Shown in pieces: positions 1-64,000 of a stretch of DNA of 64,000 bases. Positions within the stretch are counted from its first letter, which is position 1, and the number at the start of each line of letters is the position of its first letter. The notes under the pieces were generated by a model. It worked only from the letters and a program-made list of their open reading frames with translations. It did no database searches and had not been told where the DNA came from. The position numbers and the translations under genes were made by a program. Source of the stretch: Lysobacterales bacterium (GTDB lineage: Bacteria; Pseudomonadota; Gammaproteobacteria; Xanthomonadales; SZUA-5); contig JALHMG010000029.1 in NCBI GenBank assembly GCA_022844135.1, positions 300-64,299 on the forward strand, written 5' to 3'.

Positions 1-1
1 C

Positions 2-274
2 GTTTTTCAGCGCCGCCGCATAGGACTGGGTATCGATGCCGACTTCACGCTGATCGACGATGGACTGTTTGTGTTCGTGAATGAACTCGATCGGCTCTTC
101 GATGGTGAGGATGTGCCCGGTGTGGCGCTCGTTGCGCCAGTCGATCATTGCAGCCAGCGTGGTCGATTTGCCCGATCCGGTGCTGCCAACCACCAGCACG
201 AGGCCGCGCGGCAACATGATCAGTTCCTTCAGCGATTCCGGAACACCCAGGGAATCCAGCGCACGCCACGGCAC
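2..274 (-). pseudogene. pilU: PilU/PilT-family type IV pilus retraction ATPase, 5'-truncated fragment (continues beyond window start)
   Basis: Not in the ORF track. Manual translation gives LDSLGVPESLKELIMLPRGLVLVVGSTGSGKSTTLAAMIDWRNERHTGHILTIEEPIEFIHEHKQSIVDQREVGIDTQSYAAALKN (Walker A, Asp box, QREVG). In-frame stops at 275-277 and 293-295 lie just upstream, so the usual ~100-aa N-terminal domain is missing. Confidence 0.8.
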
Positions 275-798
275 TTAACGGAACGCCGAGTTTCACTCGG
301 CGCTCTTCGTTTCGGCTCACGAACCCATGCAGGCCGCTGGCGGTCGACCATGCCACCTTCGGCGACCTCTGTCGGTACGGAAGGCGACACTTGCGCCATG
401 GTTGGCGGGCAGTTAATCCGTGTCGACCGTTGCGGAGCGGAACGACATCGCACGCCTGTTATGGGTGCGATTGCAGCGATATGCGACGTTCCTTCAGAAC
501 GCTGGGTTTGGTGGCTGGCGTGACCCAGGGCGGGGGCGTTTGCCCAATGTTCGTCGAGACATGAGTGGTGATCAGTGGATGTCAGGCGACTCCGGAAGCG
601 CCGGTTCACCCAAGCGGCCAGGCATCGGCAACGCGTGGAGCCTTGCCGCTAACCGCTGAGCAGACCCAACTGCGCATTTTTGACGACGCCGGGGTCTGGG
701 GGCGCGTTGCCCGCAAGAAAACCTCCGCCATGCTCAAACACCACCAGCAGACGTCTAAAGGTATAGATGACCCGGTAGGCCACGCGAAGAATCAGAAG

Positions 799-830
799 CT
801 GGCTGTCCACGTTCTGGCTGTCCACGTTCT
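799..830. repeat. 15-bp tandem duplication CTGGCTGTCCACGTT x2
   Basis: Exact units at 799-813 and 814-828 plus a partial CT, in an apparently non-coding stretch. Confidence 0.85.
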
Positions 831-1057
831 TGCGCCCCTCGAATCGAATCGCCGAACTGTGACGCGGAAGTACTCTGCTTCGTCGCGCCCGGCGAAACAA
901 GCAGCCCGTCGACGAATGTCGGTAGGTGGCTGAGCACGGCGTGACGATGTTGCGCGCGATGTCGTTTCGCGCGGCAATTTCCGATACCTGGGTTGCGGCG
1001 TTAACTCTGCGGCCACGTGCGCCGCAGCTTACGCACACACCTCTCAACCCTTTTGGA

Positions 1058-2305
1058 ATGAACTACATGAAAACTCTGTTTCGTAACGCGCTATCCACTG
1101 CGCTGATGCTGGCTGCCGGCAGCACGGCGCTGCCTGCCCTGGCTGCCCCCGAGAACCTCGATCCCGCCACTTGGACGGCGGAAATCGAAGCCGCCTTCGC
1201 CGATGTCAAAGGTTACTCAGCCGTGCTGGTTAACCAGGACGGCTATGTGATCTCGCGCTCAGGTGGCATGGCTGGACCCGGCAACAGCATGAGCTGGGAC
1301 CACTACGGCAACGTCGGCAGCGTGCAGAAAATGGTCGCGAGCCTGTTTCTGCTGCGCCAAATGGAGAACAAGCTCGGTCGCGGCAACGTGCCGGCCATCC
1401 ACGCCGCGCTCGACACGCCGATCCACTTGTGGATGCCCACCCGAGTTCAGCAGGCCACACCCAATATCAACAAACAGATCACGTTCCGCGATCTGCTGAC
1501 CCACAAGTCGGGCCTGCGAACTGAGCATTCCAGCGGAAACCCTTTCATCGATTTCATGGCGCCGATCAATCAGGCCGATCACGGCGTACGCGACTACGAG
1601 AACACCAACATCAAGCTGCTGACCTACGTCACGGTGACCTATGGGGCGCCGCACATTCTGACCCAGGTCAACAATTCGATCGCCCAGTTCAATTGGTCGG
1701 CCACCAGCAGCAACATTCCGCAAGCAATCGGCACCTACTACTGGGGCATGGTGCAGAACCAGATGCTCGATGAGGCGCCGCTGGAGGTGTTCTCGTCGTG
1801 CTGGCTGGCCGATCACATCGCCGAGTTCCGCAATGCACCGGTGGCGCGCATGTACTGGAGCAGGAACGATGCGCTCGATTCGGGCGGATGGTACGACGGT
1901 GGCGTGGAGGCCGGCCACTGCAAGGGCCAGGGCGGATGGTACTGGTCGACGCGCATGCTGGCGCGCCTGTTCCGCGACCTGGGCACCAACGCAGGCGTGA
2001 TCTCGCCAGCGCTATACAACTACATGTTCGATCCAGATGCATCCTCAGGCGCGCGCGACGACCGCTTAGGCTGGAGCAACCAGATCGGCAGCGCCAAGCT
2101 GCAGTCGGATTATGGCTGGCTCGCAAGCCCGTACCACGGTGGCTCGCACAGCATCCCCTGGGGCAACGACATCATCACCGGACGCGCCGCGGTGATGCGC
2201 CTGCCCGGCGGTTATCACAGCGTGGCGCTGGTGAACTCGAGCGAGATGACGTCGGGCGACATCGCCACGGCGCTCAAGAACGCCTTCGCGCGAAGCTTGC
2301 CGTAA
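1058..2305 (+). CDS. Secreted serine hydrolase, beta-lactamase/class C-like family
   Basis: Signal peptide (MKTLFRNALSTALMLAAGSTALPALA), SxxK (GSVQK), LLTHKSG, YxN (YENTN), HGG. Start at ATG 1058 or 1067. Confidence 0.8.
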   Translation: MNYMKTLFRNALSTALMLAAGSTALPALAAPENLDPATWTAEIEAAFADVKGYSAVLVNQDGYVISRSGGMAGPGNSMSWDHYGNVGSVQKMVASLFLLRQMENKLGRGNVPAIHAALDTPIHLWMPTRVQQATPNINKQITFRDLLTHKSGLRTEHSSGNPFIDFMAPINQADHGVRDYENTNIKLLTYVTVTYGAPHILTQVNNSIAQFNWSATSSNIPQAIGTYYWGMVQNQMLDEAPLEVFSSCWLADHIAEFRNAPVARMYWSRNDALDSGGWYDGGVEAGHCKGQGGWYWSTRMLARLFRDLGTNAGVISPALYNYMFDPDASSGARDDRLGWSNQIGSAKLQSDYGWLASPYHGGSHSIPWGNDIITGRAAVMRLPGGYHSVALVNSSEMTSGDIATALKNAFARSLP

Positions 2306-2321
2306 CCGCAGAGCAATCCGG

Positions 2322-2837
2322 GTGCTGCCATCGCGGAGCACCCGGATCCGCGCCTGTCGACCTGTGCCAGGTATCAGTGCCGCAGTAAAGCTGGAGGGGC
2401 TTGGCGACTCGGACTTCTTCGTCAGCAACAATACCGTGGCATTCAACTCCGGCGCTGGCGCCGATGGCATGCTCGTCTCTGGCATTTCCAGCGATTCGTT
2501 CGTACTGGCCAACAACGTTCTGTGGTCCAACGGTAGCGGCACTGGCGACGACCTGATCATCAGTCAGGGGGCGCCGGTCATTCTCAACAGCAACCACATC
2601 GGCAGATCCCAGTTATTTCCCGCCGGAACGATCAACGTTGGAACCTCCAGCAGCGATCCAGGGTTCATCGCATTCAACAATCTGAGGCCCAGATCGGATG
2701 CCTCGATTCGCGACAGCGGAGTCCCGGCAACTGGACAATTGGCACATGACCTGGATGGTGGGCCACGCGTGCAGGGCGTTCGGATCGACCGCGGCGCGTA
2801 TGAGTACTCCGGGGTATTCCGCAACGGCTTCGAGTGA
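2322..2837 (+). pseudogene. C-terminal remnant of a beta-helix/choice-of-anchor Q protein with VFRNGFE tail
   Basis: NNTVAFN, NNVLWSN, DPGF, DLDGGPRVQGVRIDRGAYE, then VFRNGFE-stop. There is no signal peptide or RBS, and it starts 16 bp after the previous stop. Confidence 0.7.
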
Positions 2838-3000
2838 GGGGCAGGGCAGAACTCGCGCACGCTTCACGGTACGGATTCCGCCGCTACGCGCATGGCACGG
2901 TTGCTCAACGAAACGGAAAGCTGATGGCAATCGATGCGCCAACATCACAAAAAGCGCGAGCGATACCGGCCAACAAGAATCCGAGTTCCAGCCGGTTCAA

Positions 3001-3035
3001 GGGCGTCACCGCCGCTTACGCGACGGTGTACGCCC
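3001..3035. terminator. GC-rich hairpin between convergent genes (possible terminator or REP-like)
   Basis: Imperfect stem GGGCGTCACCGCCGC-TTAC-GCGACGGTGTACGCCC with no clear U-tract. Confidence 0.3.
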
Positions 3036-3073
3036 TTAGCTGAGGGGCAGCCGCCCGCACAGTTTGCCTTCGC

Positions 3074-3580
3074 TCAGGGCGTGCGGAACGACTTCAGCAC
3101 CTTCGTCGCCGCGTCGAAGCCCTGCTGGTCGTCCGCGTACACGGAAAACCAGATCTCGGCGATGTTGCCGTCGTTTAACGCGACGTAAAAGAGCATGAAG
3201 CCGGTTTTCTCGCCTTCCGAATCGACGCCCTTGCCGGCCACCGTCATTTGCGTGAGACCGCCACGTTCCGTTGTCTCGGGTTCGAGCATCTCGAGGTTGG
3301 TGAAGGTTTCTTCGAGGAACTTGAAGGACTCGGCAAGCGCATCGTTCATCGACGACTCGTTGCCTGGGATCGTGCGCAGTTGCAGGTTGACGCCGGTCGG
3401 CCCGGTCAGCGTCACGTAATCGCCCACTTCTTCGCCCGGTGTGACTTCCCAATCGTCGGGATGCTCGATCACGAAACTGGCGTTATCGGGCCCCGGATAA
3501 GCGAGAAGCTTGGCCTCGATCGGGCCTGAGGCAAACAGGCTTGCGGCAAACAGCAATGGAACGAAAAGCAGTGACTTCAT
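3074..3580 (-). CDS. Secreted hypothetical protein (possibly PsbP-like fold)
   Basis: Signal peptide MKSLLFVPLLFAASLFASGPIEA, acidic globular sequence, IEHPDDWEV near the N-terminus and VLKSFR at the C-terminus. Confidence 0.7.
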   Translation of the reverse strand: MKSLLFVPLLFAASLFASGPIEAKLLAYPGPDNASFVIEHPDDWEVTPGEEVGDYVTLTGPTGVNLQLRTIPGNESSMNDALAESFKFLEETFTNLEMLEPETTERGGLTQMTVAGKGVDSEGEKTGFMLFYVALNDGNIAEIWFSVYADDQQGFDAATKVLKSFRTP

Positions 3581-3705
3581 CGACGTAACCCCCTGTGGTG
3601 GAACACTACCGGCTGACGGTGCGGGGCGCCCGCGACGTCGACGGTCTGCCTCGATGATACGTGGCCACTCCTTCTTGTTGTCCAGTAAAGGTTTCCTTCT
3701 TACTG

Positions 3706-5223
3706 CTATACGCCAGCAAACAGATCCAGCGAGCGGTAGTACTCATCGCCGTAGGCGAGGAAGTTCCGCGCTTCGCGCTGCAATTGCGGCAGTGCGGCTG
3801 ACGTTGCCGCGGTACCCGTGCTGATCTGCAGCATGGCGTGCGCATACGACGCCAGCGCATCGGCCTTGCTTTCCCCGATTTGCTGCGCGGCGAGGAAGAG
3901 CAGGTCGTGATAGGCGATGGCGATTCCTGCCGAATGCACGGGCGAGACGAGGCCAGAGAGGCGTTCGCCTGCGTGCAGGCGCTTGAGCAAAGCCTCGTTC
4001 AGTGCGTGCGCGCGGCTTCGCGTTTCAGCGTGCGGGGACGTTGCCGTGCCGAGATAGCCAAGGCACAGCATCAGGTCCAGCGTTTCGCGAATGCTCGCCG
4101 GGCTGGTGTTTGCGAGCGCGGGCAGTGACATCAGTGCGGCGATGTTCTTGGGGCCGTTCGCGAGCGCTGCGAGCAGCACGTCGACCACATCATCCTCCAA
4201 GCGCAGCGCTGCAATCGGCGTGCGCACATTGCGCGCACAACTGGCGGGAGGGCGTTGCAGGGCGAGCTGGGTGGCGTTGTATTCCTGCTCGATGTCGGCG
4301 GCGCCCTGCTTGCGCGGGCCGCGTACGAACACATCGCGGCGCAATGGCGTTTGCAGGGCGAAATCACGCAACAGTTCGCGCATTCCTGCGTCTTCGGTGG
4401 CGTCGACCAGGGCACGCAAAGGGGCGGGCAGCGACCACTGGGGAAAGTTGGAAAACAACTTGGCCGACGCGGCAAACTGCACGTCGGCGCGTGCCATGTC
4501 GATGGCGACATCGGTGTGATAGAAGGGCGTCCAGCCGCGCGGGGCGAATTCGTGCAGCAGGTAGGCGTCGCTGGCGTTCGTGATCTCGCGCAGCGCCGTG
4601 CGCGCGCCGGGGTTGCTGGCGAAGTAGGCGGCGCCGGCGGCATCCAGTTGTCCCAGCAGATCGCGTGCGGCGTGGAATCGTTGCAGCGCACTGCCATCGG
4701 TTTGCCTCTGCGCGGCTTCGCTCATCAGGCGTTGCAGCGGTGCCTTGTTGGCCCAGCCTGGCATTGAATTGTAGGACACGTAGACCACACCACCCGGTTT
4801 GAGCAGACGCGCGATGAGCGCGACGATGTGGGCACGGTTGTCCGCATTGACCCAAGTGTAGACGCCGTGCAGGACGATGAAATCCATGGGCGGCAGATCG
4901 CGGTCGTGCAATTGTGCAAAGGTGTCCTGCATCAGTTGCAGGTTGTCGAGCCCCGCCTGGGTTGCGAGGGACTGCGCGGCGGCCACGTGCTCGGGCATGA
5001 AGTCGTTGCCGAAGAATCGGCCTTGCGGGTGCGCTGCGGCCAGCATGTTGAGGCCCAGGCCCTGACCGAAACCGAGTTCGAGGTAGGTGAAATCCTCGTC
5101 GATCTTGGGCGCGGCCAGTCCGGCCTGCAGCAGCGCCAGGCGCAGATGTGCAGGCGCCATCTCGGGGAAATGGTTGACGCTGTAAGGAAGCTCGGTGACG
5201 TATCCGTCAGTCCAGTCATCCAT
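3706..5223 (-). CDS. Class I SAM-dependent methyltransferase with methyltransferase regulatory domain
   Basis: Starts MDDWTDGYVTELPY. SAM motif YLELGFGQG, DFIVLHGVYTWV, LKPGGVVYVSYNSMPGW, YLLHEF. Confidence 0.85.
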   Translation of the reverse strand: MDDWTDGYVTELPYSVNHFPEMAPAHLRLALLQAGLAAPKIDEDFTYLELGFGQGLGLNMLAAAHPQGRFFGNDFMPEHVAAAQSLATQAGLDNLQLMQDTFAQLHDRDLPPMDFIVLHGVYTWVNADNRAHIVALIARLLKPGGVVYVSYNSMPGWANKAPLQRLMSEAAQRQTDGSALQRFHAARDLLGQLDAAGAAYFASNPGARTALREITNASDAYLLHEFAPRGWTPFYHTDVAIDMARADVQFAASAKLFSNFPQWSLPAPLRALVDATEDAGMRELLRDFALQTPLRRDVFVRGPRKQGAADIEQEYNATQLALQRPPASCARNVRTPIAALRLEDDVVDVLLAALANGPKNIAALMSLPALANTSPASIRETLDLMLCLGYLGTATSPHAETRSRAHALNEALLKRLHAGERLSGLVSPVHSAGIAIAYHDLLFLAAQQIGESKADALASYAHAMLQISTGTAATSAALPQLQREARNFLAYGDEYYRSLDLFAGV

Positions 5224-5497
5224 GGCGTTTGTCGTGATGGCGGCAGGGGGCGGCGATCCTGCCGGGTTAGCTACCGTCAAACAACCTGCGGAGGCTTATT
5301 TGCGTTCGTCGATCATCGCACTCAATCGATGCATCCTCTCTTCGAGCCGCCCACCGGTGATCCAAAAACCGAGTTGCAATTGATCCTTGGGACCGCTAAT
5401 CCGTCTCGGTCCGGCCGCCAGCTGGAAGCCAAAACACATTGACAGTCCTTCCGCTCCGTGAAATACGCTCCGAAGAAGCTCGCCTTTGGATTGCACC

Positions 5498-6976
5498 ATG
5501 CTCACCCCGCACGCTGCGGTATCGCTCAGCCATCCGCATGCCGGGCGCGGACCTTATGCGCTGAGTTCTATCCGTCCGTGGGTTGGCCTGTGGCTCGTAT
5601 TGAGTCTGACCTGCGCTCCTGCGATGGCGGCGGATGTGGTGGTAGTTTCACTTGAGGATTCGGGCACCGGGACGCTGCGCAACGCGATCGCTGAGGCAGT
5701 CGCGGGCGATCGTATTGTGTTCGCGCCAGGACTCGCTGGCACGATCAGCCTGAACTCGACCCTGACCATCGGCCGCGATCTGATCATCGAGGGCAATGGC
5801 AACATCGAGCTGGACGGCAGGGACACATCGAGGGTGATTACGATCACCGGCGGCCAGGTCGATTTGCGGCGTCTGGTTGTGCGCAACGGTTTCGCAACCG
5901 ATGGCGGCGGGATTGCCAGCGCAGGCACGCTGCGTATGAGCAACTGCGTGGTACGCAACAACAACGCGAGCGCGCGCGGTGGCGGCCTGTTCATCGGCGC
6001 GGGCAGCTACAGTCTGGTCGACACCACCATTGCCGACAATTTCGCGACCAATGAAGGTGGCGGCATCGAAGACCTGGGCACTGCGCCGTCAACCATCACG
6101 CGGGGCCGCATCGTCAACAACATCAGCTCCGGCGCAGGGGCCGGCATCCGACACGTGTCGAACCAGGAACTCACGATCGAACACAGCACGATCTCCGGCA
6201 ACACGGCAGCGACCACGAGCGTCGTCATCGGCGGCGGCATCGCCAGCCAAGGCGGGACGCTCAACATCAACTACAGCACGGTCTCCGGCAATAAATCGCA
6301 TTTCGGTGGCGGCATCTATGTGGCCAACCTCGGTGCGTCAACGAAGCTAAATCTGATCGGCAGCACAATCACTGGCAACACGGCCGTATCGGACGGTGGC
6401 GGCCTGTTCGTGTTCGGATCAGGGGCTACGCTGACCAATTCGACCATCGCCAACAACCTTGCGGGTGCCGGGACGGGCGGCGGTTTGGCAATTCAGAACT
6501 CCGGCCCGGGCACGGCAACGGTCATCATCAACAACAATACGATTGCGTTTAATCGCTCGAACGCCAATGGTGGTGGTATCACCGCAATCTCCGGCTCGCT
6601 GACCCTGAAGAACACGCTGATTGCCGGCAATATCAGTGGCACCAACGCAGACATCCAGGGCGCATTCGTGTCGGAGGGCTTCAATCTGGTGCAGACGCGT
6701 GGCACCAGCTCGGGCTATATCGCGTCGGATCTGGCCAATGGCACGCTGCCGCAGCTGGCCACACTGGGATTCAACGGTGGTCCAACGCTCACCGTATTGC
6801 CGAGCACCGGCAGTCCGGCGATTAACGCGATTCCATCGTCCAACTGCTCGGGCATTCCGCTCGATCAGCGCGGCTACAATCGTCCTGCGAATCAGTGCGA
6901 CATCGGCGCGCTGGAAGTCGGCGCTCCGCCACCGGCGCCCCCCGTTAACCAAGTGTTTCGCGATGGCTTCGAGTAG
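5498..6976 (+). CDS. Secreted beta-helix / choice-of-anchor Q protein with VFRDGFE tail
   Basis: DSGTGTLRNAI, GGG(I/L)/xxN repeats, NGGPTLT...SPAIN...DQRG...CDIGALE, Pro-rich linker, then VFRDGFE-stop. Start is uncertain. Confidence 0.85.
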   Translation: MLTPHAAVSLSHPHAGRGPYALSSIRPWVGLWLVLSLTCAPAMAADVVVVSLEDSGTGTLRNAIAEAVAGDRIVFAPGLAGTISLNSTLTIGRDLIIEGNGNIELDGRDTSRVITITGGQVDLRRLVVRNGFATDGGGIASAGTLRMSNCVVRNNNASARGGGLFIGAGSYSLVDTTIADNFATNEGGGIEDLGTAPSTITRGRIVNNISSGAGAGIRHVSNQELTIEHSTISGNTAATTSVVIGGGIASQGGTLNINYSTVSGNKSHFGGGIYVANLGASTKLNLIGSTITGNTAVSDGGGLFVFGSGATLTNSTIANNLAGAGTGGGLAIQNSGPGTATVIINNNTIAFNRSNANGGGITAISGSLTLKNTLIAGNISGTNADIQGAFVSEGFNLVQTRGTSSGYIASDLANGTLPQLATLGFNGGPTLTVLPSTGSPAINAIPSSNCSGIPLDQRGYNRPANQCDIGALEVGAPPPAPPVNQVFRDGFE

Positions 6977-7065
6977 GTGCGCCGACATTGGCACCAATCA
7001 AGCGTTGACAGGTGTAATCGACTTGCCCTCGTGCGACGGTTTGCAGGCGCGTGTGGGGCAGCTGC

Positions 7066-7494
7066 TTAGTCGTTGCTGTCCAGATCCGCGGCGTCGCCCT
7101 GGCCACCGGCAGCGCGGTCGGCGCCAAGGGAGCGCACCGAGTAGATTCGCCCGTCGCTGCCCGGAATCGCCAGGAGATAGGGCGTGCCCCAGGGGTCGCG
7201 GGTTTGCGAGGCGTTGAGGTAGGGGCCGCTCCAGCCGGTCAGCCCGGCGGGGGCTTGCCGCAGGTCTTCGATCTTGCCGGGCAGCACGCCGCAGTCGAGT
7301 TCATAGCGTTCCACGGCGCTGGCGACCAGGCGAACGCCGGCGATGGCTTCGCTCTGCCTGGCTTTGCGGTTGCCGCTCAGGACGCTGGTACTGACCAGCG
7401 TAGCGATGAAGGCAATGATGCCGAGCACGAGGAGCATTTCGATCAGTGTGAAGCCGCGCTGGCGGCGGGTAGGCTGGGTTTGAGGGCTGCGCAT
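7066..7494 (-). CDS. gspG: Type II secretion major pseudopilin GspG-like (orphan)
   Basis: Prepilin cleavage site QRG|FTLIEMLLVL, WSGPYL, DPWGTPY, SLGAD..GGQGDAADL. GGAG RBS upstream of ATG 7494. Confidence 0.85.
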   Translation of the reverse strand: MRSPQTQPTRRQRGFTLIEMLLVLGIIAFIATLVSTSVLSGNRKARQSEAIAGVRLVASAVERYELDCGVLPGKIEDLRQAPAGLTGWSGPYLNASQTRDPWGTPYLLAIPGSDGRIYSVRSLGADRAAGGQGDAADLDSND

Positions 7495-7798
7495 GTGTGA
7501 CTCCTGGATTTGCCGGGCACGCGCCCGCAGAGACGGGCCGCCAAATGGCGGGCACGTGCAAGCGGCGGCCGATGGGTGGCTGCGGACGAGCGTAGTGGTT
7601 TGGGTCGCGGCACTGGATGGGTGCTGACGACACATCATCGACTGCACCTGGCGGGCGCAGTTCCCTGGAACTGTGCAGGTTGCCGTGCGCTCAGGCATCG
7701 CGCCGGGAATTGAGCGGCGAGTTTTCCGCGCTGCGGGAACGATCGGTGCGTGCGAGCAATGGCATCGGAATCGCCAGCATCGGCGCAATCCTGAAGAC

Positions 7799-8767
7799 TT
7801 AGAGACTGGAATCCAATCTCTGCAAGCCACTCACACGCCTGCCATCGACCACCAGCGACAGCAACTCCGGCCGCGAGTAATGGCCGAAAGGATCGAAGGT
7901 CTGGCGTTCTTCGCGGACGCGGGCGTGGTCGAGCTGCGCCAGCAGCAGTTCTTCGCGGCCAACGACAGGTTCGATCAGAAAACGGCCGTCGGGGCCGGCG
8001 ATACAGGAGCCGCCGTCGGCCATCACGTTGGGCAAATGGTCGCGTAGCAAGGCGAGTTCCGGCAGGGTGTGGGGCAGGGCGTCACGGTGGAGCACAGAGC
8101 TCACGGACAGTGCGAAGCTGCGGCCCTCGCGGGCGATGAACGGGGTGATCGTTTCGGTGTTGCGGCGGCTGCCGGGCCAGCCAGCCACGTGTAGCGACTC
8201 GCCCTGCGCATAGAGCGCGGCGCGCGCCAGCGGCATCCAGTTTTCCCAGCAGTTGAGGCTGCCCAGGCGGAACGCGCCGAGCGGGTGGCAACGCAGCCCG
8301 TGAGCGTCTCCGGGCGACCAGACGAGGCGCTCTTCATACGTGGGCATGAGCTTGCGGTGCACGCTGCGAATGGCGCCCTCGGCGTCGATGGTGACCATCG
8401 ACGCGAAGACGCTGAGCCCGCGCGCGACATCGCGCTCGATGACGCCGCAGACGATCCAGATTCGGTGGCGCGCTGCGGCGGCGCACAGCGGCGCCAGGTG
8501 GCCGGCGTCGATTTGCACGGCCTGGTCGCAATAGTGCGCGTACAGGCGTTTTTGCAGCGGCGATTCGAAGCGCGCGCCATCGGTGTGTTCCACCCAGAAC
8601 GGATAGCCGGGCAACAGACCCTCGCTGAAGGCCACCAGGCTCGCGCCTTCGCGTGCAGCGCGCTCCACCCACGCCAGCACTTTCTGCAGCGTGGCTTCCC
8701 GGTCCAGCCAGATCGGCGCGATCTGGGCCAGGGCAACGGTCAACGTGTCGGCTGCGCGGGTGCTCAT
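7799..8767 (-). CDS. Nitrilase (carbon-nitrogen hydrolase family)
   Basis: E-K-C triad: FSEGLLPGYP, HRKLMPTYEER, LNCWENWMP. C-terminal FDPFGHYSRP. Confidence 0.9.
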   Translation of the reverse strand: MSTRAADTLTVALAQIAPIWLDREATLQKVLAWVERAAREGASLVAFSEGLLPGYPFWVEHTDGARFESPLQKRLYAHYCDQAVQIDAGHLAPLCAAAARHRIWIVCGVIERDVARGLSVFASMVTIDAEGAIRSVHRKLMPTYEERLVWSPGDAHGLRCHPLGAFRLGSLNCWENWMPLARAALYAQGESLHVAGWPGSRRNTETITPFIAREGRSFALSVSSVLHRDALPHTLPELALLRDHLPNVMADGGSCIAGPDGRFLIEPVVGREELLLAQLDHARVREERQTFDPFGHYSRPELLSLVVDGRRVSGLQRLDSSL

Positions 8768-8888
8768 CAGCGGGCTCAAACGAGGCGGGATCCGGAGTAT
8801 GACCGCCTTGGCGCCGCCGCGTGGCTTGCGACGACATCGTGCTGCGCGCGCGTCCGCGCCAGAGTGGCGCGGACGCGTTGCGAGACGA

Positions 8889-11800
8889 CTACTCGAACCC
8901 GTTTCGGAACAGCCCGCGCAGGTCGGGACCGTCGGTGGCGACGTTCGACTGCAGGTCCGGGTCGGTGTACGGTGCCGGAAGGGTGGCCGAGACGAGCAGG
9001 CTTACGGGCGTCTCCGGTGTCGCGGCGACGGTGGCGGTGAGCACGAAGGTGACGCTGGAACCGGTGGGCAGGTCGATGGGCTCGATCAGCGCCAGTCCAT
9101 TGCCATTGGCAGCACAAACGCCGCCATTCTGGCTGGTGCAGGTCCAACTCGCCGCCGTGAAATCCGGGCCGAGCGTGCTGTCGAGGCGCACATCGGCGAC
9201 GCCCGAGGGACCGGTATTGCGGACCACAATCGTGTAGGTGGTTGGCATGCCGCCGGTGACGTAGCTGGTGCCGTTGGTTACAGTGACGACGACATCGGCC
9301 ACTGGCTGATCGGTCGGAATCACGCTGGCAGCCACGCTCGTGGCGCCGCTGCCAACCTCGTTGCGTGCGGTTACATGGCAGAGATAAAGCGTGCCGTTGG
9401 TCAACCCGATCACAGTCACTGGGGACGTCGCGCCCGTGGCTGTCACGCTGCCGGGCATGCACTGCACGGTGTAGTCCAGTATCGGCAGACCGCCGCTGTT
9501 AGTCGGCGGCGCGAACCGGAGGCTCGCCGACGCGTTTCCGGCGGCGGCACCGAGCAAACCGGGTGCGCCCGGTACGGTCGCTGGCGTGACGCTGGCCGAG
9601 GGCGCCGAGGGCAGGCTGTCGCCGATCGCATTGGTGGCGATGACGGTGCAGGTGACCGGTGTGCCGTTGGTGAGGCCGGTCACGACGAGCGGTGACGACG
9701 AGCCGCTCTGCGACTGCCATGCGCAGGTTGCGGTGTAGCCGGTGATCGCGCTGCCGCCGTTGTCGGTCGGCGGCACGAAGGCGACGCTCACCTGCGCGTT
9801 ACCGGGCGTAGCGACAACGCCGGTGGGCGCGCCGGGCACGGTTGCTGGTGTGACGCTGGCGGACGGTGCGGAAGCCGCGCTGTTGCCGATCGCATTGGTG
9901 GCGATCACGGTGCAGTTGACGGGCGTGCCGTTGCTGAGGCCGGTCACGACGAGCGGCGGGGCGGCGCCGCTCTGCGACTGCGATCCGCAGGTCGCCGTGT
10001 AGCCGGTGATCGCGCTGCCGCCGTTGTCGGTCGGCGGCACGAAGGCGATGCTGACCTGGGCGTTACCGGGCGTAGCGACAACGCCGGTGGGTGCGCCCGG
10101 CACGGTCCCCGGGGTGACGCTGGCGGACGGTGCGGAAGCCGCGCTGTTGCCGATCGCATTGGTGGCGATGACGGTGCAGGTCACCGCCGTGCCGTTGCTG
10201 AGGCCGGTCACGACCAGCGGCGACGCCGTGCCGTTCTGCGACTGCGAGCCGCAGGTGGCGGTGTAACCGGTGATTGCGCTGCCGCCGTTGCTGGTCGGCG
10301 CGACGAAGGCGACGCTGACCTGCGCGTTACCGGGCGTAGCGACCACGCCGGTGGGTGCGCCCGGCACGGTCGCCGGCGTCACGCTGGTCGAGGGCGCCGA
10401 CGGAGCGCTGTTGCCGATTGCATTCGTGGCGATCACGGTACAGGTGACCGGCGTGCCGTTGGTGAGGCCGGTCACGACCAGCGGCGAGGCGGCGCCGCTC
10501 TGCGACTGCGAGCCGCAGCTTGCGGTGTAACCGGTGATCGCGCTGCCGCCGTTGCTGGTCGGTGCGACAAAGGCCACGCTGACCTGGGCGTTGCCAGCCA
10601 CGACGCCGCTGATCGTCGGGGCACGCGGGACGGTGGTGCCGATGGTGATCTGGAAAGACTGGGTGGCACTGCCGGCGACATTGTTGCGGGCCCTGATGCT
10701 TCCGCCATAGGTGCCGAGCGCGGTCGGTGTACCGCTGATCACCGCGCCGTCCAGGGTCAGGCCGGGCGGCAGGGTGCCGGAGTCCAGCAGGAAACTCGCG
10801 GCCGGCAGGCCCGATGTGGTCAGCGTATGGCTGTAGGGCACGCCGAACAGACCGCCCGCGGGCGGGTCGCTCGTGTAGGCGGGCGCGCGTCCGCCGAGGC
10901 TGACAACGTGCCCCCCCAGTGTGTAAGAGTTAGCTGCGCCACCCAGGGTCGTGACCCCCACGATGGAATGGGTCGCTGTGCTGATGCGAGTGAATCGACG
11001 GCTGCCGAAGACATAGACCTCGCCGCCATCGGCGGACACGTCGACGCCCTGCACGCTGGAACCCGATACCGGTACCGTCGCCAGCACGGTGAGCGTGGCG
11101 GCATCGATCACCGCAAGCTGCGGGCTGGACTCGCTGACCACGTACACACGCCGGCTGTCTCGACTCACGACGACCCCTCTTCGGCCCGCGGCCGGGACGG
11201 CAACGTTGCCCACGACGCTCAGGCTCTCGACGTCGATCACGGTTATGCGATCGTTGAGCCGTTGGGGTGCATAGACGCGCCGTCCGTCTGGGCTGATGGC
11301 TAAAAACCTCATATCCGAGACGGCAATATCGGCGATCACCCGCTGCGCGGCGGTGTCGATCACCTTGATGGACGAGCCGCCAGTCACAAACAACCGCGAC
11401 CCGTCTGGCGTGATGGCCAAAGCAAAGGGTGCGACGAAACCGCCGATGGTCGCGATCACGGTGTTGCTGGCCGCATCAAGAACCGCTACGCCATTCCCTG
11501 TTGTGACGTAGACCCGCGTGCTGTCGGGCGATACCACGGCGCCTTGGGTCCAACTGCCCATCTCGACGCGTGCGATGGGCGCGCGAGTCAGGGTGTCGAT
11601 CACGTGGAGGCTCCCTTCGTAACTGGGCAGATACACGCGCGCGCCGTCGGGGCTTACGGCGGCGATACCATCGGGCGCGTTCGGCAGGGCGATGCTCTGC
11701 ACGACCGCGCCGGTGCTGAGATCCACGACCGCGACCGAGGCTGGATCGGAAATCGGAACGTACGCGAAGGCGCCTGGCAGCCCGGGCGTGACCGTGTTGG

Positions 11801-14453
11801 AAGCCGCCGAAGGCAGCCCGGTCGCAGTCACGGTGCAGTTCACCGGCGCGCCGTTGATCAGGCCGATCACCGAAATCGGCGATGCGCTGCCACTGGCACT
11901 GCGTGCGCCGCAGGTCGCGGTGTATTGGGTGGGTGGCAGGGTCACGTTGTTCGGGGGCACATTGAACGAAACGTGCACCTGGCCGTTTCCTGCCGTCGCG
12001 GTCACGCCGGTGGGCGTCGCCACTTGCAGTTCCAGGGCGCCCATGTCGCTGCCATTGCCGCCGCTGGCATTGGCCAGGTGCGAGAAGTCGATCGGGCGCG
12101 GCAGCCCGCGGCCATCGACCGCGCTCCCCGGGCCCGCGGCGTCGATGATCGGGCTGTCGCTGAGTGGCGCATGGGTCCGGGAATGGCCACCGTTGTCGGC
12201 CAAGGGCGCGAGGCGCGCCGGTACGCCCAGCAAGTTGCCGACCAGGCTGGGCGAGTTCGGTCTGAAGCTGGTGGCGAAGGGGTCGCCGATCAGGTTGTAG
12301 CCGAAGGACGTGAAGTTGCCGCCCGCATCCGGTGCCTGGGCCACCGTGCGTGTATTGTCGGCGATCACGCTGCCGCGCAGGTTGACGATGGCATCGAACT
12401 CGGCGGCGATGCCGCCGTTGAACTGGGCCGTATTCAAGGTCACGGTGGCGTGCGTCAGCGTGGTGGTGCCGGTGCCGCCCAGGTACATCGCGCCGCCGTT
12501 GTCGCCCGTGTTGCCGCTGAAGGTGGTGTGGGTCAGTGTTGCGCTGCCGTAGCTGTTGAGACCGCCGCCGATCGTGGCCCGGTTGCCGCTCAGGCTCACG
12601 CGATCCAGCACCAAGGTGGCGCCGCTGGGATTGCCGATGCCGCCGCCCGGGCCGGTGGCGATGTGGTTCTCGATACGGCTGTCGCGAATGGTGGCTGTCT
12701 TGCCAGGCTCGTTGAACAGGCCAGCGGAGTAATTGGCCCGGCAGCCCGACAAACGGCTGCGCGTGAGGGCAAGGGTGCCGTTGTTGTGGATGCAGCCGCC
12801 GCCGTTCGCCTGGCTGTCGTCGACCTGGATCTCGTTGGCATTGAGGGTGCCCAGATTGACCAGGATGGCACCACCGCCGAGGTTGGGCCCGGGATTGCCA
12901 CGGGTGAAGCGCATGCCGCTCAGGTGCAGCGTGGCCGGCGCGTCGACGTTGAGGTGGCGGCGTTGGTTGTTGGCGTCGAGCGTGAGCAGCCCGGCGCGCG
13001 GACCGAGGATCGTCAGCGTCTTGTTTACCACCAGCGTGCTGCCCAGCGTGATCGTCTGCGGATGATCGAAAAGGGGCCGCGCGAAGCTGATGACATCCCC
13101 GGGCATCGCATCGGCAATCGCCTGACGCAGGCTGCCGGCACCGCTGTCCTGTGCGTTGGTCACGACCACCGACCCCAGTTCGTAGGCGCCGATGTCAACG
13201 GCGCCGCCACGGCTGCGGGCGAAGCCGGCACCGCGCTGGTCGTTGGCCAGTCCCACACCCGGAAAGTCGCCGCAGCCGCTGGTGTTGAGGACGCATCCGG
13301 AACCCGCATCACGGGCAGGACTGTCCAGGTTCAAGGCAAGGGTCCGCGTGGCGCCGCCGTTGTCGGCCAGCGGGCCAACGCGTGGATCGGTGTTGTAGAT
13401 GTCGGTACCGGAAAGGTTGCCCTCGACATTGGCACCAACCCGGCTGCGGATCAGGTTGTGGCCGAGCGAGTAGATGCGGCCGAAGATGTCCGGGCTGGCG
13501 CCGGTGTTGTTGGCAATGATGGTGTTGACGACCTGGGTGTCGGAGGACGGATAGACATGCAGTCCGCCACCCTTGACGCCCGAATTGCCGACGATGGTGC
13601 TGTTGGCGATGCGCACCGGACCACCCAGCAGAAGAGCGCCACTCTCGGTGCTCTGGAAGGTGCGGTTGCCCACGAACGTCGAGTTCTCGATCCACAACGG
13701 TGCGCCGGACTGGATCGCCGCGGCGTACAACGATTCGTTGCCCTCGAACAGGGAGCCGCGGACCCGGAGTTCGCCGTCGGCCTTGATGGCCCCGAACTGG
13801 CCCAAGGTTCGCCCCGGCCCTGTCGGGTCAAGTACCCCGTTGCCGCGGAACACTGAGTCGGTGATCAGCAGTCGGCTGGGGAACTGCGGAGTGCCGACAC
13901 CCACGTGGATGCCTCCGGCACTGGAGGGGCCGTAGTTGCCCTCGAACAGCGTGCGGACGATCGTGACTTCACGAGCGCGAGTGTGGATCGCGCCGCCCGA
14001 GCCGCCCGAGCGATTGAAGCGAAACTGGGAATCCTGGATCAGCAACGCATGGCCCGGGCCGATGGCGATGGCGCCGCCGTCCGAGCCCGAAAACAGGTTC
14101 TCAAAGATCGCATTGCGGATCACGACCTCCAGAATGGTGTTGTTGTCGATGACCAGTCTCGGCAAGCGCGCGCCCGCGGCGTCGATGGTCACGCTTCGGG
14201 TGATTCCGGCACTGTCCACCGCGGTTGTTGCCACGGCGAATACGATGGTGTCGCCCGCCGGGGCGAGCCGGCTGATCGCACCCGGAAAGCTGCAATCGGC
14301 CGGCGCCGAAGTGCAGGCATTGAGCGCCGGATCCGCCGAGGTGCTGTCGACGGTCCACGTGGCGGCATGTGTCGTGCCGATGGCGAATGCGAGCAGCAGG
14401 AAGAGCGTATGTGCGATGAGGCGCGTTGAAACGCGGACAGTGACGTTGGACAT
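8889..14453 (-). CDS. Large (~1854 aa) secreted surface protein: two beta-helix/choice-of-anchor Q modules, FN3, YVTN beta-propeller, Ig-like, tandem FN3, DUF11, LFRNGFE tail
   Basis: GGAG RBS before ATG 14453 and a signal peptide. CSLREA-like CSFPGAI, two LADNGG..T...DIGAYE/DMGALE blocks, SPDGxRVY repeats, GNAQVSVAF repeats, TYTIVVRNTGP. The ORF-track extension to 15011 overlaps the kinase and is rejected. Confidence 0.9.
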   Translation of the reverse strand: MSNVTVRVSTRLIAHTLFLLLAFAIGTTHAATWTVDSTSADPALNACTSAPADCSFPGAISRLAPAGDTIVFAVATTAVDSAGITRSVTIDAAGARLPRLVIDNNTILEVVIRNAIFENLFSGSDGGAIAIGPGHALLIQDSQFRFNRSGGSGGAIHTRAREVTIVRTLFEGNYGPSSAGGIHVGVGTPQFPSRLLITDSVFRGNGVLDPTGPGRTLGQFGAIKADGELRVRGSLFEGNESLYAAAIQSGAPLWIENSTFVGNRTFQSTESGALLLGGPVRIANSTIVGNSGVKGGGLHVYPSSDTQVVNTIIANNTGASPDIFGRIYSLGHNLIRSRVGANVEGNLSGTDIYNTDPRVGPLADNGGATRTLALNLDSPARDAGSGCVLNTSGCGDFPGVGLANDQRGAGFARSRGGAVDIGAYELGSVVVTNAQDSGAGSLRQAIADAMPGDVISFARPLFDHPQTITLGSTLVVNKTLTILGPRAGLLTLDANNQRRHLNVDAPATLHLSGMRFTRGNPGPNLGGGAILVNLGTLNANEIQVDDSQANGGGCIHNNGTLALTRSRLSGCRANYSAGLFNEPGKTATIRDSRIENHIATGPGGGIGNPSGATLVLDRVSLSGNRATIGGGLNSYGSATLTHTTFSGNTGDNGGAMYLGGTGTTTLTHATVTLNTAQFNGGIAAEFDAIVNLRGSVIADNTRTVAQAPDAGGNFTSFGYNLIGDPFATSFRPNSPSLVGNLLGVPARLAPLADNGGHSRTHAPLSDSPIIDAAGPGSAVDGRGLPRPIDFSHLANASGGNGSDMGALELQVATPTGVTATAGNGQVHVSFNVPPNNVTLPPTQYTATCGARSASGSASPISVIGLINGAPVNCTVTATGLPSAASNTVTPGLPGAFAYVPISDPASVAVVDLSTGAVVQSIALPNAPDGIAAVSPDGARVYLPSYEGSLHVIDTLTRAPIARVEMGSWTQGAVVSPDSTRVYVTTGNGVAVLDAASNTVIATIGGFVAPFALAITPDGSRLFVTGGSSIKVIDTAAQRVIADIAVSDMRFLAISPDGRRVYAPQRLNDRITVIDVESLSVVGNVAVPAAGRRGVVVSRDSRRVYVVSESSPQLAVIDAATLTVLATVPVSGSSVQGVDVSADGGEVYVFGSRRFTRISTATHSIVGVTTLGGAANSYTLGGHVVSLGGRAPAYTSDPPAGGLFGVPYSHTLTTSGLPAASFLLDSGTLPPGLTLDGAVISGTPTALGTYGGSIRARNNVAGSATQSFQITIGTTVPRAPTISGVVAGNAQVSVAFVAPTSNGGSAITGYTASCGSQSQSGAASPLVVTGLTNGTPVTCTVIATNAIGNSAPSAPSTSVTPATVPGAPTGVVATPGNAQVSVAFVAPTSNGGSAITGYTATCGSQSQNGTASPLVVTGLSNGTAVTCTVIATNAIGNSAASAPSASVTPGTVPGAPTGVVATPGNAQVSIAFVPPTDNGGSAITGYTATCGSQSQSGAAPPLVVTGLSNGTPVNCTVIATNAIGNSAASAPSASVTPATVPGAPTGVVATPGNAQVSVAFVPPTDNGGSAITGYTATCAWQSQSGSSSPLVVTGLTNGTPVTCTVIATNAIGDSLPSAPSASVTPATVPGAPGLLGAAAGNASASLRFAPPTNSGGLPILDYTVQCMPGSVTATGATSPVTVIGLTNGTLYLCHVTARNEVGSGATSVAASVIPTDQPVADVVVTVTNGTSYVTGGMPTTYTIVVRNTGPSGVADVRLDSTLGPDFTAASWTCTSQNGGVCAANGNGLALIEPIDLPTGSSVTFVLTATVAATPETPVSLLVSATLPAPYTDPDLQSNVATDGPDLRGLFRNGFE
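9570..10635 (-). repeat. Four near-identical 264-bp (88-aa) FN3-coding tandem repeats
   Basis: The TVPGAP/TVPRAP boundary recurs at about 9567, 9831, 10095, 10359 and 10623. Antisense ORFs at 9742/10006/10270 show the same 264-bp period. Confidence 0.9.
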
Positions 14454-14495
14454 CGTGGGGCTCCGGCAATCCGGGCCGCGCAATACGGCCCATGC

Positions 14496-14530
14496 TGGAG
14501 CTAGCGAATTGGGAAGGGCAGAACTGTCAT
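14496..14530 (-). promoter_or_regulatory. Putative ECF promoter, class 1 (TGACAGT-N16-CGCTAG), upstream of the large surface protein
   Basis: Minus strand ATGACAGTT-CTGCCCTTCC-CAATTCGCTAGCTCCA matches 17365-17399 at both ends with identical spacing. Confidence 0.7.
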
Positions 14531-17244
14531 CGCGTCTGCAGGCGGGCGATCCGGGCTCGCCACGGCGAGTCGGCGACGATGCGGCCATCGATGTCGTCGA
14601 GGATCTGGCTGGCCAGCACCTGCGCTCCCGTCCTTCCCTGCGCGCCACCGCGCCGCGCCAGCCATTCGGCGCGGTCCAGTCTGGCCAGCGCCACGCGCGG
14701 ATCGCCGGCACTGACGGCCTCCTTCCAGGCTGCCTCAGCGGCAAGGAACGCATCGACGATGGCTGCCTCGTCATCGCCATCCGACCGCAGCAGCGCGCGC
14801 ACCTGAAGACGATGGGCATGCGTGGGCGTCGCCACGTCGAGCTTGGTGTCCTCGGCCAGGGCCAGCATCCGGTCTGCCTCTGCCCGCCGGCCAAAGCGCC
14901 AGTCAGCTTCCGCCAGCAGCACCCGCGTCTGTGCCAGGTCGACTGGACTTCCGGGTTGCTGTGCCGCCAGCACGCGCTCGGCCGATGCCAGCACGCGACT
15001 CGCCTCGGCATACGAAGTCATCGCCAGCAGCACTTGGCCGTGGTTGGTGCGCGCATTGGCGATGGCGGGGCTGCCCTCGCCCCAGGCGCGAGTCAGCGTC
15101 GCCAGTGCGCGCCGAAAGCTGCTGTCGGCCGCCTCCAGCGCTCCCGCTCGGAATTGGCTGCGCCCTTGGTTCTGAAGCAGCACCGCATGGTGCAGCGTGT
15201 CGGCGCCGAATTTGCGCTCCGCGAGCGCGACGGCTTCCGCGTACAGGGGCAGTGCCTCTTTACTGCGGCCGTCCGCATCGAGCACTGCGCCCAGCTCCGA
15301 CAGCCGCCAGGGCGTGTTGACATCATCCGCGCCGTGCAGCGCACGACGCCGTTCCAGTGCGTCCCGCAAGAGCGATTCCGCCGCTGGCAATTGCTTGCGC
15401 GCGACCAGCACGCGGGCCAGCACTTCCTGTGCATTGACCGTTTCGACACTGTGTTCGTCGTGAGCACGGAAAAGTGCATAGCTGCGACGCAGGTGTCGCT
15501 CCGCCTCGTCCAATTCACCCAACAGGTGCAACCCGCCACCCAGATCGAGCAGTGCAAAGGCGAGATCGGTCGCGTTCGGACCGTTGCTCTCCGCGTCGGC
15601 TAACGCCGACCGTAATAACGCCAGTCCTTCGGCAGACTGCGGCGTGTTCAACAGAGTCTGGCCGAGCAGTCGCATGGCCTGTTGTCGCTCGCCGGCCGGA
15701 GCATCCGGGCCCAGCGCCTGGTACAAGGCGAGCGCCTCGCGGGCGTGCGTCAAGGCTGCGTCGGTGGCGCCGTTCTGGCGTACGTGGCCTGCCAGCCGCA
15801 GCGCACTGCGTGCCAGCGGCAACGGGCGTCCCAAGGTGCGCTCGATCGCCACCGCGCGTTCGAAGCTGTTCTGCGCCGCCTCGGGAATCCGCAACTGCGT
15901 TTGGACGTTTGCCAGCGTGGTGTACAACTCCGCCTGCATTGCCGGCTGCCCGGCGAGCTCAGTTTCGATGCGCGCCAGCGCCTGTTCGACCAGCTGGCTG
16001 ACAGGCACTTCCGCGCCGCCAGCGTCTGGATTGGCGCCGTCCAGTATCGAGACCACGAAATCGCTGACCTGGCGGGCTGCCTGCTCGGCCGCCGTTGCGC
16101 GATCGCGTTCGGCGAGCGCCCTTTGTTCGGCGGCCAGCGCGCGATCGCGGTCACGCGCCAGTTGCACCGTGAAGCCGATGACGACCAACGCGAACAGGGC
16201 CGAGGTCAACGCCCATGGCCACCGGCGTTGCAACCATTTGCGGGTGCGATAGCCGACGTGCGCTGGAACGGCCTGCAGCGGCAAGTGCTCTAAATAGCGC
16301 TGCAGGTCTGCGCCGAGCGCGGCGATCGATTCATATCGTGCCGAGGACTCGGTGGCCGTCGCCCGCGCCACGATGGCGCGCAATTCGTGGTCGATAGCGA
16401 TGCCGGACTGCAGCGCCAGATGTTCGATCAGTCGCCCGAGGCTGTAGACGTCTGTGCTGGTACTGATGGCGCCGCCCGATTGCTGTTCGGGGCTGGCGAA
16501 TCCCGGCGTGAAGGCGCGCGCCCGTTGTGAGGTTGAGGAGGCGGGCCCGCGGGCGGCATCGCCGAGCACGCGGGCGATACCGAAATCGAGCAGAAACGGA
16601 TGCCCATCGGCTCGCACCAGAACATTGCTGGGTTTGAGATCGCAGTGGACCACAAGCCGTGTATGGGCGTAGGCCACCGCTCCACAGATCGGCAGCATCA
16701 AGCGCAACAGCGCCCGCGCGTCTGGACGCCGTTCGCGACACCAGCGGTCGATCGGCATGCCTTCCAGATATTCCATCACCAGGAACGGCTGCCCTTGTGG
16801 TGTGGTGCCGCCATCCAGCAAGCGTGCGATGTTCGGGTGTGCGAGGCCGGCCAGTATCTGGCGTTCCCGGGCCAGGTATTCCAGAGCCGCCGCGCTCGGC
16901 AGCCCACGCAACACCTTGACGGCCGCATCTTGCTCGAAATGTCCATCGCTGCGGCGCGCTGCGTAAACCGTGCCCATGCCGCCTTCGCCGATTTTGTGCG
17001 CCACCGTCCAGGCGCCGAGCTGGGTTTGAGGCGCTGGTGTGTCGGAGGCCAAGGCGCCCATCAATGCCATCACCGGCGCATTGACGTCCTGTGTGGTCGG
17101 AGACAGCGACAACATCGAACGCACCAGGGCGAGCAGCTCCGGGGCCGCGTCGCTGGCGGCGAGCGCACGTTCCTGTTCGGCCGGATCGAGATCGACCAAC
17201 GCGTCGTACAGCGCGCGAACTCGCCCGTACGCCTCAAGGTTCAC
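14527..17244 (-). CDS. Hanks-type Ser/Thr protein kinase with TM helix and C-terminal TPR repeats
   Basis: GEGGMGTVY, AVK, HCDLKPSN (non-RD), DFG, ASPEQ. TM WPWALTSALFALVVIGFTV followed by TPR-like helices. GGAGG RBS before GTG. Confidence 0.92.
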   Translation of the reverse strand: MNLEAYGRVRALYDALVDLDPAEQERALAASDAAPELLALVRSMLSLSPTTQDVNAPVMALMGALASDTPAPQTQLGAWTVAHKIGEGGMGTVYAARRSDGHFEQDAAVKVLRGLPSAAALEYLARERQILAGLAHPNIARLLDGGTTPQGQPFLVMEYLEGMPIDRWCRERRPDARALLRLMLPICGAVAYAHTRLVVHCDLKPSNVLVRADGHPFLLDFGIARVLGDAARGPASSTSQRARAFTPGFASPEQQSGGAISTSTDVYSLGRLIEHLALQSGIAIDHELRAIVARATATESSARYESIAALGADLQRYLEHLPLQAVPAHVGYRTRKWLQRRWPWALTSALFALVVIGFTVQLARDRDRALAAEQRALAERDRATAAEQAARQVSDFVVSILDGANPDAGGAEVPVSQLVEQALARIETELAGQPAMQAELYTTLANVQTQLRIPEAAQNSFERAVAIERTLGRPLPLARSALRLAGHVRQNGATDAALTHAREALALYQALGPDAPAGERQQAMRLLGQTLLNTPQSAEGLALLRSALADAESNGPNATDLAFALLDLGGGLHLLGELDEAERHLRRSYALFRAHDEHSVETVNAQEVLARVLVARKQLPAAESLLRDALERRRALHGADDVNTPWRLSELGAVLDADGRSKEALPLYAEAVALAERKFGADTLHHAVLLQNQGRSQFRAGALEAADSSFRRALATLTRAWGEGSPAIANARTNHGQVLLAMTSYAEASRVLASAERVLAAQQPGSPVDLAQTRVLLAEADWRFGRRAEADRMLALAEDTKLDVATPTHAHRLQVRALLRSDGDDEAAIVDAFLAAEAAWKEAVSAGDPRVALARLDRAEWLARRGGAQGRTGAQVLASQILDDIDGRIVADSPWRARIARLQTR

Positions 17245-17329
17245 GACGCCTCCTTAACAACATTGGCGACGCGGCGTTGCGCCAACAGGCGCGAAGACTG
17301 GCCGATTCGTTTTTTGCCTGCGGGCTCAT
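17234..17329 (-). CDS. Possible 31-aa leader ORF overlapping the kinase start
   Basis: AAGGAG 5 nt before ATG 17329; translates as MSPQAKNESASLRACWRNAASPMLLRRRREP. Its stop falls just inside the kinase gene. Confidence 0.3.
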   Translation of the reverse strand: MSPQAKNESASLRACWRNAASPMLLRRRREP

Positions 17330-17364
17330 CCTGGCTCCTTCGCCGTCTCCACATCGGTCCGTGA

Positions 17365-17399
17365 TGAAGCTAGCGGATTGCCGAACGGGAAACTGTCAT
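17365..17399 (-). promoter_or_regulatory. Putative ECF promoter, class 1 (TGACAGT-N16-CGCTAG), upstream of the kinase
   Basis: Minus strand ATGACAGTT-TCCCGTTCGG-CAATCCGCTAGCTTCA; twin of 14496-14530. Confidence 0.7.
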
Positions 17400-17520
17400 G
17401 GCTGGGTCAACTCGTTGCGCGCGGGAGCGATGCGCAACGATGTCGGTGCTTGCGTGGCCGGCCTTGTGCGTGTCCGCGCCAGGGTCGGCGCGGACGCATC
17501 GGTCAATGCCATCGACGAAG

Positions 17521-18087
17521 TCAGCCTTGGCGCAGGTGCTGCTGCACCCAGACGCGTGCGAAACGCAAGTCGCGATCGACCGTCGCCAGCGACAGCTTCA
17601 GCACATCTGCAATTTGCTGCCGGTCCAGGCCGGCGAAGCAATTCAGGTGCAACACATCGGCGCAGCGCGGGTCCAGCGCCGCCAGTTGCGCCAGACTCTG
17701 ATCGAGCGCTACGACATCAGCGACGATCGATTCCTCGCCGCCAATCGCTTCCGACATACTCACCTGGATGTCGCCGCTGCCGCGTTTGGCCGCCTGCCGG
17801 GCGCGGGCGTGATCGACCAGCGCCGAGCGGATGTACAGCGACATGCCCGCATAGAAATGCTCACGGTTCATGAACGCCACGTCGCCGACTGCGATTCGCA
17901 GATACGCTTCGTGCAGCAGGGCGGTGGGCGAAAGCGTGCCTGGCCAGTCGGCTTGCCGCAGGCGCTGCGACGCTATGAGCTTCAGCTCGTCATAGGCGAG
18001 CTCAAAGGCTGCCGCTACAGCATCCTTCTCGCCATCACGCCAGGACTGCAATAGCTGAGTCAGTTCGACATGCGCCGGCGAGGCCAT
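17521..18087 (-). CDS. ECF sigma factor, TIGR02999/ECF43-like (kinase-associated)
   Basis: ELTQLLQSWRDG, AYDELKLIA, TLSPTALLHEAYLR, LVDHARARQAAKRG, TVDRDLRFARVW. Adjacent to a Ser/Thr kinase. Confidence 0.9.
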   Translation of the reverse strand: MASPAHVELTQLLQSWRDGEKDAVAAAFELAYDELKLIASQRLRQADWPGTLSPTALLHEAYLRIAVGDVAFMNREHFYAGMSLYIRSALVDHARARQAAKRGSGDIQVSMSEAIGGEESIVADVVALDQSLAQLAALDPRCADVLHLNCFAGLDRQQIADVLKLSLATVDRDLRFARVWVQQHLRQG

Positions 18088-18289
18088 CGGCAAGGTTCAA
18101 GCACAATTCGGATTCGACGAATGTTCGACGCTATCGCAGGCCAGGGCAAGAGCTGCCGCGTCGTCGGCAGGATCAGCCGACAGTGCTTCGTTGGGACTGA
18201 TCGGCACGGCCATCGATTCGACACGGCTCAGATTTTTGGCGGCCCGTGGCGCATACAATTCAAGCTGATGCCTATCAATGGGAAACCCG

Positions 18290-18772
18290 ATGCGTATGAA
18301 CCCTCGATTCAACCGTCACCGCTATCTTCATCTTGCCGCGCTGATGGTCGCGCTGTGCGTCGCGATGCCGGTCCTTTCCCATGAGGTTATTCCCGAGCAC
18401 GAGGCGGCGGCGGCGCAGCGCCTCAAGGCCGATGGCCCCACCGAGACCGTCGGCGTCGATAAGGTCACGCCGCTTGGCAGCGTATCGCTGGATGGCGAGA
18501 TTTCGGGAGCGGAAGGCAAAGTGCTGCGCGCCCGCGAGTTCGTGCTTGCGCCTGGAGCGACGATCGCAGTACATGAGCACCAGCAGCGTCCAGGGTTGGC
18601 TTACATCCTGGAAGGCGAACTGGTCGAACACCGCAACGACCACCAGGGCCCCATTGTGCGCGGCGTTGGCGCGGTCGCGTTCGAGCGCAGCGGCCTGGTC
18701 CATTACTGGAAGAACGAATCCGGCCGATCCGTGCGTGCATTGGTGGTGGACATTGTCGACACCGGGTCGTAG
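18290..18772 (+). CDS. Secreted cupin-domain protein
   Basis: Signal peptide, LAPGATIAVHEHQQRPGLAYILEGEL, HYWKN. Confidence 0.8.
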   Translation: MRMNPRFNRHRYLHLAALMVALCVAMPVLSHEVIPEHEAAAAQRLKADGPTETVGVDKVTPLGSVSLDGEISGAEGKVLRAREFVLAPGATIAVHEHQQRPGLAYILEGELVEHRNDHQGPIVRGVGAVAFERSGLVHYWKNESGRSVRALVVDIVDTGS

Positions 18773-19108
18773 ACGCCGCATCGCTTATCAACCTGGTGCT
18801 TTTCCTCAACGCGTGTTTCGGCGCGAATCCGGCGAAATAGACGTTGGTGAGTGCGCTTGCGACTGGCGCTCGGTTGTCGTGGGATGTCGCGTGGCTGCGC
18901 GATGGCAGGCAAGAGGTCGCGCCAGTGCTCGATATAGAACGGTGGCCCAGCGCGCGAGCAAGCGCCGGTTCCGGTTCTCGTCTGGCTTGTGAGTCACGGA
19001 CCGCGCTCAATCAACTCGCGGACCCGGCCTGCCGCACGCGCCTACCGATACGGCGCAGACCGGCGCGGCGGGCATGCGCCGGTGCTTGAGATCGGCGATA
19101 GTCCGCAG

Positions 19109-20161
19109 ATGCGTCGCGCGCACGAGTCAGCCCCTGTCCAGCCGCCCATCTGGTTGCCCCTGGGGGCCGGTGCGCTGCTGGCCGGCCTGCTGGCGGTGCT
19201 GGCCCTGCCTCTGTACGGCCACGGCGCCGCGACCTGGTCGCGCACCGTGTTCCTCAGCACTTTGCTGTTGTGGATGCTGCCGCTCACGCTGCTGCAGCGA
19301 GCCTGGTGGCGGCGCGGCTGGGGCATGCGTAGGACCTGGTTGCTGATGCTGCCGCTGACACTGGGCATGGTGCTGCTGACCAAGTGGCTGCACCTGTGGC
19401 CGCAGCGCGCCACGGGCGAGGCACCCGACCTCGCCTGGCTGTGGCGGGGTCTTGAGGCGCCGTGGCTGGGTTTGCTCGCCTATGCCGCGCTGCATGCACT
19501 GATTGTCCATGCCTGGGCCCTGCGCGCGGCGCGCATCCGCGTGCAGCAGGCCGAGCAGTCAGCGCGGGATGCCCAGCTGCACGCACTGCAGCTGCAGTTG
19601 CAGCCGCATTTTCTGTTCAACACGCTCAACGCGATCTCGGCCGAAGTGGGCGAGGGAAGCACGGCGGTGGCGCAGCGGATGCTGGCGCGCCTGGGCGATC
19701 TGCTGCGGGCCACGCTGGAACTGGGTGGTCAACCCACGCACAGCCTTGCCGCGGAGCTGTCTCTGGTCGAGTCCTATCTCGACATCGAACGCGCCCGCCT
19801 GGGCGAGCGCATGCGCCTCGACCGGCAGATCGCGCCAGGGATCCTCGATGCCGAGGTCCCGACCCTGGGCCTGCAGCCCCTGGTCGAAAACGCGGTCCGC
19901 CATGGTCTGTCGCCACGGCGCGCGCCCGGCACGCTACGTCTGCACATCTGGCGCGAGCAGGATACGCTGCGGGTGGACATCGCCAACGATCTGCCCGAGT
20001 CGCTGCCAGTCGCGTCGTCGGGCGGCGGCGTAGGCCTTGCCAATCTGCGCGCTCGCCTGCGCGAACTGTACGGCGCAGCGGCGACACTCGACTGCAGCGC
20101 CGAGCACGCCCAGTTCCGCGTGCAGCTCAGCCTGCCGTGGCGCGCGGGCAGGAGTGGCTGA
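19109..20161 (+). CDS. LytS/YehU-family sensor histidine kinase
   Basis: Several TM helices, LQLQLQPHFLFNTLNAI, YLDIERARLG, LQPLVENAVRHG, GVGLANLRARL. Confidence 0.9.
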   Translation: MRRAHESAPVQPPIWLPLGAGALLAGLLAVLALPLYGHGAATWSRTVFLSTLLLWMLPLTLLQRAWWRRGWGMRRTWLLMLPLTLGMVLLTKWLHLWPQRATGEAPDLAWLWRGLEAPWLGLLAYAALHALIVHAWALRAARIRVQQAEQSARDAQLHALQLQLQPHFLFNTLNAISAEVGEGSTAVAQRMLARLGDLLRATLELGGQPTHSLAAELSLVESYLDIERARLGERMRLDRQIAPGILDAEVPTLGLQPLVENAVRHGLSPRRAPGTLRLHIWREQDTLRVDIANDLPESLPVASSGGGVGLANLRARLRELYGAAATLDCSAEHAQFRVQLSLPWRAGRSG

Positions 20162-20886
20162 TGCGCATCGCCGTGGTCGACGACGAGGCGCCGGCGCGAC
20201 GGGCGATCCTCAACCAGCTGCAGACGCTTGGTCTGCAAGCGACGGCAGAGTATTCCGACGGATGCGCCGCGCTGGATGGGCTGCGCGCCACTCCTGTGGA
20301 TCTGGTGTTTCTCGACATCTCCATGCCCGGAATGGACGGTCTTGATGTGCTGGCCGCGCTGCCGTCCGCCGCGCGGCCGCTCGCCATCCTGCTGACCGCG
20401 CACAGTACGTTCGCCGTGCGCGCCTTCGAGCTGGGCGTTGTCGACTACTTGCTCAAACCGATCGATCCTGTGCGCTTTGCCGAAGCGCTGATGCGCGCCC
20501 GCGAACGCTGGCAATGGCGGGGCAGGGCGCCTGCGCCGACGGCGCCGTCGCCGCAGCGTTTCGCGGTCAGGGTCGGGCGCAGCGAGCACTACGTGGCCAC
20601 CGCGGACATCCGCTGGATCGAGGCCGACGGTGACTACGCGACCTTGCACACGGCCGGTCACGCCTACCCATTGCGCCAGACCCTTCACGAGCTGTCGCAG
20701 CAGCTGGATGCGCGTCAGTTCGTGCGCGTGCACCGTTCGGCCATCGTGCGCGTGGATTGCGTGGCCGAGATCAAGCCGCTGACCAATCGCGACGCGTTGC
20801 TGCGCCTGGACGACGGCACGCCGGTGCGGGTGAGCCGCAGCTACATCGATGCACTGCTCGCGACACTGCAGGCGGTGCGGGGTTAG
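20161..20886 (+). CDS. LytTR-family response regulator
   Basis: MRIAVVDDE, FLDISMPGMDG, DYLLKP, FVRVHRSAIV, VSRSY. TGATG coupling with the kinase. Confidence 0.92.
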   Translation: MRIAVVDDEAPARRAILNQLQTLGLQATAEYSDGCAALDGLRATPVDLVFLDISMPGMDGLDVLAALPSAARPLAILLTAHSTFAVRAFELGVVDYLLKPIDPVRFAEALMRARERWQWRGRAPAPTAPSPQRFAVRVGRSEHYVATADIRWIEADGDYATLHTAGHAYPLRQTLHELSQQLDARQFVRVHRSAIVRVDCVAEIKPLTNRDALLRLDDGTPVRVSRSYIDALLATLQAVRG

Positions 20887-21024
20887 TTTGGTCGCGACGA
20901 CGGAGCCTGCCGATTACGCGCCGCCCACCGGCTCGGCGCAGCCCGTGCACGACCCGCTGTGCCATCGCCACGCGCCGCGCCGCATGCGAATACAGTTCGG
21001 CTCCCCATCATCGAGGAGCCATCC

Positions 21025-22452
21025 ATGTCCATCGTCCGCAACAGCCTGTTCGCCCTGCTGCTCGGAATCGCCGTTCCGGTCCATGCCAGCGCCTGCAGCC
21101 CGCAAGACGACCCCGCCTCGCGCACGGCCCAACGCATGCTGGACGCCCTGGTCGACGTCAACGGCGTGCCCGGCATGGGCGCAGCGGTGTGGCGCCGGAA
21201 CAGCGTCGTGTGGATCGGCTGCGCCGGCAGCCGCGACCGCGAAGCGAGGCTACCCGTCGAGGCCGACACATTCTTCCGTCTCGCCAGCGTCTCGAAGGTA
21301 TTCGCCGCTACGGCCATCGGCCGGCTCGCCGAGCAAGGGCAGCTCGATCTCGATGCGCCGGTCGCTACCTACCTGACCTGGCTGCCCTCGCGCTGGGCGC
21401 CGATGAGCCTCCGCCAGCTCGCGGCGCATGCGTCCGGTCTGGGCCATTACATCGCCGCCGACGATGCACTCGGTCAGCGTCACTTCGATACTGCCCGCGC
21501 CGCCGTGCGCTGGTTCATCGAGCGCCCGCTCGTCGCTGCACCGGGTGAGCGCTACGAATACTCGTCGTGGGGCTACACGCTGATCGGCGCGGTGATCGAG
21601 GCGGTCGCCGGCACGCGTTACATCGACTACATCCGGCGCGAGATCACCCCCGGCCTGGGTGTGATCCAGGACGGCAGCGGCACTGACGCGCGCGTCTCGC
21701 GCTTCTACGATATCGGTGCTGGCAAACCGGCGCGGGTGGCGGGTGGGGATATGAGCTACACCGTGCCCGGTGGCGGGATGGCCGCGACGCCCGCCGCAGT
21801 GGCGGCGTTCGGCGGGCATTTGATGGCCGGGCACATGGTGTCTGCGGAAAGCTGGCATGCGATGCGCCAGCCGTTTGTGCTGGACGATGGGTCGATCGCG
21901 GGCGAGCGCGATTACCAGGTGGGCCTCGGTTGGCGCAGCGGTCGCGACGAGGATGGCGCGGCGATCGCGCATCACGCAGGCATCACTGAGGGAGCACGCT
22001 CGGCACTCGTAGTCTGGCCGGACGAGCACACGGCTGCGAGCCTGCTGTCGAACGCGATCTGGGTGTCGTCGATCGAACGCTCGGCGATGCTGCTCGCTGC
22101 GCCGTTCCGGGACCCGCCTGCCGGCCTGATCGAGCGCGAGTGCCCGCTGCAGGCGCAGCGCTATCGTGGCACGCTCGGCGACGCAAGCATCCTCGGTGCG
22201 CTACGTTTCGAGATCGAGCTGGGTCGGTGCGTGGGCGTGCTCGAGCTGGATCCCACGCTGGCGGCCGCGTTCGCCAAAGCGACGGCCTGGCCTCATCGCC
22301 AGTTGCAGATTGTGAGCCTGTCCGACCGCGGCTCACTGTCGCGCGCTGCGCTGGTCACGCCATACGGATTGTACGAGTTGCGGGCGGTCGACGGAGGCTG
22401 GCGGGCAAGGCTGCCTGCGGGTGAGCTGAGCTTGCGGATGACGGAGTCCTGA
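21025..22452 (+). CDS. Secreted serine hydrolase (beta-lactamase-related)
   Basis: GAGGAG RBS, signal peptide, FRLASVSK, LAAHASG, PGERYEYSSWGY, HHAG. Confidence 0.88.
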   Translation: MSIVRNSLFALLLGIAVPVHASACSPQDDPASRTAQRMLDALVDVNGVPGMGAAVWRRNSVVWIGCAGSRDREARLPVEADTFFRLASVSKVFAATAIGRLAEQGQLDLDAPVATYLTWLPSRWAPMSLRQLAAHASGLGHYIAADDALGQRHFDTARAAVRWFIERPLVAAPGERYEYSSWGYTLIGAVIEAVAGTRYIDYIRREITPGLGVIQDGSGTDARVSRFYDIGAGKPARVAGGDMSYTVPGGGMAATPAAVAAFGGHLMAGHMVSAESWHAMRQPFVLDDGSIAGERDYQVGLGWRSGRDEDGAAIAHHAGITEGARSALVVWPDEHTAASLLSNAIWVSSIERSAMLLAAPFRDPPAGLIERECPLQAQRYRGTLGDASILGALRFEIELGRCVGVLELDPTLAAAFAKATAWPHRQLQIVSLSDRGSLSRAALVTPYGLYELRAVDGGWRARLPAGELSLRMTES

Positions 22453-23013
22453 CGCAGATTTGCCGCACGAGGCCTGCGCCGCATCTGGCGGCGGCGTTGC
22501 CTGGCGTGATGAAGAGCCCAATCGTTGGTTTCGAGGTCGCTGGCCGCCGGCGCGCCAAGCCTGGCGGTCAGCGACGCGATTCGTTGCGCGAGGTCGTCCG
22601 GTATTGCGGCGTCAGGCTGCCAAAGCGCGACGGAATGATGCAGCGATTGGCGGCCGAGTTCGAATCGGCCTTCGGCGAGCGCCGCTTCCGCCAGTTCCAG
22701 GTGAAGGCCACCCAGTTTGATTCGATTCTCCGGCGCATCGGGATCGCCTGGCGGATTGGATAGTTGCTCCAAGACCTCGCGATGACGCTGGAGGCGATTC
22801 AAAGCGTGCGCCCAATTCTTCTCGAACAGCCGCACGTCGCTATGCGAGCGCGAGAAGATCTGGCGCCCAATCCGATTGGCTGGCGAACAGCGCGTGCGCG
22901 GCGCGGCACTGCGCGCGGTTGCAGGTCGCTGGGCGACAGCCGATCCCCCATATTCCTGGGATGCCGGCCGTGGCGGCGAGTGACTCTAATCGGGCGGTCT
23001 TCGGGAGTTCGTC

Positions 23014-26000
23014 ATGACCGCTTTGCTGCGCGCCTGTTTGTGCTGTTTGCTGCTGTCCGCCATGACGGCACAGGCGGCTCCGCTGGATCCGAACGCCTTT
23101 ACCAGCCTCGGAAGTTTCAATCCCGGCAGCAACGTCAGCGTCAATACCGACACGCTGGCGATGAGCGGCGGCGCCACATTTACCGGTGTGACTTCCGGCA
23201 ACATCGCAGTGTTCACGTTCACGACGGTGAATCTGAGCGCCGGTATCACGATCACCGTCACCGGCAGCCGGGCGTTTGCGCTGCTTTCGCGCGGGACGAT
23301 GTCGATTGCCGGTACAGTCGATGTATCGGCTTCCGGCAACACCCGCGGTGCAGGCGGCCACAATGGCAACGCCAGCAGCGCCGGCGGCTTTGGCAGCGGG
23401 CCAGGCGCTGGCGGTGGGGATTCGCAAGGCGGCGGTGGCGCCGGCTTCGGCAACGTCGGCGGCTCGTCGTCCACCGGCTCCATCGCCGGGCCAGCGTACG
23501 GCAATCTGGCGGTCTTGCTGGAGGGCGGCAGCGGTGGCGGCAGGGGCACTTTTTTTCCGACCACGAGTGGCGCAGGCGGCGGCGGCGGTGGTGCGCTCGA
23601 ACTCGGCGCATTGGGAAGCCTGACTTTGCAAGGAAGCGCTGTCCTGCGCGCCAACGGTGGCAACGGTGCGAACCACACAACCGGCAGCGATGGCGATGGC
23701 GGCGGCGGCGGATCCGGCGGCGGTTTGTACCTGCATGGCGCGCCCACCGATCTACTCTCCGGCGCGCAATTGCGAGCCAATGGCGGGAACGGCGGCAATG
23801 GCCGGAACGGCGTGGGCGGCGGCGGCGGAGCGGGCGGGCGCATTCGCGTTGAAGACATCGGGGTCAATGCGGCAACGGTTTCGGCCAACGGCGGAACCGG
23901 AAGCGCGATCGGTGGTTTCGGCACCGGCTTCAATGGCGGCAACGGCGAGATCCTGCTGCTCGGTCCGCCGGGGGTCTCGGTGGTTCAGAGCGGCGGTTCC
24001 ACCAATGTGACCGAAGGTGGTGCGATCGACACCTACACCTTGGTGTTAACCTCGCCACCCTCGGCCAATGTGAGCGTTGCGCTGAATCCTGGCGCTCAGC
24101 TCACGGCGACGCCGAGTCCGGTGGTGTTCACTCCGGGCAATTTTGCAACGCCGCAAACAGTGACGGTCGCGGCCGTGGACGACACGGCGATCGAGGGTCC
24201 GCACCTCGGCACGATCACGCATTCGGTGAGCAGCAGCGACGGCCGATACAACAATCTGGTGGTGCCCAGTGTTTCGGTCAACATCACCGACAATGATCAA
24301 GCCGCGCTGGCGATCAACGACGTCTCGATCAGCGAAGGCAACACCGGATCCTCGATCCTGAGTTTCACCGTAACCCGCACCGGCACAACGTCGGCAGCGG
24401 CCGGCTTTACCTACGGCACAGTGGACAATGGCGCCACGGCCGGCAGCGACTATGCGACGGCCAGCGGCACCGGCAGCATCCCCGGTGGCGGCAGCAGCGG
24501 CAGCACCACCGTCAACGTCACGATCAACGGCGATGCCGTCTTCGAAAACAACGAAAGCTTCTTCGTGAACTTGAGCGCGCCGACCAACGCTACGATCGCC
24601 GACGGTCAGGGCGTTGGCACCATCGTCAATGACGATACTGCGCCAGCGCTGACGATCAACGATGTCAGCGTGGTGGAAGGCAACTCGGGGACATCGAGTC
24701 TGCTCTTTATCGTGACCCGAACGGGCCCGACCGAATTGCCGGCAACCTTCATCGCCGCTACTGCCGATAGCACGGCGACGGCGCCGTCGGACTATCTGTC
24801 GGCATTGACGGGCAGCACAAGCATTGCACCCGGAGGCGCGAGCGCTACGACCACGTTGACGGCCACAATCAACGGCGATGTGGTGGTCGAGAGCAACGAG
24901 AGCTTTTTCGTCAACTTGAGCGCACCGAACAACGCGAGCATCGCCGACAATCAAGGCATCGGTACGATCAACAACGACGATGTTGCGGGAATCGTCCTGG
25001 TGCAGTCGGGCGGGAACACCGTTGTCGCGGAGGGCGGCGCGACCGACAACTACACCTTGGTACTGACCAGCCAACCGACCGCAAACGTATCGATCGCGCT
25101 GACCGGCACGCAGGTTACGGCGACACCAACGCCACTGGTTTTCACCAGCGCGAACTGGAATCTGCCGCAAGAGGTCACCGTGACAGCCATCGACGACGCG
25201 CAGATCGAAGGCAATCACACGGGTTCGGTGAGCTCCACAGTGACCAGCGCCGATAGCAACTACAGCAGCGCAATACTGGCGGCAGTGCCGGTGGCGATCG
25301 TCGACAACGATAGCGCCGGCGTGAGCATTACCCAATCCGGCGGCAGCACGGCGGTGACCGAAGGTGGGGCCACGGACAATTACACCGTGTTGCTGACCAG
25401 CCAGCCGGTCGGCGATGTCGTGATCACGCCCAGCGGCGTGCAAGTTGGCGTTTCGCCCAGCAGTCTGACCTTCACTGTCAGCAACTGGAACCTGCCGCAG
25501 ACAGTGACCGTCGCGGCGCTGGACGATAACTCCGTCGAGGGCCCGCATACCGGCAGCATCGTCCACGCCGTGACGAGCAGCGATGCCAACTACAACGGAA
25601 TCAGCATCGACGGTGTACCGGGCATCGGCATTACCGATAACGATTCCGCCACTGTGCAGTTCAGTCCGATCAGCGTCAGCCAATCGGAAGCGATATCGCC
25701 GATGGTGTTCACTGTGACGCTGTCGAACCCCGTGGCCTCGGGCGTGACGCTGACGGTGAACTCGACGCCGGGCACGGCGACTTCGCCGGCCGACTTCGCC
25801 GCGATCAGCGGCGGCACCGTGACCTTCGCGCCGAACTCGACCACTTCGCAGACGGTGAATGTGGTCATCGCCAATGAAAGCTTGTTCGAAGGCAACGAGA
25901 CCTACTCGCTGACGCTGTCGAGTTTGGTGGCGACTGGCAATGTGACGTTGCCACCCGGCACGGCGACGGCAACTGGCACGATCGCCAACGACGATGCCGC

Positions 26001-28683
26001 GCCGACGATCACGATCAGCGCGCCGAGCGTGGTGGAGGGCAATCCGCCGACGTCGACGCCGCTGAACTTCGTGGTGAGCTTGAACACGGCCTCGGGTCTG
26101 CCGGTGAACTTCAACTATGCGACCAATGGTGCGACCGGAACGGCAACGGCGGGCACGGACTACACGGCGGTGCCGAGTACGGCCGGCAGCATTGCCGCCG
26201 GGCAATTGAGCGTCACGCTACCGGTCACGGTGCTGGGCGACGTGCTGTCGGAAGGCAACGAAACGGTGGTGCTGGATCTGAGCACCATCGGCAACGCCAA
26301 CGTGACTACCCTGAGCGGCACGGGCACGATCAACGACGATGACATTGCCCAGATCACGCTCACCGACGCGGGCCTGACCGAAGGCGACAGCGGCAGCCAG
26401 AACCTGCAGTTCACGGTGAGCCGCAGCGGCAATGGCGGCGCCTTCAGCGTCGACTTCGCCACCAGCAATGCCACGGCGACCGCCGGCAGCGACTACACCA
26501 GCACCACGGGCACGCTGACATTCACCGCCAACGGTGCTCCCAGCCAGGTCATCAATGTGCCGATCACTGGCGAGTCGCTGGTTGAAGTCACGGAGACCTT
26601 CACAGTGACGCTGAGCAATGTGGTGAACACCCTCGGCACCGCCGCGATCGACGACGGCAGCGGCACCGGCACCATCACCGACAACGACAGCGCCACCGTG
26701 CAGTTCGCGCCGACCAGTGTCAGTCAGTCGGAGGCGACCAGTCCGATGGCCTTCACGGTGACGCTGAGCAATCCCGTGCAATCGGGTGTGACCCTGACGG
26801 TGAACTCGACGCCGGGCACGGCGACTTCGCCGGCCGACTTCACCGCGATCAGCGGCGGCACCGTGAGCTTCGCGCCGAACAGCAACACTGCGCAGACGGT
26901 GAACGTGGTCATCGCCAACGATGCGCTGGACGAGGACGATGAGCAGTTTACGCTCACGCTCTCTAGCCTCACGGCGACCGGCAACGTCACGCTGCCGATC
27001 GCCACCGCCACGGCCACCGGCACCATCCAGGACGACGATGCGCTACCGGTGTTGTCGGTCGCCAACGTGTCGCAAGCCGAGGGCAACAGCGGCACGACGA
27101 CGATGACCTTTACCGTGAACCTGACGCCGGTCTCGGGTCGCGCGGTGAGCTTCACCCGGGCCACGACCGATGGCAGCGCGGTGTCGATCGGCGCTGCGCC
27201 GGATTTCGTGGCGCTGGCGGCTGCGCCGGTCACCATCGCCGCCGGACAATCGAGCGCGTCGATTGCGGTGACCATCAATGGCGATGCGGTTTTCGAAGGC
27301 GATCAGCAGTTCACGCTGGATCTGTCGGCCGTTGGCAATGCGACGCCGGGCAGCCTGAGCGCCGTCGGCACGATCGTCGACGACGATCAGCAGCCGACCA
27401 CCACCACGATCAGCAGCGATCAGCCGGACCCGAGTCTGGTCGGTCAGCCGTACACAGTAGCGGTGGTGGTGCGCGGACAATCGAGTTCGCCGAGCGGCAC
27501 GATCTCGATCAGCGATGGCAGCGCCAGCTGCGGGCCGGTCGCGTTGACCCCGAGCAACTCGCCGGAGAGCACCGCGAGCTGCTCGTTGACCAGCACCAGC
27601 GCCGGCAACAAGACGTTGACCGCGAGTTACACGCCAGCGAACACGGCTTTTGCGCCGAGCAGCGGCACCACGGCGCACCGCGTCGATGCGGCCAGCACGC
27701 GCTTGAGCGTCACCGGCCCGGCGCGTGTGCGGATCGATACGGCGGCGACCTACAGCATCGATCTCGGCGTGATCGCGCCGGGCGGCGGCACGCCCACCGG
27801 CACGGTCACCGTCAGCAGCGGCGCGAACAGCTGCACGATTGCGCTGCCGGCCACGAGTTGCAACCTGAGCTTCAGCACGCTCGGCAGCCGCACGATCAGC
27901 GCCAGCTATCCGGGCAACGGCGACTATCTGGGTTCGAACAGCAGCGGCGCGGGCAACGCCGGCACCGTGGTATTTGCGTTGAGCGATGTGGAAGTCACCA
28001 AGACCGATGGTCGCGAGTTCTATGCGCCCGGCGATTTGATCGTTTACACCATCCAGGTGCGAAATCTCGGACCGGATATCGCCGAGAACATCCGCTTGCA
28101 GGACACGCTGCCGGCGGGTTTGAGCGCGGGGCAATGGAGCTGCGATGCCAGTGGCGGCGCCAGCTGCGCACAGAATGCCGGCACCGGCAATCTCGATCAG
28201 CTGATCCCCCTCCTGCCGCGCACCGGCCTGCTCAACTACACCTTGTTCGCCAACGTGGTCGGCAGCCCGGGCTCCATCAGCAATAGCGCCACGTTGGTAC
28301 TGCCGGCCGATGCCACCATCGACGATCCGCAGTCGGCGAACAACAGCGCCACCGATGTCAGCATCCTGGACCGTTTGTTCGAAAACGGATTTGAGGCGCC
28401 ATCGGTGAACGGTCCGAGCGGCAGCTTCGTGCTGCCCGGTCTGGCGTTGAGAGGCGCGCTCGATCCGGTGGCGATCAGCGTTTACAGTCTGGCCGATAGC
28501 CGCGGTCCGGCGTTGCGCGTGTACGCGCGGCTGTGGAATGGCGAGGTCGAGTACGCACTGGCGATCCGCGACGGCGCCAAGCTGCGGCTGGGCGCCTGGC
28601 AGCGCCATGCGGGCGAACCGACGTTGCGCTGGACCGCCACGCAGGTTGCCGAGGGCTGGGTGCTGCAAAGCGCAGCGCTATAG
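23014..28683 (+). CDS. Large (1889 aa) secreted adhesin-like protein: Gly-rich N-terminus, multiple Calx-beta and Ig-like repeats, DUF11, internal LFENGFE plus ~95-aa C-terminal domain
   Basis: Signal peptide; repeated GTATxxxDY/DF...GTIxNDD Calx-beta units; a near-duplicated unit at ~25633 and ~26677; YTIQVRNLGP (DUF11); LDRLFENGFE at 28366-28395. Confidence 0.92.
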   Translation: MTALLRACLCCLLLSAMTAQAAPLDPNAFTSLGSFNPGSNVSVNTDTLAMSGGATFTGVTSGNIAVFTFTTVNLSAGITITVTGSRAFALLSRGTMSIAGTVDVSASGNTRGAGGHNGNASSAGGFGSGPGAGGGDSQGGGGAGFGNVGGSSSTGSIAGPAYGNLAVLLEGGSGGGRGTFFPTTSGAGGGGGGALELGALGSLTLQGSAVLRANGGNGANHTTGSDGDGGGGGSGGGLYLHGAPTDLLSGAQLRANGGNGGNGRNGVGGGGGAGGRIRVEDIGVNAATVSANGGTGSAIGGFGTGFNGGNGEILLLGPPGVSVVQSGGSTNVTEGGAIDTYTLVLTSPPSANVSVALNPGAQLTATPSPVVFTPGNFATPQTVTVAAVDDTAIEGPHLGTITHSVSSSDGRYNNLVVPSVSVNITDNDQAALAINDVSISEGNTGSSILSFTVTRTGTTSAAAGFTYGTVDNGATAGSDYATASGTGSIPGGGSSGSTTVNVTINGDAVFENNESFFVNLSAPTNATIADGQGVGTIVNDDTAPALTINDVSVVEGNSGTSSLLFIVTRTGPTELPATFIAATADSTATAPSDYLSALTGSTSIAPGGASATTTLTATINGDVVVESNESFFVNLSAPNNASIADNQGIGTINNDDVAGIVLVQSGGNTVVAEGGATDNYTLVLTSQPTANVSIALTGTQVTATPTPLVFTSANWNLPQEVTVTAIDDAQIEGNHTGSVSSTVTSADSNYSSAILAAVPVAIVDNDSAGVSITQSGGSTAVTEGGATDNYTVLLTSQPVGDVVITPSGVQVGVSPSSLTFTVSNWNLPQTVTVAALDDNSVEGPHTGSIVHAVTSSDANYNGISIDGVPGIGITDNDSATVQFSPISVSQSEAISPMVFTVTLSNPVASGVTLTVNSTPGTATSPADFAAISGGTVTFAPNSTTSQTVNVVIANESLFEGNETYSLTLSSLVATGNVTLPPGTATATGTIANDDAAPTITISAPSVVEGNPPTSTPLNFVVSLNTASGLPVNFNYATNGATGTATAGTDYTAVPSTAGSIAAGQLSVTLPVTVLGDVLSEGNETVVLDLSTIGNANVTTLSGTGTINDDDIAQITLTDAGLTEGDSGSQNLQFTVSRSGNGGAFSVDFATSNATATAGSDYTSTTGTLTFTANGAPSQVINVPITGESLVEVTETFTVTLSNVVNTLGTAAIDDGSGTGTITDNDSATVQFAPTSVSQSEATSPMAFTVTLSNPVQSGVTLTVNSTPGTATSPADFTAISGGTVSFAPNSNTAQTVNVVIANDALDEDDEQFTLTLSSLTATGNVTLPIATATATGTIQDDDALPVLSVANVSQAEGNSGTTTMTFTVNLTPVSGRAVSFTRATTDGSAVSIGAAPDFVALAAAPVTIAAGQSSASIAVTINGDAVFEGDQQFTLDLSAVGNATPGSLSAVGTIVDDDQQPTTTTISSDQPDPSLVGQPYTVAVVVRGQSSSPSGTISISDGSASCGPVALTPSNSPESTASCSLTSTSAGNKTLTASYTPANTAFAPSSGTTAHRVDAASTRLSVTGPARVRIDTAATYSIDLGVIAPGGGTPTGTVTVSSGANSCTIALPATSCNLSFSTLGSRTISASYPGNGDYLGSNSSGAGNAGTVVFALSDVEVTKTDGREFYAPGDLIVYTIQVRNLGPDIAENIRLQDTLPAGLSAGQWSCDASGGASCAQNAGTGNLDQLIPLLPRTGLLNYTLFANVVGSPGSISNSATLVLPADATIDDPQSANNSATDVSILDRLFENGFEAPSVNGPSGSFVLPGLALRGALDPVAISVYSLADSRGPALRVYARLWNGEVEYALAIRDGAKLRLGAWQRHAGEPTLRWTATQVAEGWVLQSAAL

Positions 28684-28750
28684 CCCTGTGTGCTCGCCCC
28701 AGGTGCGAACCATCCATGGTTCGCGCCTGCAGGCTTGCTCTCAACAGCAA

Positions 28751-30013
28751 TCAACGCGCGAGGGCGATCTGTGCATTGACCAGCAGTGGCGGCCCGCTGC
28801 TCGGATCGACCACCGGTAACGGCGGTGGTGGCGGAACGGTGAAATGATCGATGGCGCTTTTCTGGAAGACGATCGCCAGACTCGATCCGCCATAACTGAA
28901 GTAACCCAGTTCTGCGCCTTTTTTGAGGCGATCACCTGCCTTGACGCAAATCCGCACCGAAGAAATTTCGGTGATGCCGATCGGTACCACGCAAACGATG
29001 CCGATCGCCCTATCGTCGCTCTCGATGAAGACCAGGCCGCGCGTGTTGACTGTCGCATCGTACCCTTCCGAAAGGACACCGGCGTTCGGGTCGAAACCGG
29101 CCGACTCTGCATCGCTGAACATCAGTCCATCCACGACCCGTGCCTCACGCACGGTGCCATCGATAGGCGCGTGCCAGCGGTGATAATTTGCGCCACTGAG
29201 GAACGACTGAAATACATAGCCGCCGACGAAGCGCTCCCAATGCTCGCTGCGATCGAGCATGTCGACGAGCGAAAACGGCTCGCCCTTGAGCCAGAACTTA
29301 TCTTGCGGTTTGATGTCTCTGGCGATCGTGACCAGGTTGCCGTCGTTCGGCGATACGATGACTTTGGGATTGTCCGGCGCGCTGATCGGTCGCGCCTGCG
29401 GTTTGATTTCGCGATGGAAGTAGTCGTTGTACGAGGCGAAACCCCAGTGCGGCTTGGTACGATCGAACTCGAACTCCCAGAGTTTCATGTCCTGATACGC
29501 GAAATCCGACAACCAGCCGAACGGACCCTCATTGAGCACGTGCGAACTGGCGGGGCTGTCGAGATATCGGCACCACTGCTGTAGCACGTCCTTGATCGCC
29601 CTGTTGAACTCCTCGTTGCGAAAGAGCGCCTCGCCCGCTGGCGTCATCATCATGTAGGCGAACAGCGATGACATCGGAAACGCGTTGCGTTTGGCCGGAT
29701 CCTGGTTGTAGAGCGGCGCGCTGACGACGATCTGTTCCAGTGCCTGCAACAATTCTGGAGTGCTGTGCACAACCTTCTGCGCGTCGGGCACCTGATCGAT
29801 CATCTGCGAGACGTACATCCGGATCAGTGGCCTGGTTTCGATCAGCACTCCGAGGCGCGCGACCGCGTCGCTCGGGGCGCAGGCCGCCGCCGACAGCGTC
29901 GCACGAAAGTCTTGCTGCCAGGCATCCAGGCCGGCCCGCTCGCGCGGCAGGTAGCCGGCGCGATAGCCAAAGAGCTTTCGATATCTGGCGTCCAGATGGG
30001 CATGCAGGTCCAT
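28751..30013 (-). CDS. Phosphatidylserine-decarboxylase-family pyruvoyl enzyme with PSDC-type N-terminal domain (PsiD-like)
   Basis: WCRYLDSPASSHVLN..GWL, HWGFASYNDYFHREIK, FWLKGEPFSL, YHRWHAPIDG, ELGYFSYGGSS self-cleavage motif. AAGGA RBS before ATG 30013. Confidence 0.85.
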   Translation of the reverse strand: MDLHAHLDARYRKLFGYRAGYLPRERAGLDAWQQDFRATLSAAACAPSDAVARLGVLIETRPLIRMYVSQMIDQVPDAQKVVHSTPELLQALEQIVVSAPLYNQDPAKRNAFPMSSLFAYMMMTPAGEALFRNEEFNRAIKDVLQQWCRYLDSPASSHVLNEGPFGWLSDFAYQDMKLWEFEFDRTKPHWGFASYNDYFHREIKPQARPISAPDNPKVIVSPNDGNLVTIARDIKPQDKFWLKGEPFSLVDMLDRSEHWERFVGGYVFQSFLSGANYHRWHAPIDGTVREARVVDGLMFSDAESAGFDPNAGVLSEGYDATVNTRGLVFIESDDRAIGIVCVVPIGITEISSVRICVKAGDRLKKGAELGYFSYGGSSLAIVFQKSAIDHFTVPPPPPLPVVDPSSGPPLLVNAQIALAR

Positions 30014-30199
30014 AACGAGTCCTTCCAGGAGAGAGACAGAGACAGGCGCGTCGACGTCGCCTCGTTTGTTGGTCGCGGTACGATCCAACCGCCCTGGATC
30101 GAATGCGCAGCCGGTCGCCATCGTTGCAGCAATTTCGCCACTCCGATAGGGGGCCAACTCTCGCAAATACTCACAGGCGCGAACTGACCGGCGCTGCTC

Positions 30200-32623
30200 T
30201 CAATCGCCGCTGGTGAGACCGGCCGCAGCGTTCGGTGGAAGTTTTAGCAGCCGATCGCCGCGGTCGAAGGCGGATTCGAAAACCCCGACGCCGGGGATCG
30301 TCAGCGCAACAATGCCAAGCGCGCTGGGTTCGCCGCTGGCGTAGCCCTCCGGCGTCCGATCGACGAATGCCTTATCCTCGTTCAACAGCAGGCGCGAGCC
30401 CCGGCCGATGGTGCCCAACAGCAGGTCCAGATCGCGGTCGCCATCCAGATCGACGAAGCTCGCGTCGAGTACCGATCCGATCGAATCTGCGAGCCGATCG
30501 CTGTCCGCTTCGAACCGCGCCTTGCCGTCGTTGAGCAACAGCCGCGGCACGGCTTTGTCTGGCGCCGCAAAGTCGACGTTGGCGAAAACGAGGTCGAGAT
30601 CGCCATCGCCGTCGGCATCGCCGAGCGCGATTTTGCGCGTCTCTTCGGGAGCCGCCGGTGAGGGAAGCGACTCGTCGCTGATGTCGACAAAGCGCTTGCC
30701 CTGGTTTTGGTACAGGCGATTGCGGCCGCCGTCGCGCGGCTCGTTTCCGGCGACCAGATCGAGGTCGCCATCGGCGTCGAGATCGGCCAGCACCAGATCC
30801 TGCGTCACATCGATGTTTGCCGGCATCCAGTCGCCGCTGGCGTCGGTGAACCGGCCGCGTCCATCGTTGAGCAACACCAGTTCCGGCGCGTCATTGCGTG
30901 ACAGGATCAGATCGAGATCGCCATCGCCGTCGATATCGCCGGCGGCACCAGCGTTTGAGGTTGTGTTCCCAGGCAGCGCATGCGGTGCGGCCGAAAACTG
31001 GCCCGCGCCGTCGTTCCAGAGGTATTCGTTGAGCGCGGTATCTTCGCTCGGAAAAACCACATCGAGATCGCCGTCGCCGTCGAAATCGCCGAGCACCGCA
31101 TCTTCCGAGTCTTCGGCGCTGGCCGGGAATGCCTCCGGTTCGGCAACGAATCGATCCGCCTCGCGGCGCAGCAAAACGTTACCGGCGAACTCTTTGGCCA
31201 GCACCAGGTCGAGGTCGCCATCGCCATCGATATCGCCCAGGCTGGCGTCCATCGTGCGCCCGGAACCGCTGCCTGCCGGCAGCCCATCGAGCGTGATGTC
31301 CAGCGCATCGAAGGCTCGAAGTCCCGTGCGCTTCGCCAGCCAGCGGTCGAGGTGTCGCGCGGCGGTGGACGCATAGGTGCCCGGTTTGCCGAGCGCGCCA
31401 TAAGCAGCGCGCTCGGAGGCCGCCGCTTGAAAGCCGTGGTCCGACTGCGGCACCGCGATGAACTGCGCATCGCCGCCGGCCGAGCGAACGGCCTCTGCCA
31501 GCAGCTCGTGATCGCTGCGAGCGGCGACAAAATCGGCGTCGCCGTGCATCGCCAGCACCGGCGTTTTCCCTGTCGACCACAGCCGGGCGACATTCACGGC
31601 GGCCAGCTGTTGCCAGAAGGCCAGCACGCGTCCGTTCCAGATTCCGTCGACGATTTCCTCTGCGACCGCAGCGTCGAGTCCAGGGCGCTGGCGCGCTTGC
31701 GCCACGCTGAGGCCATCGATGAGCAGCGCGGTGTTCAGCGCCGCTCGCCGCTGCAGCGCCTCGTGGATATCTGCTGGCGCATCGCCGGCCAGACGGAACT
31801 GGCGGCGCGCATTTTCCAGGTCGTACTCGTTCCAGGTGCGAAACACCGTTCCGTATGCCGCGATGCCGGCGACGTCGAACTCGTTTGCGAGCATCGGTGC
31901 CCAGATGCCGCCCATGCTGTGGCCGATCAGAAAAATCCGTTTGGGATCGATGGCGGCGATGTCGCGAGTCGACTGCAGCGCGGCCCGATAGCCGGCCAGC
32001 TCGCGCTCGAAGTCGAGCGCAGACGCCGGACCGCCTTCGCTGTCGCCAACACCCGGTTTGTCGACGCGCAGCGTCGCATAACCGGCGCGCGCAAATGGCC
32101 CGAGCAGGCGCGCGTACGGGTTGTTGTCGGTCAGCGGCGAATCCAGCGAGGAGAGCGTGATGCCCTGGATCAGCATCAGCAATGGGAAAGGACCTTCGCC
32201 ATCGGGCAGCGACAGCAGCGTACGCAGCCGTGCGCCGTTGGCGCCAACGGCCTCGCCGTAGACGACGCGATAACCAGCGCCGACGCTCTCCATCGCGCGC
32301 GTTTGCGCGGTGCCGCTCAGGCGCTGGCGGACGTTGTCCCGTTCGACCTCGACGACGATGGGCGCGCCGCCGCGGCTGTTCGCCGCCCAGGCGAAAACAT
32401 CGGGCAGCGCCTTAATCGGTTGTTGATCGATTTGCAGCAGCCGATCGCCAGCGCGCAGGCCCAGCGATTCCGCCGTGCCGCCCGGTAGCGCCGCCTGCAC
32501 CAGCACGCCGTCCGCCGATGGCATCAGCTGAGCGCCCAGCGCAGCGCGGCGCGGCAGCGGATCGGACGCCCAGCAGGCGCCAGACAGGAACAACAGAGGT
32601 ACCAGCAGCAAACGGATGGCCAT
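30200..32623 (-). CDS. Secreted PDZ + alpha/beta hydrolase + FG-GAP(VCBS) repeat fusion protein
   Basis: Signal peptide; PDZ (GLRAGDRLLQID); GHSMGG nucleophile elbow, HGDAD, DHGF; six DxDGDGDLDL-type repeats. Confidence 0.85.
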   Translation of the reverse strand: MAIRLLLVPLLFLSGACWASDPLPRRAALGAQLMPSADGVLVQAALPGGTAESLGLRAGDRLLQIDQQPIKALPDVFAWAANSRGGAPIVVEVERDNVRQRLSGTAQTRAMESVGAGYRVVYGEAVGANGARLRTLLSLPDGEGPFPLLMLIQGITLSSLDSPLTDNNPYARLLGPFARAGYATLRVDKPGVGDSEGGPASALDFERELAGYRAALQSTRDIAAIDPKRIFLIGHSMGGIWAPMLANEFDVAGIAAYGTVFRTWNEYDLENARRQFRLAGDAPADIHEALQRRAALNTALLIDGLSVAQARQRPGLDAAVAEEIVDGIWNGRVLAFWQQLAAVNVARLWSTGKTPVLAMHGDADFVAARSDHELLAEAVRSAGGDAQFIAVPQSDHGFQAAASERAAYGALGKPGTYASTAARHLDRWLAKRTGLRAFDALDITLDGLPAGSGSGRTMDASLGDIDGDGDLDLVLAKEFAGNVLLRREADRFVAEPEAFPASAEDSEDAVLGDFDGDGDLDVVFPSEDTALNEYLWNDGAGQFSAAPHALPGNTTSNAGAAGDIDGDGDLDLILSRNDAPELVLLNDGRGRFTDASGDWMPANIDVTQDLVLADLDADGDLDLVAGNEPRDGGRNRLYQNQGKRFVDISDESLPSPAAPEETRKIALGDADGDGDLDLVFANVDFAAPDKAVPRLLLNDGKARFEADSDRLADSIGSVLDASFVDLDGDRDLDLLLGTIGRGSRLLLNEDKAFVDRTPEGYASGEPSALGIVALTIPGVGVFESAFDRGDRLLKLPPNAAAGLTSGD

Positions 32624-32688
32624 CGTCTTTCTCCCGGGTCGACGCCGCGAGTATGGCCAGCGCGCTGGCCGTCCTCGTCTGGCAAAAG

Positions 32689-34017
32689 TCAGGATGGCGC
32701 TCGTGCTCCGACATCGTCGGGCGACGTAAGCCATTGCCGGGCGATCTCGATGTCGCTCGACCATAGGCGATTTGTCTCGGTGGACGGATCGAGGTGCTGG
32801 TCGGGCTGCACACCCTGTACTTCCAGTAACGTTCCGTCCGGCGCGCGCAGCGTCTCCACCGAAAGCGTGAACTCCCAGCCGTTTGGCAATCGCTTGGGAA
32901 TCGCATCGGACAAGGTGCCGCGAGTCGGGCGGCCAAATAGTCGGGCTTGCGGCAGCGCCGCAAAAGCAATGGCAGCCACTTCCGCGGCGCTGACGGTATT
33001 CGGACCAATCAACACCGCCACTTTGCCCGCATAACCGCGGCGTTTGCTCGGCGCGATGCGAACCTCATACGGAGGTCCAGCATCGCGCTGCGCTTGCCGC
33101 GTGAACGCAACTCGCGGCTCGTCGGCGAAACGCGCAACCAGTGCCATCGCCACCGCATCGAAGCCACCCGGGTTGAGCCGAAGATCGAGAACTAACCCCG
33201 GTGCGTCGGCGATCGCTGCCAACACCGGATCGAGAACCGCATCGGCCGCTGCAGCGTGCGTATCGGCAGGGTGCGACTCGTCCTCGCCGTCGCCCCAGCC
33301 GCCCATCGCCAACACGCCGAGATAAGCCGTGCCGTCGTCGAAGCGCCCGAGCATCAACCGCCGGTTCGCGATCACCTCGGGCGGCGCCTGCAGGCCCGCC
33401 TGTTTCGATTGCAGGAACTCGCTGAGATCGCGCCGCAGGCTGCGCCATTCCCAGGGCGCGCCATCGGGCGCGCTGCCGGGCGCGATCACTCGATCGATGG
33501 TAATGGCCTGGTCGTCGTAAATCAGCCCCACGTGGCCATCATCCAAAGTCTCGATCAATGCGCCGATTGCGCCGCTGAGATCGGTCGGCGCGCGTTGCCG
33601 AGCCTGCAACAACGCCGTCGGCCATTGCCCGCCGCGCTGGTCGAAGAAAGGGTAGAGCGCGTCGAGCGTCGCGATGAAGACCTCGAGATTCAGCGCGGGA
33701 TCGTCGCCGCGCAAGGGTCGAACGCAGGCATCCGGCAGTTTGTCGAGGCGGCGCAATCGGTCTTGCGTGGCGCCGCGCCAAAGAACCCAATCGCTTACGT
33801 CGCGGACCGCTCGACCGCCGTGGACCTCGAACTGAGATCGAGTCAGCGAGTCGGCGCGCACGCATCCAGCCGGCGACACGTCGTAGCGCCGAACCTTATT
33901 GCCGACATCGACGATGTAGCCGTAGCCGGCCGACTGCCAAACGCCGCGCGGCAGCAGCTCGGCGCTGGCGGTGGAACTGAAGACAAGGGAGCAGACCAAA
34001 CACCAGCGAACGAACAT
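32689..34017 (-). CDS. S41-family peptidase, secreted
   Basis: Signal peptide, LYPFF, LDDGHV, LDLRLNPGG, TVSAAEV, LPNGW, GVQPD. Confidence 0.88.
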   Translation of the reverse strand: MFVRWCLVCSLVFSSTASAELLPRGVWQSAGYGYIVDVGNKVRRYDVSPAGCVRADSLTRSQFEVHGGRAVRDVSDWVLWRGATQDRLRRLDKLPDACVRPLRGDDPALNLEVFIATLDALYPFFDQRGGQWPTALLQARQRAPTDLSGAIGALIETLDDGHVGLIYDDQAITIDRVIAPGSAPDGAPWEWRSLRRDLSEFLQSKQAGLQAPPEVIANRRLMLGRFDDGTAYLGVLAMGGWGDGEDESHPADTHAAAADAVLDPVLAAIADAPGLVLDLRLNPGGFDAVAMALVARFADEPRVAFTRQAQRDAGPPYEVRIAPSKRRGYAGKVAVLIGPNTVSAAEVAAIAFAALPQARLFGRPTRGTLSDAIPKRLPNGWEFTLSVETLRAPDGTLLEVQGVQPDQHLDPSTETNRLWSSDIEIARQWLTSPDDVGARAPS

Positions 34018-34139
34018 AGCGCACACTCTGACCGACGGGCGGCAACAGCATCGCCCAAGACAACGTCGTCTTTTGCGCGTTTTCGTTCTGCGCAGTGCAG
34101 AATTGGTGCGTTTTCGAACTCGGAACGCACATTTTCGCC

Positions 34140-34610
34140 ATGACCTTGGATTCGTTGGATCGCAGCATCCTCAGCGCGCTGCAGCAGAACAGCGACCGTT
34201 CGCATGCCGAGATAGGCGAGTTGGTTGGGCTGTCGGGTTCTGCGGTCCGGCGGCGCGTGGAGGCGATGCGCCGTTCAGGTGTCATCGCCCGGACCGTTGC
34301 GCTGTTAGGCGACAACGCCAACAGCGCCGGCATTCTGGTCGTGGTCACCGTCAGTTTCGAACGCGAAACGCCAGCGGCTTATGAGGCGTTTCGTGCCGCC
34401 ATGCGTAAAGACGAACGCGTGCTGCAGTGTTATGCCACCTCCGGGCAATTCGACTTTGTCTTGATGGTGGCAGCCGCCAGCCCTCAAGACTACGAGCGCT
34501 GGGGCGAACGGACGTTGATGGCGAACGCCGCCCTGCGGCGCTACGACAGTTTCGTCGTCTGGTCGACCGTGAAATTCGATACCGCCCGGCCGATTTTCGA
34601 TGTCCCCTGA
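34140..34610 (+). CDS. Lrp/AsnC-family transcriptional regulator
   Basis: LDSLDRSILSALQQN, VGLSGSAVRRRVEAM, SGQFDFVL. Confidence 0.9.
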   Translation: MTLDSLDRSILSALQQNSDRSHAEIGELVGLSGSAVRRRVEAMRRSGVIARTVALLGDNANSAGILVVVTVSFERETPAAYEAFRAAMRKDERVLQCYATSGQFDFVLMVAAASPQDYERWGERTLMANAALRRYDSFVVWSTVKFDTARPIFDVP

Positions 34611-34664
34611 CCGCCGGACCGGGCATCGAGCGATACCGCCAGGCAGACGATTTTCGAGATTCGC

Positions 34665-34918
34665 CTAGCCCGGATATTTCACGAGGTCGCGAGGAAATGG
34701 CTTGATTTCGTTGTAACGGCGCTGAAATCTTCGAATTGGTTGAATTGACAGACTGTCCGCTGCCATTTCCTCGCTAACGCGGCCCTCGCTCGTTCTTTGC
34801 GCCGGACTCTTCGTTGCTCGTCGTCGCAATGGAACAACCATTCCTCCTCCTCCCGCCTCGATTCCGGCGCAAATCCCTTCGCGATCTTCCGCGTTTCCTC
34901 ATGAAATATCCGGGCTAG
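34665..34918 (-). mobile_element. MITE-like palindromic element, short copy (254 bp)
   Basis: Terminal inverted repeats CTAGCCCGGATATTTCACGAGG / CCTCATGAAATATCCGGGCTAG (1 mismatch), nested internal inverted repeats, and homology in opposite orientation to 56472-56867. Confidence 0.8.
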
Positions 34919-34978
34919 CGCTCGGACCACGGCACGATGGGCGCCGCAGTGCACGAAGACTAACCCTCGATCGCCAGC

Positions 34979-36244
34979 TCAGGACAGCGCATGGTGCGGA
35001 AAGCCGACGTCGACTTGAAGTCCGCCCGCTGAGCGATTGGAAAATGTCAGGGTCGCGCCGTCGAGCTCGAGCGCGCGCCTTGCGATACTCAGACCGAGAC
35101 CCGTCCCGGTGCTCGTGCGCGCCGTATCTGCGCGATAAAAAGGCTCTGTCAACCGCGCCAACTGATCTGGCGTCACGCCCGGCCCGGAATCGAGCACCTG
35201 CAGCCGGAGTTGTCCATCCTGCACAAACAATCGCAGGCCGAACGGCGCATTGCCATGTTGTTCGGCGTTAATCAGCAAGTTCCGGATGGCTCGCCGTAGA
35301 CCGATGGGGCGAGCCCGAAGCAGACAATCGCCAGCAGCGTCGATGGACCAGGCTGCGGTTTGCTGCGCCACCAGTTCGCGCACCAGCGCCGCCAGATCGA
35401 GCGTGCTCGGTTGCTCCTCGCGGCCATCGCGCACGAATGCGAGGCAGTTTTCGATGACGCTTTCCATTTCGACCAGATCCGCAACCATCGATTCCCGGCT
35501 GTCCGGGTGCCGGTGATCGTCCATCTCCAGCGCCAGCCGCAAACGCGTCAACGGCGTGCGCAAGTCGTGGGAGATCCCGGCCAGCAGGGTCTCGCGCTCG
35601 CGTTGGGCTTGGGTAGTGCGCTTGGCCGCGCTCGCAATTGCCGACGCCAGAGCTCTGACCTCGGGTGGCGCGCCATCGAGCTTCAGTGCGTTATGGCTTC
35701 CGTCCACCAGCGATTCAGCTTGCGCCGCCAGCTGAACTAAGGGTCGAACCAGCAGCCGTGCGATGAGTGCCGCAATCAATAGGGCGGTCAAACTCGCGGA
35801 GGCCACGATCGCGGTAATGACACGCGCCGCACGATCGCGAAAACCCGTCACTGGCAGACCCACCCATCGACTAGGGTGATGCGCGCCTTGCAACCACAAA
35901 TGCGCTCCGGGTCCGCCGGACAAGACCACGCGGCGTTCGTCGCCAGCCATGGCGCCGACATCGACGCGCAACTGCTGCAGAAATGGCTGGTTGGCGTTGG
36001 TGGCCAGCGGCGGCTGCTGCACGACGGCAATCTGCCCGGCCTTTAGCGCGCTCAGAGCGTCTGCTGGCTGATGGTCGAGCAGCGCATCGGTTGCGGCCAA
36101 TTGCGCATACGCTTGTTTTGCGAGCAACAACGAAGACGCGTCAACGTACCAGCGGATTGCACCGGCAGCGGCAATCATAACCAGCAACAGGCAAAGTCCT
36201 TGCAAGGCCAGCACGCGTGCATAGGTGGAGAACGAAGAAAACAC
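34979..36244 (-). CDS. EnvZ/RstB-like sensor histidine kinase
   Basis: Two TM helices, HAMP, LAGISHDLRTPLTRL, NLLINAEQHG, DSGPGV, GTGLGLSI. Probable GTG start directly after the regulator stop. Confidence 0.88.
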   Translation of the reverse strand: MFSSFSTYARVLALQGLCLLLVMIAAAGAIRWYVDASSLLLAKQAYAQLAATDALLDHQPADALSALKAGQIAVVQQPPLATNANQPFLQQLRVDVGAMAGDERRVVLSGGPGAHLWLQGAHHPSRWVGLPVTGFRDRAARVITAIVASASLTALLIAALIARLLVRPLVQLAAQAESLVDGSHNALKLDGAPPEVRALASAIASAAKRTTQAQRERETLLAGISHDLRTPLTRLRLALEMDDHRHPDSRESMVADLVEMESVIENCLAFVRDGREEQPSTLDLAALVRELVAQQTAAWSIDAAGDCLLRARPIGLRRAIRNLLINAEQHGNAPFGLRLFVQDGQLRLQVLDSGPGVTPDQLARLTEPFYRADTARTSTGTGLGLSIARRALELDGATLTFSNRSAGGLQVDVGFPHHALS

Positions 36245-36246
36245 GG

Positions 36247-36945
36247 CTATGGCGCCTGCGGGACAAACATGTAGCCGACGCCCCAGACGGTTTGCAGCCA
36301 TCGCGGCTGGCGCGGGTCGTCTTCGATGAGCTTGCGCAAGCGCACGACCATGACATCGATACTGCGATCGAAGGCCGCAATCTCCGTTCCTCTTGTCAGG
36401 CCAATCAGCTTGTCGCGTGTCAGCGCTTCGCCGGGATGGCCAGTAAGTGCCGCCAGCAGCGCACATTCGCCGCTCGTGAGTTTGATCGGATGACCATTGC
36501 GGGTGAGCGTGCGCGCGCCAGCATCGAAGGCAAAAGCCCCAAACTGCATGACCTCGCCGGGCGTGGCGCGAGGCGCGGGAATCCGACGCAGGACTGCGTT
36601 GATCCGGGCCACGAGTTCGCGCGGATTGCAGGGTTTGCTGAGGTAGTCGTCGGCACCGATTTCAAGCCCGACGATGCGATCGATTTCGTCGCCCTTGGCG
36701 GTGAGCATGATGATCGGCAGTGCCACGCCTTCGCCGCGCAATTGACGACAGACGCTCAATCCATCGCCGTCGGGCAACATCAAATCCAGGACCAGCAGGT
36801 CGATGTGGTGTTCCTTGAGCACGCGGCGCATTGCCGCTACCGTGCCGACGCCGCGAACGGCGAATCCCTGGCCTCGCAGATATCGCTCCAACAGGTCGCG
36901 CAATCGCAGGTCGTCTTCGAGGAGTAGCAGGGAGGGTTCGCGCAT
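36247..36945 (-). CDS. OmpR-family response regulator
   Basis: LLLLEDD, LDLMLPDGDG, GLEIGADDYLSKP, RSIDVMVVRLRKLIE, QTVWGVGY. Confidence 0.92.
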   Translation of the reverse strand: MREPSLLLLEDDLRLRDLLERYLRGQGFAVRGVGTVAAMRRVLKEHHIDLLVLDLMLPDGDGLSVCRQLRGEGVALPIIMLTAKGDEIDRIVGLEIGADDYLSKPCNPRELVARINAVLRRIPAPRATPGEVMQFGAFAFDAGARTLTRNGHPIKLTSGECALLAALTGHPGEALTRDKLIGLTRGTEIAAFDRSIDVMVVRLRKLIEDDPRQPRWLQTVWGVGYMFVPQAP

Positions 36946-37110
36946 GGCGTAAGAGTACCCAAATGAGCGCGGATCTTTTGTAAGCGGATGTTTCAAAAAG
37001 CGCAGATGTTAACAGGTGCATATCGTCTGCTCACAACGCAAAACAACTGCCGTCGTCGCCAGAGCTAACGTTGCTTCGCCGCAATCGGCGGCCAAACAAC
37101 GGAGCAGGTC

Positions 37111-37596
37111 ATGCGCAAGCACATGGTTTTAGCCGCATTCGCGGCGCTACTTCTCTTGTCGGCGGGGGTGGTTATCGCCATGCCGCCATCAACCGGCGCG
37201 TTGATGCGCCTGGTCGATCAGCGCCAACAGGCGTTGGCCGATTTCATCGCTTCACTCAACTTGACGCCCGCGCAGAAAGTGCAGGCGAGTGCGCTCCAGC
37301 AAAACGCCAGGCAGGCGCGCATCGACGCTTTGCTTGCAGCATCGATTACGGCCGAACAGGTGAAGCGCGAACTCAGGCAGCCGAATGCCGACCTGCGACG
37401 CGTATCCAGCCTGGTGCAAGCGATGGTGGACGAGCAATTGGATGTGCATCGCTCGCTCACGGCCCAACGCCTGAGCTTCTATGAAAGCTTGAATCCCACG
37501 CAGCAAGCGCAGGTGCGCGAGCAGCTGGCGGAGCGCATCGAACGCCTCGAACGGGTGCGCGAATTGGTGCTGGAACTGGCTGCGGGCGGCCTCTGA
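37111..37596 (+). CDS. Spy/CpxP-like periplasmic protein
   Basis: Signal peptide, LNLTPAQK and LNPTQQAQ (LTxxQ-type motifs), helical. Divergent from a two-component system. Confidence 0.7.
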   Translation: MRKHMVLAAFAALLLLSAGVVIAMPPSTGALMRLVDQRQQALADFIASLNLTPAQKVQASALQQNARQARIDALLAASITAEQVKRELRQPNADLRRVSSLVQAMVDEQLDVHRSLTAQRLSFYESLNPTQQAQVREQLAERIERLERVRELVLELAAGGL

Positions 37597-37622
37597 AGCC
37601 ACTCACCATCGGGAGATCGAAC

Positions 37623-39077
37623 ATGCGTGCAATCGTCATCGCAGTGCTGCTCGCCACCGCGCCAGCACACGCCGCCAATTTTCAAGTCGACAGCACCTTA
37701 GATGCGCGCGACGCCGATCCGGCCGATGGCCTATGCCTGTCCGCAGCGGGCGCGTGCACGCTGCGGGCAGCTATCGAACAGGCCAACGCTCTGGAGGGTA
37801 ACGATGTTATCGCCCTTCCTGCCGGGGAGTATCGGCTGACGCTCACCGGCGCGAATGAGGACCTGTCGGCCAGCGGCGATCTCGACATCACCAGCAATGT
37901 ATCGATCCTGGGCAATGACGTGGCGGCGACCCGCATCGTCGGCGACGGCGATCGGGTGTTCGATATACAACTGGGCGGTGTAGCGGCGTTGACTCGCGTG
38001 ACCATCAGCGGCGGCGGCGGTGTCGCCGCTGGCGGCGGAATCCGCAATGCCGGAACCTTGGTGCTGACCGGGTGCGACATCGCCGGCAACGGCGGCGATG
38101 GGCGCGCCGTCGCCAATGGCGGTGGAGTTTTCAATCTCGGCGTACTCACCATGGCCGGCGGCAGCGTCACTGGCAATCAGGTACAAAGCGCGACGCCGGT
38201 TCCAGCGTCCGGAGCGGGCCTTTATTCGACGACCGGCATGCTCTTGACGGCGGTCAGAATCGACAACAACGTGGCGCTTGGAATCAATGCCAGTGGCGGC
38301 GGCATACAGGCGCTGGCGCCTGGGGTAGTGCAAATCGCAGGCGGCACTGTTATCGGAAATCAAGCCGCCTTCGCCGGTGGAATCGGCGTGGTGGGCGCCG
38401 ATGCGAGCTTGAACGCCGTACTGATAGCCGGCAATGCCGCCACTCGCTCAGGCGCTGGTGCGCGCGTGCTGAGCGGGTCGTTGGCGGCGATCAACAGCAC
38501 CTTCAGCGGCAACAGTGCGCGCGAAGACGGCGGTGGCGTTGCGCTCAGCGGCGGCGAATTGCGAAGCTTCAGTTCGACCTTCAGCAACAATTTGGCGGAT
38601 GCCGATGCCAACGGCTCTGGCGGCGGTGGCGGCATCGCGCAGAGCGGCACCGGTGTGGTGCAGCTGGTGAACAGCATCCTGTCGGGCAATGTCGATGGGT
38701 CGCTCACCGGCACCAATGCCGCAGATTGTCTGGGATCGCTAAGTTCGGCCGGATTCAATCTGGTCGGTAGCGCCGTCGGCTGCGCCTTTGCCGCCATCGG
38801 CAGCGACCGAACCGATCTGGATGTTCGTCTTGCCGCGCTCGCCGATAACGGCGGCGCAACGCCCACTCACGCGCTACTGCCCGATAGCCCCGCGGTGGAC
38901 GGTGGCGATCCGGCCGGTTGCCTGGGGCCATCGATGCAGGCATTGCTCACTGACCAGCGCGGGTTGCCGCGCACGCGCGACGGCAATGGCGATGGCAGTG
39001 CCCGCTGCGACAGTGGCGCCTTCGAGCTTCAGCCCATCGACGATTCGATCTTCGCCAACGGATTCGAGAGTCCGTGA
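37623..39077 (+). CDS. CSLREA-domain / choice-of-anchor Q protein with IFANGFE tail
   Basis: Signal peptide, CTLRAAIEQAN, GDLDI, LADNGGATPTHALL, DQRG, CDSGAFE, then DDSIFANGFESP-stop. Confidence 0.9.
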   Translation: MRAIVIAVLLATAPAHAANFQVDSTLDARDADPADGLCLSAAGACTLRAAIEQANALEGNDVIALPAGEYRLTLTGANEDLSASGDLDITSNVSILGNDVAATRIVGDGDRVFDIQLGGVAALTRVTISGGGGVAAGGGIRNAGTLVLTGCDIAGNGGDGRAVANGGGVFNLGVLTMAGGSVTGNQVQSATPVPASGAGLYSTTGMLLTAVRIDNNVALGINASGGGIQALAPGVVQIAGGTVIGNQAAFAGGIGVVGADASLNAVLIAGNAATRSGAGARVLSGSLAAINSTFSGNSAREDGGGVALSGGELRSFSSTFSNNLADADANGSGGGGGIAQSGTGVVQLVNSILSGNVDGSLTGTNAADCLGSLSSAGFNLVGSAVGCAFAAIGSDRTDLDVRLAALADNGGATPTHALLPDSPAVDGGDPAGCLGPSMQALLTDQRGLPRTRDGNGDGSARCDSGAFELQPIDDSIFANGFESP

Positions 39078-39252
39078 GCATCGAGATTCGCGCTAATGGC
39101 CACGGCAATGGGACACAAGCAGCTACGATCGCGCCGATCGCAATTCACATTCGTGAGGTTGCCGGGCCGCGCGCTTCCTGCAGCAGGGGCGGGCAGGGAT
39201 TGCCCGTCCGCCCTTGCTGGTTTTCCCTTGGTCAGCGCAACATCGTACCGAC

Positions 39253-39525
39253 TTAGGACGTGGGGAATCCGCTGGTGTCGCAATCTTCATTGCACAGGGC
39301 ATGCGAGCGCAAACACTGCCTCCACTTAACCTCCATGCAGTAGCCATAACTTGGACCCATCTTGCAGTCCCGGTCCGCTACAGCCATGCAGCTGTCGTAT
39401 GCGGCATCGCAAGCCCAAAAGCACTGGCGATCGCCGATAAACCCTGATGCAGGCTGCGAAAAGCCGATTCCCAATCCCACGCCCATGACTGCGACTGCCG
39501 ATAACAGCAATTGTTTAGACGACAT
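39253..39525 (-). CDS. Small secreted Cys-rich peptide (8 Cys, symmetric spacing)
   Basis: CAGGAG RBS, signal-like N-terminus, Cys at residues 35, 39, 46, 54, 63, 71, 78 and 82. Confidence 0.7.
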   Translation of the reverse strand: MSSKQLLLSAVAVMGVGLGIGFSQPASGFIGDRQCFWACDAAYDSCMAVADRDCKMGPSYGYCMEVKWRQCLRSHALCNEDCDTSGFPTS

Positions 39526-39587
39526 GATCTGCTCCTGAAATGCCCAGCCACGATGGCGTGGGCGTTGGACCTGTTGACAGGCCGGTC

Positions 39588-40025
39588 CTATCGCCTCCCC
39601 GTGTCCAGTTGGAGCAGCGCCTCAACGATCGCCTGCTCGTCGAAACCGGCGATGCGCCGGTTGCCAATCATCATCAGCGGCACGCCGATGCCACCGTGTT
39701 CTTTGAACGCTCGCTCCGCTTCTGGCGATGCATCGATGCGAAACTCGGCGTAGCGAATCTGCCGCTTTGCCAGCAGTTCGCGAGCCATCTGGCAAAACGG
39801 GCAATCCTCCGTCGCGAAGAGCACCACGTCGCTGCCGGCACGGGCAAACAGCTCGCCAAACTCGCCTTGAGTGACCGCGCTGTGGGTCATGCTTCGATAG
39901 GCTCGATGCAGCGATGGGCCGAAGGTAAGTCCGAGCGCGAAGCAGGTCGGTAGGATCAGCGCATAGCCGATCCGAAGCACCCAGCGCGACGACGGTGTTG
40001 CAGCGGCTTTGGGGTTTTCGTGCAT
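39588..40025 (-). CDS. Glutaredoxin-family protein with N-terminal membrane anchor
   Basis: GGAGGA RBS, hydrophobic WVLRIGYALILPTCFALGLTFG, CPFC active site, GVPLMMIG, GFD. Confidence 0.85.
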   Translation of the reverse strand: MHENPKAAATPSSRWVLRIGYALILPTCFALGLTFGPSLHRAYRSMTHSAVTQGEFGELFARAGSDVVLFATEDCPFCQMARELLAKRQIRYAEFRIDASPEAERAFKEHGGIGVPLMMIGNRRIAGFDEQAIVEALLQLDTGRR

Positions 40026-40287
40026 CGCTGTGTCCTCCGGTTGAACTGGCCAGCGAAATTGCATCGTGCGTGCCAACGGGAGAAACCGCGTTTCGACCGG
40101 ATTGGAGCCCGAAAGGACATCGAATCGAAGGCTGGCGAAGAGCGACGATGCAGGGCGCGTCAAAGCAGGGTGAGACCCTTGTCAACGTGCGCAGATCAGC
40201 GCTTGTCCGGCGGACGTCCGCGTCCGCGTCCGCGTCAGAAACGCGAGACGGACGAGGATTTTCTGCATGTTTCTGGCGAGTTGCGCG

Positions 40288-42225
40288 TTAGCGGCTGACG
40301 ACGGGCGCGGCCCAATAGAACGGTAAGGTCATCGCCTCGGGGTCGGTCCGCGACCACCACAGCTCGGCGCGTGTCCGCCAGTCGGGTTGGCGATGTCGAG
40401 CCAGCCAGTCGCGCTGGGCGGATGCCAGCGCGATGGAGACGTCGGGCTGCTGCTGGCGCGCTTGATGGAAGGCCAGCATCATGCTCGCGGTCGCGGCATC
40501 GGGCACCGGCCAGAGCGTCGCCAGTACCGAATGCGCGCCGGCGCGATGCCAGGCACGCGCCATGCTCAATGGCCCGCCGCTGGCCAGCGTGCCGCGCTGG
40601 CTCGCGCAACCGCTGAGCACCACCAGCGTCCGTTGTCCCGCATATCGGGCGACCTCATCGTCGTGCAGCCAGCCGTCCTCGCCCTCGCCGGGCGCCAGCG
40701 CGATCATGCTGCGTTTGTCGTCCAGCGGGTGGCGCAGCATGTGCGCCGCGATGTGCACATCGGCATGCGCTGGGAGTGCGCGCAGCGCCGCTTCGCGCGC
40801 CTCGTCTCCGATCAGCAGCGCCGCCTGCGGGTACAACTCGGCGACGGCCCGCGCTTCTCGGCTCGCGCCGCCCAGGCGTCCGGCCGTGCGCGGTGCAGGA
40901 GCGACAGAAGCGCCGGGATCGCCCAGTACCCACAGCGCACTGGGCGTCGGTGTTGCCGGCGCGGTCGCCTCATGCATCCGATCTGCGCGCAGCAGGGCCG
41001 TCTCCTCGATCAGATAACGCCCGGTGCCGGCATCGACGATCAGCGCACCGAACGGCAGTGCGTGCAGCGGCCCGTCGGTCTGGAGATAGACGCGCTGACT
41101 GCCGTGCCGCCATGCGGGCGCAATCAATTGCCGATAGAGCTGCGCGAGACGATGCTCAAGCGCGCCTCGGTCGGCATGTTCGCGTGCCGCAATCAGCAGC
41201 AAAGCGGCGCTCACCGCTTCCTGCAGTTCCGCGTGCGTGAGGCCGATGTCGGCGACGCGAAGTTCGCCGCGGAACGAGGACAACAACAGCGTGCGGCGCT
41301 CGTGCACGACATATGACAGCAGCAAGCTGTGCTCGTCCAGCAACGGCAGTTGCGGCGGCGCACCGCGCATCCGTTGTGCCAACGACAGGGCCGCCGCCAG
41401 ATCGCCGCGATCGGCGGCGCGCTGGATCGCTTCGCGATAGAAAAACGCAAACTGGCCGGCCCACTGCGATTGAACATCGCCGTCGTCGCTTTGCCGTGCG
41501 CGCTCGGCCTCCAGCCGTTCGATTGCCGTCAGCAGCGATCGGTCCGCCGCCTGGGTCTGGCCGCGCGCCGCCTGGATATGGCTCAAGAAAAAGTGCGCAA
41601 CACCTTCAGAGACGCTGCCCGGCGCGTGGCGCTGGCGCAAGGCCAATGCCTCGTCGATCGCAACGCCCGCCGCGGATACCTCGCCGCGAACGATTTCCGC
41701 ATAAGCCAGATAACAGAGGAGCTGCGCTCTCAACAGCGCCGGTAGGTCTGGCTCCAGTGCCGGCAACAGCTCATCGCGGGCGCGGTCGGCTAAACCCATG
41801 GCCAGATAGACAGCCGCGAGCGCGTAGGCGCGTTCGGCCCGTATCGCAACGTTGGCGCTTTGGACGCCCAACAGCGCCGTTTCCGCTGAGCGCAGATCGC
41901 CCTGCTCGAAGCGCGATTGTGCCAGCGCGATGACCGCTCGCTGCTTGAGCGGCGACGTGTCGGACAATCGTGCGCCGTGGTCGTCGAACCAGCGCAGCAT
42001 GCGCTGCTCGGCGAAGACGAACTGGCCGCGACGCAAAACGATGCGCGCCGCTTCCAGGTCGATGGCGGCGGGATCGGTTTGATCGCTCAGGGCCTGAAGT
42101 TGCGCTTCCGCCTCGCCTAAGCGGCGTTGCTCGCTCAGCCGTTCGACCTCCGCCAAACTCGTCGCCCAGAGTGGCGTGAGTGTCGCGCTGGCCAATAGCC
42201 ACAGTGCGATCCGGACGAGGACCAT
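40288..42225 (-). CDS. Secreted TPR-CHAT (caspase-like) protease
   Basis: Signal peptide, TPR-like helices, DGPLHALPFGAL, His in VHIAAH and Cys in VVLSGCAS, ATLWPVPD, PFYWAA. Confidence 0.88.
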   Translation of the reverse strand: MVLVRIALWLLASATLTPLWATSLAEVERLSEQRRLGEAEAQLQALSDQTDPAAIDLEAARIVLRRGQFVFAEQRMLRWFDDHGARLSDTSPLKQRAVIALAQSRFEQGDLRSAETALLGVQSANVAIRAERAYALAAVYLAMGLADRARDELLPALEPDLPALLRAQLLCYLAYAEIVRGEVSAAGVAIDEALALRQRHAPGSVSEGVAHFFLSHIQAARGQTQAADRSLLTAIERLEAERARQSDDGDVQSQWAGQFAFFYREAIQRAADRGDLAAALSLAQRMRGAPPQLPLLDEHSLLLSYVVHERRTLLLSSFRGELRVADIGLTHAELQEAVSAALLLIAAREHADRGALEHRLAQLYRQLIAPAWRHGSQRVYLQTDGPLHALPFGALIVDAGTGRYLIEETALLRADRMHEATAPATPTPSALWVLGDPGASVAPAPRTAGRLGGASREARAVAELYPQAALLIGDEAREAALRALPAHADVHIAAHMLRHPLDDKRSMIALAPGEGEDGWLHDDEVARYAGQRTLVVLSGCASQRGTLASGGPLSMARAWHRAGAHSVLATLWPVPDAATASMMLAFHQARQQQPDVSIALASAQRDWLARHRQPDWRTRAELWWSRTDPEAMTLPFYWAAPVVSR

Positions 42226-42229
42226 GGGT

Positions 42230-42814
42230 CTATTTCACCCGGAAATGGAACGGACCCAGTTCGTCGGCCGCGCAGCTCACGGTCCACAAATAGTCGCCGG
42301 ATGGCAGCGGCGAATCTACGGTCGCACGGCCACCGCGAACCCCGTCGCTGCGCCAGACGCGCTCGCCCGTGGGTCGGCGCACGTCCACGCGACAGATGGC
42401 GCCCGCTGCGATCGTCCAGCGGAACTCGCTCGGCGAGCTGGCGAGCTCGCTGCCGATGTCCGGATAGAGTGCCCCGGCGCCGCCGCGCAGCACCTCGTCG
42501 GCGCCTGGCGGTCGCAACAGCGTCACGATGGTCCCGGCGCCGAGTGCCAGCAGCACACTGGCCGCCAGCGCCCAATGCCGTGGGAAGCGCCTGCGACCAT
42601 CCATCTTGGCGTGTGTCGACCCCTGCGTCTGCAGTCCCAGCTCGATCTGCGCAATCGCCGCGCAGCGCGTGCAGTTCGAAAGCGCCGCCAAGGTGTCGGC
42701 GTCTCCGGCGCCGCGCGTCGCGGCGGCGATTGCCTCGGCACTCGGGCAACCCTTGCCCTCGCGTGGGCACGCGCTCGCGTGCTGCTGAAACGCTGTCGCC
42801 AGCACGTCATTCAT
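42230..42814 (-). CDS. Putative transmembrane anti-sigma factor
   Basis: CPS...NCTRC zinc-finger-like N-terminus, TM WALAASVLLALGAGTIVTLL, VLRGG linker, small beta-rich periplasmic domain. Overlaps the ECF stop. Confidence 0.7.
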   Translation of the reverse strand: MNDVLATAFQQHASACPREGKGCPSAEAIAAATRGAGDADTLAALSNCTRCAAIAQIELGLQTQGSTHAKMDGRRRFPRHWALAASVLLALGAGTIVTLLRPPGADEVLRGGAGALYPDIGSELASSPSEFRWTIAAGAICRVDVRRPTGERVWRSDGVRGGRATVDSPLPSGDYLWTVSCAADELGPFHFRVK

Positions 42815-43307
42815 AGCTCGCTCCCCATTGCTGCAAGGTGGCCTTGAGTTCGTCCAGGCCGCGATACACCAGATTGCGTACGGTTGCCTCGCTCTCGCCT
42901 TCCATGACCGCGATCTGCGCCAGGTCGAAACCTTGCAGATGCAAAGCCACCGGACGTCGCCGACGTTGAGGCAACTGCGCCAGGGCGCGCGCGATCAGCG
43001 CACCCAGCTGCGCAGATCGCGTTTGCGCGTCGGCGTTGTCCGAGACCGCGACATCCTCAGGGAGCGGCTGCGGCGCGCGCCGCAGTTTGCGAATGTGGTC
43101 CACGATCACGCTCATCACCGCACGATGCAAGTAAGACGGCGGATGGACGATGGTGTTCTCGCGCTCCAGCACACGCCACAGCTTGAGACGCACCTCCTGT
43201 TCGATCTCGTCTGCGTCCAGACCCAGCGCCGGCGACACGCGCGAACGTACCAGCGAGCGCAAGGGCTTGCAGAGCTCCGTCAGTAGCGCATCCAGGCGAG
43301 CGGTCAT
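42807..43307 (-). CDS. ECF sigma factor
   Basis: DADEIEQEVRLKLW, SYLHRAVMSVIVDHIRK, ALAQLP, TVRNLVYRGLDELK. Start at ATG 43307 or TTG 43343. Confidence 0.88.
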   Translation of the reverse strand: MTARLDALLTELCKPLRSLVRSRVSPALGLDADEIEQEVRLKLWRVLERENTIVHPPSYLHRAVMSVIVDHIRKLRRAPQPLPEDVAVSDNADAQTRSAQLGALIARALAQLPQRRRRPVALHLQGFDLAQIAVMEGESEATVRNLVYRGLDELKATLQQWGASYE

Positions 43308-43346
43308 CCAGGCATCAAAACACCGCAAAGCCTGTCGCAGCAAGCC

Positions 43347-46097
43347 TCATTCGAAACCATCCGCGAGCATCGCACTGGGGCCGGTCTGCAAACTTTGGAA
43401 CCACTGCTCGAAGTTCAGGTTTGCATACGACTGCAGGTTGTTGCTGCGCTCCAGTTCGAACTGGATGGCGGCCGCCAGTTCGGGCGAGCCGCGTTGCGCC
43501 CAGCCTTCCCAGACCGTGCGTGCGCTGGCAAGCATCTGCGGACTGAGCACGTAGTCGCTGCCGTCGCCTTCGGCGAAGGCATTGAGTGCGGGAAACAGGT
43601 CGGCGAAGGTGCGTTGCCGCGCCTCGAAGTGTTCCGCAAAGCCTAAGGTGGTCCCGAGAATCTCTGCTGCATGGCGGTGGTACAGATCGAGGTAATAGCG
43701 GCCCGCAGGCGTGGCCTGGAAACGTCCATGCAGCCTGGCCAGAAGTGGCAACTGCCCGCTGCCACGCTGGGTGTCGAAACCAGATCCGGGATTGCAGCGA
43801 TTGACCAACTGGCAAACGCAGAGCCACAGGATGAACTGACCCGATCGCATGTTAGTGGGTGCCAATGGGGCGCCAAAGCTTGGCGTACCGTAATGCGTGG
43901 CGATGGACATCGTGCCTTGGAGATCGATGAACGCCAGTCGGGTGTTGCCATACTGCGTCATCGCCAAGCGCTGACCGGTTGAGGCCGCGCCGAGCGGTTC
44001 GGCTTGCCAGATATCGCCTCCGTCCGCTTGCGCCAGGCGGATTCGGCGTTCTCCGGTTTGATCGTAGGTAAATAACAAGCGCGGCTGCGCGCCGCCTCGT
44101 TGCACATGCCTGAGTTGGGCATCGCGCATTTGGCGCTCAGCAGAGGGCGAGATGATCTCGCCCGCAATCCGAGTCCAGGAGCCATTTACCCAAATGGCAT
44201 AGTCCAGCCGATGCGTGCCGGAAAAAGAGACCGAATAGGCGATGGCCGGGCGGTCCAATTGCGCGACGTCCAATGCCACCACCTGCGCGCCGTAAATCGA
44301 AAGTCCCGCATCGTTCAGCGGCGCCAACAGCGTTTCCGTGAGCACACCTGAGGGCCAGTCGGCGTCGATGCGCAGTACCCGGATTCCGCTGGTCCCGTCG
44401 CCCGCCGGATCATGGCCGGCAACGAACAACGATCCAGGAAAGCCGGTCGCAGCAAGACGAACGCGCGTCAGGCCGTCCGCGGCGACGAGCCAACGCGGCG
44501 CGTTGGCCGCAAGCCCTTGCGTCCATATGCGCGAGTGGGCCCCGTGGCGCAGCAGGACAAAGGCCCGACCGTCCGGCCCCAGCGCGAGGTCGAAGTCATC
44601 AGCGAGCGGCCCGCCGAGCGCCTGGATACTCCAATCGGAGCCGGTCCAGAATGCATAGTGCACTTGCCCGTTCGCGCTTTTCAGTGCCAGATGTGGGCGA
44701 TCCAGGGAATCGACGTCCAGCCTGACATCGTCGACATCCAAAGCTGGCGGCAAGGGGCGCTCGCTGAAACCACCATCAACCACAGTCCACACGCTGCCGC
44801 TGCCGTTCGGTACATGCTGCGCATAAAAGACGGGTGCTCCAGAACTATCCTCGGTCAACGCCAGAACACTGTCGGCAGAAAGTCCACTCGGGCCTTGCCT
44901 GATCACCCAAGGTGGCAACTCGCGCACCCACACCAGGTCTCGATGGTTGCTGAAATCCAGCGCCAGCGCATGCAGCTGGCCTTCGCTGTCATAAGCGACG
45001 TCATGCACCTTCGCGAGCGAATGGATCGCCAGCTCGGAAAACGTCGCGCCGGATCTTTCGCGAAAGAGGCGGTATCGCTGGTTAAGATCATTGAAGGTCA
45101 ACGCCCACTGCTGACCGGGCCCGACGGCCAGCGCGTTGGGCGCGAGACCTTGCGCGGTGAGCGCAGTCAGGATCGGAGCGCATGATCCAGCGCAAACGAA
45201 CTGTGTTGATCCAGCCACGCGCACCCTGCGCTGCACGATATGCGGCGGCGGTGCGCCAATGCTTGGGGGCGGCCGGGCGATGACGATTGCGATCTCAGAA
45301 CTGCCATCGGCCCGCGTGGCGAAGTATTGCCATTGCAGACGATCGCCGTTGCCCGGTACGAAGGTCGCAATCGGTTGATCGGCAACTTGCGATCCCGCGA
45401 TGCGCGCCCAACGCACCTGGTGCGAACTGGAATCGAGTTCAGCGTAGACCAATTCGGGGTGAGCCAGCGTGCCGATGGGTTGCACGGCAAACGCCGGTCG
45501 CGATGCTGTCGAGGTGACGCCAAACGGCGCTACAGCTGACCAGGTGCCGAGCGCTCGTTGCTGAACTCGCAGCACACCGACGCCATCGCTGCGCGCCGTA
45601 TCGATCCACGCTGCGATCGGCTCGCTTGCCGCGTTCATGGTCAGCGTGGGTGTCGCAACGTTGCCGACATCCAGCACATGGCGCACAGGCGCACCCGGAA
45701 TGGCTTCGATGTGCACCAAGGCATCGTCCGCCGTTCCGGCGCCATGCGGCTCGATCAGCAGCACATGCACCCGCCCGCTGGCGTTGATTGCGATTCGCAA
45801 GTCGCGAGCGTTATCGCCAATCGTGCCCACCATCGGTACGGAGCCGATGCGCTCGCGTTGCCAGGTCCAGCCATCGTAGCGACGCAAATACAGCTCCGCA
45901 GGACGCACTGCGGTCTGGTCCAGGGTGGCTGTATCGATCAGCGCAACTACCGGGTGGTCGGTCTGTGGATCGATGGCCATGGCGGCATAACCGTCGGTCG
46001 CGCCGAGCGACTCGACAATCTCATAACGCGCAGCCAGGGGCGCGTCCGGAAAACTGATCGCAGGCAGCGCGACAGCGAGCAACAGAGCAAGACTCAC
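43347..46097 (-). CDS. Secreted beta-propeller-like protein with Cys/CFI-box-like C-terminal region and MLADGFE tail
   Basis: Signal-like start, repeated DxxGxxH/YA.W.G..W blades, CVCQLVNRC...ATPAGRYYLDLYHRHAAEI, then SAMLADGFE-stop. Directly upstream of the ECF gene. Confidence 0.8.
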   Translation of the reverse strand: MSLALLLAVALPAISFPDAPLAARYEIVESLGATDGYAAMAIDPQTDHPVVALIDTATLDQTAVRPAELYLRRYDGWTWQRERIGSVPMVGTIGDNARDLRIAINASGRVHVLLIEPHGAGTADDALVHIEAIPGAPVRHVLDVGNVATPTLTMNAASEPIAAWIDTARSDGVGVLRVQQRALGTWSAVAPFGVTSTASRPAFAVQPIGTLAHPELVYAELDSSSHQVRWARIAGSQVADQPIATFVPGNGDRLQWQYFATRADGSSEIAIVIARPPPSIGAPPPHIVQRRVRVAGSTQFVCAGSCAPILTALTAQGLAPNALAVGPGQQWALTFNDLNQRYRLFRERSGATFSELAIHSLAKVHDVAYDSEGQLHALALDFSNHRDLVWVRELPPWVIRQGPSGLSADSVLALTEDSSGAPVFYAQHVPNGSGSVWTVVDGGFSERPLPPALDVDDVRLDVDSLDRPHLALKSANGQVHYAFWTGSDWSIQALGGPLADDFDLALGPDGRAFVLLRHGAHSRIWTQGLAANAPRWLVAADGLTRVRLAATGFPGSLFVAGHDPAGDGTSGIRVLRIDADWPSGVLTETLLAPLNDAGLSIYGAQVVALDVAQLDRPAIAYSVSFSGTHRLDYAIWVNGSWTRIAGEIISPSAERQMRDAQLRHVQRGGAQPRLLFTYDQTGERRIRLAQADGGDIWQAEPLGAASTGQRLAMTQYGNTRLAFIDLQGTMSIATHYGTPSFGAPLAPTNMRSGQFILWLCVCQLVNRCNPGSGFDTQRGSGQLPLLARLHGRFQATPAGRYYLDLYHRHAAEILGTTLGFAEHFEARQRTFADLFPALNAFAEGDGSDYVLSPQMLASARTVWEGWAQRGSPELAAAIQFELERSNNLQSYANLNFEQWFQSLQTGPSAMLADGFE

Positions 46098-46126
46098 GGC
46101 GGGATCCGAGCAGGAAGTCCCTGGCT

Positions 46127-46153
46127 AGACGAACGCGAGCGGGGGTTTTTCTC
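46127..46153 (-). promoter_or_regulatory. Putative ECF promoter, class 3 (GAGAAA-N14-TTCGTCT)
   Basis: Minus strand GAGAAA-AACCCCCGCTCGCG-TTCGTCT, ~30 bp upstream of the 46097 start; twin at 48668-48694. Confidence 0.65.
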
Positions 46154-46259
46154 GCGGGCCATGGCACCCATGCGCGAGCGTGTGGGAACACCATCCGAAA
46201 CGAATGGGCGCGACGCCGGGCGCTGCAGAAACTCGACCCGAGATCCGACGCACCGCGCG

Positions 46260-46769
46260 TTAGGTTCGCGCTTTCCGCCATCGCCAGATCGTGCCCACCT
46301 CGCTATTCGGATACGCGCCGACGAAACTCATTCCCGATTTGACCAGCACCGAATTCGAAGCATTTCGCTCGGCCAAGGTGTGCGCAATGACGCTCTGGAT
46401 GCCAGGCGCCGCAAAGGCCCTGGCCATTAGCCACGCGACCGCCGCCGTTGCGAAACCCTGACGGCGAAAAGCCGGGGCGACCTCGTAGCCGATCTCGATC
46501 TCGCCATCGCGAGGCGCGCCGCAGTAGCCACCGTTGCCGACCACAAGGCCGCGTTCGCGGGAAACGAAAAAGTACGCCGGCCATTCCGGTGTTGCCGGGT
46601 CTGGCGAGTCGGGGTCGAACGCCTCAGGGAAGGCTGGCCATTGGTCGGGCAAGTCGAAGCCGAGTAAGGCTGCCAGCTGCGCGCGGCCGCTCGCCAGTGC
46701 AGCCTTGTGCACGCGGCGAACTTCGATGAACGCCAGTGACCGGCTTGGGGATTCAATCGTCTGTGGCAT
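46260..46769 (-). CDS. GNAT (RimJ/RimL-type) N-acetyltransferase
   Basis: VVGNGGY, EIEIGYEVAPAFRRQGFAT, NASNSVLVKSGM. Confidence 0.88.
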   Translation of the reverse strand: MPQTIESPSRSLAFIEVRRVHKAALASGRAQLAALLGFDLPDQWPAFPEAFDPDSPDPATPEWPAYFFVSRERGLVVGNGGYCGAPRDGEIEIGYEVAPAFRRQGFATAAVAWLMARAFAAPGIQSVIAHTLAERNASNSVLVKSGMSFVGAYPNSEVGTIWRWRKART

Positions 46770-46791
46770 CGGCGCGGTGGTCGGAGGGCGG

Positions 46792-48543
46792 TTATTCGAA
46801 GCCATTGTTGAACACCGAATCGATAAAGTCTCGAATCACGATCTCCGCGCTCGACGGCGCGCCGGGCAGATAACTGCTCGACGGTCCCAGACTCAGGCGC
46901 ACCGTTTCCGGGCCTTCGATCTGCAGATCGAAGATCGGGCGAAGCACCAGGGTCGAGCTCGATTGGTTCAGCGGCAGCGAAGCCGCGGTCGAGATGAACT
47001 CGTAGTCGACGCTATTGCTGGCGGTGCCGCCCACCGACAGCACGATCGGCAGGCTGGCTTCGATATTGCCGCCCGTGCGAGTGAACAAAAAGCTCCCAGT
47101 GTCGCCCGGCGCCTCGCTGGCGTCGCCGTCTGACACGCTGACGGACAGAACGGGTGGATCGTCGAGCAGGGCCAGATCGACCGTGGCATTGCCATCGACC
47201 AGATAGTTGCCGGGACTGCTGGCGACACCCAGCACCACCGACTCCGTGCCTTCGACGAGATTGTCGGCGAAGGGCAGGACGGTGACGGCCACGCTATCGC
47301 TGTCGGCGCCGATGGTGGCGGACGCGCTCAGGAACTGAAAGTCTGCGCTGTTGCTCGCCGTGCCCGCCCGCAACAGGCTGATGCTCAGCGCGCTGGCCCG
47401 GTTGCCGCCGGTTCGAGTCACGGTAACGTGTGCCGGATTGAGGCCGAGTTCTGCGGCTTGCGTATCGTTCGACGCGACCGTCAGGCGCGGCGGATCGTCG
47501 GCCAGGGACACATCGATGGTCGCGTTGCCGTCGACCAGATAGTTGCCGGGGCTGCTGGCCACGCCGAGGACCACCGTCTCGGTCCCCTCGACGAGATTGT
47601 CGGCGAGCGGCGCGACGGTGATCGCGACGCTATCGGCGTTAGCGCCGATGGTGGAGGAGGCGCCAAGGAATTGGTAGTCCGAGCTGTTGCTCGCTGACCC
47701 GGTGCGCGCCAGCGAAACACTCAGCGGAGAGGCGCGATTGCCGCCGCTGCGGGTGATGGTGACTTGCGCAGGGTTGAGCCCCAGTTCTGCCGCCTGCGTA
47801 TCGGCCGATGTGACGGTCAGCCGCGGCGGATCGTCGGCCAGGGTGAGATCGATGGTTGCGCTGCCGTCGATCAGATAGTTGCCGGGGCTGCTGGCCACAC
47901 CCAGCACCACGGTCTCCGTCCCTTCGACGACATTGTCTGCAAGCGGCGTCAGCGCAATCGACACGCTGTCCGTCTGGGCCGGAATCGACGTTCCGGCGGG
48001 AATGAACTGGTAGTCGCTCGCGTTGCTGGCCGATCCCGAACGGGCCAGCGTGACGCTGAGCGGGCTCGCCCGATTGCCGCCGCTGCGCGAAATGATCAAC
48101 GCCGCCGGATCGAGCCCCAGTTCCGCCGCCGCCGCATCGACGGCGCTGACGCTCAGTCGTGGCGGGTCGTCGCTCAGGTTCACCGTTGCGACGTTGGCCA
48201 CGCCGACGCTGTAGGCGGCACTCGGCATCACTTCCAGCACGATGCTCTCGGCGCCCTCGACCGCATTGTCCGCGAACGGCCGCACCTCGATCAGTTGCGA
48301 CGCTGCGTTGACCGGGATCTGGACGCTGGCTTGCAGAAATTCGTAATCGTTGCCGTTGCTGGCACTGCCGGATCGCCCCAGCACCACCGAGAGCGATTGC
48401 GCCGTGCTGCCGGTGCGTGAGACCAGAACCTGTCCGGCCACCAGGCCCGCCTCGGCGGCCTGCGGTTGCAGCGCAGCGATCGAGACCGTCTGGGCGCTGA
48501 GCGAATCCGCCAGCAAAGCGATGGCCAGTAATGCGATACGCAT
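46792..48543 (-). CDS. Secreted Calx-beta-like repeat protein (5 units) with VFNNGFE tail
   Basis: GGAG RBS, signal peptide MRIALLAIALLADSLSA, five GSASNxxDY...ADNxVEGxE-type units, then DFIDSVFNNGFE-stop. Confidence 0.88.
   Translation of the reverse strand: MRIALLAIALLADSLSAQTVSIAALQPQAAEAGLVAGQVLVSRTGSTAQSLSVVLGRSGSASNGNDYEFLQASVQIPVNAASQLIEVRPFADNAVEGAESIVLEVMPSAAYSVGVANVATVNLSDDPPRLSVSAVDAAAAELGLDPAALIISRSGGNRASPLSVTLARSGSASNASDYQFIPAGTSIPAQTDSVSIALTPLADNVVEGTETVVLGVASSPGNYLIDGSATIDLTLADDPPRLTVTSADTQAAELGLNPAQVTITRSGGNRASPLSVSLARTGSASNSSDYQFLGASSTIGANADSVAITVAPLADNLVEGTETVVLGVASSPGNYLVDGNATIDVSLADDPPRLTVASNDTQAAELGLNPAHVTVTRTGGNRASALSISLLRAGTASNSADFQFLSASATIGADSDSVAVTVLPFADNLVEGTESVVLGVASSPGNYLVDGNATVDLALLDDPPVLSVSVSDGDASEAPGDTGSFLFTRTGGNIEASLPIVLSVGGTASNSVDYEFISTAASLPLNQSSSTLVLRPIFDLQIEGPETVRLSLGPSSSYLPGAPSSAEIVIRDFIDSVFNNGFE
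46820..48490 (-). repeat. Five 336-bp (112-aa) coding tandem repeats
   Basis: The DDPP boundary recurs at about 47153, 47489, 47825 and 48161. Antisense ORFs at 47015/47351/47687/48023 show the 336-bp period. Confidence 0.88.
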
Positions 48544-48667
48544 GCGCAGGAACTCCAATGAGGTAATCACCGTGGAAACCCAGTCCGCAGGCATAAACGG
48601 CATGCCGGCGCCGGCCGCAGGCTCACCGAAGAGTCGATATCGATCCGGTTTGCCCAGGACGGAGATC

Positions 48668-48694
48668 AGACGAATGCCGGGGCTCGGCTTTCTC
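48668..48694 (-). promoter_or_regulatory. Putative ECF promoter, class 3 (GAGAAA-N14-TTCGTCT)
   Basis: Minus strand GAGAAA-GCCGAGCCCCGGCA-TTCGTCT upstream of the Calx-beta gene; twin of 46127-46153. Confidence 0.65.
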
Positions 48695-48981
48695 ACCGGA
48701 ACGCAACATCGTGCATCGGCGCGCTGACGCGCTGCGCACGGCAGTGACGGGTCAGTCTGCGATGGCAGCGTCGATCTCGCTCAGGACGCGATCGCGGAGC
48801 CGCGCTAATCGGTCGACGTAGTCGTTGTGCCGGTCTTCGAGCTGGCCGACCTTGCTGTCGAGCGCGCTCAACCTGTCGGCAGGGGTAGCACCCGCGCAAA
48901 GGCTCCAGCGCCGCGCGCGTTGACTTCGCGGCCGAACGGCGGGCACCATGCAGTTTACTCAGGCGCTCGGTTTTGCCATTC

Positions 48982-49512
48982 ATGACTGGCGGCAATGCCC
49001 CTTTGCCCGACCATCCGATTGCGGTGGATGCGGCGTTCGAGGCCGACTATCAGCGCCTGAAGGCGATGGCGCATCGGGAGCTGGCGCGCGGTCAGCCGGT
49101 CACTGTCGGCACCACGGAGCTGGTGCACGAGCTGTACCTCAAGCTGGGGAACGACCTGCAGTTCGGCGCGCCCGATCAGTTCTTTACGTACGCCGCGCGG
49201 GCGATCCGGCACATCCTGGTCGACCGCGCGCGGCACCGGCTCAGTTTCAAGTCGGGCGGCGATCGGCTGGCGGTGTCGCTCACTGATCCGGCCGTCGATG
49301 CGGTTGCCGTGGAGCCCGAGCTGGCGCTGCTGCTCGATCGTGCTCTCGACGAGTTGGCGGCGGCGAATCCGCGTGCAGCGAAGGTCGTCGAGCTGCACTA
49401 TTTCGCCGGGCTGGGTCTGGAGAAGGTGGCGCAATTGTTGGGTGTGGTGCGGCGCACCGTCGATCGCGACTGGCGTCAGGCGCGCGCTTATCTCTTATCG
49501 CAAGTGGAGTAG
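48982..49512 (+). CDS. ECF sigma factor, TIGR02999/ECF43-like (kinase-associated)
   Basis: YQRLKAMAHREL, TVGTTELVHELYLKL, AIRHILVDRAR, VVELHYFAGL, TVDRDWRQARAYL. Confidence 0.9.
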   Translation: MTGGNAPLPDHPIAVDAAFEADYQRLKAMAHRELARGQPVTVGTTELVHELYLKLGNDLQFGAPDQFFTYAARAIRHILVDRARHRLSFKSGGDRLAVSLTDPAVDAVAVEPELALLLDRALDELAAANPRAAKVVELHYFAGLGLEKVAQLLGVVRRTVDRDWRQARAYLLSQVE

Positions 49513-49518
49513 CGGTCG

Positions 49519-49550
49519 TGTCGCATTTGCGATTCGGACTGCGTTACTCG
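49519..49550 (+). promoter_or_regulatory. Putative ECF promoter, class 2 (TGTCGCA-N16-CGTTRCTCG), upstream of the kinase
   Basis: TGTCGCA-TTTGCGATTCGGACTG-CGTTACTCG; twin at 52990-53021. The ATG lies 10 nt after CGTT with no SD, so it may be leaderless. Confidence 0.7.
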
Positions 49551-49555
49551 CTGCC

Positions 49556-52318
49556 ATGAATGCCGATCGCGAACCGATCACCGCCGACGTCCTGGCGCAA
49601 GCCTGTGCGCTATTCGATCGTTGCGTCGACTTGCCTATCCCGGAGCGGGAGGCGCTGCTCGATACCGAGCGGCCGGCGCAGCCGGTGACAACCCTGCTGC
49701 GATCGATGCTCGCCGCTGATGGCCGCAGCGGCGATCCCTTCGAAACGCCGGCGGCGGTCTGGGCCGCGCAATTGCACGTCGATACCGAGGTGGTAGACGA
49801 GCTGATCGGCCAATTCATCGGCGACTTCAAAATCATCGCGCGGCTCGGTCAGGGTGGGTCGTCGGTGGTGTTCGCGGCCGAGCGCGATGTCGCGGGGGCA
49901 AAGCAGCGCGTCGCTCTGAAGCTGCTGCGCACCGGGCTGTTCTCGAACGAGGCGAGGCGCCGATTTCGTCGCGAACAAGCGATTCTCGCTCAGCTCACGC
50001 ATCCCAATATCGCGCGCCTGATCGATGCCGGCGTCAGCGCGACGGGTATTCCTTACATCGCCATGGAACTGGTCGACGGCCGCCCGTTGCTCGACGATGT
50101 ACGCGCCCGCGCGCTGGACATGCCGGCGCGGCTGCGACTGCTGGCTGAGGTCGCGCTGGCCGTCGATGCGGCGCATCGCGCCCTGATCGCACATCGCGAT
50201 CTCAAGCCGGCCAATGTTCTGGTCGACCAGGACGGTCGGGTGAAGGTGCTGGACTTCGGCATCGCCAGGCTGATCGACGACGACGATCCCACCCAGACTC
50301 AGCACATCGCACTGACGCCCGGCTATGCGCCGCCCGAGCAATACCGGCAGGGCGCGCCGACCACGGCGATCGACGTGTATGCGCTGGGCGTCATTGGCGC
50401 GGAGTTGGTCGTCGATGCGCGCCTGGGCCCCGATGCGCGAGTCCAGCCGGGGCCGGACGCGAGCGCCATCCGGGCGCGCTGGCAGGCGCTCGACGCCGAT
50501 CTGGCCACTCTGCTGCGCACCGCGCTCGCCGAGGATCCGCGGCGGCGTTACGCGTCCGCGCGCCATCTGGCCGACGACATCGGCCGCTATCTGGCGCGCG
50601 AGCCGATCGCCGCTCACCCGCCGTCCCGAGCCTACCTGGCGCGTAAATTCCTGGCGCGCCATCGTGTCGGCGTGGCCGTTGGTGCGGCGATGCTGGCCAC
50701 CCTGGTAGTGGCCTTCGCGCTGGTGCTGGCGCAGCGCGATCTGGCGCGCCAGCAGGCCGCGCGGGCCGACAGCATGCGCGACTTCATGTTCGCCGCATTC
50801 GCCGAGGCCGAACCCGGCGGCGAGCGTGATGGGCCGGCAACCGTGCTCGACGCGGTGCGTCGGGCTGTCGCGACGAGCGATGCCGATCCCGGCGCCGATC
50901 CGCAAGCCCGACTCGAGCTGCGGCTGCGCCTCGCGCAAGTGCTGCAGCGTCAGGGCGATCTTGGCGGCGCGCGCAGGCTGATCGAGGATGTGCGGCAGGA
51001 GGCTGGCGAACGCTGGGGCCCGACCAGCGCGCTGGCGATGGATGCCGCGATCCAACGAGTGGGAAACAGCATGGCGCAAGGCGAGTTTGCGCAGGCACGA
51101 GCCGAGCTCGATGGCGTGCCGCCGCCGACCGACGACTTGCGCGACCAGGCAGAGCGGCTGGCCGTGTCGGCGGTGCTCGCCTCGCGCGTGCGCGATCTGG
51201 CGCGGGCGCAGACCGATGGCGCGGCGGCGATGGCGCTGGCGCGCCGCAGCGGCGATGCGGAGACGATCCGCACCACGCTCAACGACTGGGGCGTCGTGTT
51301 GCTCGCATCCGATCGGTTCGCGGATGCCGCCGTCGCCTACGAAGAACTCCTGGCGCTCAATCGCGCGCGCTTCGGCGAGCGCCATGTTCGCGTGGCCAAC
51401 GTGCACGCCGCGCTGGCGCGCGCCTACCGACGCAGCGGTGACCTGGATCGAGCAGAAGCGGCGGCGCGGCTGGCTGTGGAGATCGATCGAGCGATCTACC
51501 CCGGCGACGATCGTCATGCGGCGGTGAACCTCAACGCGCTGATGATGGTGCTGCGCGAGCGCGGCGATCTGGATGCGGCACTGCCGGTGGCGCGCGAGGC
51601 CTTGCGCATCAATCTCGCTACGCTCGGCGAAGGCCATCCGGAGACCGCACTGGCGCGTTATGGTGTGGGCGATCTGCTGGCTGCGCGCGGCGATTACGCC
51701 GAAGCAGCGACGCTGCTGGCTGAAAGCCTGGCCGACTATGAACGCGAATTTGGTGCGAATCATTGGCGCGCGGCGGCGGCGCGCACGGCTTACGGATTTG
51801 CGCTTGGCATGAGCGGTTCGATGTCGGCTGGGGTCGCCGAGCTGGAGCAGGCGATCGACGCGCTGCGCGCGCTGCCCGAGGGCGACCCGGATCGATTGTG
51901 CGGCGCCATCGAACGGCGCGCGCGTCTGGCGCAACAAGCAGGCGATGTCGCTGCCGCACTGCTGTGGCTGGATCGGCTGCAGGCCGCCGATCGCGATCCG
52001 CCGCCGACCCGCGCGTGCTGGCCAGGCAATGTCGACGTGCGGCGCGCAGCGGTAGCGCTCGATGCGGGCCGTTACGCGGATGCCGACGCAGCGCTGCAGC
52101 GAGCCAAACCGCTGCTAGTGCAGCTTGGTGGTTCGAACCCTCTGGTGCGCGTTGAACATGCGCTCTTGCAGGCGCTGCTGTTGGATGCCCTGGGCCAACC
52201 GGTAGCCGCAGCAGCAGCCGAGGCAGAGAGGCAACTCGCCCGTTTGCCCAGCATTCCCGCGACGCTGCGCAATTCAGCCGCAGCGCTGCGCGAGCGGCGT
52301 CAACCGAGCGACGATTAA
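49556..52318 (+). CDS. Hanks-type Ser/Thr protein kinase with TM helix and TPR repeats
   Basis: GQGGSSVVF, VALK, HRDLKPAN, DFG, YAPPEQ. TM VGVAVGAAMLATLVVAFALVLA, then LGEGHPET-type TPRs. Confidence 0.92.
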   Translation: MNADREPITADVLAQACALFDRCVDLPIPEREALLDTERPAQPVTTLLRSMLAADGRSGDPFETPAAVWAAQLHVDTEVVDELIGQFIGDFKIIARLGQGGSSVVFAAERDVAGAKQRVALKLLRTGLFSNEARRRFRREQAILAQLTHPNIARLIDAGVSATGIPYIAMELVDGRPLLDDVRARALDMPARLRLLAEVALAVDAAHRALIAHRDLKPANVLVDQDGRVKVLDFGIARLIDDDDPTQTQHIALTPGYAPPEQYRQGAPTTAIDVYALGVIGAELVVDARLGPDARVQPGPDASAIRARWQALDADLATLLRTALAEDPRRRYASARHLADDIGRYLAREPIAAHPPSRAYLARKFLARHRVGVAVGAAMLATLVVAFALVLAQRDLARQQAARADSMRDFMFAAFAEAEPGGERDGPATVLDAVRRAVATSDADPGADPQARLELRLRLAQVLQRQGDLGGARRLIEDVRQEAGERWGPTSALAMDAAIQRVGNSMAQGEFAQARAELDGVPPPTDDLRDQAERLAVSAVLASRVRDLARAQTDGAAAMALARRSGDAETIRTTLNDWGVVLLASDRFADAAVAYEELLALNRARFGERHVRVANVHAALARAYRRSGDLDRAEAAARLAVEIDRAIYPGDDRHAAVNLNALMMVLRERGDLDAALPVAREALRINLATLGEGHPETALARYGVGDLLAARGDYAEAATLLAESLADYEREFGANHWRAAAARTAYGFALGMSGSMSAGVAELEQAIDALRALPEGDPDRLCGAIERRARLAQQAGDVAAALLWLDRLQAADRDPPPTRACWPGNVDVRRAAVALDAGRYADADAALQRAKPLLVQLGGSNPLVRVEHALLQALLLDALGQPVAAAAAEAERQLARLPSIPATLRNSAAALRERRQPSDD

Positions 52319-52421
52319 GGCGCAACGACCAGCGCACAAGTCCTCGGACGAAGGGCGTGAGGTTTGACAGCGCCAGGTCGCGAACCTGATCTTACCCTTG
52401 TCTTACGTTGGCAGCGCTGTC

Positions 52422-52685
52422 ATGGAAACCACCAGGCTCTCCAGCAAAGGTCAGGTCATCATTCCCAAGGCTTTCCGGCGTTCTCACCGCTGGGAGCCCG
52501 GCCTTGAACTGATGGTCATCGACACCGGAGAAGGGTTGTTGCTGAAACCCAAGGCTCCGTTTCCGCCCTCCAATCTCGCGGACGTTGTTGGCATGTTCAA
52601 GAACAAGGTTTCGCCCAAGACCGATGCCGAGATTCAAGCGGCGCTGACGGCGGACTTGCGGAGAATTTGGCGTGATCGCCATTGA
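52422..52685 (+). CDS. AbrB/MazE/SpoVT-family antitoxin
   Basis: METTRLSSKGQVIIPKAFR...WEPG...EGLLLKP. Confidence 0.88.
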   Translation: METTRLSSKGQVIIPKAFRRSHRWEPGLELMVIDTGEGLLLKPKAPFPPSNLADVVGMFKNKVSPKTDAEIQAALTADLRRIWRDRH

Positions 52686-52862
52686 TACCAAGGTCCTGGT
52701 CCGACTTCTGGTCAACGACGATCCGGCACAGAGCAAAGCCAGCCAACGGTTGTTCGCATCCGAGGACGTTTTTATGCCGGGCGGGATTCGTTGAAGACCT
52801 TCGATGCCGGGTTTATCAAGGTCGCCAGGAAACACACCAGCCAGCGCGTAGAACGGCCCTGA
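52672..52862 (+). pseudogene. vapC: VapC/PIN toxin remnant (internal deletion plus frameshift)
   Basis: GTG 52672 gives MIAIDTKVLVRLLVNDDPAQSKASQRLFASEDVFMPGGIR-stop (52794). A second frame gives LKTFDAGFIKVARKHTSQRVERP-stop (52862), a typical PIN C-terminus. The middle is missing. Confidence 0.8.
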
Positions 52863-52989
52863 GGCTGGGGCATCGATGTCCGTCTGATCCGCTTGCGCGA
52901 TTGCCTCGCAGCGCCGGGCAAGCTGCGCTGCCGCCATCGGCGGATTAACGTCGGCTCAGCTTAGCGCCTGCTGTCGATTTGCCGCAGCA

Positions 52990-53021
52990 TGTCGCAAACC
53001 GCATCCATCGCTCGTTGCTCG
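52990..53021 (+). promoter_or_regulatory. Putative ECF promoter, class 2 (TGTCGCA-N16-CGTTRCTCG), upstream of the beta-helix protein
   Basis: TGTCGCA-AACCGCATCCATCGCT-CGTTGCTCG; twin of 49519-49550. Confidence 0.7.
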
Positions 53022-53058
53022 GTTCAACTCGCCGACGAACCCTTCGAGGATGCACGCC

Positions 53059-55392
53059 ATGTTCAACGCCATTCGATTCTGCCAAACGCTGATCTTGCTG
53101 ATGTCCGGTGTTGTTGCCGGCTCGGCTTCGGGTGCAACTTTTCTGGTGGGAACGGGCGCAGGCTGCAATTTCAATACGATCCAGGCTGGCATCAATGCCG
53201 CCGCCGCCAATCCCGGTGCCGATGTTGTGCGGATATCGAATGCCACCACCTGGGGCCCGGCGGGCGTGACCATCGGCCAACAGGACGTCACGCTGGACGG
53301 GCGGTTTGCGACCTGCACCGACAGTGTCGCGAACGGGAACTACGCGCAGCTGGTCGGTAACGCCGTCAATCCGGACAGCAGGCCGGCGATGATCAGCGTG
53401 ACCGGCAGCGGTGTCCGTCGACTGATCGGTCTGCAAATCCGCAACAACGTGCGTGGCCTGAACTTGAATGGCGGTGCCATCGCACATTCGGGAACCGGCG
53501 AGCTGATCCTGAGCGAGATGGATCTGCGCGACAATCGTGCGCAGTCGGGTGGCGCCATTTACAGCACGGGCGGGATCGTGACCCTGTCGAACCGCGTGCT
53601 GATCGAAAACAACATCGCCGATTTGAGCGGCGGTGGCATTGGCCTCGGCGGCGGCGTGCTGTTCGCCGTCGGCTCGGATCTGTCGATTGCCGGTAACGAA
53701 GCTTATCGCGTGGGTGGTGGACTAATCCTCGCGGGATCGTCGCAAGCCTATATCGCCTCGCCTGGATTCGGCAGCCGGGCGGTACTGCAGTCGAATCGCG
53801 CCGGCATTTCTTTCGATGCCGGCGCGACCAGCGGCGGCGCCGTCGGTTTCGGCGTTTCGTTCGGCGCCAGGCTAGTGGTGTATTCGACAAGCGCCAACGC
53901 GCCGACGCGGATCGCCGACAATCTGGCGCGCGACAATGGCGGCGCTGTTTACCTAGGCGATTCGCTCGCGGGCGAATCGGCGACCGTGTGCCTGATGGAC
54001 GTGCACCTGTCCGCCAATCGCGCCAACGGTGGCGCCGCGCTGTACGCCGAAACCGCCAACGACACCAACAGCAGCGTGGTCTACAACCGGCCCACGGCCG
54101 CCGAATGCAGCGTTCCGGCGAACGCACCGGCGCCGCCGGTGCGCTGCAATCGCAGTGTGATCGGCTGCAATACGATCGAGGGCCACATCACCCAACTGCC
54201 CGGCGGCGCGCCGAGCGGCGGCGGCGTGGTCACCGTTCGCAGAAACCTCAAACTCACCATGCGCGATGCCAGATTGCTCGACAACTCGGCGGGGTTCGTG
54301 TTGAGCGCCACCGACGCTGCTCAGGTCGACGTCAACACCGCGCTGATGGCTGGCAATACGGTGTCTGGCAGCATCGTCCGGCTGGGATTTGCGCTCAGCA
54401 ATCAAGGTCTGGCGATGCGCAACCTGACGATCGGCGGCAACACGTTCACTGGCGCATCCGGCAATCCCAGCATCATGCTCGATACCGCGCCCGCCACGGT
54501 TGATTTCAACAACAATCTGATCTTTCAGCCGGGCCGCACGGCGTTGGTCAGCACTTTCGCTCTCACCAACGCCAACTTCGATTGGCGCTTCAACGCCACG
54601 AACACGCCTCAGGTGTTGCCGAACCCGCAGCAAGCCGTGTTCAGCGATGCGCGCTTCGAAAATCCCGCCGTCGGCGACTATCGTTTGCGAATCGGATCGG
54701 ACGCGGTCAACGCCTTCGCCGCCGGACCGGCTATCGATGCCAACCTCGATCTGGACGGCCGCTCGCGGCCGATTGAACTGAGCATTCTTGCGCCTGAACT
54801 CAGCAGAGACGACCTGGGCGCGTTCGAGCGCCAGGAGGGCGATATCTGGCTGGTCAATGGCTCGTTCTCGGCGACATCGCAACTGCGCTATTGGGAACCC
54901 AGCGCCAACGGCGAAGCGATTCCGGGGGTGGTCTGGGATGCGCAAGACGCCGTCGGCAACCCGAACTCCGGATCGGCACTGGTGAATCTTCCGGCCTCTC
55001 TGGCGCCTCGACTCACCGTGCTGCGGCGCTGCTTCAACGTACCGGGTCCCGGTCGCTATACCATCACCGCCATGGCCCAGCGCGGCAGCGGTTTGAACGC
55101 GGACGACGCCAGGCTGAGTTGGCGATTTCGAGTCAACGATGCCACTTGTACCGCTGCGGACGTGCAGGGCAGCGGCGAAGTGGCCTTCGTCACCGGCAAC
55201 CTGTTTCAACCGCTCGCCGCGCCGCTCGCGATCGATCTCGCGTCCACCACATCCAACTCGACGATCGAGATTCGTCTCGACGCGGTCAGTGGCTTGAACC
55301 TCAACGGACTCACGAACATTCGCTTCGACGACATCGCTATTGGCGGCTCACCGCTGCGCCCCGATGGCATTTTTGCCAGCAGCTTCGAATGA
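53059..55392 (+). CDS. Secreted beta-helix protein with choice-of-anchor Q-like and CBM-like C-terminal domains, IFASSFE tail
   Basis: GAGGA RBS, signal peptide, CNFNTIQAGINAA, GGAI repeats, DYRL..GSDAVN...DLDGRSR...DLGAFE, LVNGSF...RFDDI, then PDGIFASSFE-stop. Confidence 0.85.
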   Translation: MFNAIRFCQTLILLMSGVVAGSASGATFLVGTGAGCNFNTIQAGINAAAANPGADVVRISNATTWGPAGVTIGQQDVTLDGRFATCTDSVANGNYAQLVGNAVNPDSRPAMISVTGSGVRRLIGLQIRNNVRGLNLNGGAIAHSGTGELILSEMDLRDNRAQSGGAIYSTGGIVTLSNRVLIENNIADLSGGGIGLGGGVLFAVGSDLSIAGNEAYRVGGGLILAGSSQAYIASPGFGSRAVLQSNRAGISFDAGATSGGAVGFGVSFGARLVVYSTSANAPTRIADNLARDNGGAVYLGDSLAGESATVCLMDVHLSANRANGGAALYAETANDTNSSVVYNRPTAAECSVPANAPAPPVRCNRSVIGCNTIEGHITQLPGGAPSGGGVVTVRRNLKLTMRDARLLDNSAGFVLSATDAAQVDVNTALMAGNTVSGSIVRLGFALSNQGLAMRNLTIGGNTFTGASGNPSIMLDTAPATVDFNNNLIFQPGRTALVSTFALTNANFDWRFNATNTPQVLPNPQQAVFSDARFENPAVGDYRLRIGSDAVNAFAAGPAIDANLDLDGRSRPIELSILAPELSRDDLGAFERQEGDIWLVNGSFSATSQLRYWEPSANGEAIPGVVWDAQDAVGNPNSGSALVNLPASLAPRLTVLRRCFNVPGPGRYTITAMAQRGSGLNADDARLSWRFRVNDATCTAADVQGSGEVAFVTGNLFQPLAAPLAIDLASTTSNSTIEIRLDAVSGLNLNGLTNIRFDDIAIGGSPLRPDGIFASSFE

Positions 55393-55511
55393 TCTGCGGA
55401 CGCCGGAGCTGGCGCCGAACCGCTGGGGGAACGCGGAGCGGGCTACGTGCAGCTTGGCAACGTGCCCTGGCGCGCGTAGGGTCCGCGCTGACCTTCCAGC
55501 GGATTCTGTGC

Positions 55512-56348
55512 ATGCGCACTGCCATTGTTGCCGGGCTCCTCCTCAGCGCGCAAAGCGCTCAGACGCAATCGCTCTCCGGCCCCGAGAGTCTGGAGTACGA
55601 CCGCGCCAACGAGCGCTACCTGATCAGCAACCGCAGCGCCGGACAGATCCTCGCGCGATCTCCGTCCGGTACGCTGACCGTGTTCACCGATGATCCGGCT
55701 GGGCCCGCGGGCATGGAGATCGTCGCCGACACGGTCTTCGTCGCCGATGGCAGTTTTATCCGCGGCTACCGTCTCAGCGACGCGGTACGTGTGGTCAATT
55801 ACCAGATCGCGGGCGCTGGCTTCTTGAATGGTCTCGCCAGCGACGGCGGAGCGCGCTTGTGGGCCAGCGACTTCAGCGGCCAGCGGCTCCACCAGGTGGA
55901 TATCAGCAACTTCGCCAGCATCAGCCACACAACCCCGATCAGCGCCACCGGATTCACCCCGAACGGGCTGTGGTGGGACCGCCGCAACGAGCGTCTGCTG
56001 ATCGCCAGCTGGGGCAGCAACGCGCGTCTGTTTGCATGGGCCACTGGACAGACCAGCGCCACCTTGATCGTGACGACTACCTTCGGCAACTTCGACGGCA
56101 TCGTTCAGGACTGCGACGGTCGCAGCTACGTCTCAGCCTGGAGCGCTGCGGCTATCCTCAGCGCCCCCGCACCTCTCAACGCCCAATCCCAGTTCACCGT
56201 ATTCGCCGCCGGCCAATCCAATCCGGCTGACATCGCCTATACCGTCGGCGACGGCGAGATCGCTGTCCCGAACGCCGGAAACAATTCGCTTGCCTTCATC
56301 GCCACTGCCTGCGCCGGCGTGCTGTTCAGGGATGGCGCTGAGGGCTGA
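55512..56348 (+). CDS. SMP-30/gluconolactonase-like beta-propeller protein with LFRDGAEG tail
   Basis: Signal peptide, GPESL, FLNGL, PNGLWWD, FDGI, PADIAY, then GVLFRDGAEG-stop. Confidence 0.82.
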   Translation: MRTAIVAGLLLSAQSAQTQSLSGPESLEYDRANERYLISNRSAGQILARSPSGTLTVFTDDPAGPAGMEIVADTVFVADGSFIRGYRLSDAVRVVNYQIAGAGFLNGLASDGGARLWASDFSGQRLHQVDISNFASISHTTPISATGFTPNGLWWDRRNERLLIASWGSNARLFAWATGQTSATLIVTTTFGNFDGIVQDCDGRSYVSAWSAAAILSAPAPLNAQSQFTVFAAGQSNPADIAYTVGDGEIAVPNAGNNSLAFIATACAGVLFRDGAEG

Positions 56349-56471
56349 GCGCGGCCGGCCCGCGCGCCATGTCGCACGATCTCTACTGAACAGCCCGGAA
56401 ATCGTCTGCGGCTGGGGACTGGCATTGCTGGAGTGGGACGTGGGCGACTGCCGTGTCACGATGTCGAGTCA

Positions 56472-56867
56472 CTAGCCCGCATATTTCATGAGGGAACGCG
56501 GAAGATCGCGAAGGGCTTTGCGCCGGAATCGAGGCGCGAGGAGGGTGAGAGCGGGCAAGCTTGCGCCGCATGCGGCGCGCCCGCTCGAACGGGCGGCGGC
56601 TGCGCCGCCGCACCGGGCGGAATGGTTGACCCGGCCCGTCAGCGTAGCTGCCGGGCGCTCGGAGCATCGCGCGCTGCGCGCGCAAACGATGCCCCTCTCC
56701 CATTGGGACGACGAGCAACGAAGAGTCCGGCGCAAAGAACGAGCGAGGGCCGTGTTAGCGAGGAAATGGCAGCGAACACTCTGTCAGTACGACCAACTCG
56801 ATGATTTCCACGCTGTAACAACGAAATCAAGCCATTTCATCGCGACCTCATGAAATATGCGGGCTAG
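56472..56867 (+). mobile_element. MITE-like palindromic element, long copy (396 bp)
   Basis: Perfect 22-bp terminal inverted repeats CTAGCCCGCATATTTCATGAGG / CCTCATGAAATATGCGGGCTAG. Same flanks as 34665-34918 plus ~140 bp of extra GC hairpins. Confidence 0.8.
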
Positions 56868-57394
56868 GGCGCCGCCAACGGCTCCTCCGGCTCGCGCCAG
56901 GCGTGAATGGCATCGGGAAGCGCTAAGGCGGCGAAGAAACAGACGAAGGCGTAATCGTGCAATGCCTCGGCGGACAGCGGCAACATCCAGCCGAACTTGA
57001 CGGCCAGCTCATTGCCGATGTAGCTCAACAAGTACGCCATCATCAGCGCGATGGCACCCAGATACGCGAAGCGATAGGTTTTTCCGCGCGCGGCCAGAAT
57101 GCGCTCGTCGACCAACTCGTCTGGGTAGTGGGTCATGCCGCGGACCGCCGTACGCAGCAGCATGAGGCAAGACAGGTAGACGAGCATTGCGAACAAATTG
57201 ACCCAGGGCTGGGCGAGCAGATGTCCGAGCAGTAAGGTCACCAGGCTCATTACGGTGATCACCACTAACTGGCGCCGTCGGGACTGGACGCGCAGCCAGT
57301 TGTAGCGAGTGTCCAGTTGGTCGCGCCTGACATCCGCTGCCGCCTGGCTCAGAGTGTTGTCGCGTCGCGATCGAAACCACGATGGTCGATTCAT
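56864..57394 (-). CDS. Hypothetical membrane protein (XRE-associated, DER motif)
   Basis: Four hydrophobic segments and LVDERIL. ATGA coupling to the upstream HTH gene. The stop is the TAG of the element's terminal CTAG. Confidence 0.75.
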   Translation of the reverse strand: MNRPSWFRSRRDNTLSQAAADVRRDQLDTRYNWLRVQSRRRQLVVITVMSLVTLLLGHLLAQPWVNLFAMLVYLSCLMLLRTAVRGMTHYPDELVDERILAARGKTYRFAYLGAIALMMAYLLSYIGNELAVKFGWMLPLSAEALHDYAFVCFFAALALPDAIHAWREPEEPLAAP

Positions 57395-57666
57395 GCGTCT
57401 GTCCTCGGTGATTGGTAAAGCTGCGAGCTCATGGGCTGCAGCGGGTCTAAAGAGAAAATCGCTTCGATCGGCAGCTCGAAGAGTCGCGACAACTGCAACG
57501 CAAGCAGCAGGCTGGGGTTGTACTCGCCGCGCTCCAGATACCCGATGGTCTGGTAGTGCACCCCGACCGCGTCTGCAACCATTTGCCGGGTCAGCCCCTT
57601 GTCGGCCCGAAGTGCCGCAAGTCGGTTATAGAGTGCTGGCTCGGTACTACGTGATGGTCTATTCAT
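57391..57666 (-). CDS. XRE-family helix-turn-helix regulator
   Basis: NRLAALRADKGLTRQMVADAVGVHYQTIGYLERGEYNPSLLLAL...IEAIFSL. Confidence 0.9.
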   Translation of the reverse strand: MNRPSRSTEPALYNRLAALRADKGLTRQMVADAVGVHYQTIGYLERGEYNPSLLLALQLSRLFELPIEAIFSLDPLQPMSSQLYQSPRTDA

Positions 57667-57937
57667 GTGACTAAAAATAGCATAAGTACTACATACGGAT
57701 ATGTGCCGTTCGTCACCGCTACCGTCGGACTGCGCGAAAGCGGCGCTCATGGTGGCAACAGGCGTCAACGCGCGAGTGCTGCGCGATCGATTGGGCCCGT
57801 GCTGCAATGACCGCAATGACTGGTTCGCTGATAGTGTCCGATCGAAACGTGCCGCGGACATCCAGTGCGGTTTCCCCTGTAGCGGTTCGCACCACAAAAC
57901 CAGAGATGCGTGGGCGGCGACGGGCAAAAACTGAGAG

Positions 57938-59185
57938 CTAGTCGATCTCAAACTGCGGACGCTCAGCGAGTGCTGCCTGCGCAAATGGCAGGTCGGGAAA
58001 CATTCGCGCGTAGTACCAGCGGCGCAGGTCGGCGTGAAATGTGCGCACCGATTGCTCGTACGCCAGCGCCGCTTGCGTATCGGTGCCGGCGAGCGCTTCG
58101 AGCTGCCGTTCCAGAGCAGCAGGGGGCGCGAGCCAGGAGAGCGCAGCTGCCGTGCGTGCGCGGGCGGCGCGGCCTTCGCTCCGCGCCCGCGAGAGCGGGG
58201 CGGCTGTCTCGTCGCCGACCTGCTGGAAGGCGAAATACCACTTCCATTCGAATGGGCGGCGGATCTGGGTATGCGCCGCCCATTGCGGGTGGCTGGCGAC
58301 GAACGCCTCCATGGTGGCCGCCTTCGGCAGGTCCCAGGCGGCGTTCACCGTCTCGCGTTGCGCCATCAATATCGTCGCGCCCTCCGGCAGCGCGTGATGT
58401 CGCTCGGCGACCGTGGCGATCGCCGCCGGGGCGATCACGGCCAGCAGCAGCCAGGCGCCGACACCTTGCATCAACTGGGTCGATGGTGGCGTCGCGCCAT
58501 CGCGGTCCAGCCAGCGGCATAGCACGGCCCAGAACAGCAGGTGCGCGATCACCAGCGCGGCGGCGATGAGCACCACGGCGCCCGCCGTGCCTTCGAACAT
58601 GGCGCCCAGCGCCAGCGGCAGCAGCAGCGCGAGCGCGAGCAGCGCGATCCGCAGTCCGGCGCGCAGCCGCCACAGCCGCGCGCCAGAGCGTGCGGTTGCG
58701 ACCAGGAGATCGTGGCGGCCTGCCGTCCGTTCGCCAGCCGCCAGGCCATGCAGCAGCAGAATCGCCAGCAAGGGCGCGAGTGTCGCTACAACGAAGGCGT
58801 AATCGAAGCGCCCGAGCAACGCGACTTCCGGCTGGCCCGCGTCCGGCTCATGGATCTGGCCTTCCAGCGCGAGCATTCGCACCCGGTGTTGCCAGGGGCC
58901 GTGCTCGCGCAGGCCGAGCGCAGCGAAGGCAAACGTCGAGGGTGGCGCCCCGGTCAGGTGGAACGTGTAGTAGGCCGCCGATCCCCAGTCGGCCTGCTGC
59001 GCCGCGACCGCCTCGCGCTCGCGCCGGTCGGCGTCGGCCAGGGCGGCGAGCTGCACGCGCTGCTGGCGGACCTCGGCCAGACCGCCGGTCACCGCGATCG
59101 CCGCCGACAGCAGGGCGATCACGAAAAGCCCCAGCGCCGCGCGATCGCGGGCCAGCAGTCGCAGTTCGCGCAGCAACGCGCTCAT
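57938..59185 (-). CDS. ABC transporter permease (DUF3526-type)
   Basis: WGSAAYYTFHLT, RMLALEGQI, GRFDYAFV, FEWKWYFAFQQVGDE. ATGA overlap with the upstream gene. Confidence 0.82.
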   Translation of the reverse strand: MSALLRELRLLARDRAALGLFVIALLSAAIAVTGGLAEVRQQRVQLAALADADRREREAVAAQQADWGSAAYYTFHLTGAPPSTFAFAALGLREHGPWQHRVRMLALEGQIHEPDAGQPEVALLGRFDYAFVVATLAPLLAILLLHGLAAGERTAGRHDLLVATARSGARLWRLRAGLRIALLALALLLPLALGAMFEGTAGAVVLIAAALVIAHLLFWAVLCRWLDRDGATPPSTQLMQGVGAWLLLAVIAPAAIATVAERHHALPEGATILMAQRETVNAAWDLPKAATMEAFVASHPQWAAHTQIRRPFEWKWYFAFQQVGDETAAPLSRARSEGRAARARTAAALSWLAPPAALERQLEALAGTDTQAALAYEQSVRTFHADLRRWYYARMFPDLPFAQAALAERPQFEID

Positions 59186-60615
59186 GGCCGCAACCGCGCC
59201 ACAGCGATCCGAAGTCCGAGCGCCAGCGCGACCAACCACGCCGCGAGCGCGACGCTTGCCGCGAACGCGTTGGCGCGGCGCGCGGCGGGCGCTGCAGGCT
59301 CGAAGCTGAAGGCGCGCAACAACCGCCAGTGCGAGGCGTCCACCCGTGTACGTCGCTCCGCCTCCGGATCCACGCTGCGCTGGATGTCGTCGGCATAGCG
59401 CAGCCTGTTGGCATGGACCTGATTCAGGCCCTGCACGAATTCGAAGCGTAGTGCCTCGGCCTCGCGCTGGAAGCGATGCATGGCGGCAAGGTCGGTGCCG
59501 GACAACGCGCGTGAGGCGATGCCGGTCGCGAGCGCTGGCGAGGCCCAGGCGAAGGCGGCCAGTTGCGCGGACTGCGCACGCTCTTGCGCCATGCGGCGTT
59601 CGGCGGCCTCGTTCAGCAACGCGGTCAGGCGCTCCTCCGCAATCGTCGCCACCACACCGCGGAAGTTGACCGGCAGGTCCTCAACCCGTTCGACGCCATG
59701 CTGCGCCAGCAGCTGCCGGCGCAGCGCGTCGAACGCCGGATCGGCGGCATTGTGCCCGTCGCCGGCATTGCGCAGGCCTTCGAGCAGGGCAATGTCGGCG
59801 GCGATCTTGCCGCTGGCTGCCGCCGTCGCCGCATGGCTCGCCGCCAGCCGCGGCAGCACCAAAGTGGTGGCGAGCCAGACCAGCAGCAGCGCGCCCAGCA
59901 CATCGGCGCGGCGCGGCAGCAGCGCGCCCAGCAGCAGCACGGCCAGCACCCAGACGACGAGGTAGCCCGCGTACAGCAGCATCTGCAACGCGGCGACCGT
60001 CGGCGATTCGCCGTCGGCGACCGCAAGCGCAGCCAGCCCCGCAGCCGGCAACAGCATGGCGAGCGCCGCGACGCCGAGCGCAATCGCTTTGCCGGCGGCG
60101 AGTTGCGCTGGCCGCACGCCCTGCGCCAACAATGGGGCAAGCGTGCCCGCCTCGCGTTCGCGCGCGAAGGCGGCATGACCCAGCGCGATCAGCAGCAGCG
60201 GCACCAGCAACTGATAGGCCAGCGCCGGATGCGGCACGCCGAACGCACCCACGCCGGCCGCCGACGGCGCCTCGGCGAACGCCGCACTGTTCTGCCGGTG
60301 GCCTTCGAGGAACAGCGCCTGGCCGGCCACTGCGTCGATGCCCGGATCGAACATCGCCAGCGGCGGCGGCGTGCGGAATACGTAGTGCCCGTAGTGCACC
60401 ATCCGATGCGGATGCCGGTCCGGCTGCGCAATGAAGGCCGCTTCGGCAGCCTGCTGCTGCGCGGCGCGGCGCGCAGATTCGGTCTCGATTCGCGTCGCGG
60501 ACAGCACTGCAATCGCTGTCAACAGCAGACCGAACACCGCGAGCGCCGTCCGCAGCAGGCGCGAGCGCAGCCAGAAACCCCATTCCGCGCGAGCAATCCG
60601 CAGTGCGGCGGTCAT
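59182..60615 (-). CDS. ABC transporter permease (DUF3526-type)
   Basis: QPDRHPHRMVHYGHYVFR, FLEGHRQN, REREAGTL, LPVNFRG. Confidence 0.85.
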   Translation of the reverse strand: MTAALRIARAEWGFWLRSRLLRTALAVFGLLLTAIAVLSATRIETESARRAAQQQAAEAAFIAQPDRHPHRMVHYGHYVFRTPPPLAMFDPGIDAVAGQALFLEGHRQNSAAFAEAPSAAGVGAFGVPHPALAYQLLVPLLLIALGHAAFAREREAGTLAPLLAQGVRPAQLAAGKAIALGVAALAMLLPAAGLAALAVADGESPTVAALQMLLYAGYLVVWVLAVLLLGALLPRRADVLGALLLVWLATTLVLPRLAASHAATAAASGKIAADIALLEGLRNAGDGHNAADPAFDALRRQLLAQHGVERVEDLPVNFRGVVATIAEERLTALLNEAAERRMAQERAQSAQLAAFAWASPALATGIASRALSGTDLAAMHRFQREAEALRFEFVQGLNQVHANRLRYADDIQRSVDPEAERRTRVDASHWRLLRAFSFEPAAPAARRANAFAASVALAAWLVALALGLRIAVARLRP

Positions 60616-61331
60616 GCCGGTTCGCGTGCGACGAACGCGGCGTGCACGGCCTCGGTGTCGATGCGCGCGCCCGGCGCGGCCTCGAAGCGGCCCACCAGCG
60701 CGCCATCGCGCAGCAGGCCGATGCGGTCGGCGACCTGGCAGGCGCCGTACACGTCGTGGGTCACCATCAACACCGTGCGCCCGGCGTTGGCGAGTTCGCG
60801 TAGCAGGCGGTTGAACTCGTCGATCGCGACTGGATCGAGGCCGGAAGTGGGCTCGTCGAGCAGCAGGATCGGCGTCTCGCGCAGCAGGGCCAGCGCGATC
60901 GCAACCTTTTGCCGCATGCCCTTGGAGTACGTCTCCAGTCGGCGTGTGCGCGCCGCAGGCGCCAGCGCGACACGGTCCAGCGCCGCGTCGATCGCCGCGC
61001 GCACGGCGCGCAAGCCGGCGAGGGCGAGGAAGTAGTCGAGGTTCTCGTACGCGTCCAGGTGCTCATACAGCGCAGCGTTCTCCGGCAGGTAGGCGATGCG
61101 CTGCCGCGCGTGCGCCGGATCGGCGCCGACGTCCGCGCCTTCCACGCGCACGCTTCCCTGGGCGGGCGCGAGGAAGCCGAGGAAGGCGAGCAGGGTGGTC
61201 GATTTGCCCGCCCCGTTCCCGCCCAGCAGCGCATGCACCTCGCCGGGCCGCACCACGAAAGACACGCCGCGCAGCGCCGGCCGGCCGCCGCGCAGGATAG
61301 TCAATGCGTCTGCTTCAAGCGCGGGCACCAT
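60612..61331 (-). CDS. ABC transporter ATP-binding protein
   Basis: GGNGAGKST, YSKGMRQK, LLLDEPTSGLD, VTHD. Confidence 0.93.
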   Translation of the reverse strand: MVPALEADALTILRGGRPALRGVSFVVRPGEVHALLGGNGAGKSTTLLAFLGFLAPAQGSVRVEGADVGADPAHARQRIAYLPENAALYEHLDAYENLDYFLALAGLRAVRAAIDAALDRVALAPAARTRRLETYSKGMRQKVAIALALLRETPILLLDEPTSGLDPVAIDEFNRLLRELANAGRTVLMVTHDVYGACQVADRIGLLRDGALVGRFEAAPGARIDTEAVHAAFVAREPA

Positions 61332-61338
61332 GGCGGGC

Positions 61339-63564
61339 TCAGAATCGCCAGTTCGCGGTCAGTCGCCAGGCGCGCGGCTCGCCGGGCCGCACCCACAGTT
61401 GCGAGAATGAGTTGGCGTAGTAGGTCTCATCGAACAGATTGTCGATCTCCGCGCCGAGCGTGATCGCCTCGGTCACATCCCACGCGGCGAAGGCGCGCGC
61501 CACGGTGTAGGACGGTAGTTCGAACGTGGTGCCGGCTTCGCCCAGCCGATCGCCCACGTACTGCACGCCGCCGCCGATCCGCAGCGGGCGGCCGAGGGCG
61601 ACCAGATCCTTCGCCACCTGCACGCTCAGCGCATGCTCGGGGATGTTCAGCAGGCGATCCCCTTCGCGCAACGGCAGCGCGAAGTTGAAGTCCAGCACGT
61701 CGTTGTCGAGCTGAGCGTCGATCCAGGCGTAGGACAGCCATACCGTGAGTCCTTCCGCCGGCTGCCCGGACAGGTCGAACTCGACACCGCGGCTGCTGGC
61801 TTCGCCAGCGGCAATCGAGAAGCCCGCGTTCACCGGGTCGGCGACCAGTAGATTGTCCTGCGTCAGGCGGAACACGCTGGCCGTGGCCGAGAGTGCGCCG
61901 TCCAGCAGATCGAACTTGACGCCCACTTCCGCCGAACGCGACTGGTTGGGCTCGAACGGCGAGCCATCGAAGGCCGCGCCCGACAGCGGACGGAAGTTCT
62001 CGCCATAAGCCGCGTAGGCCGACAGCGAAGGTGTGATCTCGTACACCACGCCGGCTTGCGGACTGCTGCGCGACTCGGATTGCGTGAGCGAACGGCGGTT
62101 GAGGCGGTTGTCGAGCGTCTGTTCGTAGTCGTCGTAACGCAGCCCGGCGCGCAGGTCGAGGCGCTCGGTGAGGCCGACGTGGTACTGCAAGAACAGACCG
62201 TTGGATTCCTGCGTCTCCAAGCGATCGGTCAGCGGGCCGGGCGTGGGCAGCGGAAAGCGACCGTAGACCGGGTTGAACACGTCGATGGCCTGTAACTGCG
62301 CGAGGCTGGGATTGGAGGCCAAGGTTGGTCCGCGCGCGCGCAGGAACACCTGGTCGTTCTCGAATTCGTCGGAATCGGCACCGAACAGCACGCGATGTTC
62401 CATGTCGGCGACCTCGAAGCGGCCAGTCACTTCGGCGCGCAACACGCGATAGGTCGCGTCATAGTCGCGGAATCGCCGCTGGCGAGACAAGGTTCGGCCA
62501 TCCACGAACAGGCGCTGGCGATTGGCGGCGAGTTCGGCCTCGGTAGAGAAACCTTCCAGCGAGGTGTCGCGATGGGTGAAGCCGACGAGTCCGCTCCAGT
62601 CGGCGCTGAAGTCGTGCTGCAGTTCCAGCTGGTGACCCTGCACCTCGGTGCGGATCGGACCGTCGCCCGGCTCGCCGAGGAAGCGCTCGATCGGTAGCGC
62701 ACCAATGTCGCCGTTGATCGCGACGACGCCGCGGTCGAACGGGATCTCCTGTTCGCTGTACTCAAGTTCGTACACCAGACGCGTCGCGTCGCTGAAACGG
62801 ATTGCCAGCGAGGGGCTCGCGCCCTGGCGCCGGGTTTCGATGGTGTCGCGAAAGCTCTCCGCATCGGCGTGAAATCCGACCAGACGCACCGCAGCCGCCT
62901 CGCCGATCGGTGTGGTCCAGTCGACATCCGCCCGCCACGCGTTGAAGCGCCCGGCGCCGATCCGGAACTCACCAGCGCGCTCAAAGGTAGGGCGTTTCGA
63001 AACCAGGTTGATCGTGCCGCCGGGTTCCCCGCGGCCGAACAGCGCCGCACGCGGGCCCTTGAGCACTTCGACGCTCTCGATGCCCGACAAGTCGCGAGGG
63101 CCACCGAAGCCGCGGCCGGCGTTGAAGCCATTGACGAGGTAGTTGCTGGGCAGGTTCTCGTCGCCGATGAAGCCGCGCACGGCAAAGCTGTTCCACAGGC
63201 CGCCGAAATTGTTCTGCCGTGCCACCGAGGCCGACAGGTCCAGGGCCTGGTCGAGATCGGTAGCGCCCGCGTCGCGCAACACCGCAGCATCGATCGTCAA
63301 TTCGGCCTGCGGGATCTCCCGCGTTTCGAAGTCGCCGCGATAGGCCTGGCGGGTAGCGGTGACGACGACCTCGTCGAGACGCTTCGCGTCGTCGTCGGCA
63401 GCTGCGGTAATCGGCTGCGCAAGCGACGAGTCGGGGAACCCGACGACCGCGCAGGTGACCAGCGCTGCCGCGCTTCGGAATGCTGTCGATGCGAATGTGT
63501 TGGTCGTGGTCCGCGACGCAGAGGCGCGGCGCGTGCGGTGATGAAGCGCAGGAGGATAGGGCAC
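61339..63564 (-). CDS. TonB-dependent receptor
   Basis: TonB box LDEVVVTA, IESVEVLKGP..LFGRGEPGGTINL, NLFDETY, C-terminal WRF. Start is uncertain. Confidence 0.92.
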   Translation of the reverse strand: MPYPPALHHRTRRASASRTTTNTFASTAFRSAAALVTCAVVGFPDSSLAQPITAAADDDAKRLDEVVVTATRQAYRGDFETREIPQAELTIDAAVLRDAGATDLDQALDLSASVARQNNFGGLWNSFAVRGFIGDENLPSNYLVNGFNAGRGFGGPRDLSGIESVEVLKGPRAALFGRGEPGGTINLVSKRPTFERAGEFRIGAGRFNAWRADVDWTTPIGEAAAVRLVGFHADAESFRDTIETRRQGASPSLAIRFSDATRLVYELEYSEQEIPFDRGVVAINGDIGALPIERFLGEPGDGPIRTEVQGHQLELQHDFSADWSGLVGFTHRDTSLEGFSTEAELAANRQRLFVDGRTLSRQRRFRDYDATYRVLRAEVTGRFEVADMEHRVLFGADSDEFENDQVFLRARGPTLASNPSLAQLQAIDVFNPVYGRFPLPTPGPLTDRLETQESNGLFLQYHVGLTERLDLRAGLRYDDYEQTLDNRLNRRSLTQSESRSSPQAGVVYEITPSLSAYAAYGENFRPLSGAAFDGSPFEPNQSRSAEVGVKFDLLDGALSATASVFRLTQDNLLVADPVNAGFSIAAGEASSRGVEFDLSGQPAEGLTVWLSYAWIDAQLDNDVLDFNFALPLREGDRLLNIPEHALSVQVAKDLVALGRPLRIGGGVQYVGDRLGEAGTTFELPSYTVARAFAAWDVTEAITLGAEIDNLFDETYYANSFSQLWVRPGEPRAWRLTANWRF

Positions 63565-63586
63565 AGGTAGAGAGTTCGACTAAAAC

Positions 63587-63609
63587 ATGACGTTATAGTA
63601 TTACACTCA
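63587..63609. promoter_or_regulatory. Putative Zur box upstream of the TonB receptor operon
   Basis: ATGACGTTATAGTATTACACTCA resembles the proteobacterial Zur palindrome core TGTTATA-N-TATAACA (two mismatches). Confidence 0.65.
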
Positions 63610-63725
63610 ACCATGGCGCAAGAGGGACGTCGCGTATCCAGGTCCAACCTGCGGATCGGCGCAGTGTGGCCATCGTTGACGTCGAATTGTTCGATACTCA
63701 GCCGACGAATTAACGGATTGCCGAC

Positions 63726-64000
63726 GTGCCCGAACCCTTCAAACTGCTGCTTTCGCCAGAGCTGGTGCGTTGTGCGGGCCTGCATTTTTCGAAGGTGCTG
63801 CCGACGTTTCCGCGACGGCGGTTCGAGTCGCTGGCCTTGGACGGCTTCGATGGCCTGGAAATGAAGGCGCGCGCGATGCAGATCGCGACGGCGCTGCAAG
63901 CGACGCTTCCAACTGATTTTCCCTCTGCGGCAGCGGCCATCGAGGCGACGCTGTTGCCGGTCGCGGGCGACGAAACGCTCAAGGACTTGCGCGCATCCGA
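63726..64000 (+). CDS. DNA alkylation repair protein (AlkD-like), 5' part, truncated by window end
   Basis: Manual translation from GTG 63726: MPEPFKLLLSPELVRCAGLHFSKVLPTFPRRRFESLALDGFDGLEMKARAMQIATALQATLPTDFPSAAAAIEATL. Confidence 0.7.
   Translation, partial: MPEPFKLLLSPELVRCAGLHFSKVLPTFPRRRFESLALDGFDGLEMKARAMQIATALQATLPTDFPSAAAAIEATLLPVAGDETLKDLRAS

Follow-up and report, generated by a model that had tools for sequence, protein, structure and literature searches.

A short C-terminal GFE tail on diverse exported proteins of Lysobacterales/Xanthomonadales co-distributes with a second T2SS

The window analyzed here, a 64,000-nucleotide stretch of contig JALHMG010000029.1 from a Lysobacterales bacterium (assembly GCA_022844135.1), encodes a set of proteins that finish in nearly the same few residues. 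The original prediction had listed nine such motifs, and all of them could be located on the translation, seven in canonical form, one degenerate and one internal (coordinates of terminal tails include the stop codon). On the forward strand, VFRNGFE (2814-2837) closes an ORF at 2322-2837 that is probably the C-terminal fragment of a choice-of-anchor Q protein, with an Arg-rich, non-coding-like N-terminus and no signal peptide. Two choice-of-anchor Q proteins with signal peptides lie on the same strand: a beta-helix protein at 5486-6976 (NF041518, 56 bits) ending in VFRDGFE (6953-6976), and a CSLREA/beta-helix protein at 37623-39077, where IFANGFE is extended by two residues, SP, before the stop (39048-39077). 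The reverse strand encodes a giant choice-of-anchor Q/YVTN propeller/FN3/DUF11 protein (8889-15011) with LFRNGFE at its end (8889-8912); the start annotated for this 2040-aa ORF probably lies too far upstream, which makes its signal peptide putative. Also in reverse orientation are a 916-aa protein without a family match (43347-46097), which ends in the variant MLADGFE (43347-43370), and a Calx-beta protein with a signal peptide (46792-48696), which ends in VFNNGFE (46792-46815). Returning to the forward strand, a 780-aa protein with a signal peptide and no family match (53050-55392) has the variant IFASSFE (55369-55392), and the degenerate LFRDGAEG (56322-56348) ends ORF 54891-56348, a probable gene with a real start near 55400, a weak SGL match and the base composition of a coding pattern (GC3 0.79 > GC1 0.61 > GC2 0.57). 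The internal copy, LFENGFE at 28375-28395, belongs to a giant Calx-beta/Big_3_5/DUF11 protein on the forward strand (23014-28683), and it is followed by a 95-aa C-terminal domain common to three paralogues.

Between the tail genes, the reverse strand encodes a CHAT-domain (caspase-like) protein with a signal peptide (40291-42225), which was considered as a partner candidate/control and not retained. Secreted enzymes of the window had been predicted to lack the tail, and this holds for those annotated here, three hydrolases that make up the tail-less control: two beta-lactamase-family enzymes, at 926-2302 and 20959-22449, and, at 30203-32764, a PDZ-S33 hydrolase that contains FG-GAP repeats.

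The tag follows the consensus [DE]-x-Φ-[FL]-x-[ND]-G-F-E-COOH (Φ = [LVIM]), spans about nine residues, usually at the protein end, and is carried by about 85-94 proteins of the source genome. Its position was tested on six-frame ORFs of at least 100 aa ending in a stop, using the motif [ILVM][FL]x[DNSGEQ][GS][FA]E. Of the 123 genome-wide occurrences, 61 directly precede the stop codon and 83 are no more than 5 residues away from it, where 3.4 would be expected (binomial p about 7e-98); the reversed motif, with 24 occurrences in the same ORF set, is never near a stop (0/24). Among the 61 exact-end tails, the position preceding Gly is occupied by N (44 tails), D (11), S (5) or Q (1), the next positions are G in 59 and F in 61, and the last residue is Glu in every case, while 22 tails extend 1-5 residues past GFE. 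The motif is encoded by varying synonymous codons (TTC/TTT, AAC/AAT, all four GGN, GAG/GAA and all three stops), so selection acts on the peptide rather than the DNA. Furthermore, copies are not strictly C-terminal, since some directly follow signal peptides and others stand between domains. The internal ones occur at domain boundaries and are followed by Pro-rich linkers, as directly after an LPMO domain. In this single carrier the order runs from the LPMO domain through the tag to a C-terminal region that, read by eye, appears GH18-like; if it were a chitinase, its action would necessarily be outside the cell.

The proteome-wide scan for the motif near the C-terminus bore out the predicted enrichment of signal peptides, which our own crude predictor found in 61/84 tail proteins and 1392/3456 others, and a stricter rule in 27/92 and 349/3448, respectively. 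The carriers are mostly large and adhesin-like, with some hydrolases, and 94 of them fall into 62 BLAST sequence clusters. When 20 were taken at random, 11 matched diverse Pfam families (propellers, M28 peptidase, PAD, CotH and beta-helix) and nine matched none. The region upstream of the tail also differs from cargo to cargo, and no Pfam or NCBIfam model matched the tail itself. In the AF2 model of the protein at 5486-6976, the body has pLDDT above 90 and the last 16 residues fall from 59 to 49, so that in this model the tail appears floppy, joined to the folded cargo by a short linker. Because of the number of clusters, their varied Pfam content and the floppy modeled tail, the tail is not the final strand of one common domain, an alternative that the original prediction had raised against itself; its description of a short, TM-less module on exported proteins, independent of the cargo, stands.

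On these cargo families, the tail takes the place of other anchors. Homologues elsewhere have in its place a T9SS CTD (PF18962 on the choice-of-anchor Q homologue P0092), a dockerin, or a TM helix plus basic residues. A scan of the source genome for the TM-plus-basic type returned about 13 IPTL-like ends, on other proteins.

The tail matches no described sorting signal. IPTL-CTERM and PEP-CTERM share its position and its cargo families, but they take up about 25 residues including a TM helix, in contrast to nine residues with a hydrophilic end. GlyGly-CTERM/rhombosortase, as in V. cholerae VesB, is likewise a C-terminal tag on many Sec-exported cargoes, which reach the surface via a T2SS, and for the tail a T2SS-2 route is proposed below. 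Its motif is accompanied by a TM helix and a basic cluster, and an inner-membrane protease cleaves the signal, whereas the GFE tail has neither helix nor cluster and ends the protein, and no processing enzyme was found for it among the two compared (C13 and CHAT). Since proteins end at GFE or at most six residues beyond, without helix or cluster, identity with PEP-, IPTL- or GlyGly-CTERM was rejected, in agreement with what had been claimed for PEP- and GlyGly-CTERM. The T9SS CTD, a folded domain of about 80-100 aa (PF18962/TIGR04183), is likewise the C-terminal signal of large secreted or surface proteins of diverse kinds, choice-of-anchor Q homologues among them. The GFE tail differs in its nine residues, its floppiness in AF2 and its lack of a family match, and identity with the CTD was discarded on 0 hits in 29 tail proteins, differing upstream regions and low AF2 confidence at the tail. 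Peroxisomal PTS1 (SKL-COOH, with the PEX5 TPR domain as its reader) and the OMP C-terminal beta-signal (an aromatic last residue, part of a barrel strand) resemble the proposed tail as very short C-terminal targeting peptides without cleavage, but compartment, sequence and reader are others, and the GFE tag, with Glu as its last residue, is found at internal positions too.

Cross-genome counts were made with a DNA pattern that recovers 35 source-genome tails and gives 0 control matches. The tail is abundant in six families of Lysobacterales/Xanthomonadales, with hits in all genomes of f1 (26/26), f4 (41/41) and f10 (40/40) and in 13/15 of f9; f2 (1/41) and f12 (9/40) are low. The 298 genomes from the remainder of the class have at most two hits each, which is background, and within this class sample the tail is confined to a single order.

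Tail abundance tracks a second T2SS (T2SS-2) with a PDZ-type GspC, present in 87 of 91 genomes with at least 10 hits, 27 of 29 with 5-9 (114/120 of those with at least 5) and 30 of 131 with none. In f2 the single tail-bearing genome is the single genome with GspC, and in f12 the same nine genomes have hits and GspC, and no others have either; GspL of T2SS-2 shows the same split in both families. In f10, GspL was looked for without a match (0/4), for which divergence is the probable reason. All five tail-free genomes tested keep a bona fide GspD secretin and four of them have no T2SSC match; thus, the difference concerns the second system and not T2SS generally, tail-free relatives being left with Xps alone. 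The tail and T2SS-2 are therefore co-distributed, among related genomes that are not independent. The original prediction had suggested a secretion or surface-display machinery as the reader of the tail; T2SS-2 would be such a machinery, and what links it to the tail is correlation. CHAT, a control gene family from the window, splits in the same way (f2, 1/6; f12, 3/8); tail-rich genomes therefore have a broader set of traits in common, in which T2SS-2 may be a passenger.

It is important to consider that T2SS-2 is neither sufficient nor strictly necessary for tails. In family f7, 37 of 41 genomes have GspC, but all stay below 5 hits, and no hits were obtained in the 22 genomes sampled from genus g14. 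Conversely, 6 of the 120 genomes with at least 5 hits are without GspC, five of them being 77-96% complete and from families where GspC is otherwise near-universal. In three genomes that lack GspC even by profile search (G131, G258 and G202), genuine tails are present on long ORFs, numbering 4, 4 and 2, respectively. The tail genes of the source genome are not adjacent to those of T2SS-2. A deletion in the PDZ beta1-beta2 loop was rejected as a mark of tail-free lineages, as it is also present in G282 (9 hits) and G300 (5 hits).

The source genome has both T2SS-2 and the Xps system. T2SS-2 is laid out in scattered gspC-gspD and gspL-gspM loci, and extra E and F paralogues are probably part of it. 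Its GspC has the TM segment, HR domain, PDZ domain and gspD neighbor of this protein family (Pfam T2SSC, 77 bits against a cut-off of 27; gspD directly downstream, TIGR02517, 531 bits). The GspC profile matches OutC 6hcg at 7e-40 and also the PulC and EpsC PDZ structures, and the NCBIfam GspC models score under their cut-off (85 vs 101.6).

From these sequence comparisons, we tentatively read the tail as a portable tag for export or surface display that is linked to T2SS-2, a reading that we place somewhat short of an even chance. The tag would mark Sec-exported proteins for a route across the outer membrane or to surface display, with T2SS-2, alongside Xps, as the machine of that route and the periplasmic platform protein GspC as the most likely docking point; we infer that T2SS-2 is the exporter, the tag the element read and GspC its reader. 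The second periplasmic domain of GspC is a PDZ fold in T2SS-2 and a single helix in XpsC of the Xps system, and PMC11981180 describes a helix in the PDZ's place in Xanthomonas XpsC. According to PMC12369372, secretion of the C-terminally sorted surface protease VesB of V. cholerae needs the EpsC (GspC) PDZ, no other substrate does, and the sorting signal of VesB is graftable; GlyGly-, MYXO- and Synerg-CTERM signals are all linked to T2SSs in bioRxiv 10.1101/2023.06.07.544157. A T2SS substrate has a Sec or Tat signal peptide and no outer-membrane translocator domain of its own, and it depends on a T2SS for export; the carriers, as candidate substrates, are enriched in signal peptides, gave 0 autotransporter, TPS or T9SS domains among 29 scanned, and are co-distributed with a second T2SS. 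A canonical PDZ ligand has a free C-terminus with a hydrophobic last residue, and this type of ligand was rejected on the invariant final Glu, the extended tails and the internal copies; binding to the PDZ would have to be of a non-canonical mode. It is possible, if doubtful, that the GFE tail is a linear, transplantable T2SS targeting signal, the first of its kind, a hairpin-like element with an Asn-Gly turn and two flanking Phe that the GspC PDZ would read, routing proteins to the second of the cell's two T2SSs. How T2SSs choose folded substrates is a long-standing question because, to our knowledge, no common linear substrate signal is known. Here some 90 unrelated exported proteins per genome, across several families of the order, have the tag in common, and its abundance follows T2SS-2. 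If T2SS-2 reads the tag, substrate recognition becomes testable directly with a peptide and one domain, and the tag could be put to use as a compact handle for secretion or display. Should the T2SS link not stand, this is still an undescribed, TM-less type of C-terminal tag, and it would help to annotate thousands of proteins now called hypothetical in metagenome-assembled genomes of Lysobacterales/Xanthomonadales.

The few tails that survive in genomes without T2SS-2, together with the tolerance of N-terminal and internal tag positions, are also what would be expected if the tag acted after any export route, holding proteins non-covalently on the producer's surface, with T2SS-2 as carrier or co-inherited trait; the two Phe and the acidic end could bind LPS or an outer-membrane protein, for example. 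The cargo families (choice-of-anchor Q, CSLREA, DUF11 and Calx-beta) bear cell-surface anchors elsewhere, and one source-genome member of the largest tail-bearing family ends IPTL-CTERM-like instead. We nevertheless consider such retention unlikely, given that no receptor candidate emerged (an extra Omp85-family protein was not found, with 2 hits only), no gene family is common to the tail-gene neighborhoods, and the joint loss of tail-rich repertoires and T2SS-2 in f2 and f12 is not explained by retention itself.

The N/D-rich position followed by near-invariant G and F, and the 61 of 83 tails that end exactly three residues past it, could instead reflect a transpeptidase or processing site. 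A sortase-like cut after Asn/Asp would release Gly-Phe-Glu and join the new C-terminus to a surface molecule, in the manner of asparaginyl-endopeptidase (AEP) ligases, GPI transamidase and T9SS PorU, and the internal copies, at domain borders with Pro-rich linkers after them, would be maturation sites. AEP ligases recognize Asx-x-hydrophobic tags, which resemble the GFE tail in having N/D, a small residue and a hydrophobic residue near the C-terminus; in the tail, however, Ser, Gln or Gly can stand for Asx, and these residues at the supposed P1 fit a turn-forming position better than a protease specificity. Extensions past GFE are also variable (1-6 residues). Two clan-CD candidates are at hand, a membrane-embedded C13 peptidase encoded between tail genes on contig C7 and the signal-peptide CHAT protease of the window, but neither has the tail's distribution: C13 is found in 0/4 genomes of f10, 0/2 of f3 and 8/8 of f12 including five tail-free ones, and CHAT occurs in f8 genomes, which are tail-free, and was not found in 3/22 tail-rich ones. 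Consequently, a sortase-like or AEP-like signal with a dedicated co-occurring enzyme was rejected for both, and we regard processing as quite improbable.

A tail without any sorting role, spread by duplication within the lineage as a stabilizing or protease-protecting cap or as a relic (presumably of the first, NGxFE-like strand of a lost jelly-roll module), would fit the fact that no partner is demonstrated, the drifted variants of close homologues (YRDGFE, FADGFD and FADNFE) and the more distant homologues that end at a DIGAYE motif without the tail. It is very improbable in view of a tag kept across unrelated clusters and six families with synonymous codon turnover, the signal-peptide enrichment of its carriers, a tail unpacked on the fold in the AF2 model, and internal copies that precede linkers and not a domain. 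That the tail is a ligand sensed by Ser/Thr-kinase-TPR or ECF regulators near tail genes is hardly credible, and the TPR sensor of the original prediction finds no support, since kinase-TPR regulators are not enriched there (28 neighbors from a 189-member family, about 30 expected by chance) and are presumably of a cytoplasmic or membrane type, whereas tail proteins are exported; in its favor, two kinase-TPR genes of the window adjoin tail genes, and ECF sigma factors (PF07638), a family of only 12 members, lie beside four.

The GFE tail, a tag of about nine residues ([DE]-x-[LVIM]-[FL]-x-[ND]-G-F-E), is a genuine and abundant C-terminal peptide on exported proteins of this Lysobacterales genome, and within our class sample it is restricted to part of one order. 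Translation of the named open reading frames (ORFs) reproduced each of the tails that the original prediction had placed in the window. Of the nine, seven are canonical or near-canonical, whereas LFRDGAEG is degenerate and one LFENGFE (28375-28395) is internal. The ORF ending in the degenerate tail nevertheless shows a coding-type GC3 bias, and the ORF at 2322-2837 has the appearance of a gene fragment. The window occupies C29:300-64299 in the assembly (5.34 Mb, 75 contigs). Across this whole assembly, six-frame ORFs with a length of 100 aa or more and a terminal stop gave 123 motif occurrences, 61 of them ending exactly at the stop. Within 5 residues of the stop lie 83 of the 123, versus 3.4 expected; without the stop filter the total was 124, with the same 61 and 83. 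The reversed motif, used as a control on the same ORF set, gave 24 occurrences, none of them close to a stop. The tails use all three stop codons, and since their codons vary synonymously, it is the peptide that is conserved. The 61 exact-end tails have Asp (29) or Glu (9) at position -8, Leu, Val, Ile or Met at -6, Phe (48) or Leu (13) at -5, Ala (35) or Arg (9) at -4, Asn (44), Asp (11), Ser (5) or Gln (1) at -3, Gly (59) at -2, Phe (61) at -1, and Glu (61) at the end. Because the residues seen before Gly (N, D, S, Q) all favour turns, the consensus would fit a tight Asn-Gly turn with a Phe on either side.

In a crude, codon-based gene call (3563 genes, 87% of the genome covered), between 85 and 94 proteins bear the tail, depending on the pattern used, with a median length of 716 aa versus 340 aa in other genes. 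The expectation that these carriers would be enriched in signal peptides was borne out: 61/84 carriers versus 1392/3456 other proteins had one under a heuristic test, and 27/92 versus 349/3448 under a stricter rule, an odds ratio of ~3.7 to 3.9 with both of these rough predictors. BLAST sorts the 94 carriers into 62 clusters, of which the largest has 18 members. Those in the window contain choice-of-anchor Q, CSLREA, beta-helix, YVTN propeller, FN3, DUF11, Calx-beta or Big_3_5 domains, or no known domain at all, and their tails are not covered by any Pfam or NCBIfam model. A random draw of 20 from the 58 carriers of 250 to 1000 aa outside the window gave family matches for 11 (Rax2 and DUF5122 propellers, PAD_porph, DUF7452, Sortilin-type, Peptidase_M28, CotH with LTD, Beta_helix, and DUF6923) and none for the other 9. 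The AlphaFold2 model of the protein at 5486-6973, built from an alignment of 39 sequences, has a mean pLDDT of 89.8 and a confident beta-helix body, and the pLDDT falls to 59 and then 49 in the last 16 residues; the tail is thus attached to the fold without forming one of its strands. Together with the number of clusters and the diversity of families, this argues against the tail being the last strand of a single shared domain.

The taxonomic range was assessed with a DNA pattern, F-x-[ND]-G-F-E followed by TAA or TGA, which finds only 35 sites in our own genome (control pattern, 0) and therefore undercounts by more than half. Among 300 other genomes of the order, with up to 50 matches per genome, tails were found in families f1 (26/26), f4 (41/41), f10 (40/40), f9 (13/15), f5 (4/4), f3 (6/8), and f6 (2/2). 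Tail-poor families were f2 (1/41), f12 (9/40), f7 (13/41), and f8 (14/41), mostly with 1 to 4 matches per positive genome. Elsewhere in the class, 298 genomes from ~215 families gave at most 2 matches each. Deposited relatives of the window's family are MAGs labelled uncultured Lysobacterales or Rhodanobacteraceae.

As far as the literature searched and the Pfam and NCBIfam databases show, the tail is undescribed. No published mention of FADGFE, FRNGFE or GFE-CTERM was found, nor was the tail described in the literature retrieved on choice-of-anchor domains with sorting signals or on type II secretion system (T2SS) signals in Xanthomonadales. NGFE in a secretion context returned nothing relevant among the matches listed, matches to FANGFE were the unrelated word Fangfeng, and a "GFE motif" belonged to the kinase-like protein MLKL. 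The text of the Haft 2023 preprint (bioRxiv 10.1101/2023.06.07.544157) contains neither GFE nor IPTL.

The best-supported reading, still a tentative one, is that the tail is a putative targeting or display tag linked to a second T2SS with a PDZ-bearing GspC (T2SS-2). PDZ domains read C-terminal peptides, and for this reason PDZ-bearing envelope proteins were examined as partners. The sole Pfam T2SSC match in our genome is a GspC of 314 aa whose PDZ domain occupies the C-terminal residues ~215 to 314; it is encoded directly upstream of the gene for a canonical GspD secretin. A profile of this GspC matches solved structures (OutC, PulC, and EpsC) over the HR and PDZ domains. In a first test on 38 chosen genomes, GspC was present in 21/22 tail-bearing genomes, including all four exceptional tail-bearing ones within f2 and f12, and also in 3 f7 genomes without tails. 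No GspC was found in any of 10 tail-free f2/f12 genomes, nor in 3 f8 genomes. In the 300 genomes of the taxonomic survey, GspC occurred in 87/91 genomes with at least 10 tail matches, 27/29 with 5 to 9, 15/18 with 3 to 4, 24/31 with 1 to 2, and 30/131 with none. The single tail-bearing genome of f2 is also its single GspC-bearing genome, and the nine f12 genomes with any tail match are exactly the nine with GspC. GspL of T2SS-2 repeats this pattern over f2, f12, f7, and f8, and had no match in f10. All five tail-free genomes tested have GspD above the curated cut-off, four of them have no T2SSC match, and the orthologue of their secretin in our genome lies within an Xps-like cluster (C6:129-141 kb; locus C6:129274-141000). 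Therefore, tail-rich genomes combine Xps with a second, scattered T2SS. In our genome, the latter is spread over several loci comprising gspC-gspD, gspL-gspM, and probable extra gspE and gspF paralogues; the T2SS loci outside the Xps-like cluster are C6:79090-82199, C14:81232-82838, C10:122129, and C6:143208. The pattern fits published work: in XpsC (formerly XpsN) of Xanthomonas, a single helix takes the place of the PDZ domain of OutC and EpsC (PMC11981180); in V. cholerae, the only protein that needs the EpsC PDZ is VesB, a surface protease with a C-terminal sorting signal that is graftable (PMC12369372); and each of the sorting signals GlyGly-, MYXO-, and Synerg-CTERM is linked to a T2SS (bioRxiv 10.1101/2023.06.07.544157).

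The relation between T2SS-2 and the tail is neither sufficient nor strictly necessary. GspC is present in 37/41 f7 genomes, yet none of them has at least 5 tail matches, and six genomes with at least 5 matches are without GspC, five of these being MAGs 77 to 96% complete from families otherwise near-universal for it. Even a profile search found no GspC in G131, G258, and G202, whose tails (4, 4, and 2) lie on ORFs of 301 to >1000 aa. The beta1-beta2 hairpin of the GspC PDZ is short by 4 to 6 residues in all f7 genomes examined and in f8 genera g86 and g72, residues that are kept in OutC, PulC, and other lineages; loop length was rejected as the determinant, with counter-examples both ways and the deletion also present in two tail-bearing genomes.

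Retention of the carriers at the cell surface by the tail is an unlikely alternative to the T2SS-2 link. Less probable again is a transpeptidation site, since the distributions of neither the C13 peptidase nor the CHAT protein are concordant with the tails. The former (C7:11831-13684), a legumain/GPI8-type peptidase fused to a polytopic membrane domain and encoded among tail genes, has full-length matches only in tail-bearing genomes; in tail-free f2/f12 genomes only its C-terminal peptidase part was matched, in frames of ~350 to 450 aa. The CHAT (caspase-like) protein (window 40291-42225, minus strand), encoded between tail genes, has a signal-peptide-like N terminus, and its N-terminal half is helical; export is unusual for a CHAT protease. 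It was discarded as an obligatory partner, as it was not found in 3/22 tail-rich genomes (G003, G031, and G004, with 20, 27, and 6 tail matches) and is present in tail-free f8 genomes. As a control, however, the CHAT family shows the same split within f2 and f12 as GspC, a real confound and a warning that T2SS-2 may be a co-inherited trait. Two further candidates were rejected: the PDZ-S33 hydrolase (window 30203-32764), with mostly partial matches that extend to 4/10 tail-free f2/f12 genomes, and an extra Omp85 translocon, the genome having only two Omp85 matches, which by their size and context are taken to be BamA and a TamA-like protein, and no third.

The neighbourhoods of the 94 tail genes held no recurrent sorting machine, only regulators and mobile-looking genes: a Ser/Thr-kinase-TPR family, ECF sigma factors (PF07638), histidine kinases, AAA_14/DUF4143 ATPases, and RHS proteins. 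A tail devoid of any sorting role is slightly more doubtful than a transpeptidation site. A signalling ligand is highly improbable, and the proposed TPR sensor is likewise not supported: kinase-TPR neighbours number 28, from a family of 189, which by simple arithmetic is in line with chance. This single-linkage family consists of regulators sharing Ser/Thr-kinase, winged-helix, and TPR parts (in the window, 14530-17244, minus strand, and 49298-52315, plus strand), often with PF07638-type sigma factors nearby. Of six AAA_14/DUF4143 paralogues, four are encoded no more than three genes away from a tail gene (C3:208860-210086, C25:284-1573, C32:10722-11996, and C43:33418-34800), a proximity that may reflect variable genomic islands.

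In our genome, 23 copies of the motif are separated from the protein end by more than 6 residues, and Pro-rich linkers usually follow them. Some directly follow a signal peptide (C4:2315-4300 and C40:28651-30156), one follows an LPMO domain (C9:35762-38251, with a C-terminal region that looks GH18-like by eye), and one lies within an RHS protein. A 95- to 110-aa domain stands C-terminal of the internal motif in three giant Calx-beta/DUF11 paralogues and one more distant (window 23014-28683, C14:8880-18797, C30:38324-48250, and C12:1515-9962); confined to these, with no other match in the genome, this post-motif domain was rejected as an explanation. About 13 proteins of the genome have IPTL-CTERM-like ends (VP/IP motif, TM helix, and Arg cluster), one of them within the largest tail-bearing cluster. 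Of 120 homologues listed for the 5486-6973 protein, 25 have a strict tail. One tail-bearing homologue (P0022) is labelled Tahibacter sp. Nearly all of the closest 37 have the tail or drifted variants, and more distant ones stop at a DIGAYE motif or have other ends, namely, IPTL-CTERM (PF18203), the T9SS CTD (PF18962), dockerin, a TM helix with basic residues, or other short tails. A second short, TM-less ending, (I/V)YLPL(V/I)(L/V)R give or take a few residues, occurs on distant choice-of-anchor Q homologues of other taxa (P0040, P0066, P0072, P0076, P0082, P0083, P0085, P0100, P0111, P0115, and P0120) and could represent a further undescribed tag of this kind. The ending (R/K)(F/Y)Y(R/Q)(V/L)xxP, the third recurrent short one, is found on other homologues of the same cargo family (P0041, P0056, P0059, P0060, P0071, P0080, P0081, and P0101).

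What the first reader, a model, noticed from the sequence alone, without database searches (positions are those of the whole stretch)
8889..55392. Three ECF sigma modules, each apparently wired by its own promoter motif to GFE-tail surface-protein genes
Seen: module 1 (sigma 17521, kinase 14527, surface protein 8889), module 2 (sigma 48982, kinase 49556, surface protein 53059) and module 3 (GFE proteins 46792 and 43347, then sigma 42807, anti-sigma and TPR-CHAT). Each has a different bipartite motif present twice with invariant spacing, at the genes one would expect. All three signalling proteins (two kinases, CHAT) carry extracytoplasmic TPR-like arrays. Established: ECF43-type sigmas are activated by cognate kinase phosphorylation (EcfK/PknS in Xanthomonas citri, EcfP/PknT in Vibrio parahaemolyticus), and TPR domains often bind C-terminal peptides. 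Inference: this is a modular, orthogonal sense-and-display system in which each TPR sensor turns on particular surface proteins. The GFE tail or its cargo could itself be the ligand, giving feedback.
Basis: partly seen in the sequence, partly recalled or inferred. Interest (0 to 1): 0.88.

Follow-up and report, generated by a model that had tools for sequence, protein, structure and literature searches.

The report
Three sigma modules driving tail-tagged secreted proteins
Three small regulatory gene sets in a Lysobacterales genome each carry their own conserved promoter-like motif in front of neighbouring secreted-protein genes whose products end in the same unusual GFE tail, which gives a testable wiring diagram for a poorly understood kind of bacterial signalling.

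Summary
The window holds two ECF43-type sigma genes, each followed by a PknS-like receptor Ser/Thr kinase. It also holds a third ECF sigma with a membrane anti-sigma and a secreted CHAT protease. All three sit next to secreted proteins that end in ...(N/D)GFE-COOH.

Each module has its own two-block motif, present exactly twice:
- Module 1: TGACAGT-N16-CGCTA, before kin1 and surf1.
- Module 2: TGTCGCA-N16-CGTT, at the sigma2/kin2 junction and before surf2.
- Module 3: GAGAAA-N15-TCGTC, before gfe3a and gfe3b.

Within this genome only the module 1 pair is statistically compelling. Related genomes support all three: the motifs recur at the same positions in orthologous loci. Module 2 has 28 sites against 1 control in 19 Lysobacterales loci.

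The most likely reading is that these are promoters read by the cognate sigma. They would drive the kinase (or, in module 3, the sigma operon) and a dedicated secreted protein.

The GFE tail is real. It is the commonest C-terminal tripeptide in the genome (about 69 genes) and is confined to this order among the genomes sampled.

That the tail is the ligand of the TPR sensors has no support here. This is a new variant of a known kind, of moderate to high interest.

The parts
8889..14453 (-). surf1: 1854-aa secreted protein (signal peptide, choice-of-anchor Q, beta-propeller repeats, 4 fn3, DUF11) ending FRNGFE
   Evidence: Pfam; NCBIfam; N-terminus and tail
14499..14530 (-). Module 1 motif, copy before surf1 (ATGACAGTT-N10-CAATTCGCTAGCT). 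It overlaps the kin1 stop codon and ends 46 nt before the surf1 ATG.
   Evidence: conserved in G024 and G003
14527..17244 (-). kin1: PknS-like receptor Ser/Thr kinase. Kinase domain 80-280, HCD catalytic loop, DFG, TM 345-363, periplasmic TPR array.
17368..17399 (-). Module 1 motif, copy in the 276-nt sig1-kin1 spacer, about 124 nt before the kin1 GTG
   Evidence: conserved in G024
17521..18093 (-). sig1: ECF43-type sigma (TIGR02999/PF07638), sigma2.2 reads SPTA
40288..42225 (-). Secreted helical-repeat/CHAT protease (signal peptide; His in HIAAH and Cys in LSGCAS present)
   Evidence: Pfam (CHAT 140 bits)
42230..42814 (-). anti3: 194-aa single-pass membrane protein, presumed anti-sigma (Cys-rich N-terminus, TM 82-100, periplasmic C-terminal domain)
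   Evidence: no family hit; homologues beside sig3 homologues in G001 and G038
42807..43343 (-). sig3: canonical ECF sigma (regions 2 and 4, acidic DADE in sigma2.2). It starts 3 nt after the gfe3b stop.
43347..46097 (-). gfe3b: 916-aa secreted protein of no known family ending LADGFE, first gene of the presumed gfe3b-sig3-anti3-CHAT operon
   Evidence: conserved beside sig3/CHAT homologues
46127..46153 (-). Module 3 motif, copy before gfe3b (GAGAAA-N14-TTCGTCT), ending about 30 nt before the GTG start
46260..46805 (-). GNAT acetyltransferase gene between gfe3a and gfe3b (start codon uncertain)
   Evidence: Pfam
46792..48543 (-). gfe3a: 583-aa secreted Calx-beta protein ending FNNGFE. The start is taken at the Met before the signal peptide; the longer ORF from 48696 contains the motif.
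48668..48694 (-). Module 3 motif, copy before gfe3a
48973..49512 (+). sig2: ECF43-type sigma, sigma2.2 reads GTTE
49519..49550 (+). Module 2 motif, copy in the 43-nt sig2-kin2 spacer. CGTT lies 10 nt before the kin2 ATG.
49556..52318 (+). kin2: PknS-like receptor Ser/Thr kinase (HRDLKPAN, DFG, TM 373-391, periplasmic TPR array)
52398..52685 (+). MazE-type antitoxin gene (followed by a 40-codon ORF) inserted between kin2 and the surf2 promoter; not part of the module
52990..53021 (+). Module 2 motif, copy before surf2. CGTT lies 33 nt before the ATG.
53050..55392 (+). surf2: 780-aa secreted protein of no Pfam/NCBIfam family ending FASSFE
   Evidence: family conserved after kin2 orthologues

Best explanation
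The window holds three self-contained ECF-sigma circuits. Each reads its own promoter and drives one or two dedicated secreted proteins that carry a lineage-wide C-terminal tag, DxhFx(N/D)GFE-COOH.

MODULES 1 AND 2. These are ECF43-type sigmas that are presumably inactive until the neighbouring PknS-like membrane kinase phosphorylates the conserved Thr in sigma2.2 (inferred from EcfK/PknS and EcfP/PknT). The kinase senses something through its periplasmic TPR array. The active sigma then reads a promoter in front of the kinase gene, which gives positive feedback on the sensor. In module 2 the spacing suggests a transcript with almost no leader. The sigma also reads a second promoter in front of the adjacent secreted protein, which is the output. 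The sigma gene itself has no copy of the motif. Promoters: TGACAGT-N16-CGCTA for sigma1 and TGTCGCA-N16-CGTT for sigma2.

MODULE 3. This is a canonical ECF sigma held by a single-pass anti-sigma. The secreted CHAT protease is the likely periplasmic trigger, cutting the anti-sigma or a partner (inferred, by analogy with DdvA). The freed sigma reads GAGAAA-N15-TCGTC in front of the gfe3b-sig3-anti3-CHAT operon (autoregulation) and in front of gfe3a.

SHOWN: the genes, the topology features, the motifs, and their conservation at the same positions in other genomes.
INFERRED: that the motifs are promoters, that the neighbouring sigma reads them, that the kinase and the CHAT protease control the sigmas, and that the products are surface-displayed.
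For: GENES AND DOMAINS. TOPOLOGY. Kinase catalytic motifs, the CHAT His/Cys, the Thr in sigma2.2 of sig1 (SPTA) and sig2 (GTTE), and the acidic DADE in sig3. The ECF43 QTTA/QATE/STTA context comes from passages of PMC13147305 and PMC8999054.

MODULE 1.
- The 21-position motif pair has the top block score among 78 region pairs.
- In the genome there are 2 exact copies and no other match with up to 4 mismatches.
- The orthologous sigma-kinase-surf1 locus in G024 (another genus, about 70% DNA identity in the genes) has the motif at both places. G003 has it before its surf1 orthologue, where sigma and kinase overlap and there is no spacer.
- Genome-wide, TGACAGT-N16-CGCTA occurs 2-4 times per genome in 5 genomes, 13 sites in all against 3 for the reversed control.
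- Extra sites precede a surf1-like gene (G003), a DUF11-type ...FRDEFE protein and an ...ANGFEP protein (G038), and an orthologous small secreted protein in G024 and G003.

MODULE 2.
- The sig2-kin2-surf2 triad is conserved in G035, G026, G037 and G038, in three other families.
- The motif is found at the sigma/kinase junction and before every adjacent surf2 paralogue: 11 sites in 5 genomes.
- Genome-wide there are only 2-4 sites per genome, and at least 2 of them fall in the module. In G026 a third site lies before an unlinked surf2 paralogue.
- In 19 loci of kin2 relatives from named Lysobacterales records there are 28 sites against 1 control in 241,591 bases. 25 sites are on the gene strand. 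12 loci have the junction site. 9 loci have sites after the kinase, mostly before ORFs ending GFE, GFQ or GFE plus 1-2 residues. Three of these loci are the same contigs as G038, G035 and G026.
- CGTT lies 9-11 nt before the kinase start in G000, G038, G026, G037, L047, L049 and L050.

MODULE 3.
- The pattern was defined in G000 and then tested in the congeneric G001. It is present before the gfe3b orthologue and again before a different, divergently placed GFE-tail gene. These are 2 of the 4 sites in that genome. The surrounding intergenic DNA does not align well.
- The sig3/anti3/CHAT/gfe3b gene set recurs in G001, G018 and G038.

TAIL.
- GFE is the commonest C-terminal tripeptide: 44 of 2744 likely coding ORFs, with the next at 13.
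- 69 ORFs fit the tail pattern. The last 9 residues give D-x-[LVI]-[FL]-[AR]-[ND]-G-F-E.
- The (N/D)GFE-stop pattern occurs 69 times in G000 against 2 for the control, and 14-71 times in 24 of 24 genomes of the family.

ADJACENCY: 6 of 20 sigma-kinase modules have a tail gene within 500 bp, against a mean of 1.51 in 5000 random placements, P = 0.0016.
Against: - No transcription start or expression data. The only RNA holders found are small-share metatranscriptome contigs, which cannot show starts.
- Within G000 the module 2 and module 3 pairs are not above background by score.
- A degenerate consensus joining motifs 1 and 2 is not enriched at the N17 spacing. It gives 28 hits, against 35, 16, 28 and 10 at other spacings. 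There is therefore no family-wide motif.
- The module 3 motif was not found in the distant G018 and G038 loci. Its support rests on one congeneric genome.
- In G035 the sig1-kin1 orthologues are not followed by a surf1-type gene.
- 5 of 17 kin2-relative loci that include the junction lack the module 2 motif.
- 12 of 20 sigma-kinase modules of G000 have no tail gene within 3 kb. For 6 other sigma loci within about 3 kb of tail genes, no shared motif was seen.
- In 15 of 20 modules the kinase start abuts or overlaps the sigma stop, so the internal kinase promoter is not a general rule.
- Some genes behind motif-2 sites do not end in a GFE-like tail...DEGGE...SEGGE...GNFDQ and ...DTGPD.
- anti3 matches no anti-sigma family.
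- That the adjacent sigma, rather than another of about 27 paralogues, reads each motif is inferred only from co-conservation.
Confidence: 0.72

Rival explanations
1. The conserved two-block motifs are operator sites of another DNA-binding regulator, such as a repressor or an activator encoded elsewhere. They would not be promoters read by the neighbouring ECF sigma.
For: No TSS or binding data exist. The sigma genes themselves lack the motif, which is unusual for ECF sigmas. A LytS-type histidine kinase gene lies beside module 1 at 18989-20161.
Against: - The motifs are asymmetric two-block elements with an invariant spacer of 15-16 non-conserved bases.
- They are always on the strand of the downstream gene and 8-150 nt before its start. 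This is the geometry of ECF promoters (recalled: -35, about 16-17 nt, -10 CGT-type).
- Each motif tracks one sigma orthogroup through many genomes.
Confidence: 0.1
2. The motifs of modules 2 and 3 are chance matches, and only module 1 is real. The rest of the wiring is ordinary gene neighbourhood in a variable region rich in both sigma-kinase pairs and tail genes.
For: Within G000 the two pairs do not exceed background block scores. Thousands of 7+7 two-block repeats occur by chance in the window: 14,532 keys. The patterns were chosen after seeing the pairs.
Against: - The patterns were fixed in G000 and then found at the predicted places in other genomes.
- Module 2 recurs at two or three predicted positions in each of G026, G035, G037 and G038 and in further Lysobacterales loci, 28 sites against 1 control.
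- Module 3 recurs at two predicted positions in G001, out of only 4 sites in 4.7 Mb.
Confidence: 0.05
3. One reading: the GFE tail of the exported proteins is the ligand of the periplasmic TPR arrays, so each sensor monitors its own product.
For: - TPR domains can bind C-terminal peptides (general knowledge, recalled).
- The TPR arrays and the tail-bearing proteins meet in the periplasm.
- The TPR regions weakly resemble the TPR protein of NCBIfam's FxSxx-COOH system, at 45 and 72 bits. This is far below the 300-bit cut-off, so it shows only generic TPR likeness.
Against: - The tail is near-identical on about 69 proteins, so it cannot give 20 kinases distinct inputs.
- Activation by a product that the sigma itself induces would be a runaway loop.
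- Most tail genes (61 of 69) are not beside a sigma-kinase module.
Confidence: 0.07

Closest known systems
EcfK/PknS of Xanthomonas citri and EcfP/PknT of Vibrio parahaemolyticus (ECF43 sigma activated by a Hanks-type kinase)
   Same: - sig1 and sig2 reach the curated cut-offs of TIGR02999 and PF07638.
- Both have a Thr at the sigma2.2 position: SPTA and GTTE, against QTTA (consensus), QATE (EcfK) and STTA (EcfP)..
- Both are followed by a kinase built like PknS: an N-terminal extension of about 80 residues, kinase domain, one TM segment and periplasmic TPRs.
   Different: - The outputs here are single adjacent secreted proteins with a GFE tail, not a T6SS or polymyxin-resistance genes.
- A sigma-type promoter sits in front of the kinase gene but not the sigma gene.
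- The genome holds about 27 such sigmas and about 57 kinases.
- kin1 has HCD instead of HRD.
- Phosphorylation was not tested.
- I could not read Iyer et al. 2020 (not held), so the EcfP promoter could not be compared.
DdvS/DdvA of Myxococcus xanthus (ECF sigma with a transmembrane anti-sigma whose periplasmic part is a TPR-CHAT protease)
   Same: Module 3 combines an ECF sigma, a single-pass membrane protein with a Cys-rich cytoplasmic N-terminus, and a periplasmic helical-repeat/CHAT protein with the His and Cys in place (passages of PMC11506125).
   Different: - Here the CHAT protein is a separate secreted protein, not fused to the anti-sigma.
- The presumed regulon is two GFE-tail secreted proteins plus the operon itself, not CBASS/CRISPR defence genes.
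- anti3 hits no anti-sigma family.
- The G018 homologue may be fused, but the frames overlap and this is unresolved.
C-terminal protein-sorting tags (PEP-CTERM/exosortase, LPXTG/sortase, GlyGly-CTERM/rhombosortase, MYXO-CTERM)
   Same: A short conserved C-terminal motif on many Sec-exported, repeat-rich proteins of one lineage. Three of the six tail proteins in the window carry the 'choice-of-anchor Q' domain, which NCBIfam names for its occurrence with varied C-terminal anchors.
   Different: - The GFE motif is the very end of the protein. It has no transmembrane helix or basic cluster after it.
- No sorting-domain model matched.
- No recurrent neighbouring gene other than kinases was found that could be the processing enzyme.
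DegS/RseA/sigmaE envelope-stress pathway (C-terminal peptides of unassembled outer-membrane proteins activate an ECF sigma)
   Same: It is the known case of a C-terminal peptide in the periplasm switching on an ECF sigma (recalled).
   Different: No PDZ protease belongs to these modules, and the sensors are TPR kinases or a CHAT protease. Nothing here shows that the tail is sensed.

Membership tests
ECF43-type sigma (TIGR02999 / PF07638) | Sigma with regions 2 and 4 only, scoring above the curated cut-off of the family models | tested here: met
   sig1: PF07638 131.4 bits (cut-off 21.1), TIGR02999 176.4 (126.15). sig2: 103.8 and 143.1. sig3 does not match these models..
ECF43-type sigma (TIGR02999 / PF07638) | Acidic DAED motif of sigma2.2 replaced, with a conserved phospho-acceptor Thr | tested here: met
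   sig1 reads LSPTALLHEAYL and sig2 reads GTTELVHELYL. sig2 keeps one Glu, as EcfK does (QATE). The consensus comes from passages of PMC13147305 and PMC8999054. Tested by eye, not by a family alignment.
ECF43-type sigma (TIGR02999 / PF07638) | Hanks-type Ser/Thr kinase gene next to the sigma gene and no anti-sigma | tested here: met
   kin1 and kin2 lie directly downstream. 20 of 27 such sigma loci in the genome have a co-oriented kinase within 2.5 kb.
ECF43-type sigma (TIGR02999 / PF07638) | Activity depends on phosphorylation by the kinase | not testable with these tools
   Needs biochemistry or genetics.
PknS-like receptor kinase | Catalytic motifs of Hanks kinases, one TM helix, periplasmic TPR region | tested here: met
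   - kin2: VALK, HRDLKPAN and DFG.
- kin1: GEGGMG, AAVK, HCDLKPSN (Arg replaced by Cys), DFG and SPE.
- TM-like segments at 345-363 and 373-391.
- TPR_12 at 81 and 80 bits.
DdvA-type anti-sigma with TPR-CHAT | Anti-sigma domain, TM helix and periplasmic TPR-CHAT in one polypeptide | tested here: not met
   anti3 (194 aa, one TM) and the CHAT protein (645 aa, own signal peptide) are separate ORFs 4 nt apart. The module may work like DdvA but is not a member.
DdvA-type anti-sigma with TPR-CHAT | Zinc-binding anti-sigma domain at the N-terminus | tested here: inconclusive
   No Pfam or NCBIfam hit. The sequence has Cys at 16, 23, 48 and 51 (CTRC). The G038 homologue has a similar Cys pattern.
DdvA-type anti-sigma with TPR-CHAT | CHAT domain with the His-Cys dyad | tested here: met
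   PF12770 at 140 bits over 360-644. HIAAH and LSGCAS are present. The dyad was assigned by eye.
Exosortase/sortase-type C-terminal sorting signals | Signature motif followed by a hydrophobic helix and basic residues | tested here: not met
   All 69 tails end with FE at the stop codon. No sorting-domain family was hit.

The most novel reading that the evidence does not exclude
DxhFx(N/D)GFE-COOH is a so far undescribed C-terminal export or anchoring tag of Lysobacterales, handled by machinery not yet identified. The expanded ECF43-kinase pairs of these bacteria would form an array of private sensors. Each would switch on its own tail-tagged adhesin-like protein through a private promoter, with a sigma-dependent, nearly leaderless kinase transcript as a built-in amplifier.
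Probability: 0.3. Interest if true: 0.8.

Novelty: new variant of a known kind. Interest (0 to 1): 0.62.

Why it matters
ECF43 sigma/kinase pairs are widespread, but only two have been studied, and I found no target promoters for them in the papers searched.

This analysis gives three concrete, conserved promoter candidates, each with defined target genes. It also points to an unusual layout: the motif precedes the kinase gene and not the sigma gene. A cross-activation matrix is therefore directly testable, and the modules are candidates for orthogonal switches.

It also flags a lineage-wide C-terminal tag on about 70 secreted proteins per genome. The function and the machinery of that tag are unknown.

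Tried and rejected
- WITHIN-GENOME STATISTICS. Simple match counts and an unrestricted two-block repeat search (14,532 repeated 7+7 keys in the window) were uninformative. The block score separated only module 1.
- JOINT CONSENSUS. A consensus combining motifs 1 and 2 was not enriched at the N17 spacing. I dropped the idea of one family-wide ECF43 promoter shape.
- OTHER MODULES. I searched six other G000 sigma loci within about 3 kb of tail genes for a shared junction/target motif. Scores were 22-27.5, against 43.9 and 29.6 for modules 1 and 2.
- MODULE 3 IN DISTANT LOCI. No match in G018 or G038. Widening the gfe3b search to 301 genomes of the order found the family in only 6.
- UPSTREAM ALIGNMENT. 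A global alignment of the gfe3b upstream regions of G000 and G001 did not put motif on motif, because the distance to the start codon differs.
- COMPLEX PREDICTION. The kin2 periplasmic domain with the last 40 residues of surf2 gave no verdict: score 0.01, mark 0.32, controls not run. This is neither for nor against binding.
- RNA DATA. Only two runs held a small share of the stretch (0.14 and 0.05). Laid as contigs, they cover parts of kin2 and the antitoxin region at 90-99% likeness. They cannot show starts, strand or level.
- TAIL MACHINERY. No gene family other than the kinases recurs within 2.5 kb of tail genes.
- LITERATURE. The following searches found no description of the tail or of these promoters:
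  - ECF43 + promoter + kinase (7 papers)
  - ECF sigma + CHAT domain + anti-sigma
  - EcfP + PknT
  - NGFE + C-terminal (0 papers)
  - ANGFE anywhere (only unrelated words)
  - choice-of-anchor + C-terminal + sorting
  I read passages only, of PMC13147305, PMC7826278, PMC11506125 and PMC8999054. Iyer et al. 2020 is not held. Supplements are closed, and those of PMC7826278 may list predicted ECF promoter motifs.

ROWS DROPPED.
- From I used the 27 best of 33 PF07638 rows and left out six with E of 5e-9 or weaker.
- From I used 57 of 65 Pkinase rows and left out second stretches in one ORF and weak rows.
- Likely coding ORFs were chosen by GC3/GC2 filters of my own, not by a gene caller.

Full report
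WHAT IS THERE.

- Module 1, minus strand: sig1 (17521-18093), a 276-nt spacer, kin1 (14527-17244), surf1 (8889-14453).
- Module 2, plus strand: sig2 (48973-49512), a 43-nt spacer, kin2 (49556-52318), an inserted MazE-type antitoxin gene (52398-52685), surf2 (53050-55392).
- Module 3, minus strand: gfe3a (46792-48543), a GNAT gene, gfe3b (43347-46097), sig3 (42807-43343), anti3 (42230-42814) and a CHAT protein (40288-42225).

sig1 and sig2 pass the curated cut-offs of PF07638 and TIGR02999. sig3 is a generic ECF sigma. Both kinases have one TM-like segment between the kinase domain and the TPR region. CHAT begins with a signal-peptide-like segment, and anti3 has one TM-like segment. The TPR arrays are therefore extracytoplasmic, as stated. 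The kinase catalytic motifs are present, although kin1 has HCD for HRD. The CHAT His and Cys are present.

THE TAIL IS REAL. Among 2744 likely coding ORFs of 150 aa or more, GFE is the commonest C-terminal tripeptide, at 44 against 13 for the next. 69 ORFs fit [FLIVM]xx[GSANTR]FE. Their last nine residues read D-x-[LVI]-[FL]-[AR]-[ND]-G-F-E. 56 of 69 have a hydrophobic stretch near the N-terminus, against 1113 of 2297 for all ORFs; this is a crude test.

The DNA pattern for (N/D)GFE-stop occurs as follows:
- 69 times in G000, against 2 for the reversed control.
- 14-71 times in 24 of 24 genomes of the same family.
- 71, 51, 37, 29 and 26 times in five genomes of other families of the order.
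- 0 times in both genomes of family f2.

In 149 other families of the class it occurs 0-6 times, the same as the control (two of those genomes are unpublished). Records named by the search for related loci place the lineage in Lysobacterales: Rhodanobacteraceae, Tahibacter, Rudaea, Pseudolysobacter, Pseudofulvimonas and Dokdonella.

Tail variants occur: GFQ, GFD, GLE, and GFE followed by 1-2 residues. The tail has no TM helix after it, and no sorting-domain model matches it. Three of the six tail proteins in the window carry NCBIfam's choice-of-anchor Q domain. My literature searches found no description of the tail.

THE MOTIFS WITHIN THIS GENOME. Each motif is present exactly twice in the genome, on the strand of the downstream genes. 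This alone means little, because the patterns were read off the pairs. A block-score comparison of 13 upstream regions put the module 1 pair first at 44.9. The module 2 pair scored 29.8, within the background range, and the module 3 pair was below the top 14. Two-block repeats of 7+7 bases are abundant by chance.

THE MOTIFS IN OTHER GENOMES. This is what decides the matter.

Module 1.
- The sigma-kinase-surf1 order is kept in G024 and G003, two other genera. Their surf1 C-termini are ...GPDIRGLFRDGLE and ...GPDVRGVFRNGFE.
- G024 has ATGACAGT-N-TTCCGCTAGCTC both in its sigma/kinase spacer and before surf1. G003, where sigma and kinase overlap, has CTGACAGTT-N-ATCCGCTAACA before surf1.
- Genome-wide, TGACAGT-N16-CGCTA gives 13 sites in five genomes against 3 control sites.
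- The extra sites precede a surf1-like gene, two tail-like secreted proteins and a conserved small secreted protein.
- In G035 the sig1/kin1 orthologues have no surf1-type gene after them.

Module 2.
- The triad is kept in G035, G026, G037 and G038, in three other families.
- TGTCGCA-N16-CGTT stands at the sigma/kinase junction and before each adjacent surf2 paralogue: 11 sites in five genomes.
- These account for 2 or 3 of the 2-4 sites in each whole genome.
- In G026 a further site lies 76 nt before an unlinked surf2 paralogue.
- In 19 loci of kin2 relatives from public Lysobacterales records, three of them the same contigs as above, there are 28 sites against 1 control in 241,591 bases. 25 are on the gene strand.
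- 12 of the 17 loci that include the junction have the junction site.
- 9 loci have sites after the kinase, mostly before ORFs ending GFE or GFQ, but four before ORFs with other ends.

Module 3.
- In the congeneric G001 the gfe3b-sig3-anti3-CHAT set is kept, at 92, 81, 70 and 72% identity.
- The pattern GAGAAA-N15-TCGTC was fixed from G000. In G001 it is found before gfe3b and again before a different, divergent GFE-tail gene. These are 2 of the 4 sites in that genome.
- The surrounding DNA aligns poorly.
- In G018 and G038 the sig3-type sigma, an anti3 homologue (G038), a large CHAT protein and a gfe3b homologue are again together, in another order. The motif was not found there.
- The gfe3b family is rare: 6 of 301 genomes of the order.

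HOW IT MOST LIKELY WORKS. The motifs have two short blocks, a fixed spacer of non-conserved bases, a fixed orientation, and a position shortly before start codons. This is the geometry of ECF promoters (recalled general knowledge). Each motif follows one sigma orthogroup. I therefore read them as the promoters of sig1, sig2 and sig3.

In modules 1 and 2 the sigma gene has no copy, but the kinase gene does. The inferred circuit is: a constitutive, inactive sigma; a kinase that activates it by phosphorylating the sigma2.2 Thr (SPTA and GTTE); then sigma-dependent transcription of more kinase and of the secreted protein.

In module 2 the CGTT block lies 9-11 nt before the kinase start in seven loci and 31-34 nt before it in five. 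In the first group the kinase mRNA would have almost no leader (inference).

In module 3 the promoter before gfe3b would drive gfe3b-sig3-anti3-CHAT, which is ordinary ECF autoregulation. The secreted CHAT protease is a plausible periplasmic trigger, by analogy with DdvA, where TPR-CHAT is fused to the anti-sigma (passages of PMC11506125). The constant company of gfe3b suggests that it is part of the device rather than a mere output. That is speculation.

LIMITS AND GENERALITY.
- Sigma-kinase modules lie next to tail genes more often than chance: 6, 7 and 8 of 20 within 0.5, 1.5 and 3 kb, against 1.5, 1.9 and 2.5 expected, P about 0.001-0.002.
- Kinases are the only family that recurs near tail genes.
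- Even so, 12 of 20 modules have no tail gene within 3 kb.
- In 15 of 20 modules the kinase start abuts or overlaps the sigma stop, leaving no room for a junction promoter outside coding sequence.
- The other adjacent pairs show no shared motif by my test.
- The design is thus conserved for these orthogroups but is not shown for the whole set. No expression data could be had.

THE TAIL AS LIGAND. This remains an idea without support. The complex prediction gave no verdict and counts neither way. An identical tail on about 69 proteins could not give private inputs to 20 kinases.

COMPARISON AND VERDICT.
- sig1/kin1 and sig2/kin2 meet the testable defining features of ECF43/PknS-type pairs.
- Module 3 works like DdvS/DdvA but fails the fused-architecture test.
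- The tail fails the defining feature of sortase/exosortase-type signals.

The finding is a new variant of a known kind. The regulatory logic is familiar. The specific promoters, the kinase-not-sigma feedback layout, the one-module-one-secreted-protein pattern conserved across Lysobacterales, and the GFE tag did not appear in the papers my searches turned up.

Noticed in passing
window 30200-34026 (-): Two adjacent genes: a PDZ + alpha/beta-hydrolase (S33/S9-like) + FG-GAP protein (30200-32764) and an S41 peptidase (32689-34026). PDZ domains and S41 peptidases commonly read protein C-termini (recalled), so they are candidates to test against the GFE tail.
   Followed up: no
window 52398-52794 (+): A MazE-type antitoxin gene and a 40-codon ORF that looks like the start of a PIN toxin (by eye only; no Pfam hit) are inserted between kin2 and the surf2 promoter. 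In G038, G026 and others the promoter lies about 100-200 nt after the kinase stop.
   Followed up: partly
window 9475-10530 (inside surf1): Four head-to-tail units of 264 nt (88 codons, the fn3 region) are alike enough to leave identical-length open frames on the opposite strand and many exact repeats.
   Followed up: no
G000 C7:43939, C10:56976, C19:9632, C23:86504, C39:35516, C53:8554, C62:155: A repeated element of about 30 nt (TTCCAGTTATTTTTGGGACACCACACTAGCT and close variants) turned up seven times as 3-mismatch hits to the module 1 pattern. It is probably the end of a mobile element or a REP-like repeat.
   Followed up: no
whole genome G000: A large signalling expansion for 5.3 Mb: 33 PF07638 matches (27 strong), 65 Pkinase matches (about 57 genes) and 6 CHAT proteins.
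   Followed up: partly
window 23014-28683 (+): A 1889-aa secreted protein with 7 Calx-beta, Big_3_5 and DUF11 domains, built like the tail proteins but ending ...LQSAAL without a GFE tail.
   Followed up: no
window 2322-2837 (+) and 5486-6976 (+): Two more GFE-tail ORFs (ending VFRNGFE and VFRDGFE) with the choice-of-anchor Q domain directly before the tail. No sigma gene is beside them. The window thus holds 6 tail genes, where about 0.8 would be expected from the genome average.
   Followed up: partly
L053 (Rhodanobacteraceae MAG record), 3715-3741: A motif-2 site precedes a second kinase gene downstream of the first module, which suggests tandem modules sharing one promoter type.
   Followed up: no
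L027 (G018:C20) 5139-8907: An ORF that starts like an anti-sigma (TM segment after about 90 residues) runs 761 codons and overlaps, in another frame, the 1047-codon CHAT ORF. This is either a fused DdvA-like protein with a frame error in the assembly or two overlapping genes.
   Followed up: no
window 7066-7830 (-): A T2SS pseudopilin G-like gene whose N-methylation motif starts only at residue 122 of the longest ORF. It lies just downstream of surf1.
   Followed up: no

Follow-up and report, generated by a model that had tools for sequence, protein, structure and literature searches.

The analysed window comprises 64,000 nt of the 5.34 Mb genome of a Lysobacterales bacterium (source genome, G000) and harbors three consecutive genes on the minus strand. 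The gene at 17521–18093 encodes an ECF sigma factor of 190 aa, with a PF07638 (Sigma70_ECF) match at residues 10–188 (131.4 bits, cut-off 21.1) and a TIGR02999 match (176.4 bits, cut-off 126.15). It is followed by the gene for a Hanks-type Ser/Thr kinase of 905 aa (14527–17244), which has an N-terminal kinase domain (Pkinase, residues 80–280, E 5e-30), one hydrophobic segment, as read from the translation and not by a predictor, and C-terminal TPR repeats (TPR_12 in four stretches). The third gene (8889–14453) encodes a secreted protein of 1854 aa with a signal peptide, choice-of-anchor Q domains, a YVTN beta-propeller, four fn3 domains and a C-terminal DUF11 domain. A LytS-type histidine kinase and a LytTR response regulator (18989–20883, plus strand) adjoin the sigma gene in divergent orientation. 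No anti-sigma Pfam domain was present among the neighbours, and an ORF of 168 aa at 18275–18781, which lacked any match, may not be a gene.

The leaders of two of these genes contain additional features. The kinase leader harbors an upstream ORF of 31 aa on the minus strand (17234–17329), the stop of which overlaps the GTG start of the kinase gene by 11 nt. An upstream ORF in the same place, with its stop just past the kinase start, was found in G000 and in the related genomes G024 and G127; the peptide sequence was not conserved, and any function of this ORF is presumptive. The leader of the large gene (14454–14502, minus strand) can fold into an inner GC hairpin (14491–14473) with an outer pairing of 14501–14497 with the Shine-Dalgarno sequence GGAGC at 14464–14460 (minimum free energy −27.2 kcal/mol, z −3.35 against 200 mononucleotide shuffles). 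The corresponding leaders in G024 and G127 showed the same nested fold (z −1.87 and −3.66), while the mean over all 23 sites of the motif described below was only z −0.8. A scan of 14200–18500 with the sigma-70 consensus returned no promoter-like site, which has no bearing on transcription of the sigma gene itself. A terminator scan of the same region returned two terminator-like sites, both within coding sequence and not above the level of shuffled sequences.

The sigma factor and the kinase bear the hallmarks of group ECF43, as judged from their sequences. Sigma70_ECF is the single domain of the sigma factor, as the supplement of PMC7826278 describes for this group. Also as in ECF43, the kinase gene, which codes for one putative membrane helix and presumably extracytoplasmic TPR repeats, lies at position +1 of the sigma gene on the same strand. 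In place of the acidic DAED of region 2.2, the sigma factor carries the uncharged S-P-T-A directly before the LLHEAY helix. The pattern (S/T)-P-T-(A/V), including the Thr, was kept in all eight of the closest sigma orthologues. The position of SPTA was equated with that of QTTA/STTA (PMC13147305) by the helix that follows and not by alignment to EcfP or EcfK.

An earlier note on this DNA had described two minus-strand copies of a promoter-like motif, identical at 23 of 25 flanking positions around a variable core, and inspection of the sequence bore this out. The copies match at 9/9 positions on the 5' side and at 14/16 on the 3' side, with both mismatches at the Y positions, and at only 2/10 positions of the core. 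Copy A (17365–17399) lies between the stop of the sigma gene (17521) and the start of the kinase gene (17244) and is proposed as a promoter for the kinase transcript. It consists of TGACAG at 17398–17393, a spacer of 17 nt and CGCTA at 17375–17371, and the upstream ORF of the kinase leader starts 42 nt past the latter block. Copy B (14496–14530), with the corresponding blocks at 14529–14524 and 14506–14502 and again a spacer of 17 nt, is situated 49 nt upstream of the ATG (14453) of the large gene and is proposed as the promoter for the secreted protein. Its −35 block opens with the three bases of the kinase stop codon (14529–14527); the earlier note had already seen that the stop codon is part of this element.

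Both copies stand out from the background. A degenerate pattern of 31 nt, with up to 3 mismatches, found exactly these two sites in the window; the mean over 100 dinucleotide shuffles was 0.00, and none of the shuffles had two sites. For a short form of the pattern, two sites compared to a shuffle mean of 0.07. The genome-wide scan proposed in the earlier note was carried out on G000: the 15 specified bases occurred three times at the spacing of the motif in 5.34 Mb and at no other spacing as an exact site, with about 0.003 occurrences expected by chance as estimated from base composition. A weight matrix, trained on 15 sites that included the three of G000 themselves, scored these three at 32–38 bits (34.9 for copy A and 37.6 for copy B) and the next best site at 20.4 bits. 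The third strong site is located on another contig (C48) and is followed only by ORFs of 37 aa and 82 aa; the latter had no Pfam match, and the secreted proteins encoded downstream of the equivalent sites in other genomes have no homologue in G000.

In an alignment of 11 sites from 7 genomes (A1) only TGACAGT and T..CGCT were invariant. The spacer varied in sequence and was constant in length: at every site 17 nt separated TGACAG from CGCT. As part of the promoter reading developed below, TGACAG(TT) would be the likely −35 element, and CGCTA, with a conserved A/T-T-C/T before it, the likely −10 element.

The earlier note had named conservation in orthologous loci as a check. The same order contains 10 further genomes in which the genes for the nearest relatives of the sigma factor and the kinase precede a copy of the motif, behind which a homologue of the secreted beta-propeller/fn3/DUF11 protein is encoded. 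Altogether, the order of a close sigma orthologue, kinase and homologue of the large protein was present at 11 loci (G000, G024, G127, G238, G220, G141, G003, G050, G280, G148 and G038), and in all 11 the motif lay between the kinase stop and the start of the target gene, with seven exact sites and four with 1–2 mismatches. Every conserved site was oriented toward the next gene, at six sites with 40–49 nt to the start codon, and in 8/11 loci the −35 block opened with the kinase stop codon. This position was conserved across genera and families, with spacer sequences that are independent of each other. The copy upstream of the kinase gene was present in only three of the 11 genomes, G000, G024 and G127, in the latter two directly after the sigma stop.

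When 401 genomes from the order were scanned with the pattern, 50 sites were returned, compared to 12 for the reversed control, and 18 of the 50 fell within 10 of the 11 genomes with the module. Four other genomes had motif sites away from the sigma locus, upstream of homologous secreted proteins. The off-locus sites in G148 and G238 precede genes for proteins that share 40% identity (E 4e-49). One or more of these sites, among them that in G148, fall between divergent genes, a location that calls for a promoter. Matches in G035, G076 and on contig 21 of G003 had no convincing gene context and are possible chance hits.

Of the 27 genomes of the same family that were scanned, 24 yielded no site, though many of them carry paralogues of the sigma factor. 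At 12 paralogous or more distant sigma loci, no motif (up to 2 mismatches) was present at the position after the kinase stop; one of them (L139) had a match with 2 mismatches elsewhere in the stretch examined. G021 encodes a 58%-identical sigma factor on a contig of 3950 bases, and no motif was found on this contig. G000 itself has 33 PF07638 matches, of which about 26 are strong, and about 26 sigma paralogues of this type. The motif was absent behind the kinases of all other paralogues in G000, some of which carry loosely similar −10-like strings.

In a tree of the sigma factors, the loci bearing the motif clustered, and the presence of the motif required 2 changes, compared to a mean of 10.0 for shuffled labels, with none of 500 shuffles as low. 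These loci formed two groups and not one clade; the branches that separate the groups are weak, and the loci may go back to a single origin. The paralogue L018 of G000 lies inside the same clade of 23 rows (support 100/96). Four loci of a sister clade had a related motif at the kinase stop, in which the −35 block was different, the −10 block was similar and the spacing was one base shorter. Such a change would be expected if sigma region 4 and its −35 element co-evolve. The sister clade includes relatives of L018, and no site of the sister type was found in G000.

From these comparisons we infer that the adjacent kinase-activated ECF sigma factor probably uses the motif as its target promoter. 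The earlier note had arrived at the same reading from the two copies in the window, and it gains support from the fixed two-block form, the orientation, the co-occurrence with this sigma clade and the −35 difference in the sister clade. The motif agrees with ECF-type promoters in having two blocks, a fixed spacer within the range of 14–17 bp, a distance to the start codon typical of a leader and the same orientation as the gene. ECF promoters typically contain AAC in the −35 and CGT in the −10 element, as stated in PMC5758882, which is a typical and not a universal feature. By the same source, the motif is like typical ECF promoters in its bipartite form, in a short −10 element starting with CG, in its spacer length and in the T residues after the −35 block, and unlike them in having TGACAG instead of an AAC-containing −35 element and CGCT(A) instead of CGTA or CGTC.

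Most ECF sigma factors autoregulate. In contrast, the sigma gene was not preceded by a copy of the motif, either in G000 or, at up to 3 mismatches, at the orthologous loci, so that another promoter probably provides a basal level of sigma expression.

For ECF43, the supplement of Casas-Pastor et al. 2021 (PMC7826278) gives 'GTC in −35 and CAG in −10' as the predicted promoter. This prediction concerns the same sigma group and was likewise made from conserved upstream sequence. It was derived from the regions upstream of the sigma genes, whereas the motif described here is longer, lies downstream of sigma factor and kinase and belongs to one sub-clade; there was no obvious match between the two. 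The remark of the earlier note that few target promoters are known for this group fits the ECF43 entry of that supplement. The literature search on ECF43, EcfK/PknS, EcfP/PknT and sigma phosphorylation, which left aside the original studies of EcfP and EcfK, yielded no promoter sequence for this branch. These original studies are reportedly those of Iyer et al. 2020 for EcfP and Bayer-Santos et al. 2018 for EcfK.

The module shares its basic arrangement with two known ECF43 systems. In Vibrio parahaemolyticus, the sigma factor EcfP is also of the Sigma70_ECF type, the Hanks-type kinase gene pknT lies directly downstream, and region 2.2 has an uncharged, Thr-containing S/T motif where the acidic DAED would otherwise stand, according to PMC8999054 and PMC8103513. 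By the model in these papers, a Thr motif in place of DAED would mean that phosphorylation licenses binding to core polymerase. The motif of region 2.2 is STTA in EcfP and SPTA here, and EcfP controls polymyxin resistance genes, whereas the conserved target here is a giant secreted beta-propeller/fn3/DUF11 protein. EcfK of Xanthomonas citri belongs to the same order, by the genome sampling used, and is also a kinase-activated sigma factor; its partner PknS resembles the kinase described here in being a transmembrane protein of about 900 aa with an extensive extracytoplasmic portion (PMC13147305 and PMC6653060). For EcfK, the two papers describe activation of a type VI secretion system and dependence on a second phosphosite within the linker, whereas no type VI secretion system is present near the locus studied here and a candidate promoter could be defined. 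The passages of PMC13147305 and PMC6653060 that were searched contain no promoter sequence for EcfK.

A point against the assignment of the motif to the adjacent sigma factor is that it is made by adjacency and co-occurrence, in a genome with about 26 paralogues. The promoter could be read by one of the roughly 25 other kinase-linked sigma factors, by cross-talk or by a specificity shared within the clade, or by an unrelated alternative sigma factor. The number of strong PF07638 matches and the position of L018 in the same clade speak for this, as do the isolated matches in G035 and G076, two genomes in which the related sigma loci lack an adjoining motif. We consider it unlikely, since the motif travels with this sigma-kinase-target module in 11/11 loci and was not found in most of the scanned genomes of the family, many of which carry paralogues. 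The sister clade of L018 uses a different −35 block, of which G000 has no site, and chance would yield as many sites without clear gene context as were seen in G035 and G076. The divergent LytS/LytTR pair beside the sigma gene suggests a conventional DNA-binding regulator, for which the motif would be an operator and not a sigma promoter, and we take the ACAGTT within the −35 block to resemble half-sites of some LytTR regulators. Binding sites of LytTR regulators consist of a pair of direct repeats of about 9 bp. The motif contains neither an internal direct repeat nor a palindrome that spans both blocks, the regulator pair was present in 0/10 of the orthologous loci bearing the motif (within the flanks examined), and two blocks spaced by 17 nt with a clade-dependent −35 block fit a sigma factor better. 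A LytTR operator was therefore rejected, and an operator of any kind is very unlikely.

The location of the three genes on one strand with short gaps, and the absence of room for a terminator between kinase and motif in 8/11 loci, would be compatible with a polycistronic transcript of sigma factor, kinase and target in which the motif acts at the RNA level, in processing, stability or control of translation. In G000, G024 and G127, base pairing is indeed possible between the Shine-Dalgarno sequence of the large gene and the bases just past the −10 block. We nevertheless regard a purely RNA-level element as highly improbable: there is no complementarity between the conserved blocks, the spacer is free to vary, the stability of the downstream hairpin is not general, as the mean z over the 23 sites indicates, and the off-locus sites lie outside such an operon, one of them between divergent genes. 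A role of the leader RNA could coexist with promoter function. That two copies in direct repeat flank one gene at a distance of 2869 bp might point to a small repeated or mobile element or to a chance duplication. Only three copies exist in 5.34 Mb, their flanks show no similarity, the core differs between the two copies, no shuffle reproduced the pair, and the position is kept across genera and families with independent spacers. On account of the three copies and unrelated flanks, a dispersed repeat or miniature mobile element was rejected, and this origin is hardly credible.

With the motif as the promoter of the adjacent sigma factor, the module would function as follows. The membrane kinase would sense an envelope or extracellular cue via its TPR domain and phosphorylate the sigma factor in region 2.2, at the S-P-T-A Thr; this would enable the sigma factor to bind core RNA polymerase. 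The holoenzyme would then initiate transcription a few bases past CGCTA at copy B, leading to synthesis of the secreted beta-propeller/fn3/DUF11 protein. Initiation would also occur at copy A, which would lead to more kinase, and at the third site on the other contig. Direct control of the adhesin-like gene, as the earlier note calls it, would be the conserved part of this scheme, with the motif upstream of that gene in 11/11 loci. The positive feedback on the kinase that it also predicted can be maintained for the three genomes with copy A, whereas the other eight lack this copy, and the feedback would be specific to one lineage. Such feedback would act on the sensor and not on the sigma factor, because no copy of the motif precedes the sigma gene, and this makes the wiring slightly unusual.

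With the kinase stop inside the −35 block in 8/11 loci, transcripts of the target gene would be of two kinds, read-through and sigma-initiated. Due to the pairing that is possible in this lineage between the Shine-Dalgarno sequence and the bases from the −10 block to the likely transcription start, the read-through RNA would be silent in translation, whereas the sigma-initiated RNA, without those bases, would be translated. It is a tentative and rather doubtful idea that the module constitutes a two-layer gate, at promoter and translation, together with a readable specificity code for a sigma type with about 26 copies. Four features led us to this speculation: the stop codon in the −35 block, the Shine-Dalgarno pairing in this lineage, the upstream ORF coupled to the kinase and the −35 swap in the sister clade.

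Kinase-activated sigma factors of the ECF43 type are widespread, and two systems have been studied. The motif with its natural variants provides a directly testable promoter for this sigma branch and a route to target assignment in genomes with dozens of paralogous sigma-kinase pairs, and the giant secreted protein is the first named output for the module. An ECF sigma factor with its cognate promoter and a local regulon is a standard kind of finding, and we regard the regulon prediction as solid and fairly ordinary. Contigs from two metatranscriptome libraries of related strains, obtained from four sequencing runs that were compared with the locus, were short, covered parts of the sigma and kinase genes and neither copy of the motif, and carried no information on starts, strand or level of transcription. 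Sequences of other strains, from other sequencing runs, differed at copy B in the spacer, at one degenerate −10 position and in the leader.

Three consecutive genes on the minus strand of the window encode a sigma factor, a protein kinase and a large secreted protein. The sigma factor (17521-18093, 190 aa) matched PF07638 (Sigma70_ECF) with 131.4 bits and TIGR02999 with 176.4 bits. It has the domain type of the ECF43 group, a kinase gene at +1 and an uncharged S-P-T-A sequence directly before the LLHEAY helix, and the threonine of this sequence was conserved in all 8 of the 8 closest orthologues. Passages of PMC13147305 and PMC8999054 give QTTA or STTA at the corresponding place of published ECF43 members, with the threonine as the phosphosite; S-P-T-A was matched to this place by its position before the helix, not by alignment with EcfP of Vibrio parahaemolyticus or EcfK of Xanthomonas citri. 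The kinase (14527-17244, 905 aa) has its Pkinase domain at residues 80-280, and its TPR repeats begin near residue 440, with a hydrophobic stretch between them as read from the translation. The N-terminus of the large protein (8889-14453, 1854 aa) reads as a signal peptide and is followed by choice-of-anchor Q domains, a beta-propeller of YVTN repeats, four copies of fn3 and, at the C-terminus, DUF11. About 30 nt past the sigma stop we read a GC-rich inverted repeat (8-bp arms, 6-nt loop) without a T run (17473-17494, minus strand). It was not picked up by the terminator scan and could reduce read-through into the kinase gene.

Two minus-strand copies of the motif TGACAG-17 nt-CGCTA, with proposed -35 and -10 blocks, were present exactly where the earlier note had placed them. 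The sigma and kinase genes are 276 nt apart, and copy A (17399-17365) lies in this gap. The kinase stop codon forms the beginning of copy B (14530-14496), which ends 49 nt upstream of the ATG of the large gene. A 31-nt degenerate pattern allowing up to 3 mismatches matched only these two copies within the window, and two matches were obtained in none of 100 shuffles of the window. The 15 specified bases occurred three times in the whole source genome (G000, 5.34 Mb) at the spacing of the motif and not at all at neighbouring spacings; contig C48 carries the third site. With a weight matrix derived from 15 sites of eight genomes, 3 of them the G000 sites themselves, the three sites scored 32-38 bits, compared to 20.4 bits for the next best position genome-wide. 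The scan of the whole genome, which the earlier note had suggested, returned three strong sites. These few sites together with the shuffle result show that the motif is real and rare, and we rejected a dispersed repeat as its explanation.

When 11 sites were aligned, the invariant columns were confined to the two blocks, while the 17 nt between TGACAG and CGCT were free in sequence and constant in length. The first block is often trailed by two or three T residues and CGCT usually by A. Strain differences observed at copy B were confined to the spacer, one degenerate -10 position and the leader, which lends slight support to the promoter reading. The RNA-library data consisted of short contigs from related strains and showed no transcription start. 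All conserved sites are oriented toward the next gene, and the distances to the start codon, read from the sequence, were 49 (G000_B), 48 (G024_B), 47 (G127_B), 40 (G238_o), 42 (G148_o) and 42 nt (G000_A, measured to a short upstream ORF). The layout resembles that of the ECF promoters described in the relevant part of PMC5758882, which are bipartite with 14-17 bp spacers, but the letters of the blocks differ from the AAC in -35 and CGT in -10 typical there. The ECF43 prediction as worded in the supplement of PMC7826278, "GTC in -35 and CAG in -10", has no obvious match to the motif.

We scanned further genomes with TGACAGT-N13-WTYCGCT and used the reversed pattern as control. The pattern was found in 3 of 27 genomes of the family sample (one control match) and at 50 sites of the order sample, which fell in 39 of its 401 genomes (12 control matches). 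The same 401 genomes were searched with the sigma protein and the loci were fetched. Wherever a close sigma relative (53-72% identity), the kinase and a homologue of the large protein are encoded consecutively, the motif is located after the kinase stop and before the start of the target, either as an exact match (G024, G127, G238, G220, G141, G003) or with one or two mismatches (G050, G280, G148, G038). Including G000, this applied to 11 of 11 loci, which is the conservation in orthologous loci that the earlier note had asked about. The set of 11 genomes bearing these loci accounts for 18 of the 50 order-sample matches. The remaining 32 fall in 28 of the other 390 genomes (about 0.08 per genome), and an estimate from base composition expects about as many. 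Twelve paralogous or more distant sigma loci had no motif (up to 2 mismatches) at the orthologous position past the kinase stop; in one of them, L139, another part of the fetched stretch matched with 2 mismatches. No motif was found on the 3,950-base contig of G021, which encodes a sigma factor with 58% identity.

Four lines of evidence, all indirect, tie the motif to the adjacent sigma factor. Besides the linkage in 11 of 11 loci, a maximum likelihood tree of 47 sigma sequences placed the motif-bearing loci within a clade of 23 rows (support 100/96). On this tree the motif label required 2 changes; 500 shuffles of the labels needed 10.0 on average, and none as few as 2. The motif loci fell into two groups separated by weak branches, and a single origin is compatible with this tree. 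In four loci of a sister clade (L141, L145, L144 and L146; from G076, G042 and G020, and a second locus of G038) a related two-block sequence is present at the kinase stop and also starts with the stop codon. Compared to the motif, it has a different first block, a similar second block and a spacing reduced by one base; a changed -35 next to a kept -10 is as predicted from divergence in sigma region 4. No site of this type was found in G000. Finally, the divergent neighbours of the sigma gene in the window, a LytS-type histidine kinase (PF06580) and a LytTR response regulator (18989-20883, plus strand), were found in none of the 10 orthologous loci within the fetched flanks. Together these comparisons support the view of the earlier note that the motif is the cognate promoter of the sigma factor at 17521, and suggest that it would serve a single sub-clade of ECF sigma factors activated by kinases, with a small regulon.

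Copy A was confined to G000, G024 and G127 among the 11 loci, and in the latter two it begins three bases past the sigma stop. In the eight loci without copy A, the kinase gene overlaps or directly adjoins the sigma gene. No copy was found upstream of the sigma gene in any of the loci. Since copy A occurs in only three genomes and none precedes sigma, the conserved output is predicted to be the secreted protein. Direct control of this adhesin-like gene is the part of the earlier proposal that would be conserved. Positive feedback on the kinase, which was also proposed, is predicted for the three genomes with copy A and not for the other eight loci; it appears to be an addition in one lineage and would act on the sensor, not on sigma. 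Four genomes of another family have a second site upstream of tandem genes (L084 8072-9503; L095 244-1718; L087 8122-9563; L089 8041-9521) for homologous secreted proteins (about 240 aa, no Pfam match); those of G148 and G238 are 40% identical (E 4e-49). They are likely a second regulon member in these four genomes. No homologue was found in G000.

In 8 of the 11 loci, the kinase gene ends in the TGA that opens the -35 block, so that the overlap noted earlier for copy B recurs. This leaves no room for a terminator between kinase and target in these eight loci, and read-through from the kinase gene is likely there. In the leader after copy B (14454-14502, minus strand) a GC hairpin is nested in a pairing of the bases following the -10 block with the Shine-Dalgarno sequence. 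The same nested fold was seen in G000, G024 and G127 (z -3.35, -1.87 and -3.66) and was not general (mean z -0.8 over 23 sites). If transcription starts past the pairing bases, the ribosome site would be masked in the read-through RNA only. The stretch from copy A to the kinase start contains an upstream ORF (about 31 aa; 17234-17329, minus strand) that stops just past the kinase start codon. It is placed alike in G024 and G127 (L045, L083); the G000 peptide is unrelated and its sequence is not conserved. The ORF may provide translational coupling or may be due to chance in GC-rich DNA.

A search of the whole G000 genome returned 33 PF07638 matches, of which about 26 are strong. A gene for a large Ser/Thr kinase directly follows most of them, and the two genes overlap or abut in 15 of 22 paralogous pairs. 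The kinase-linked sigma pairs have greatly expanded within this one genome. A second such pair, with a PF07638 paralogue, is present in the window (49021-49503 and kinase 49298-52318, plus strand). About 55 nt past the stop of this kinase the -35 hexamer of the motif occurs (52360-52400, plus strand) with no matching -10 block after it, probably by chance. A second regulatory module (40288-43343, minus strand) encodes a different ECF sigma factor with regions 2 and 4, an ORF without Pfam match and a 645-aa CHAT-domain protein. Among the fetched loci, the G220 kinase runs off the contig end and the G238 kinase (L085 5347-8011) reads as a 579-aa ORF overlapping one of 344 aa, which could reflect a frameshift or an assembly error.
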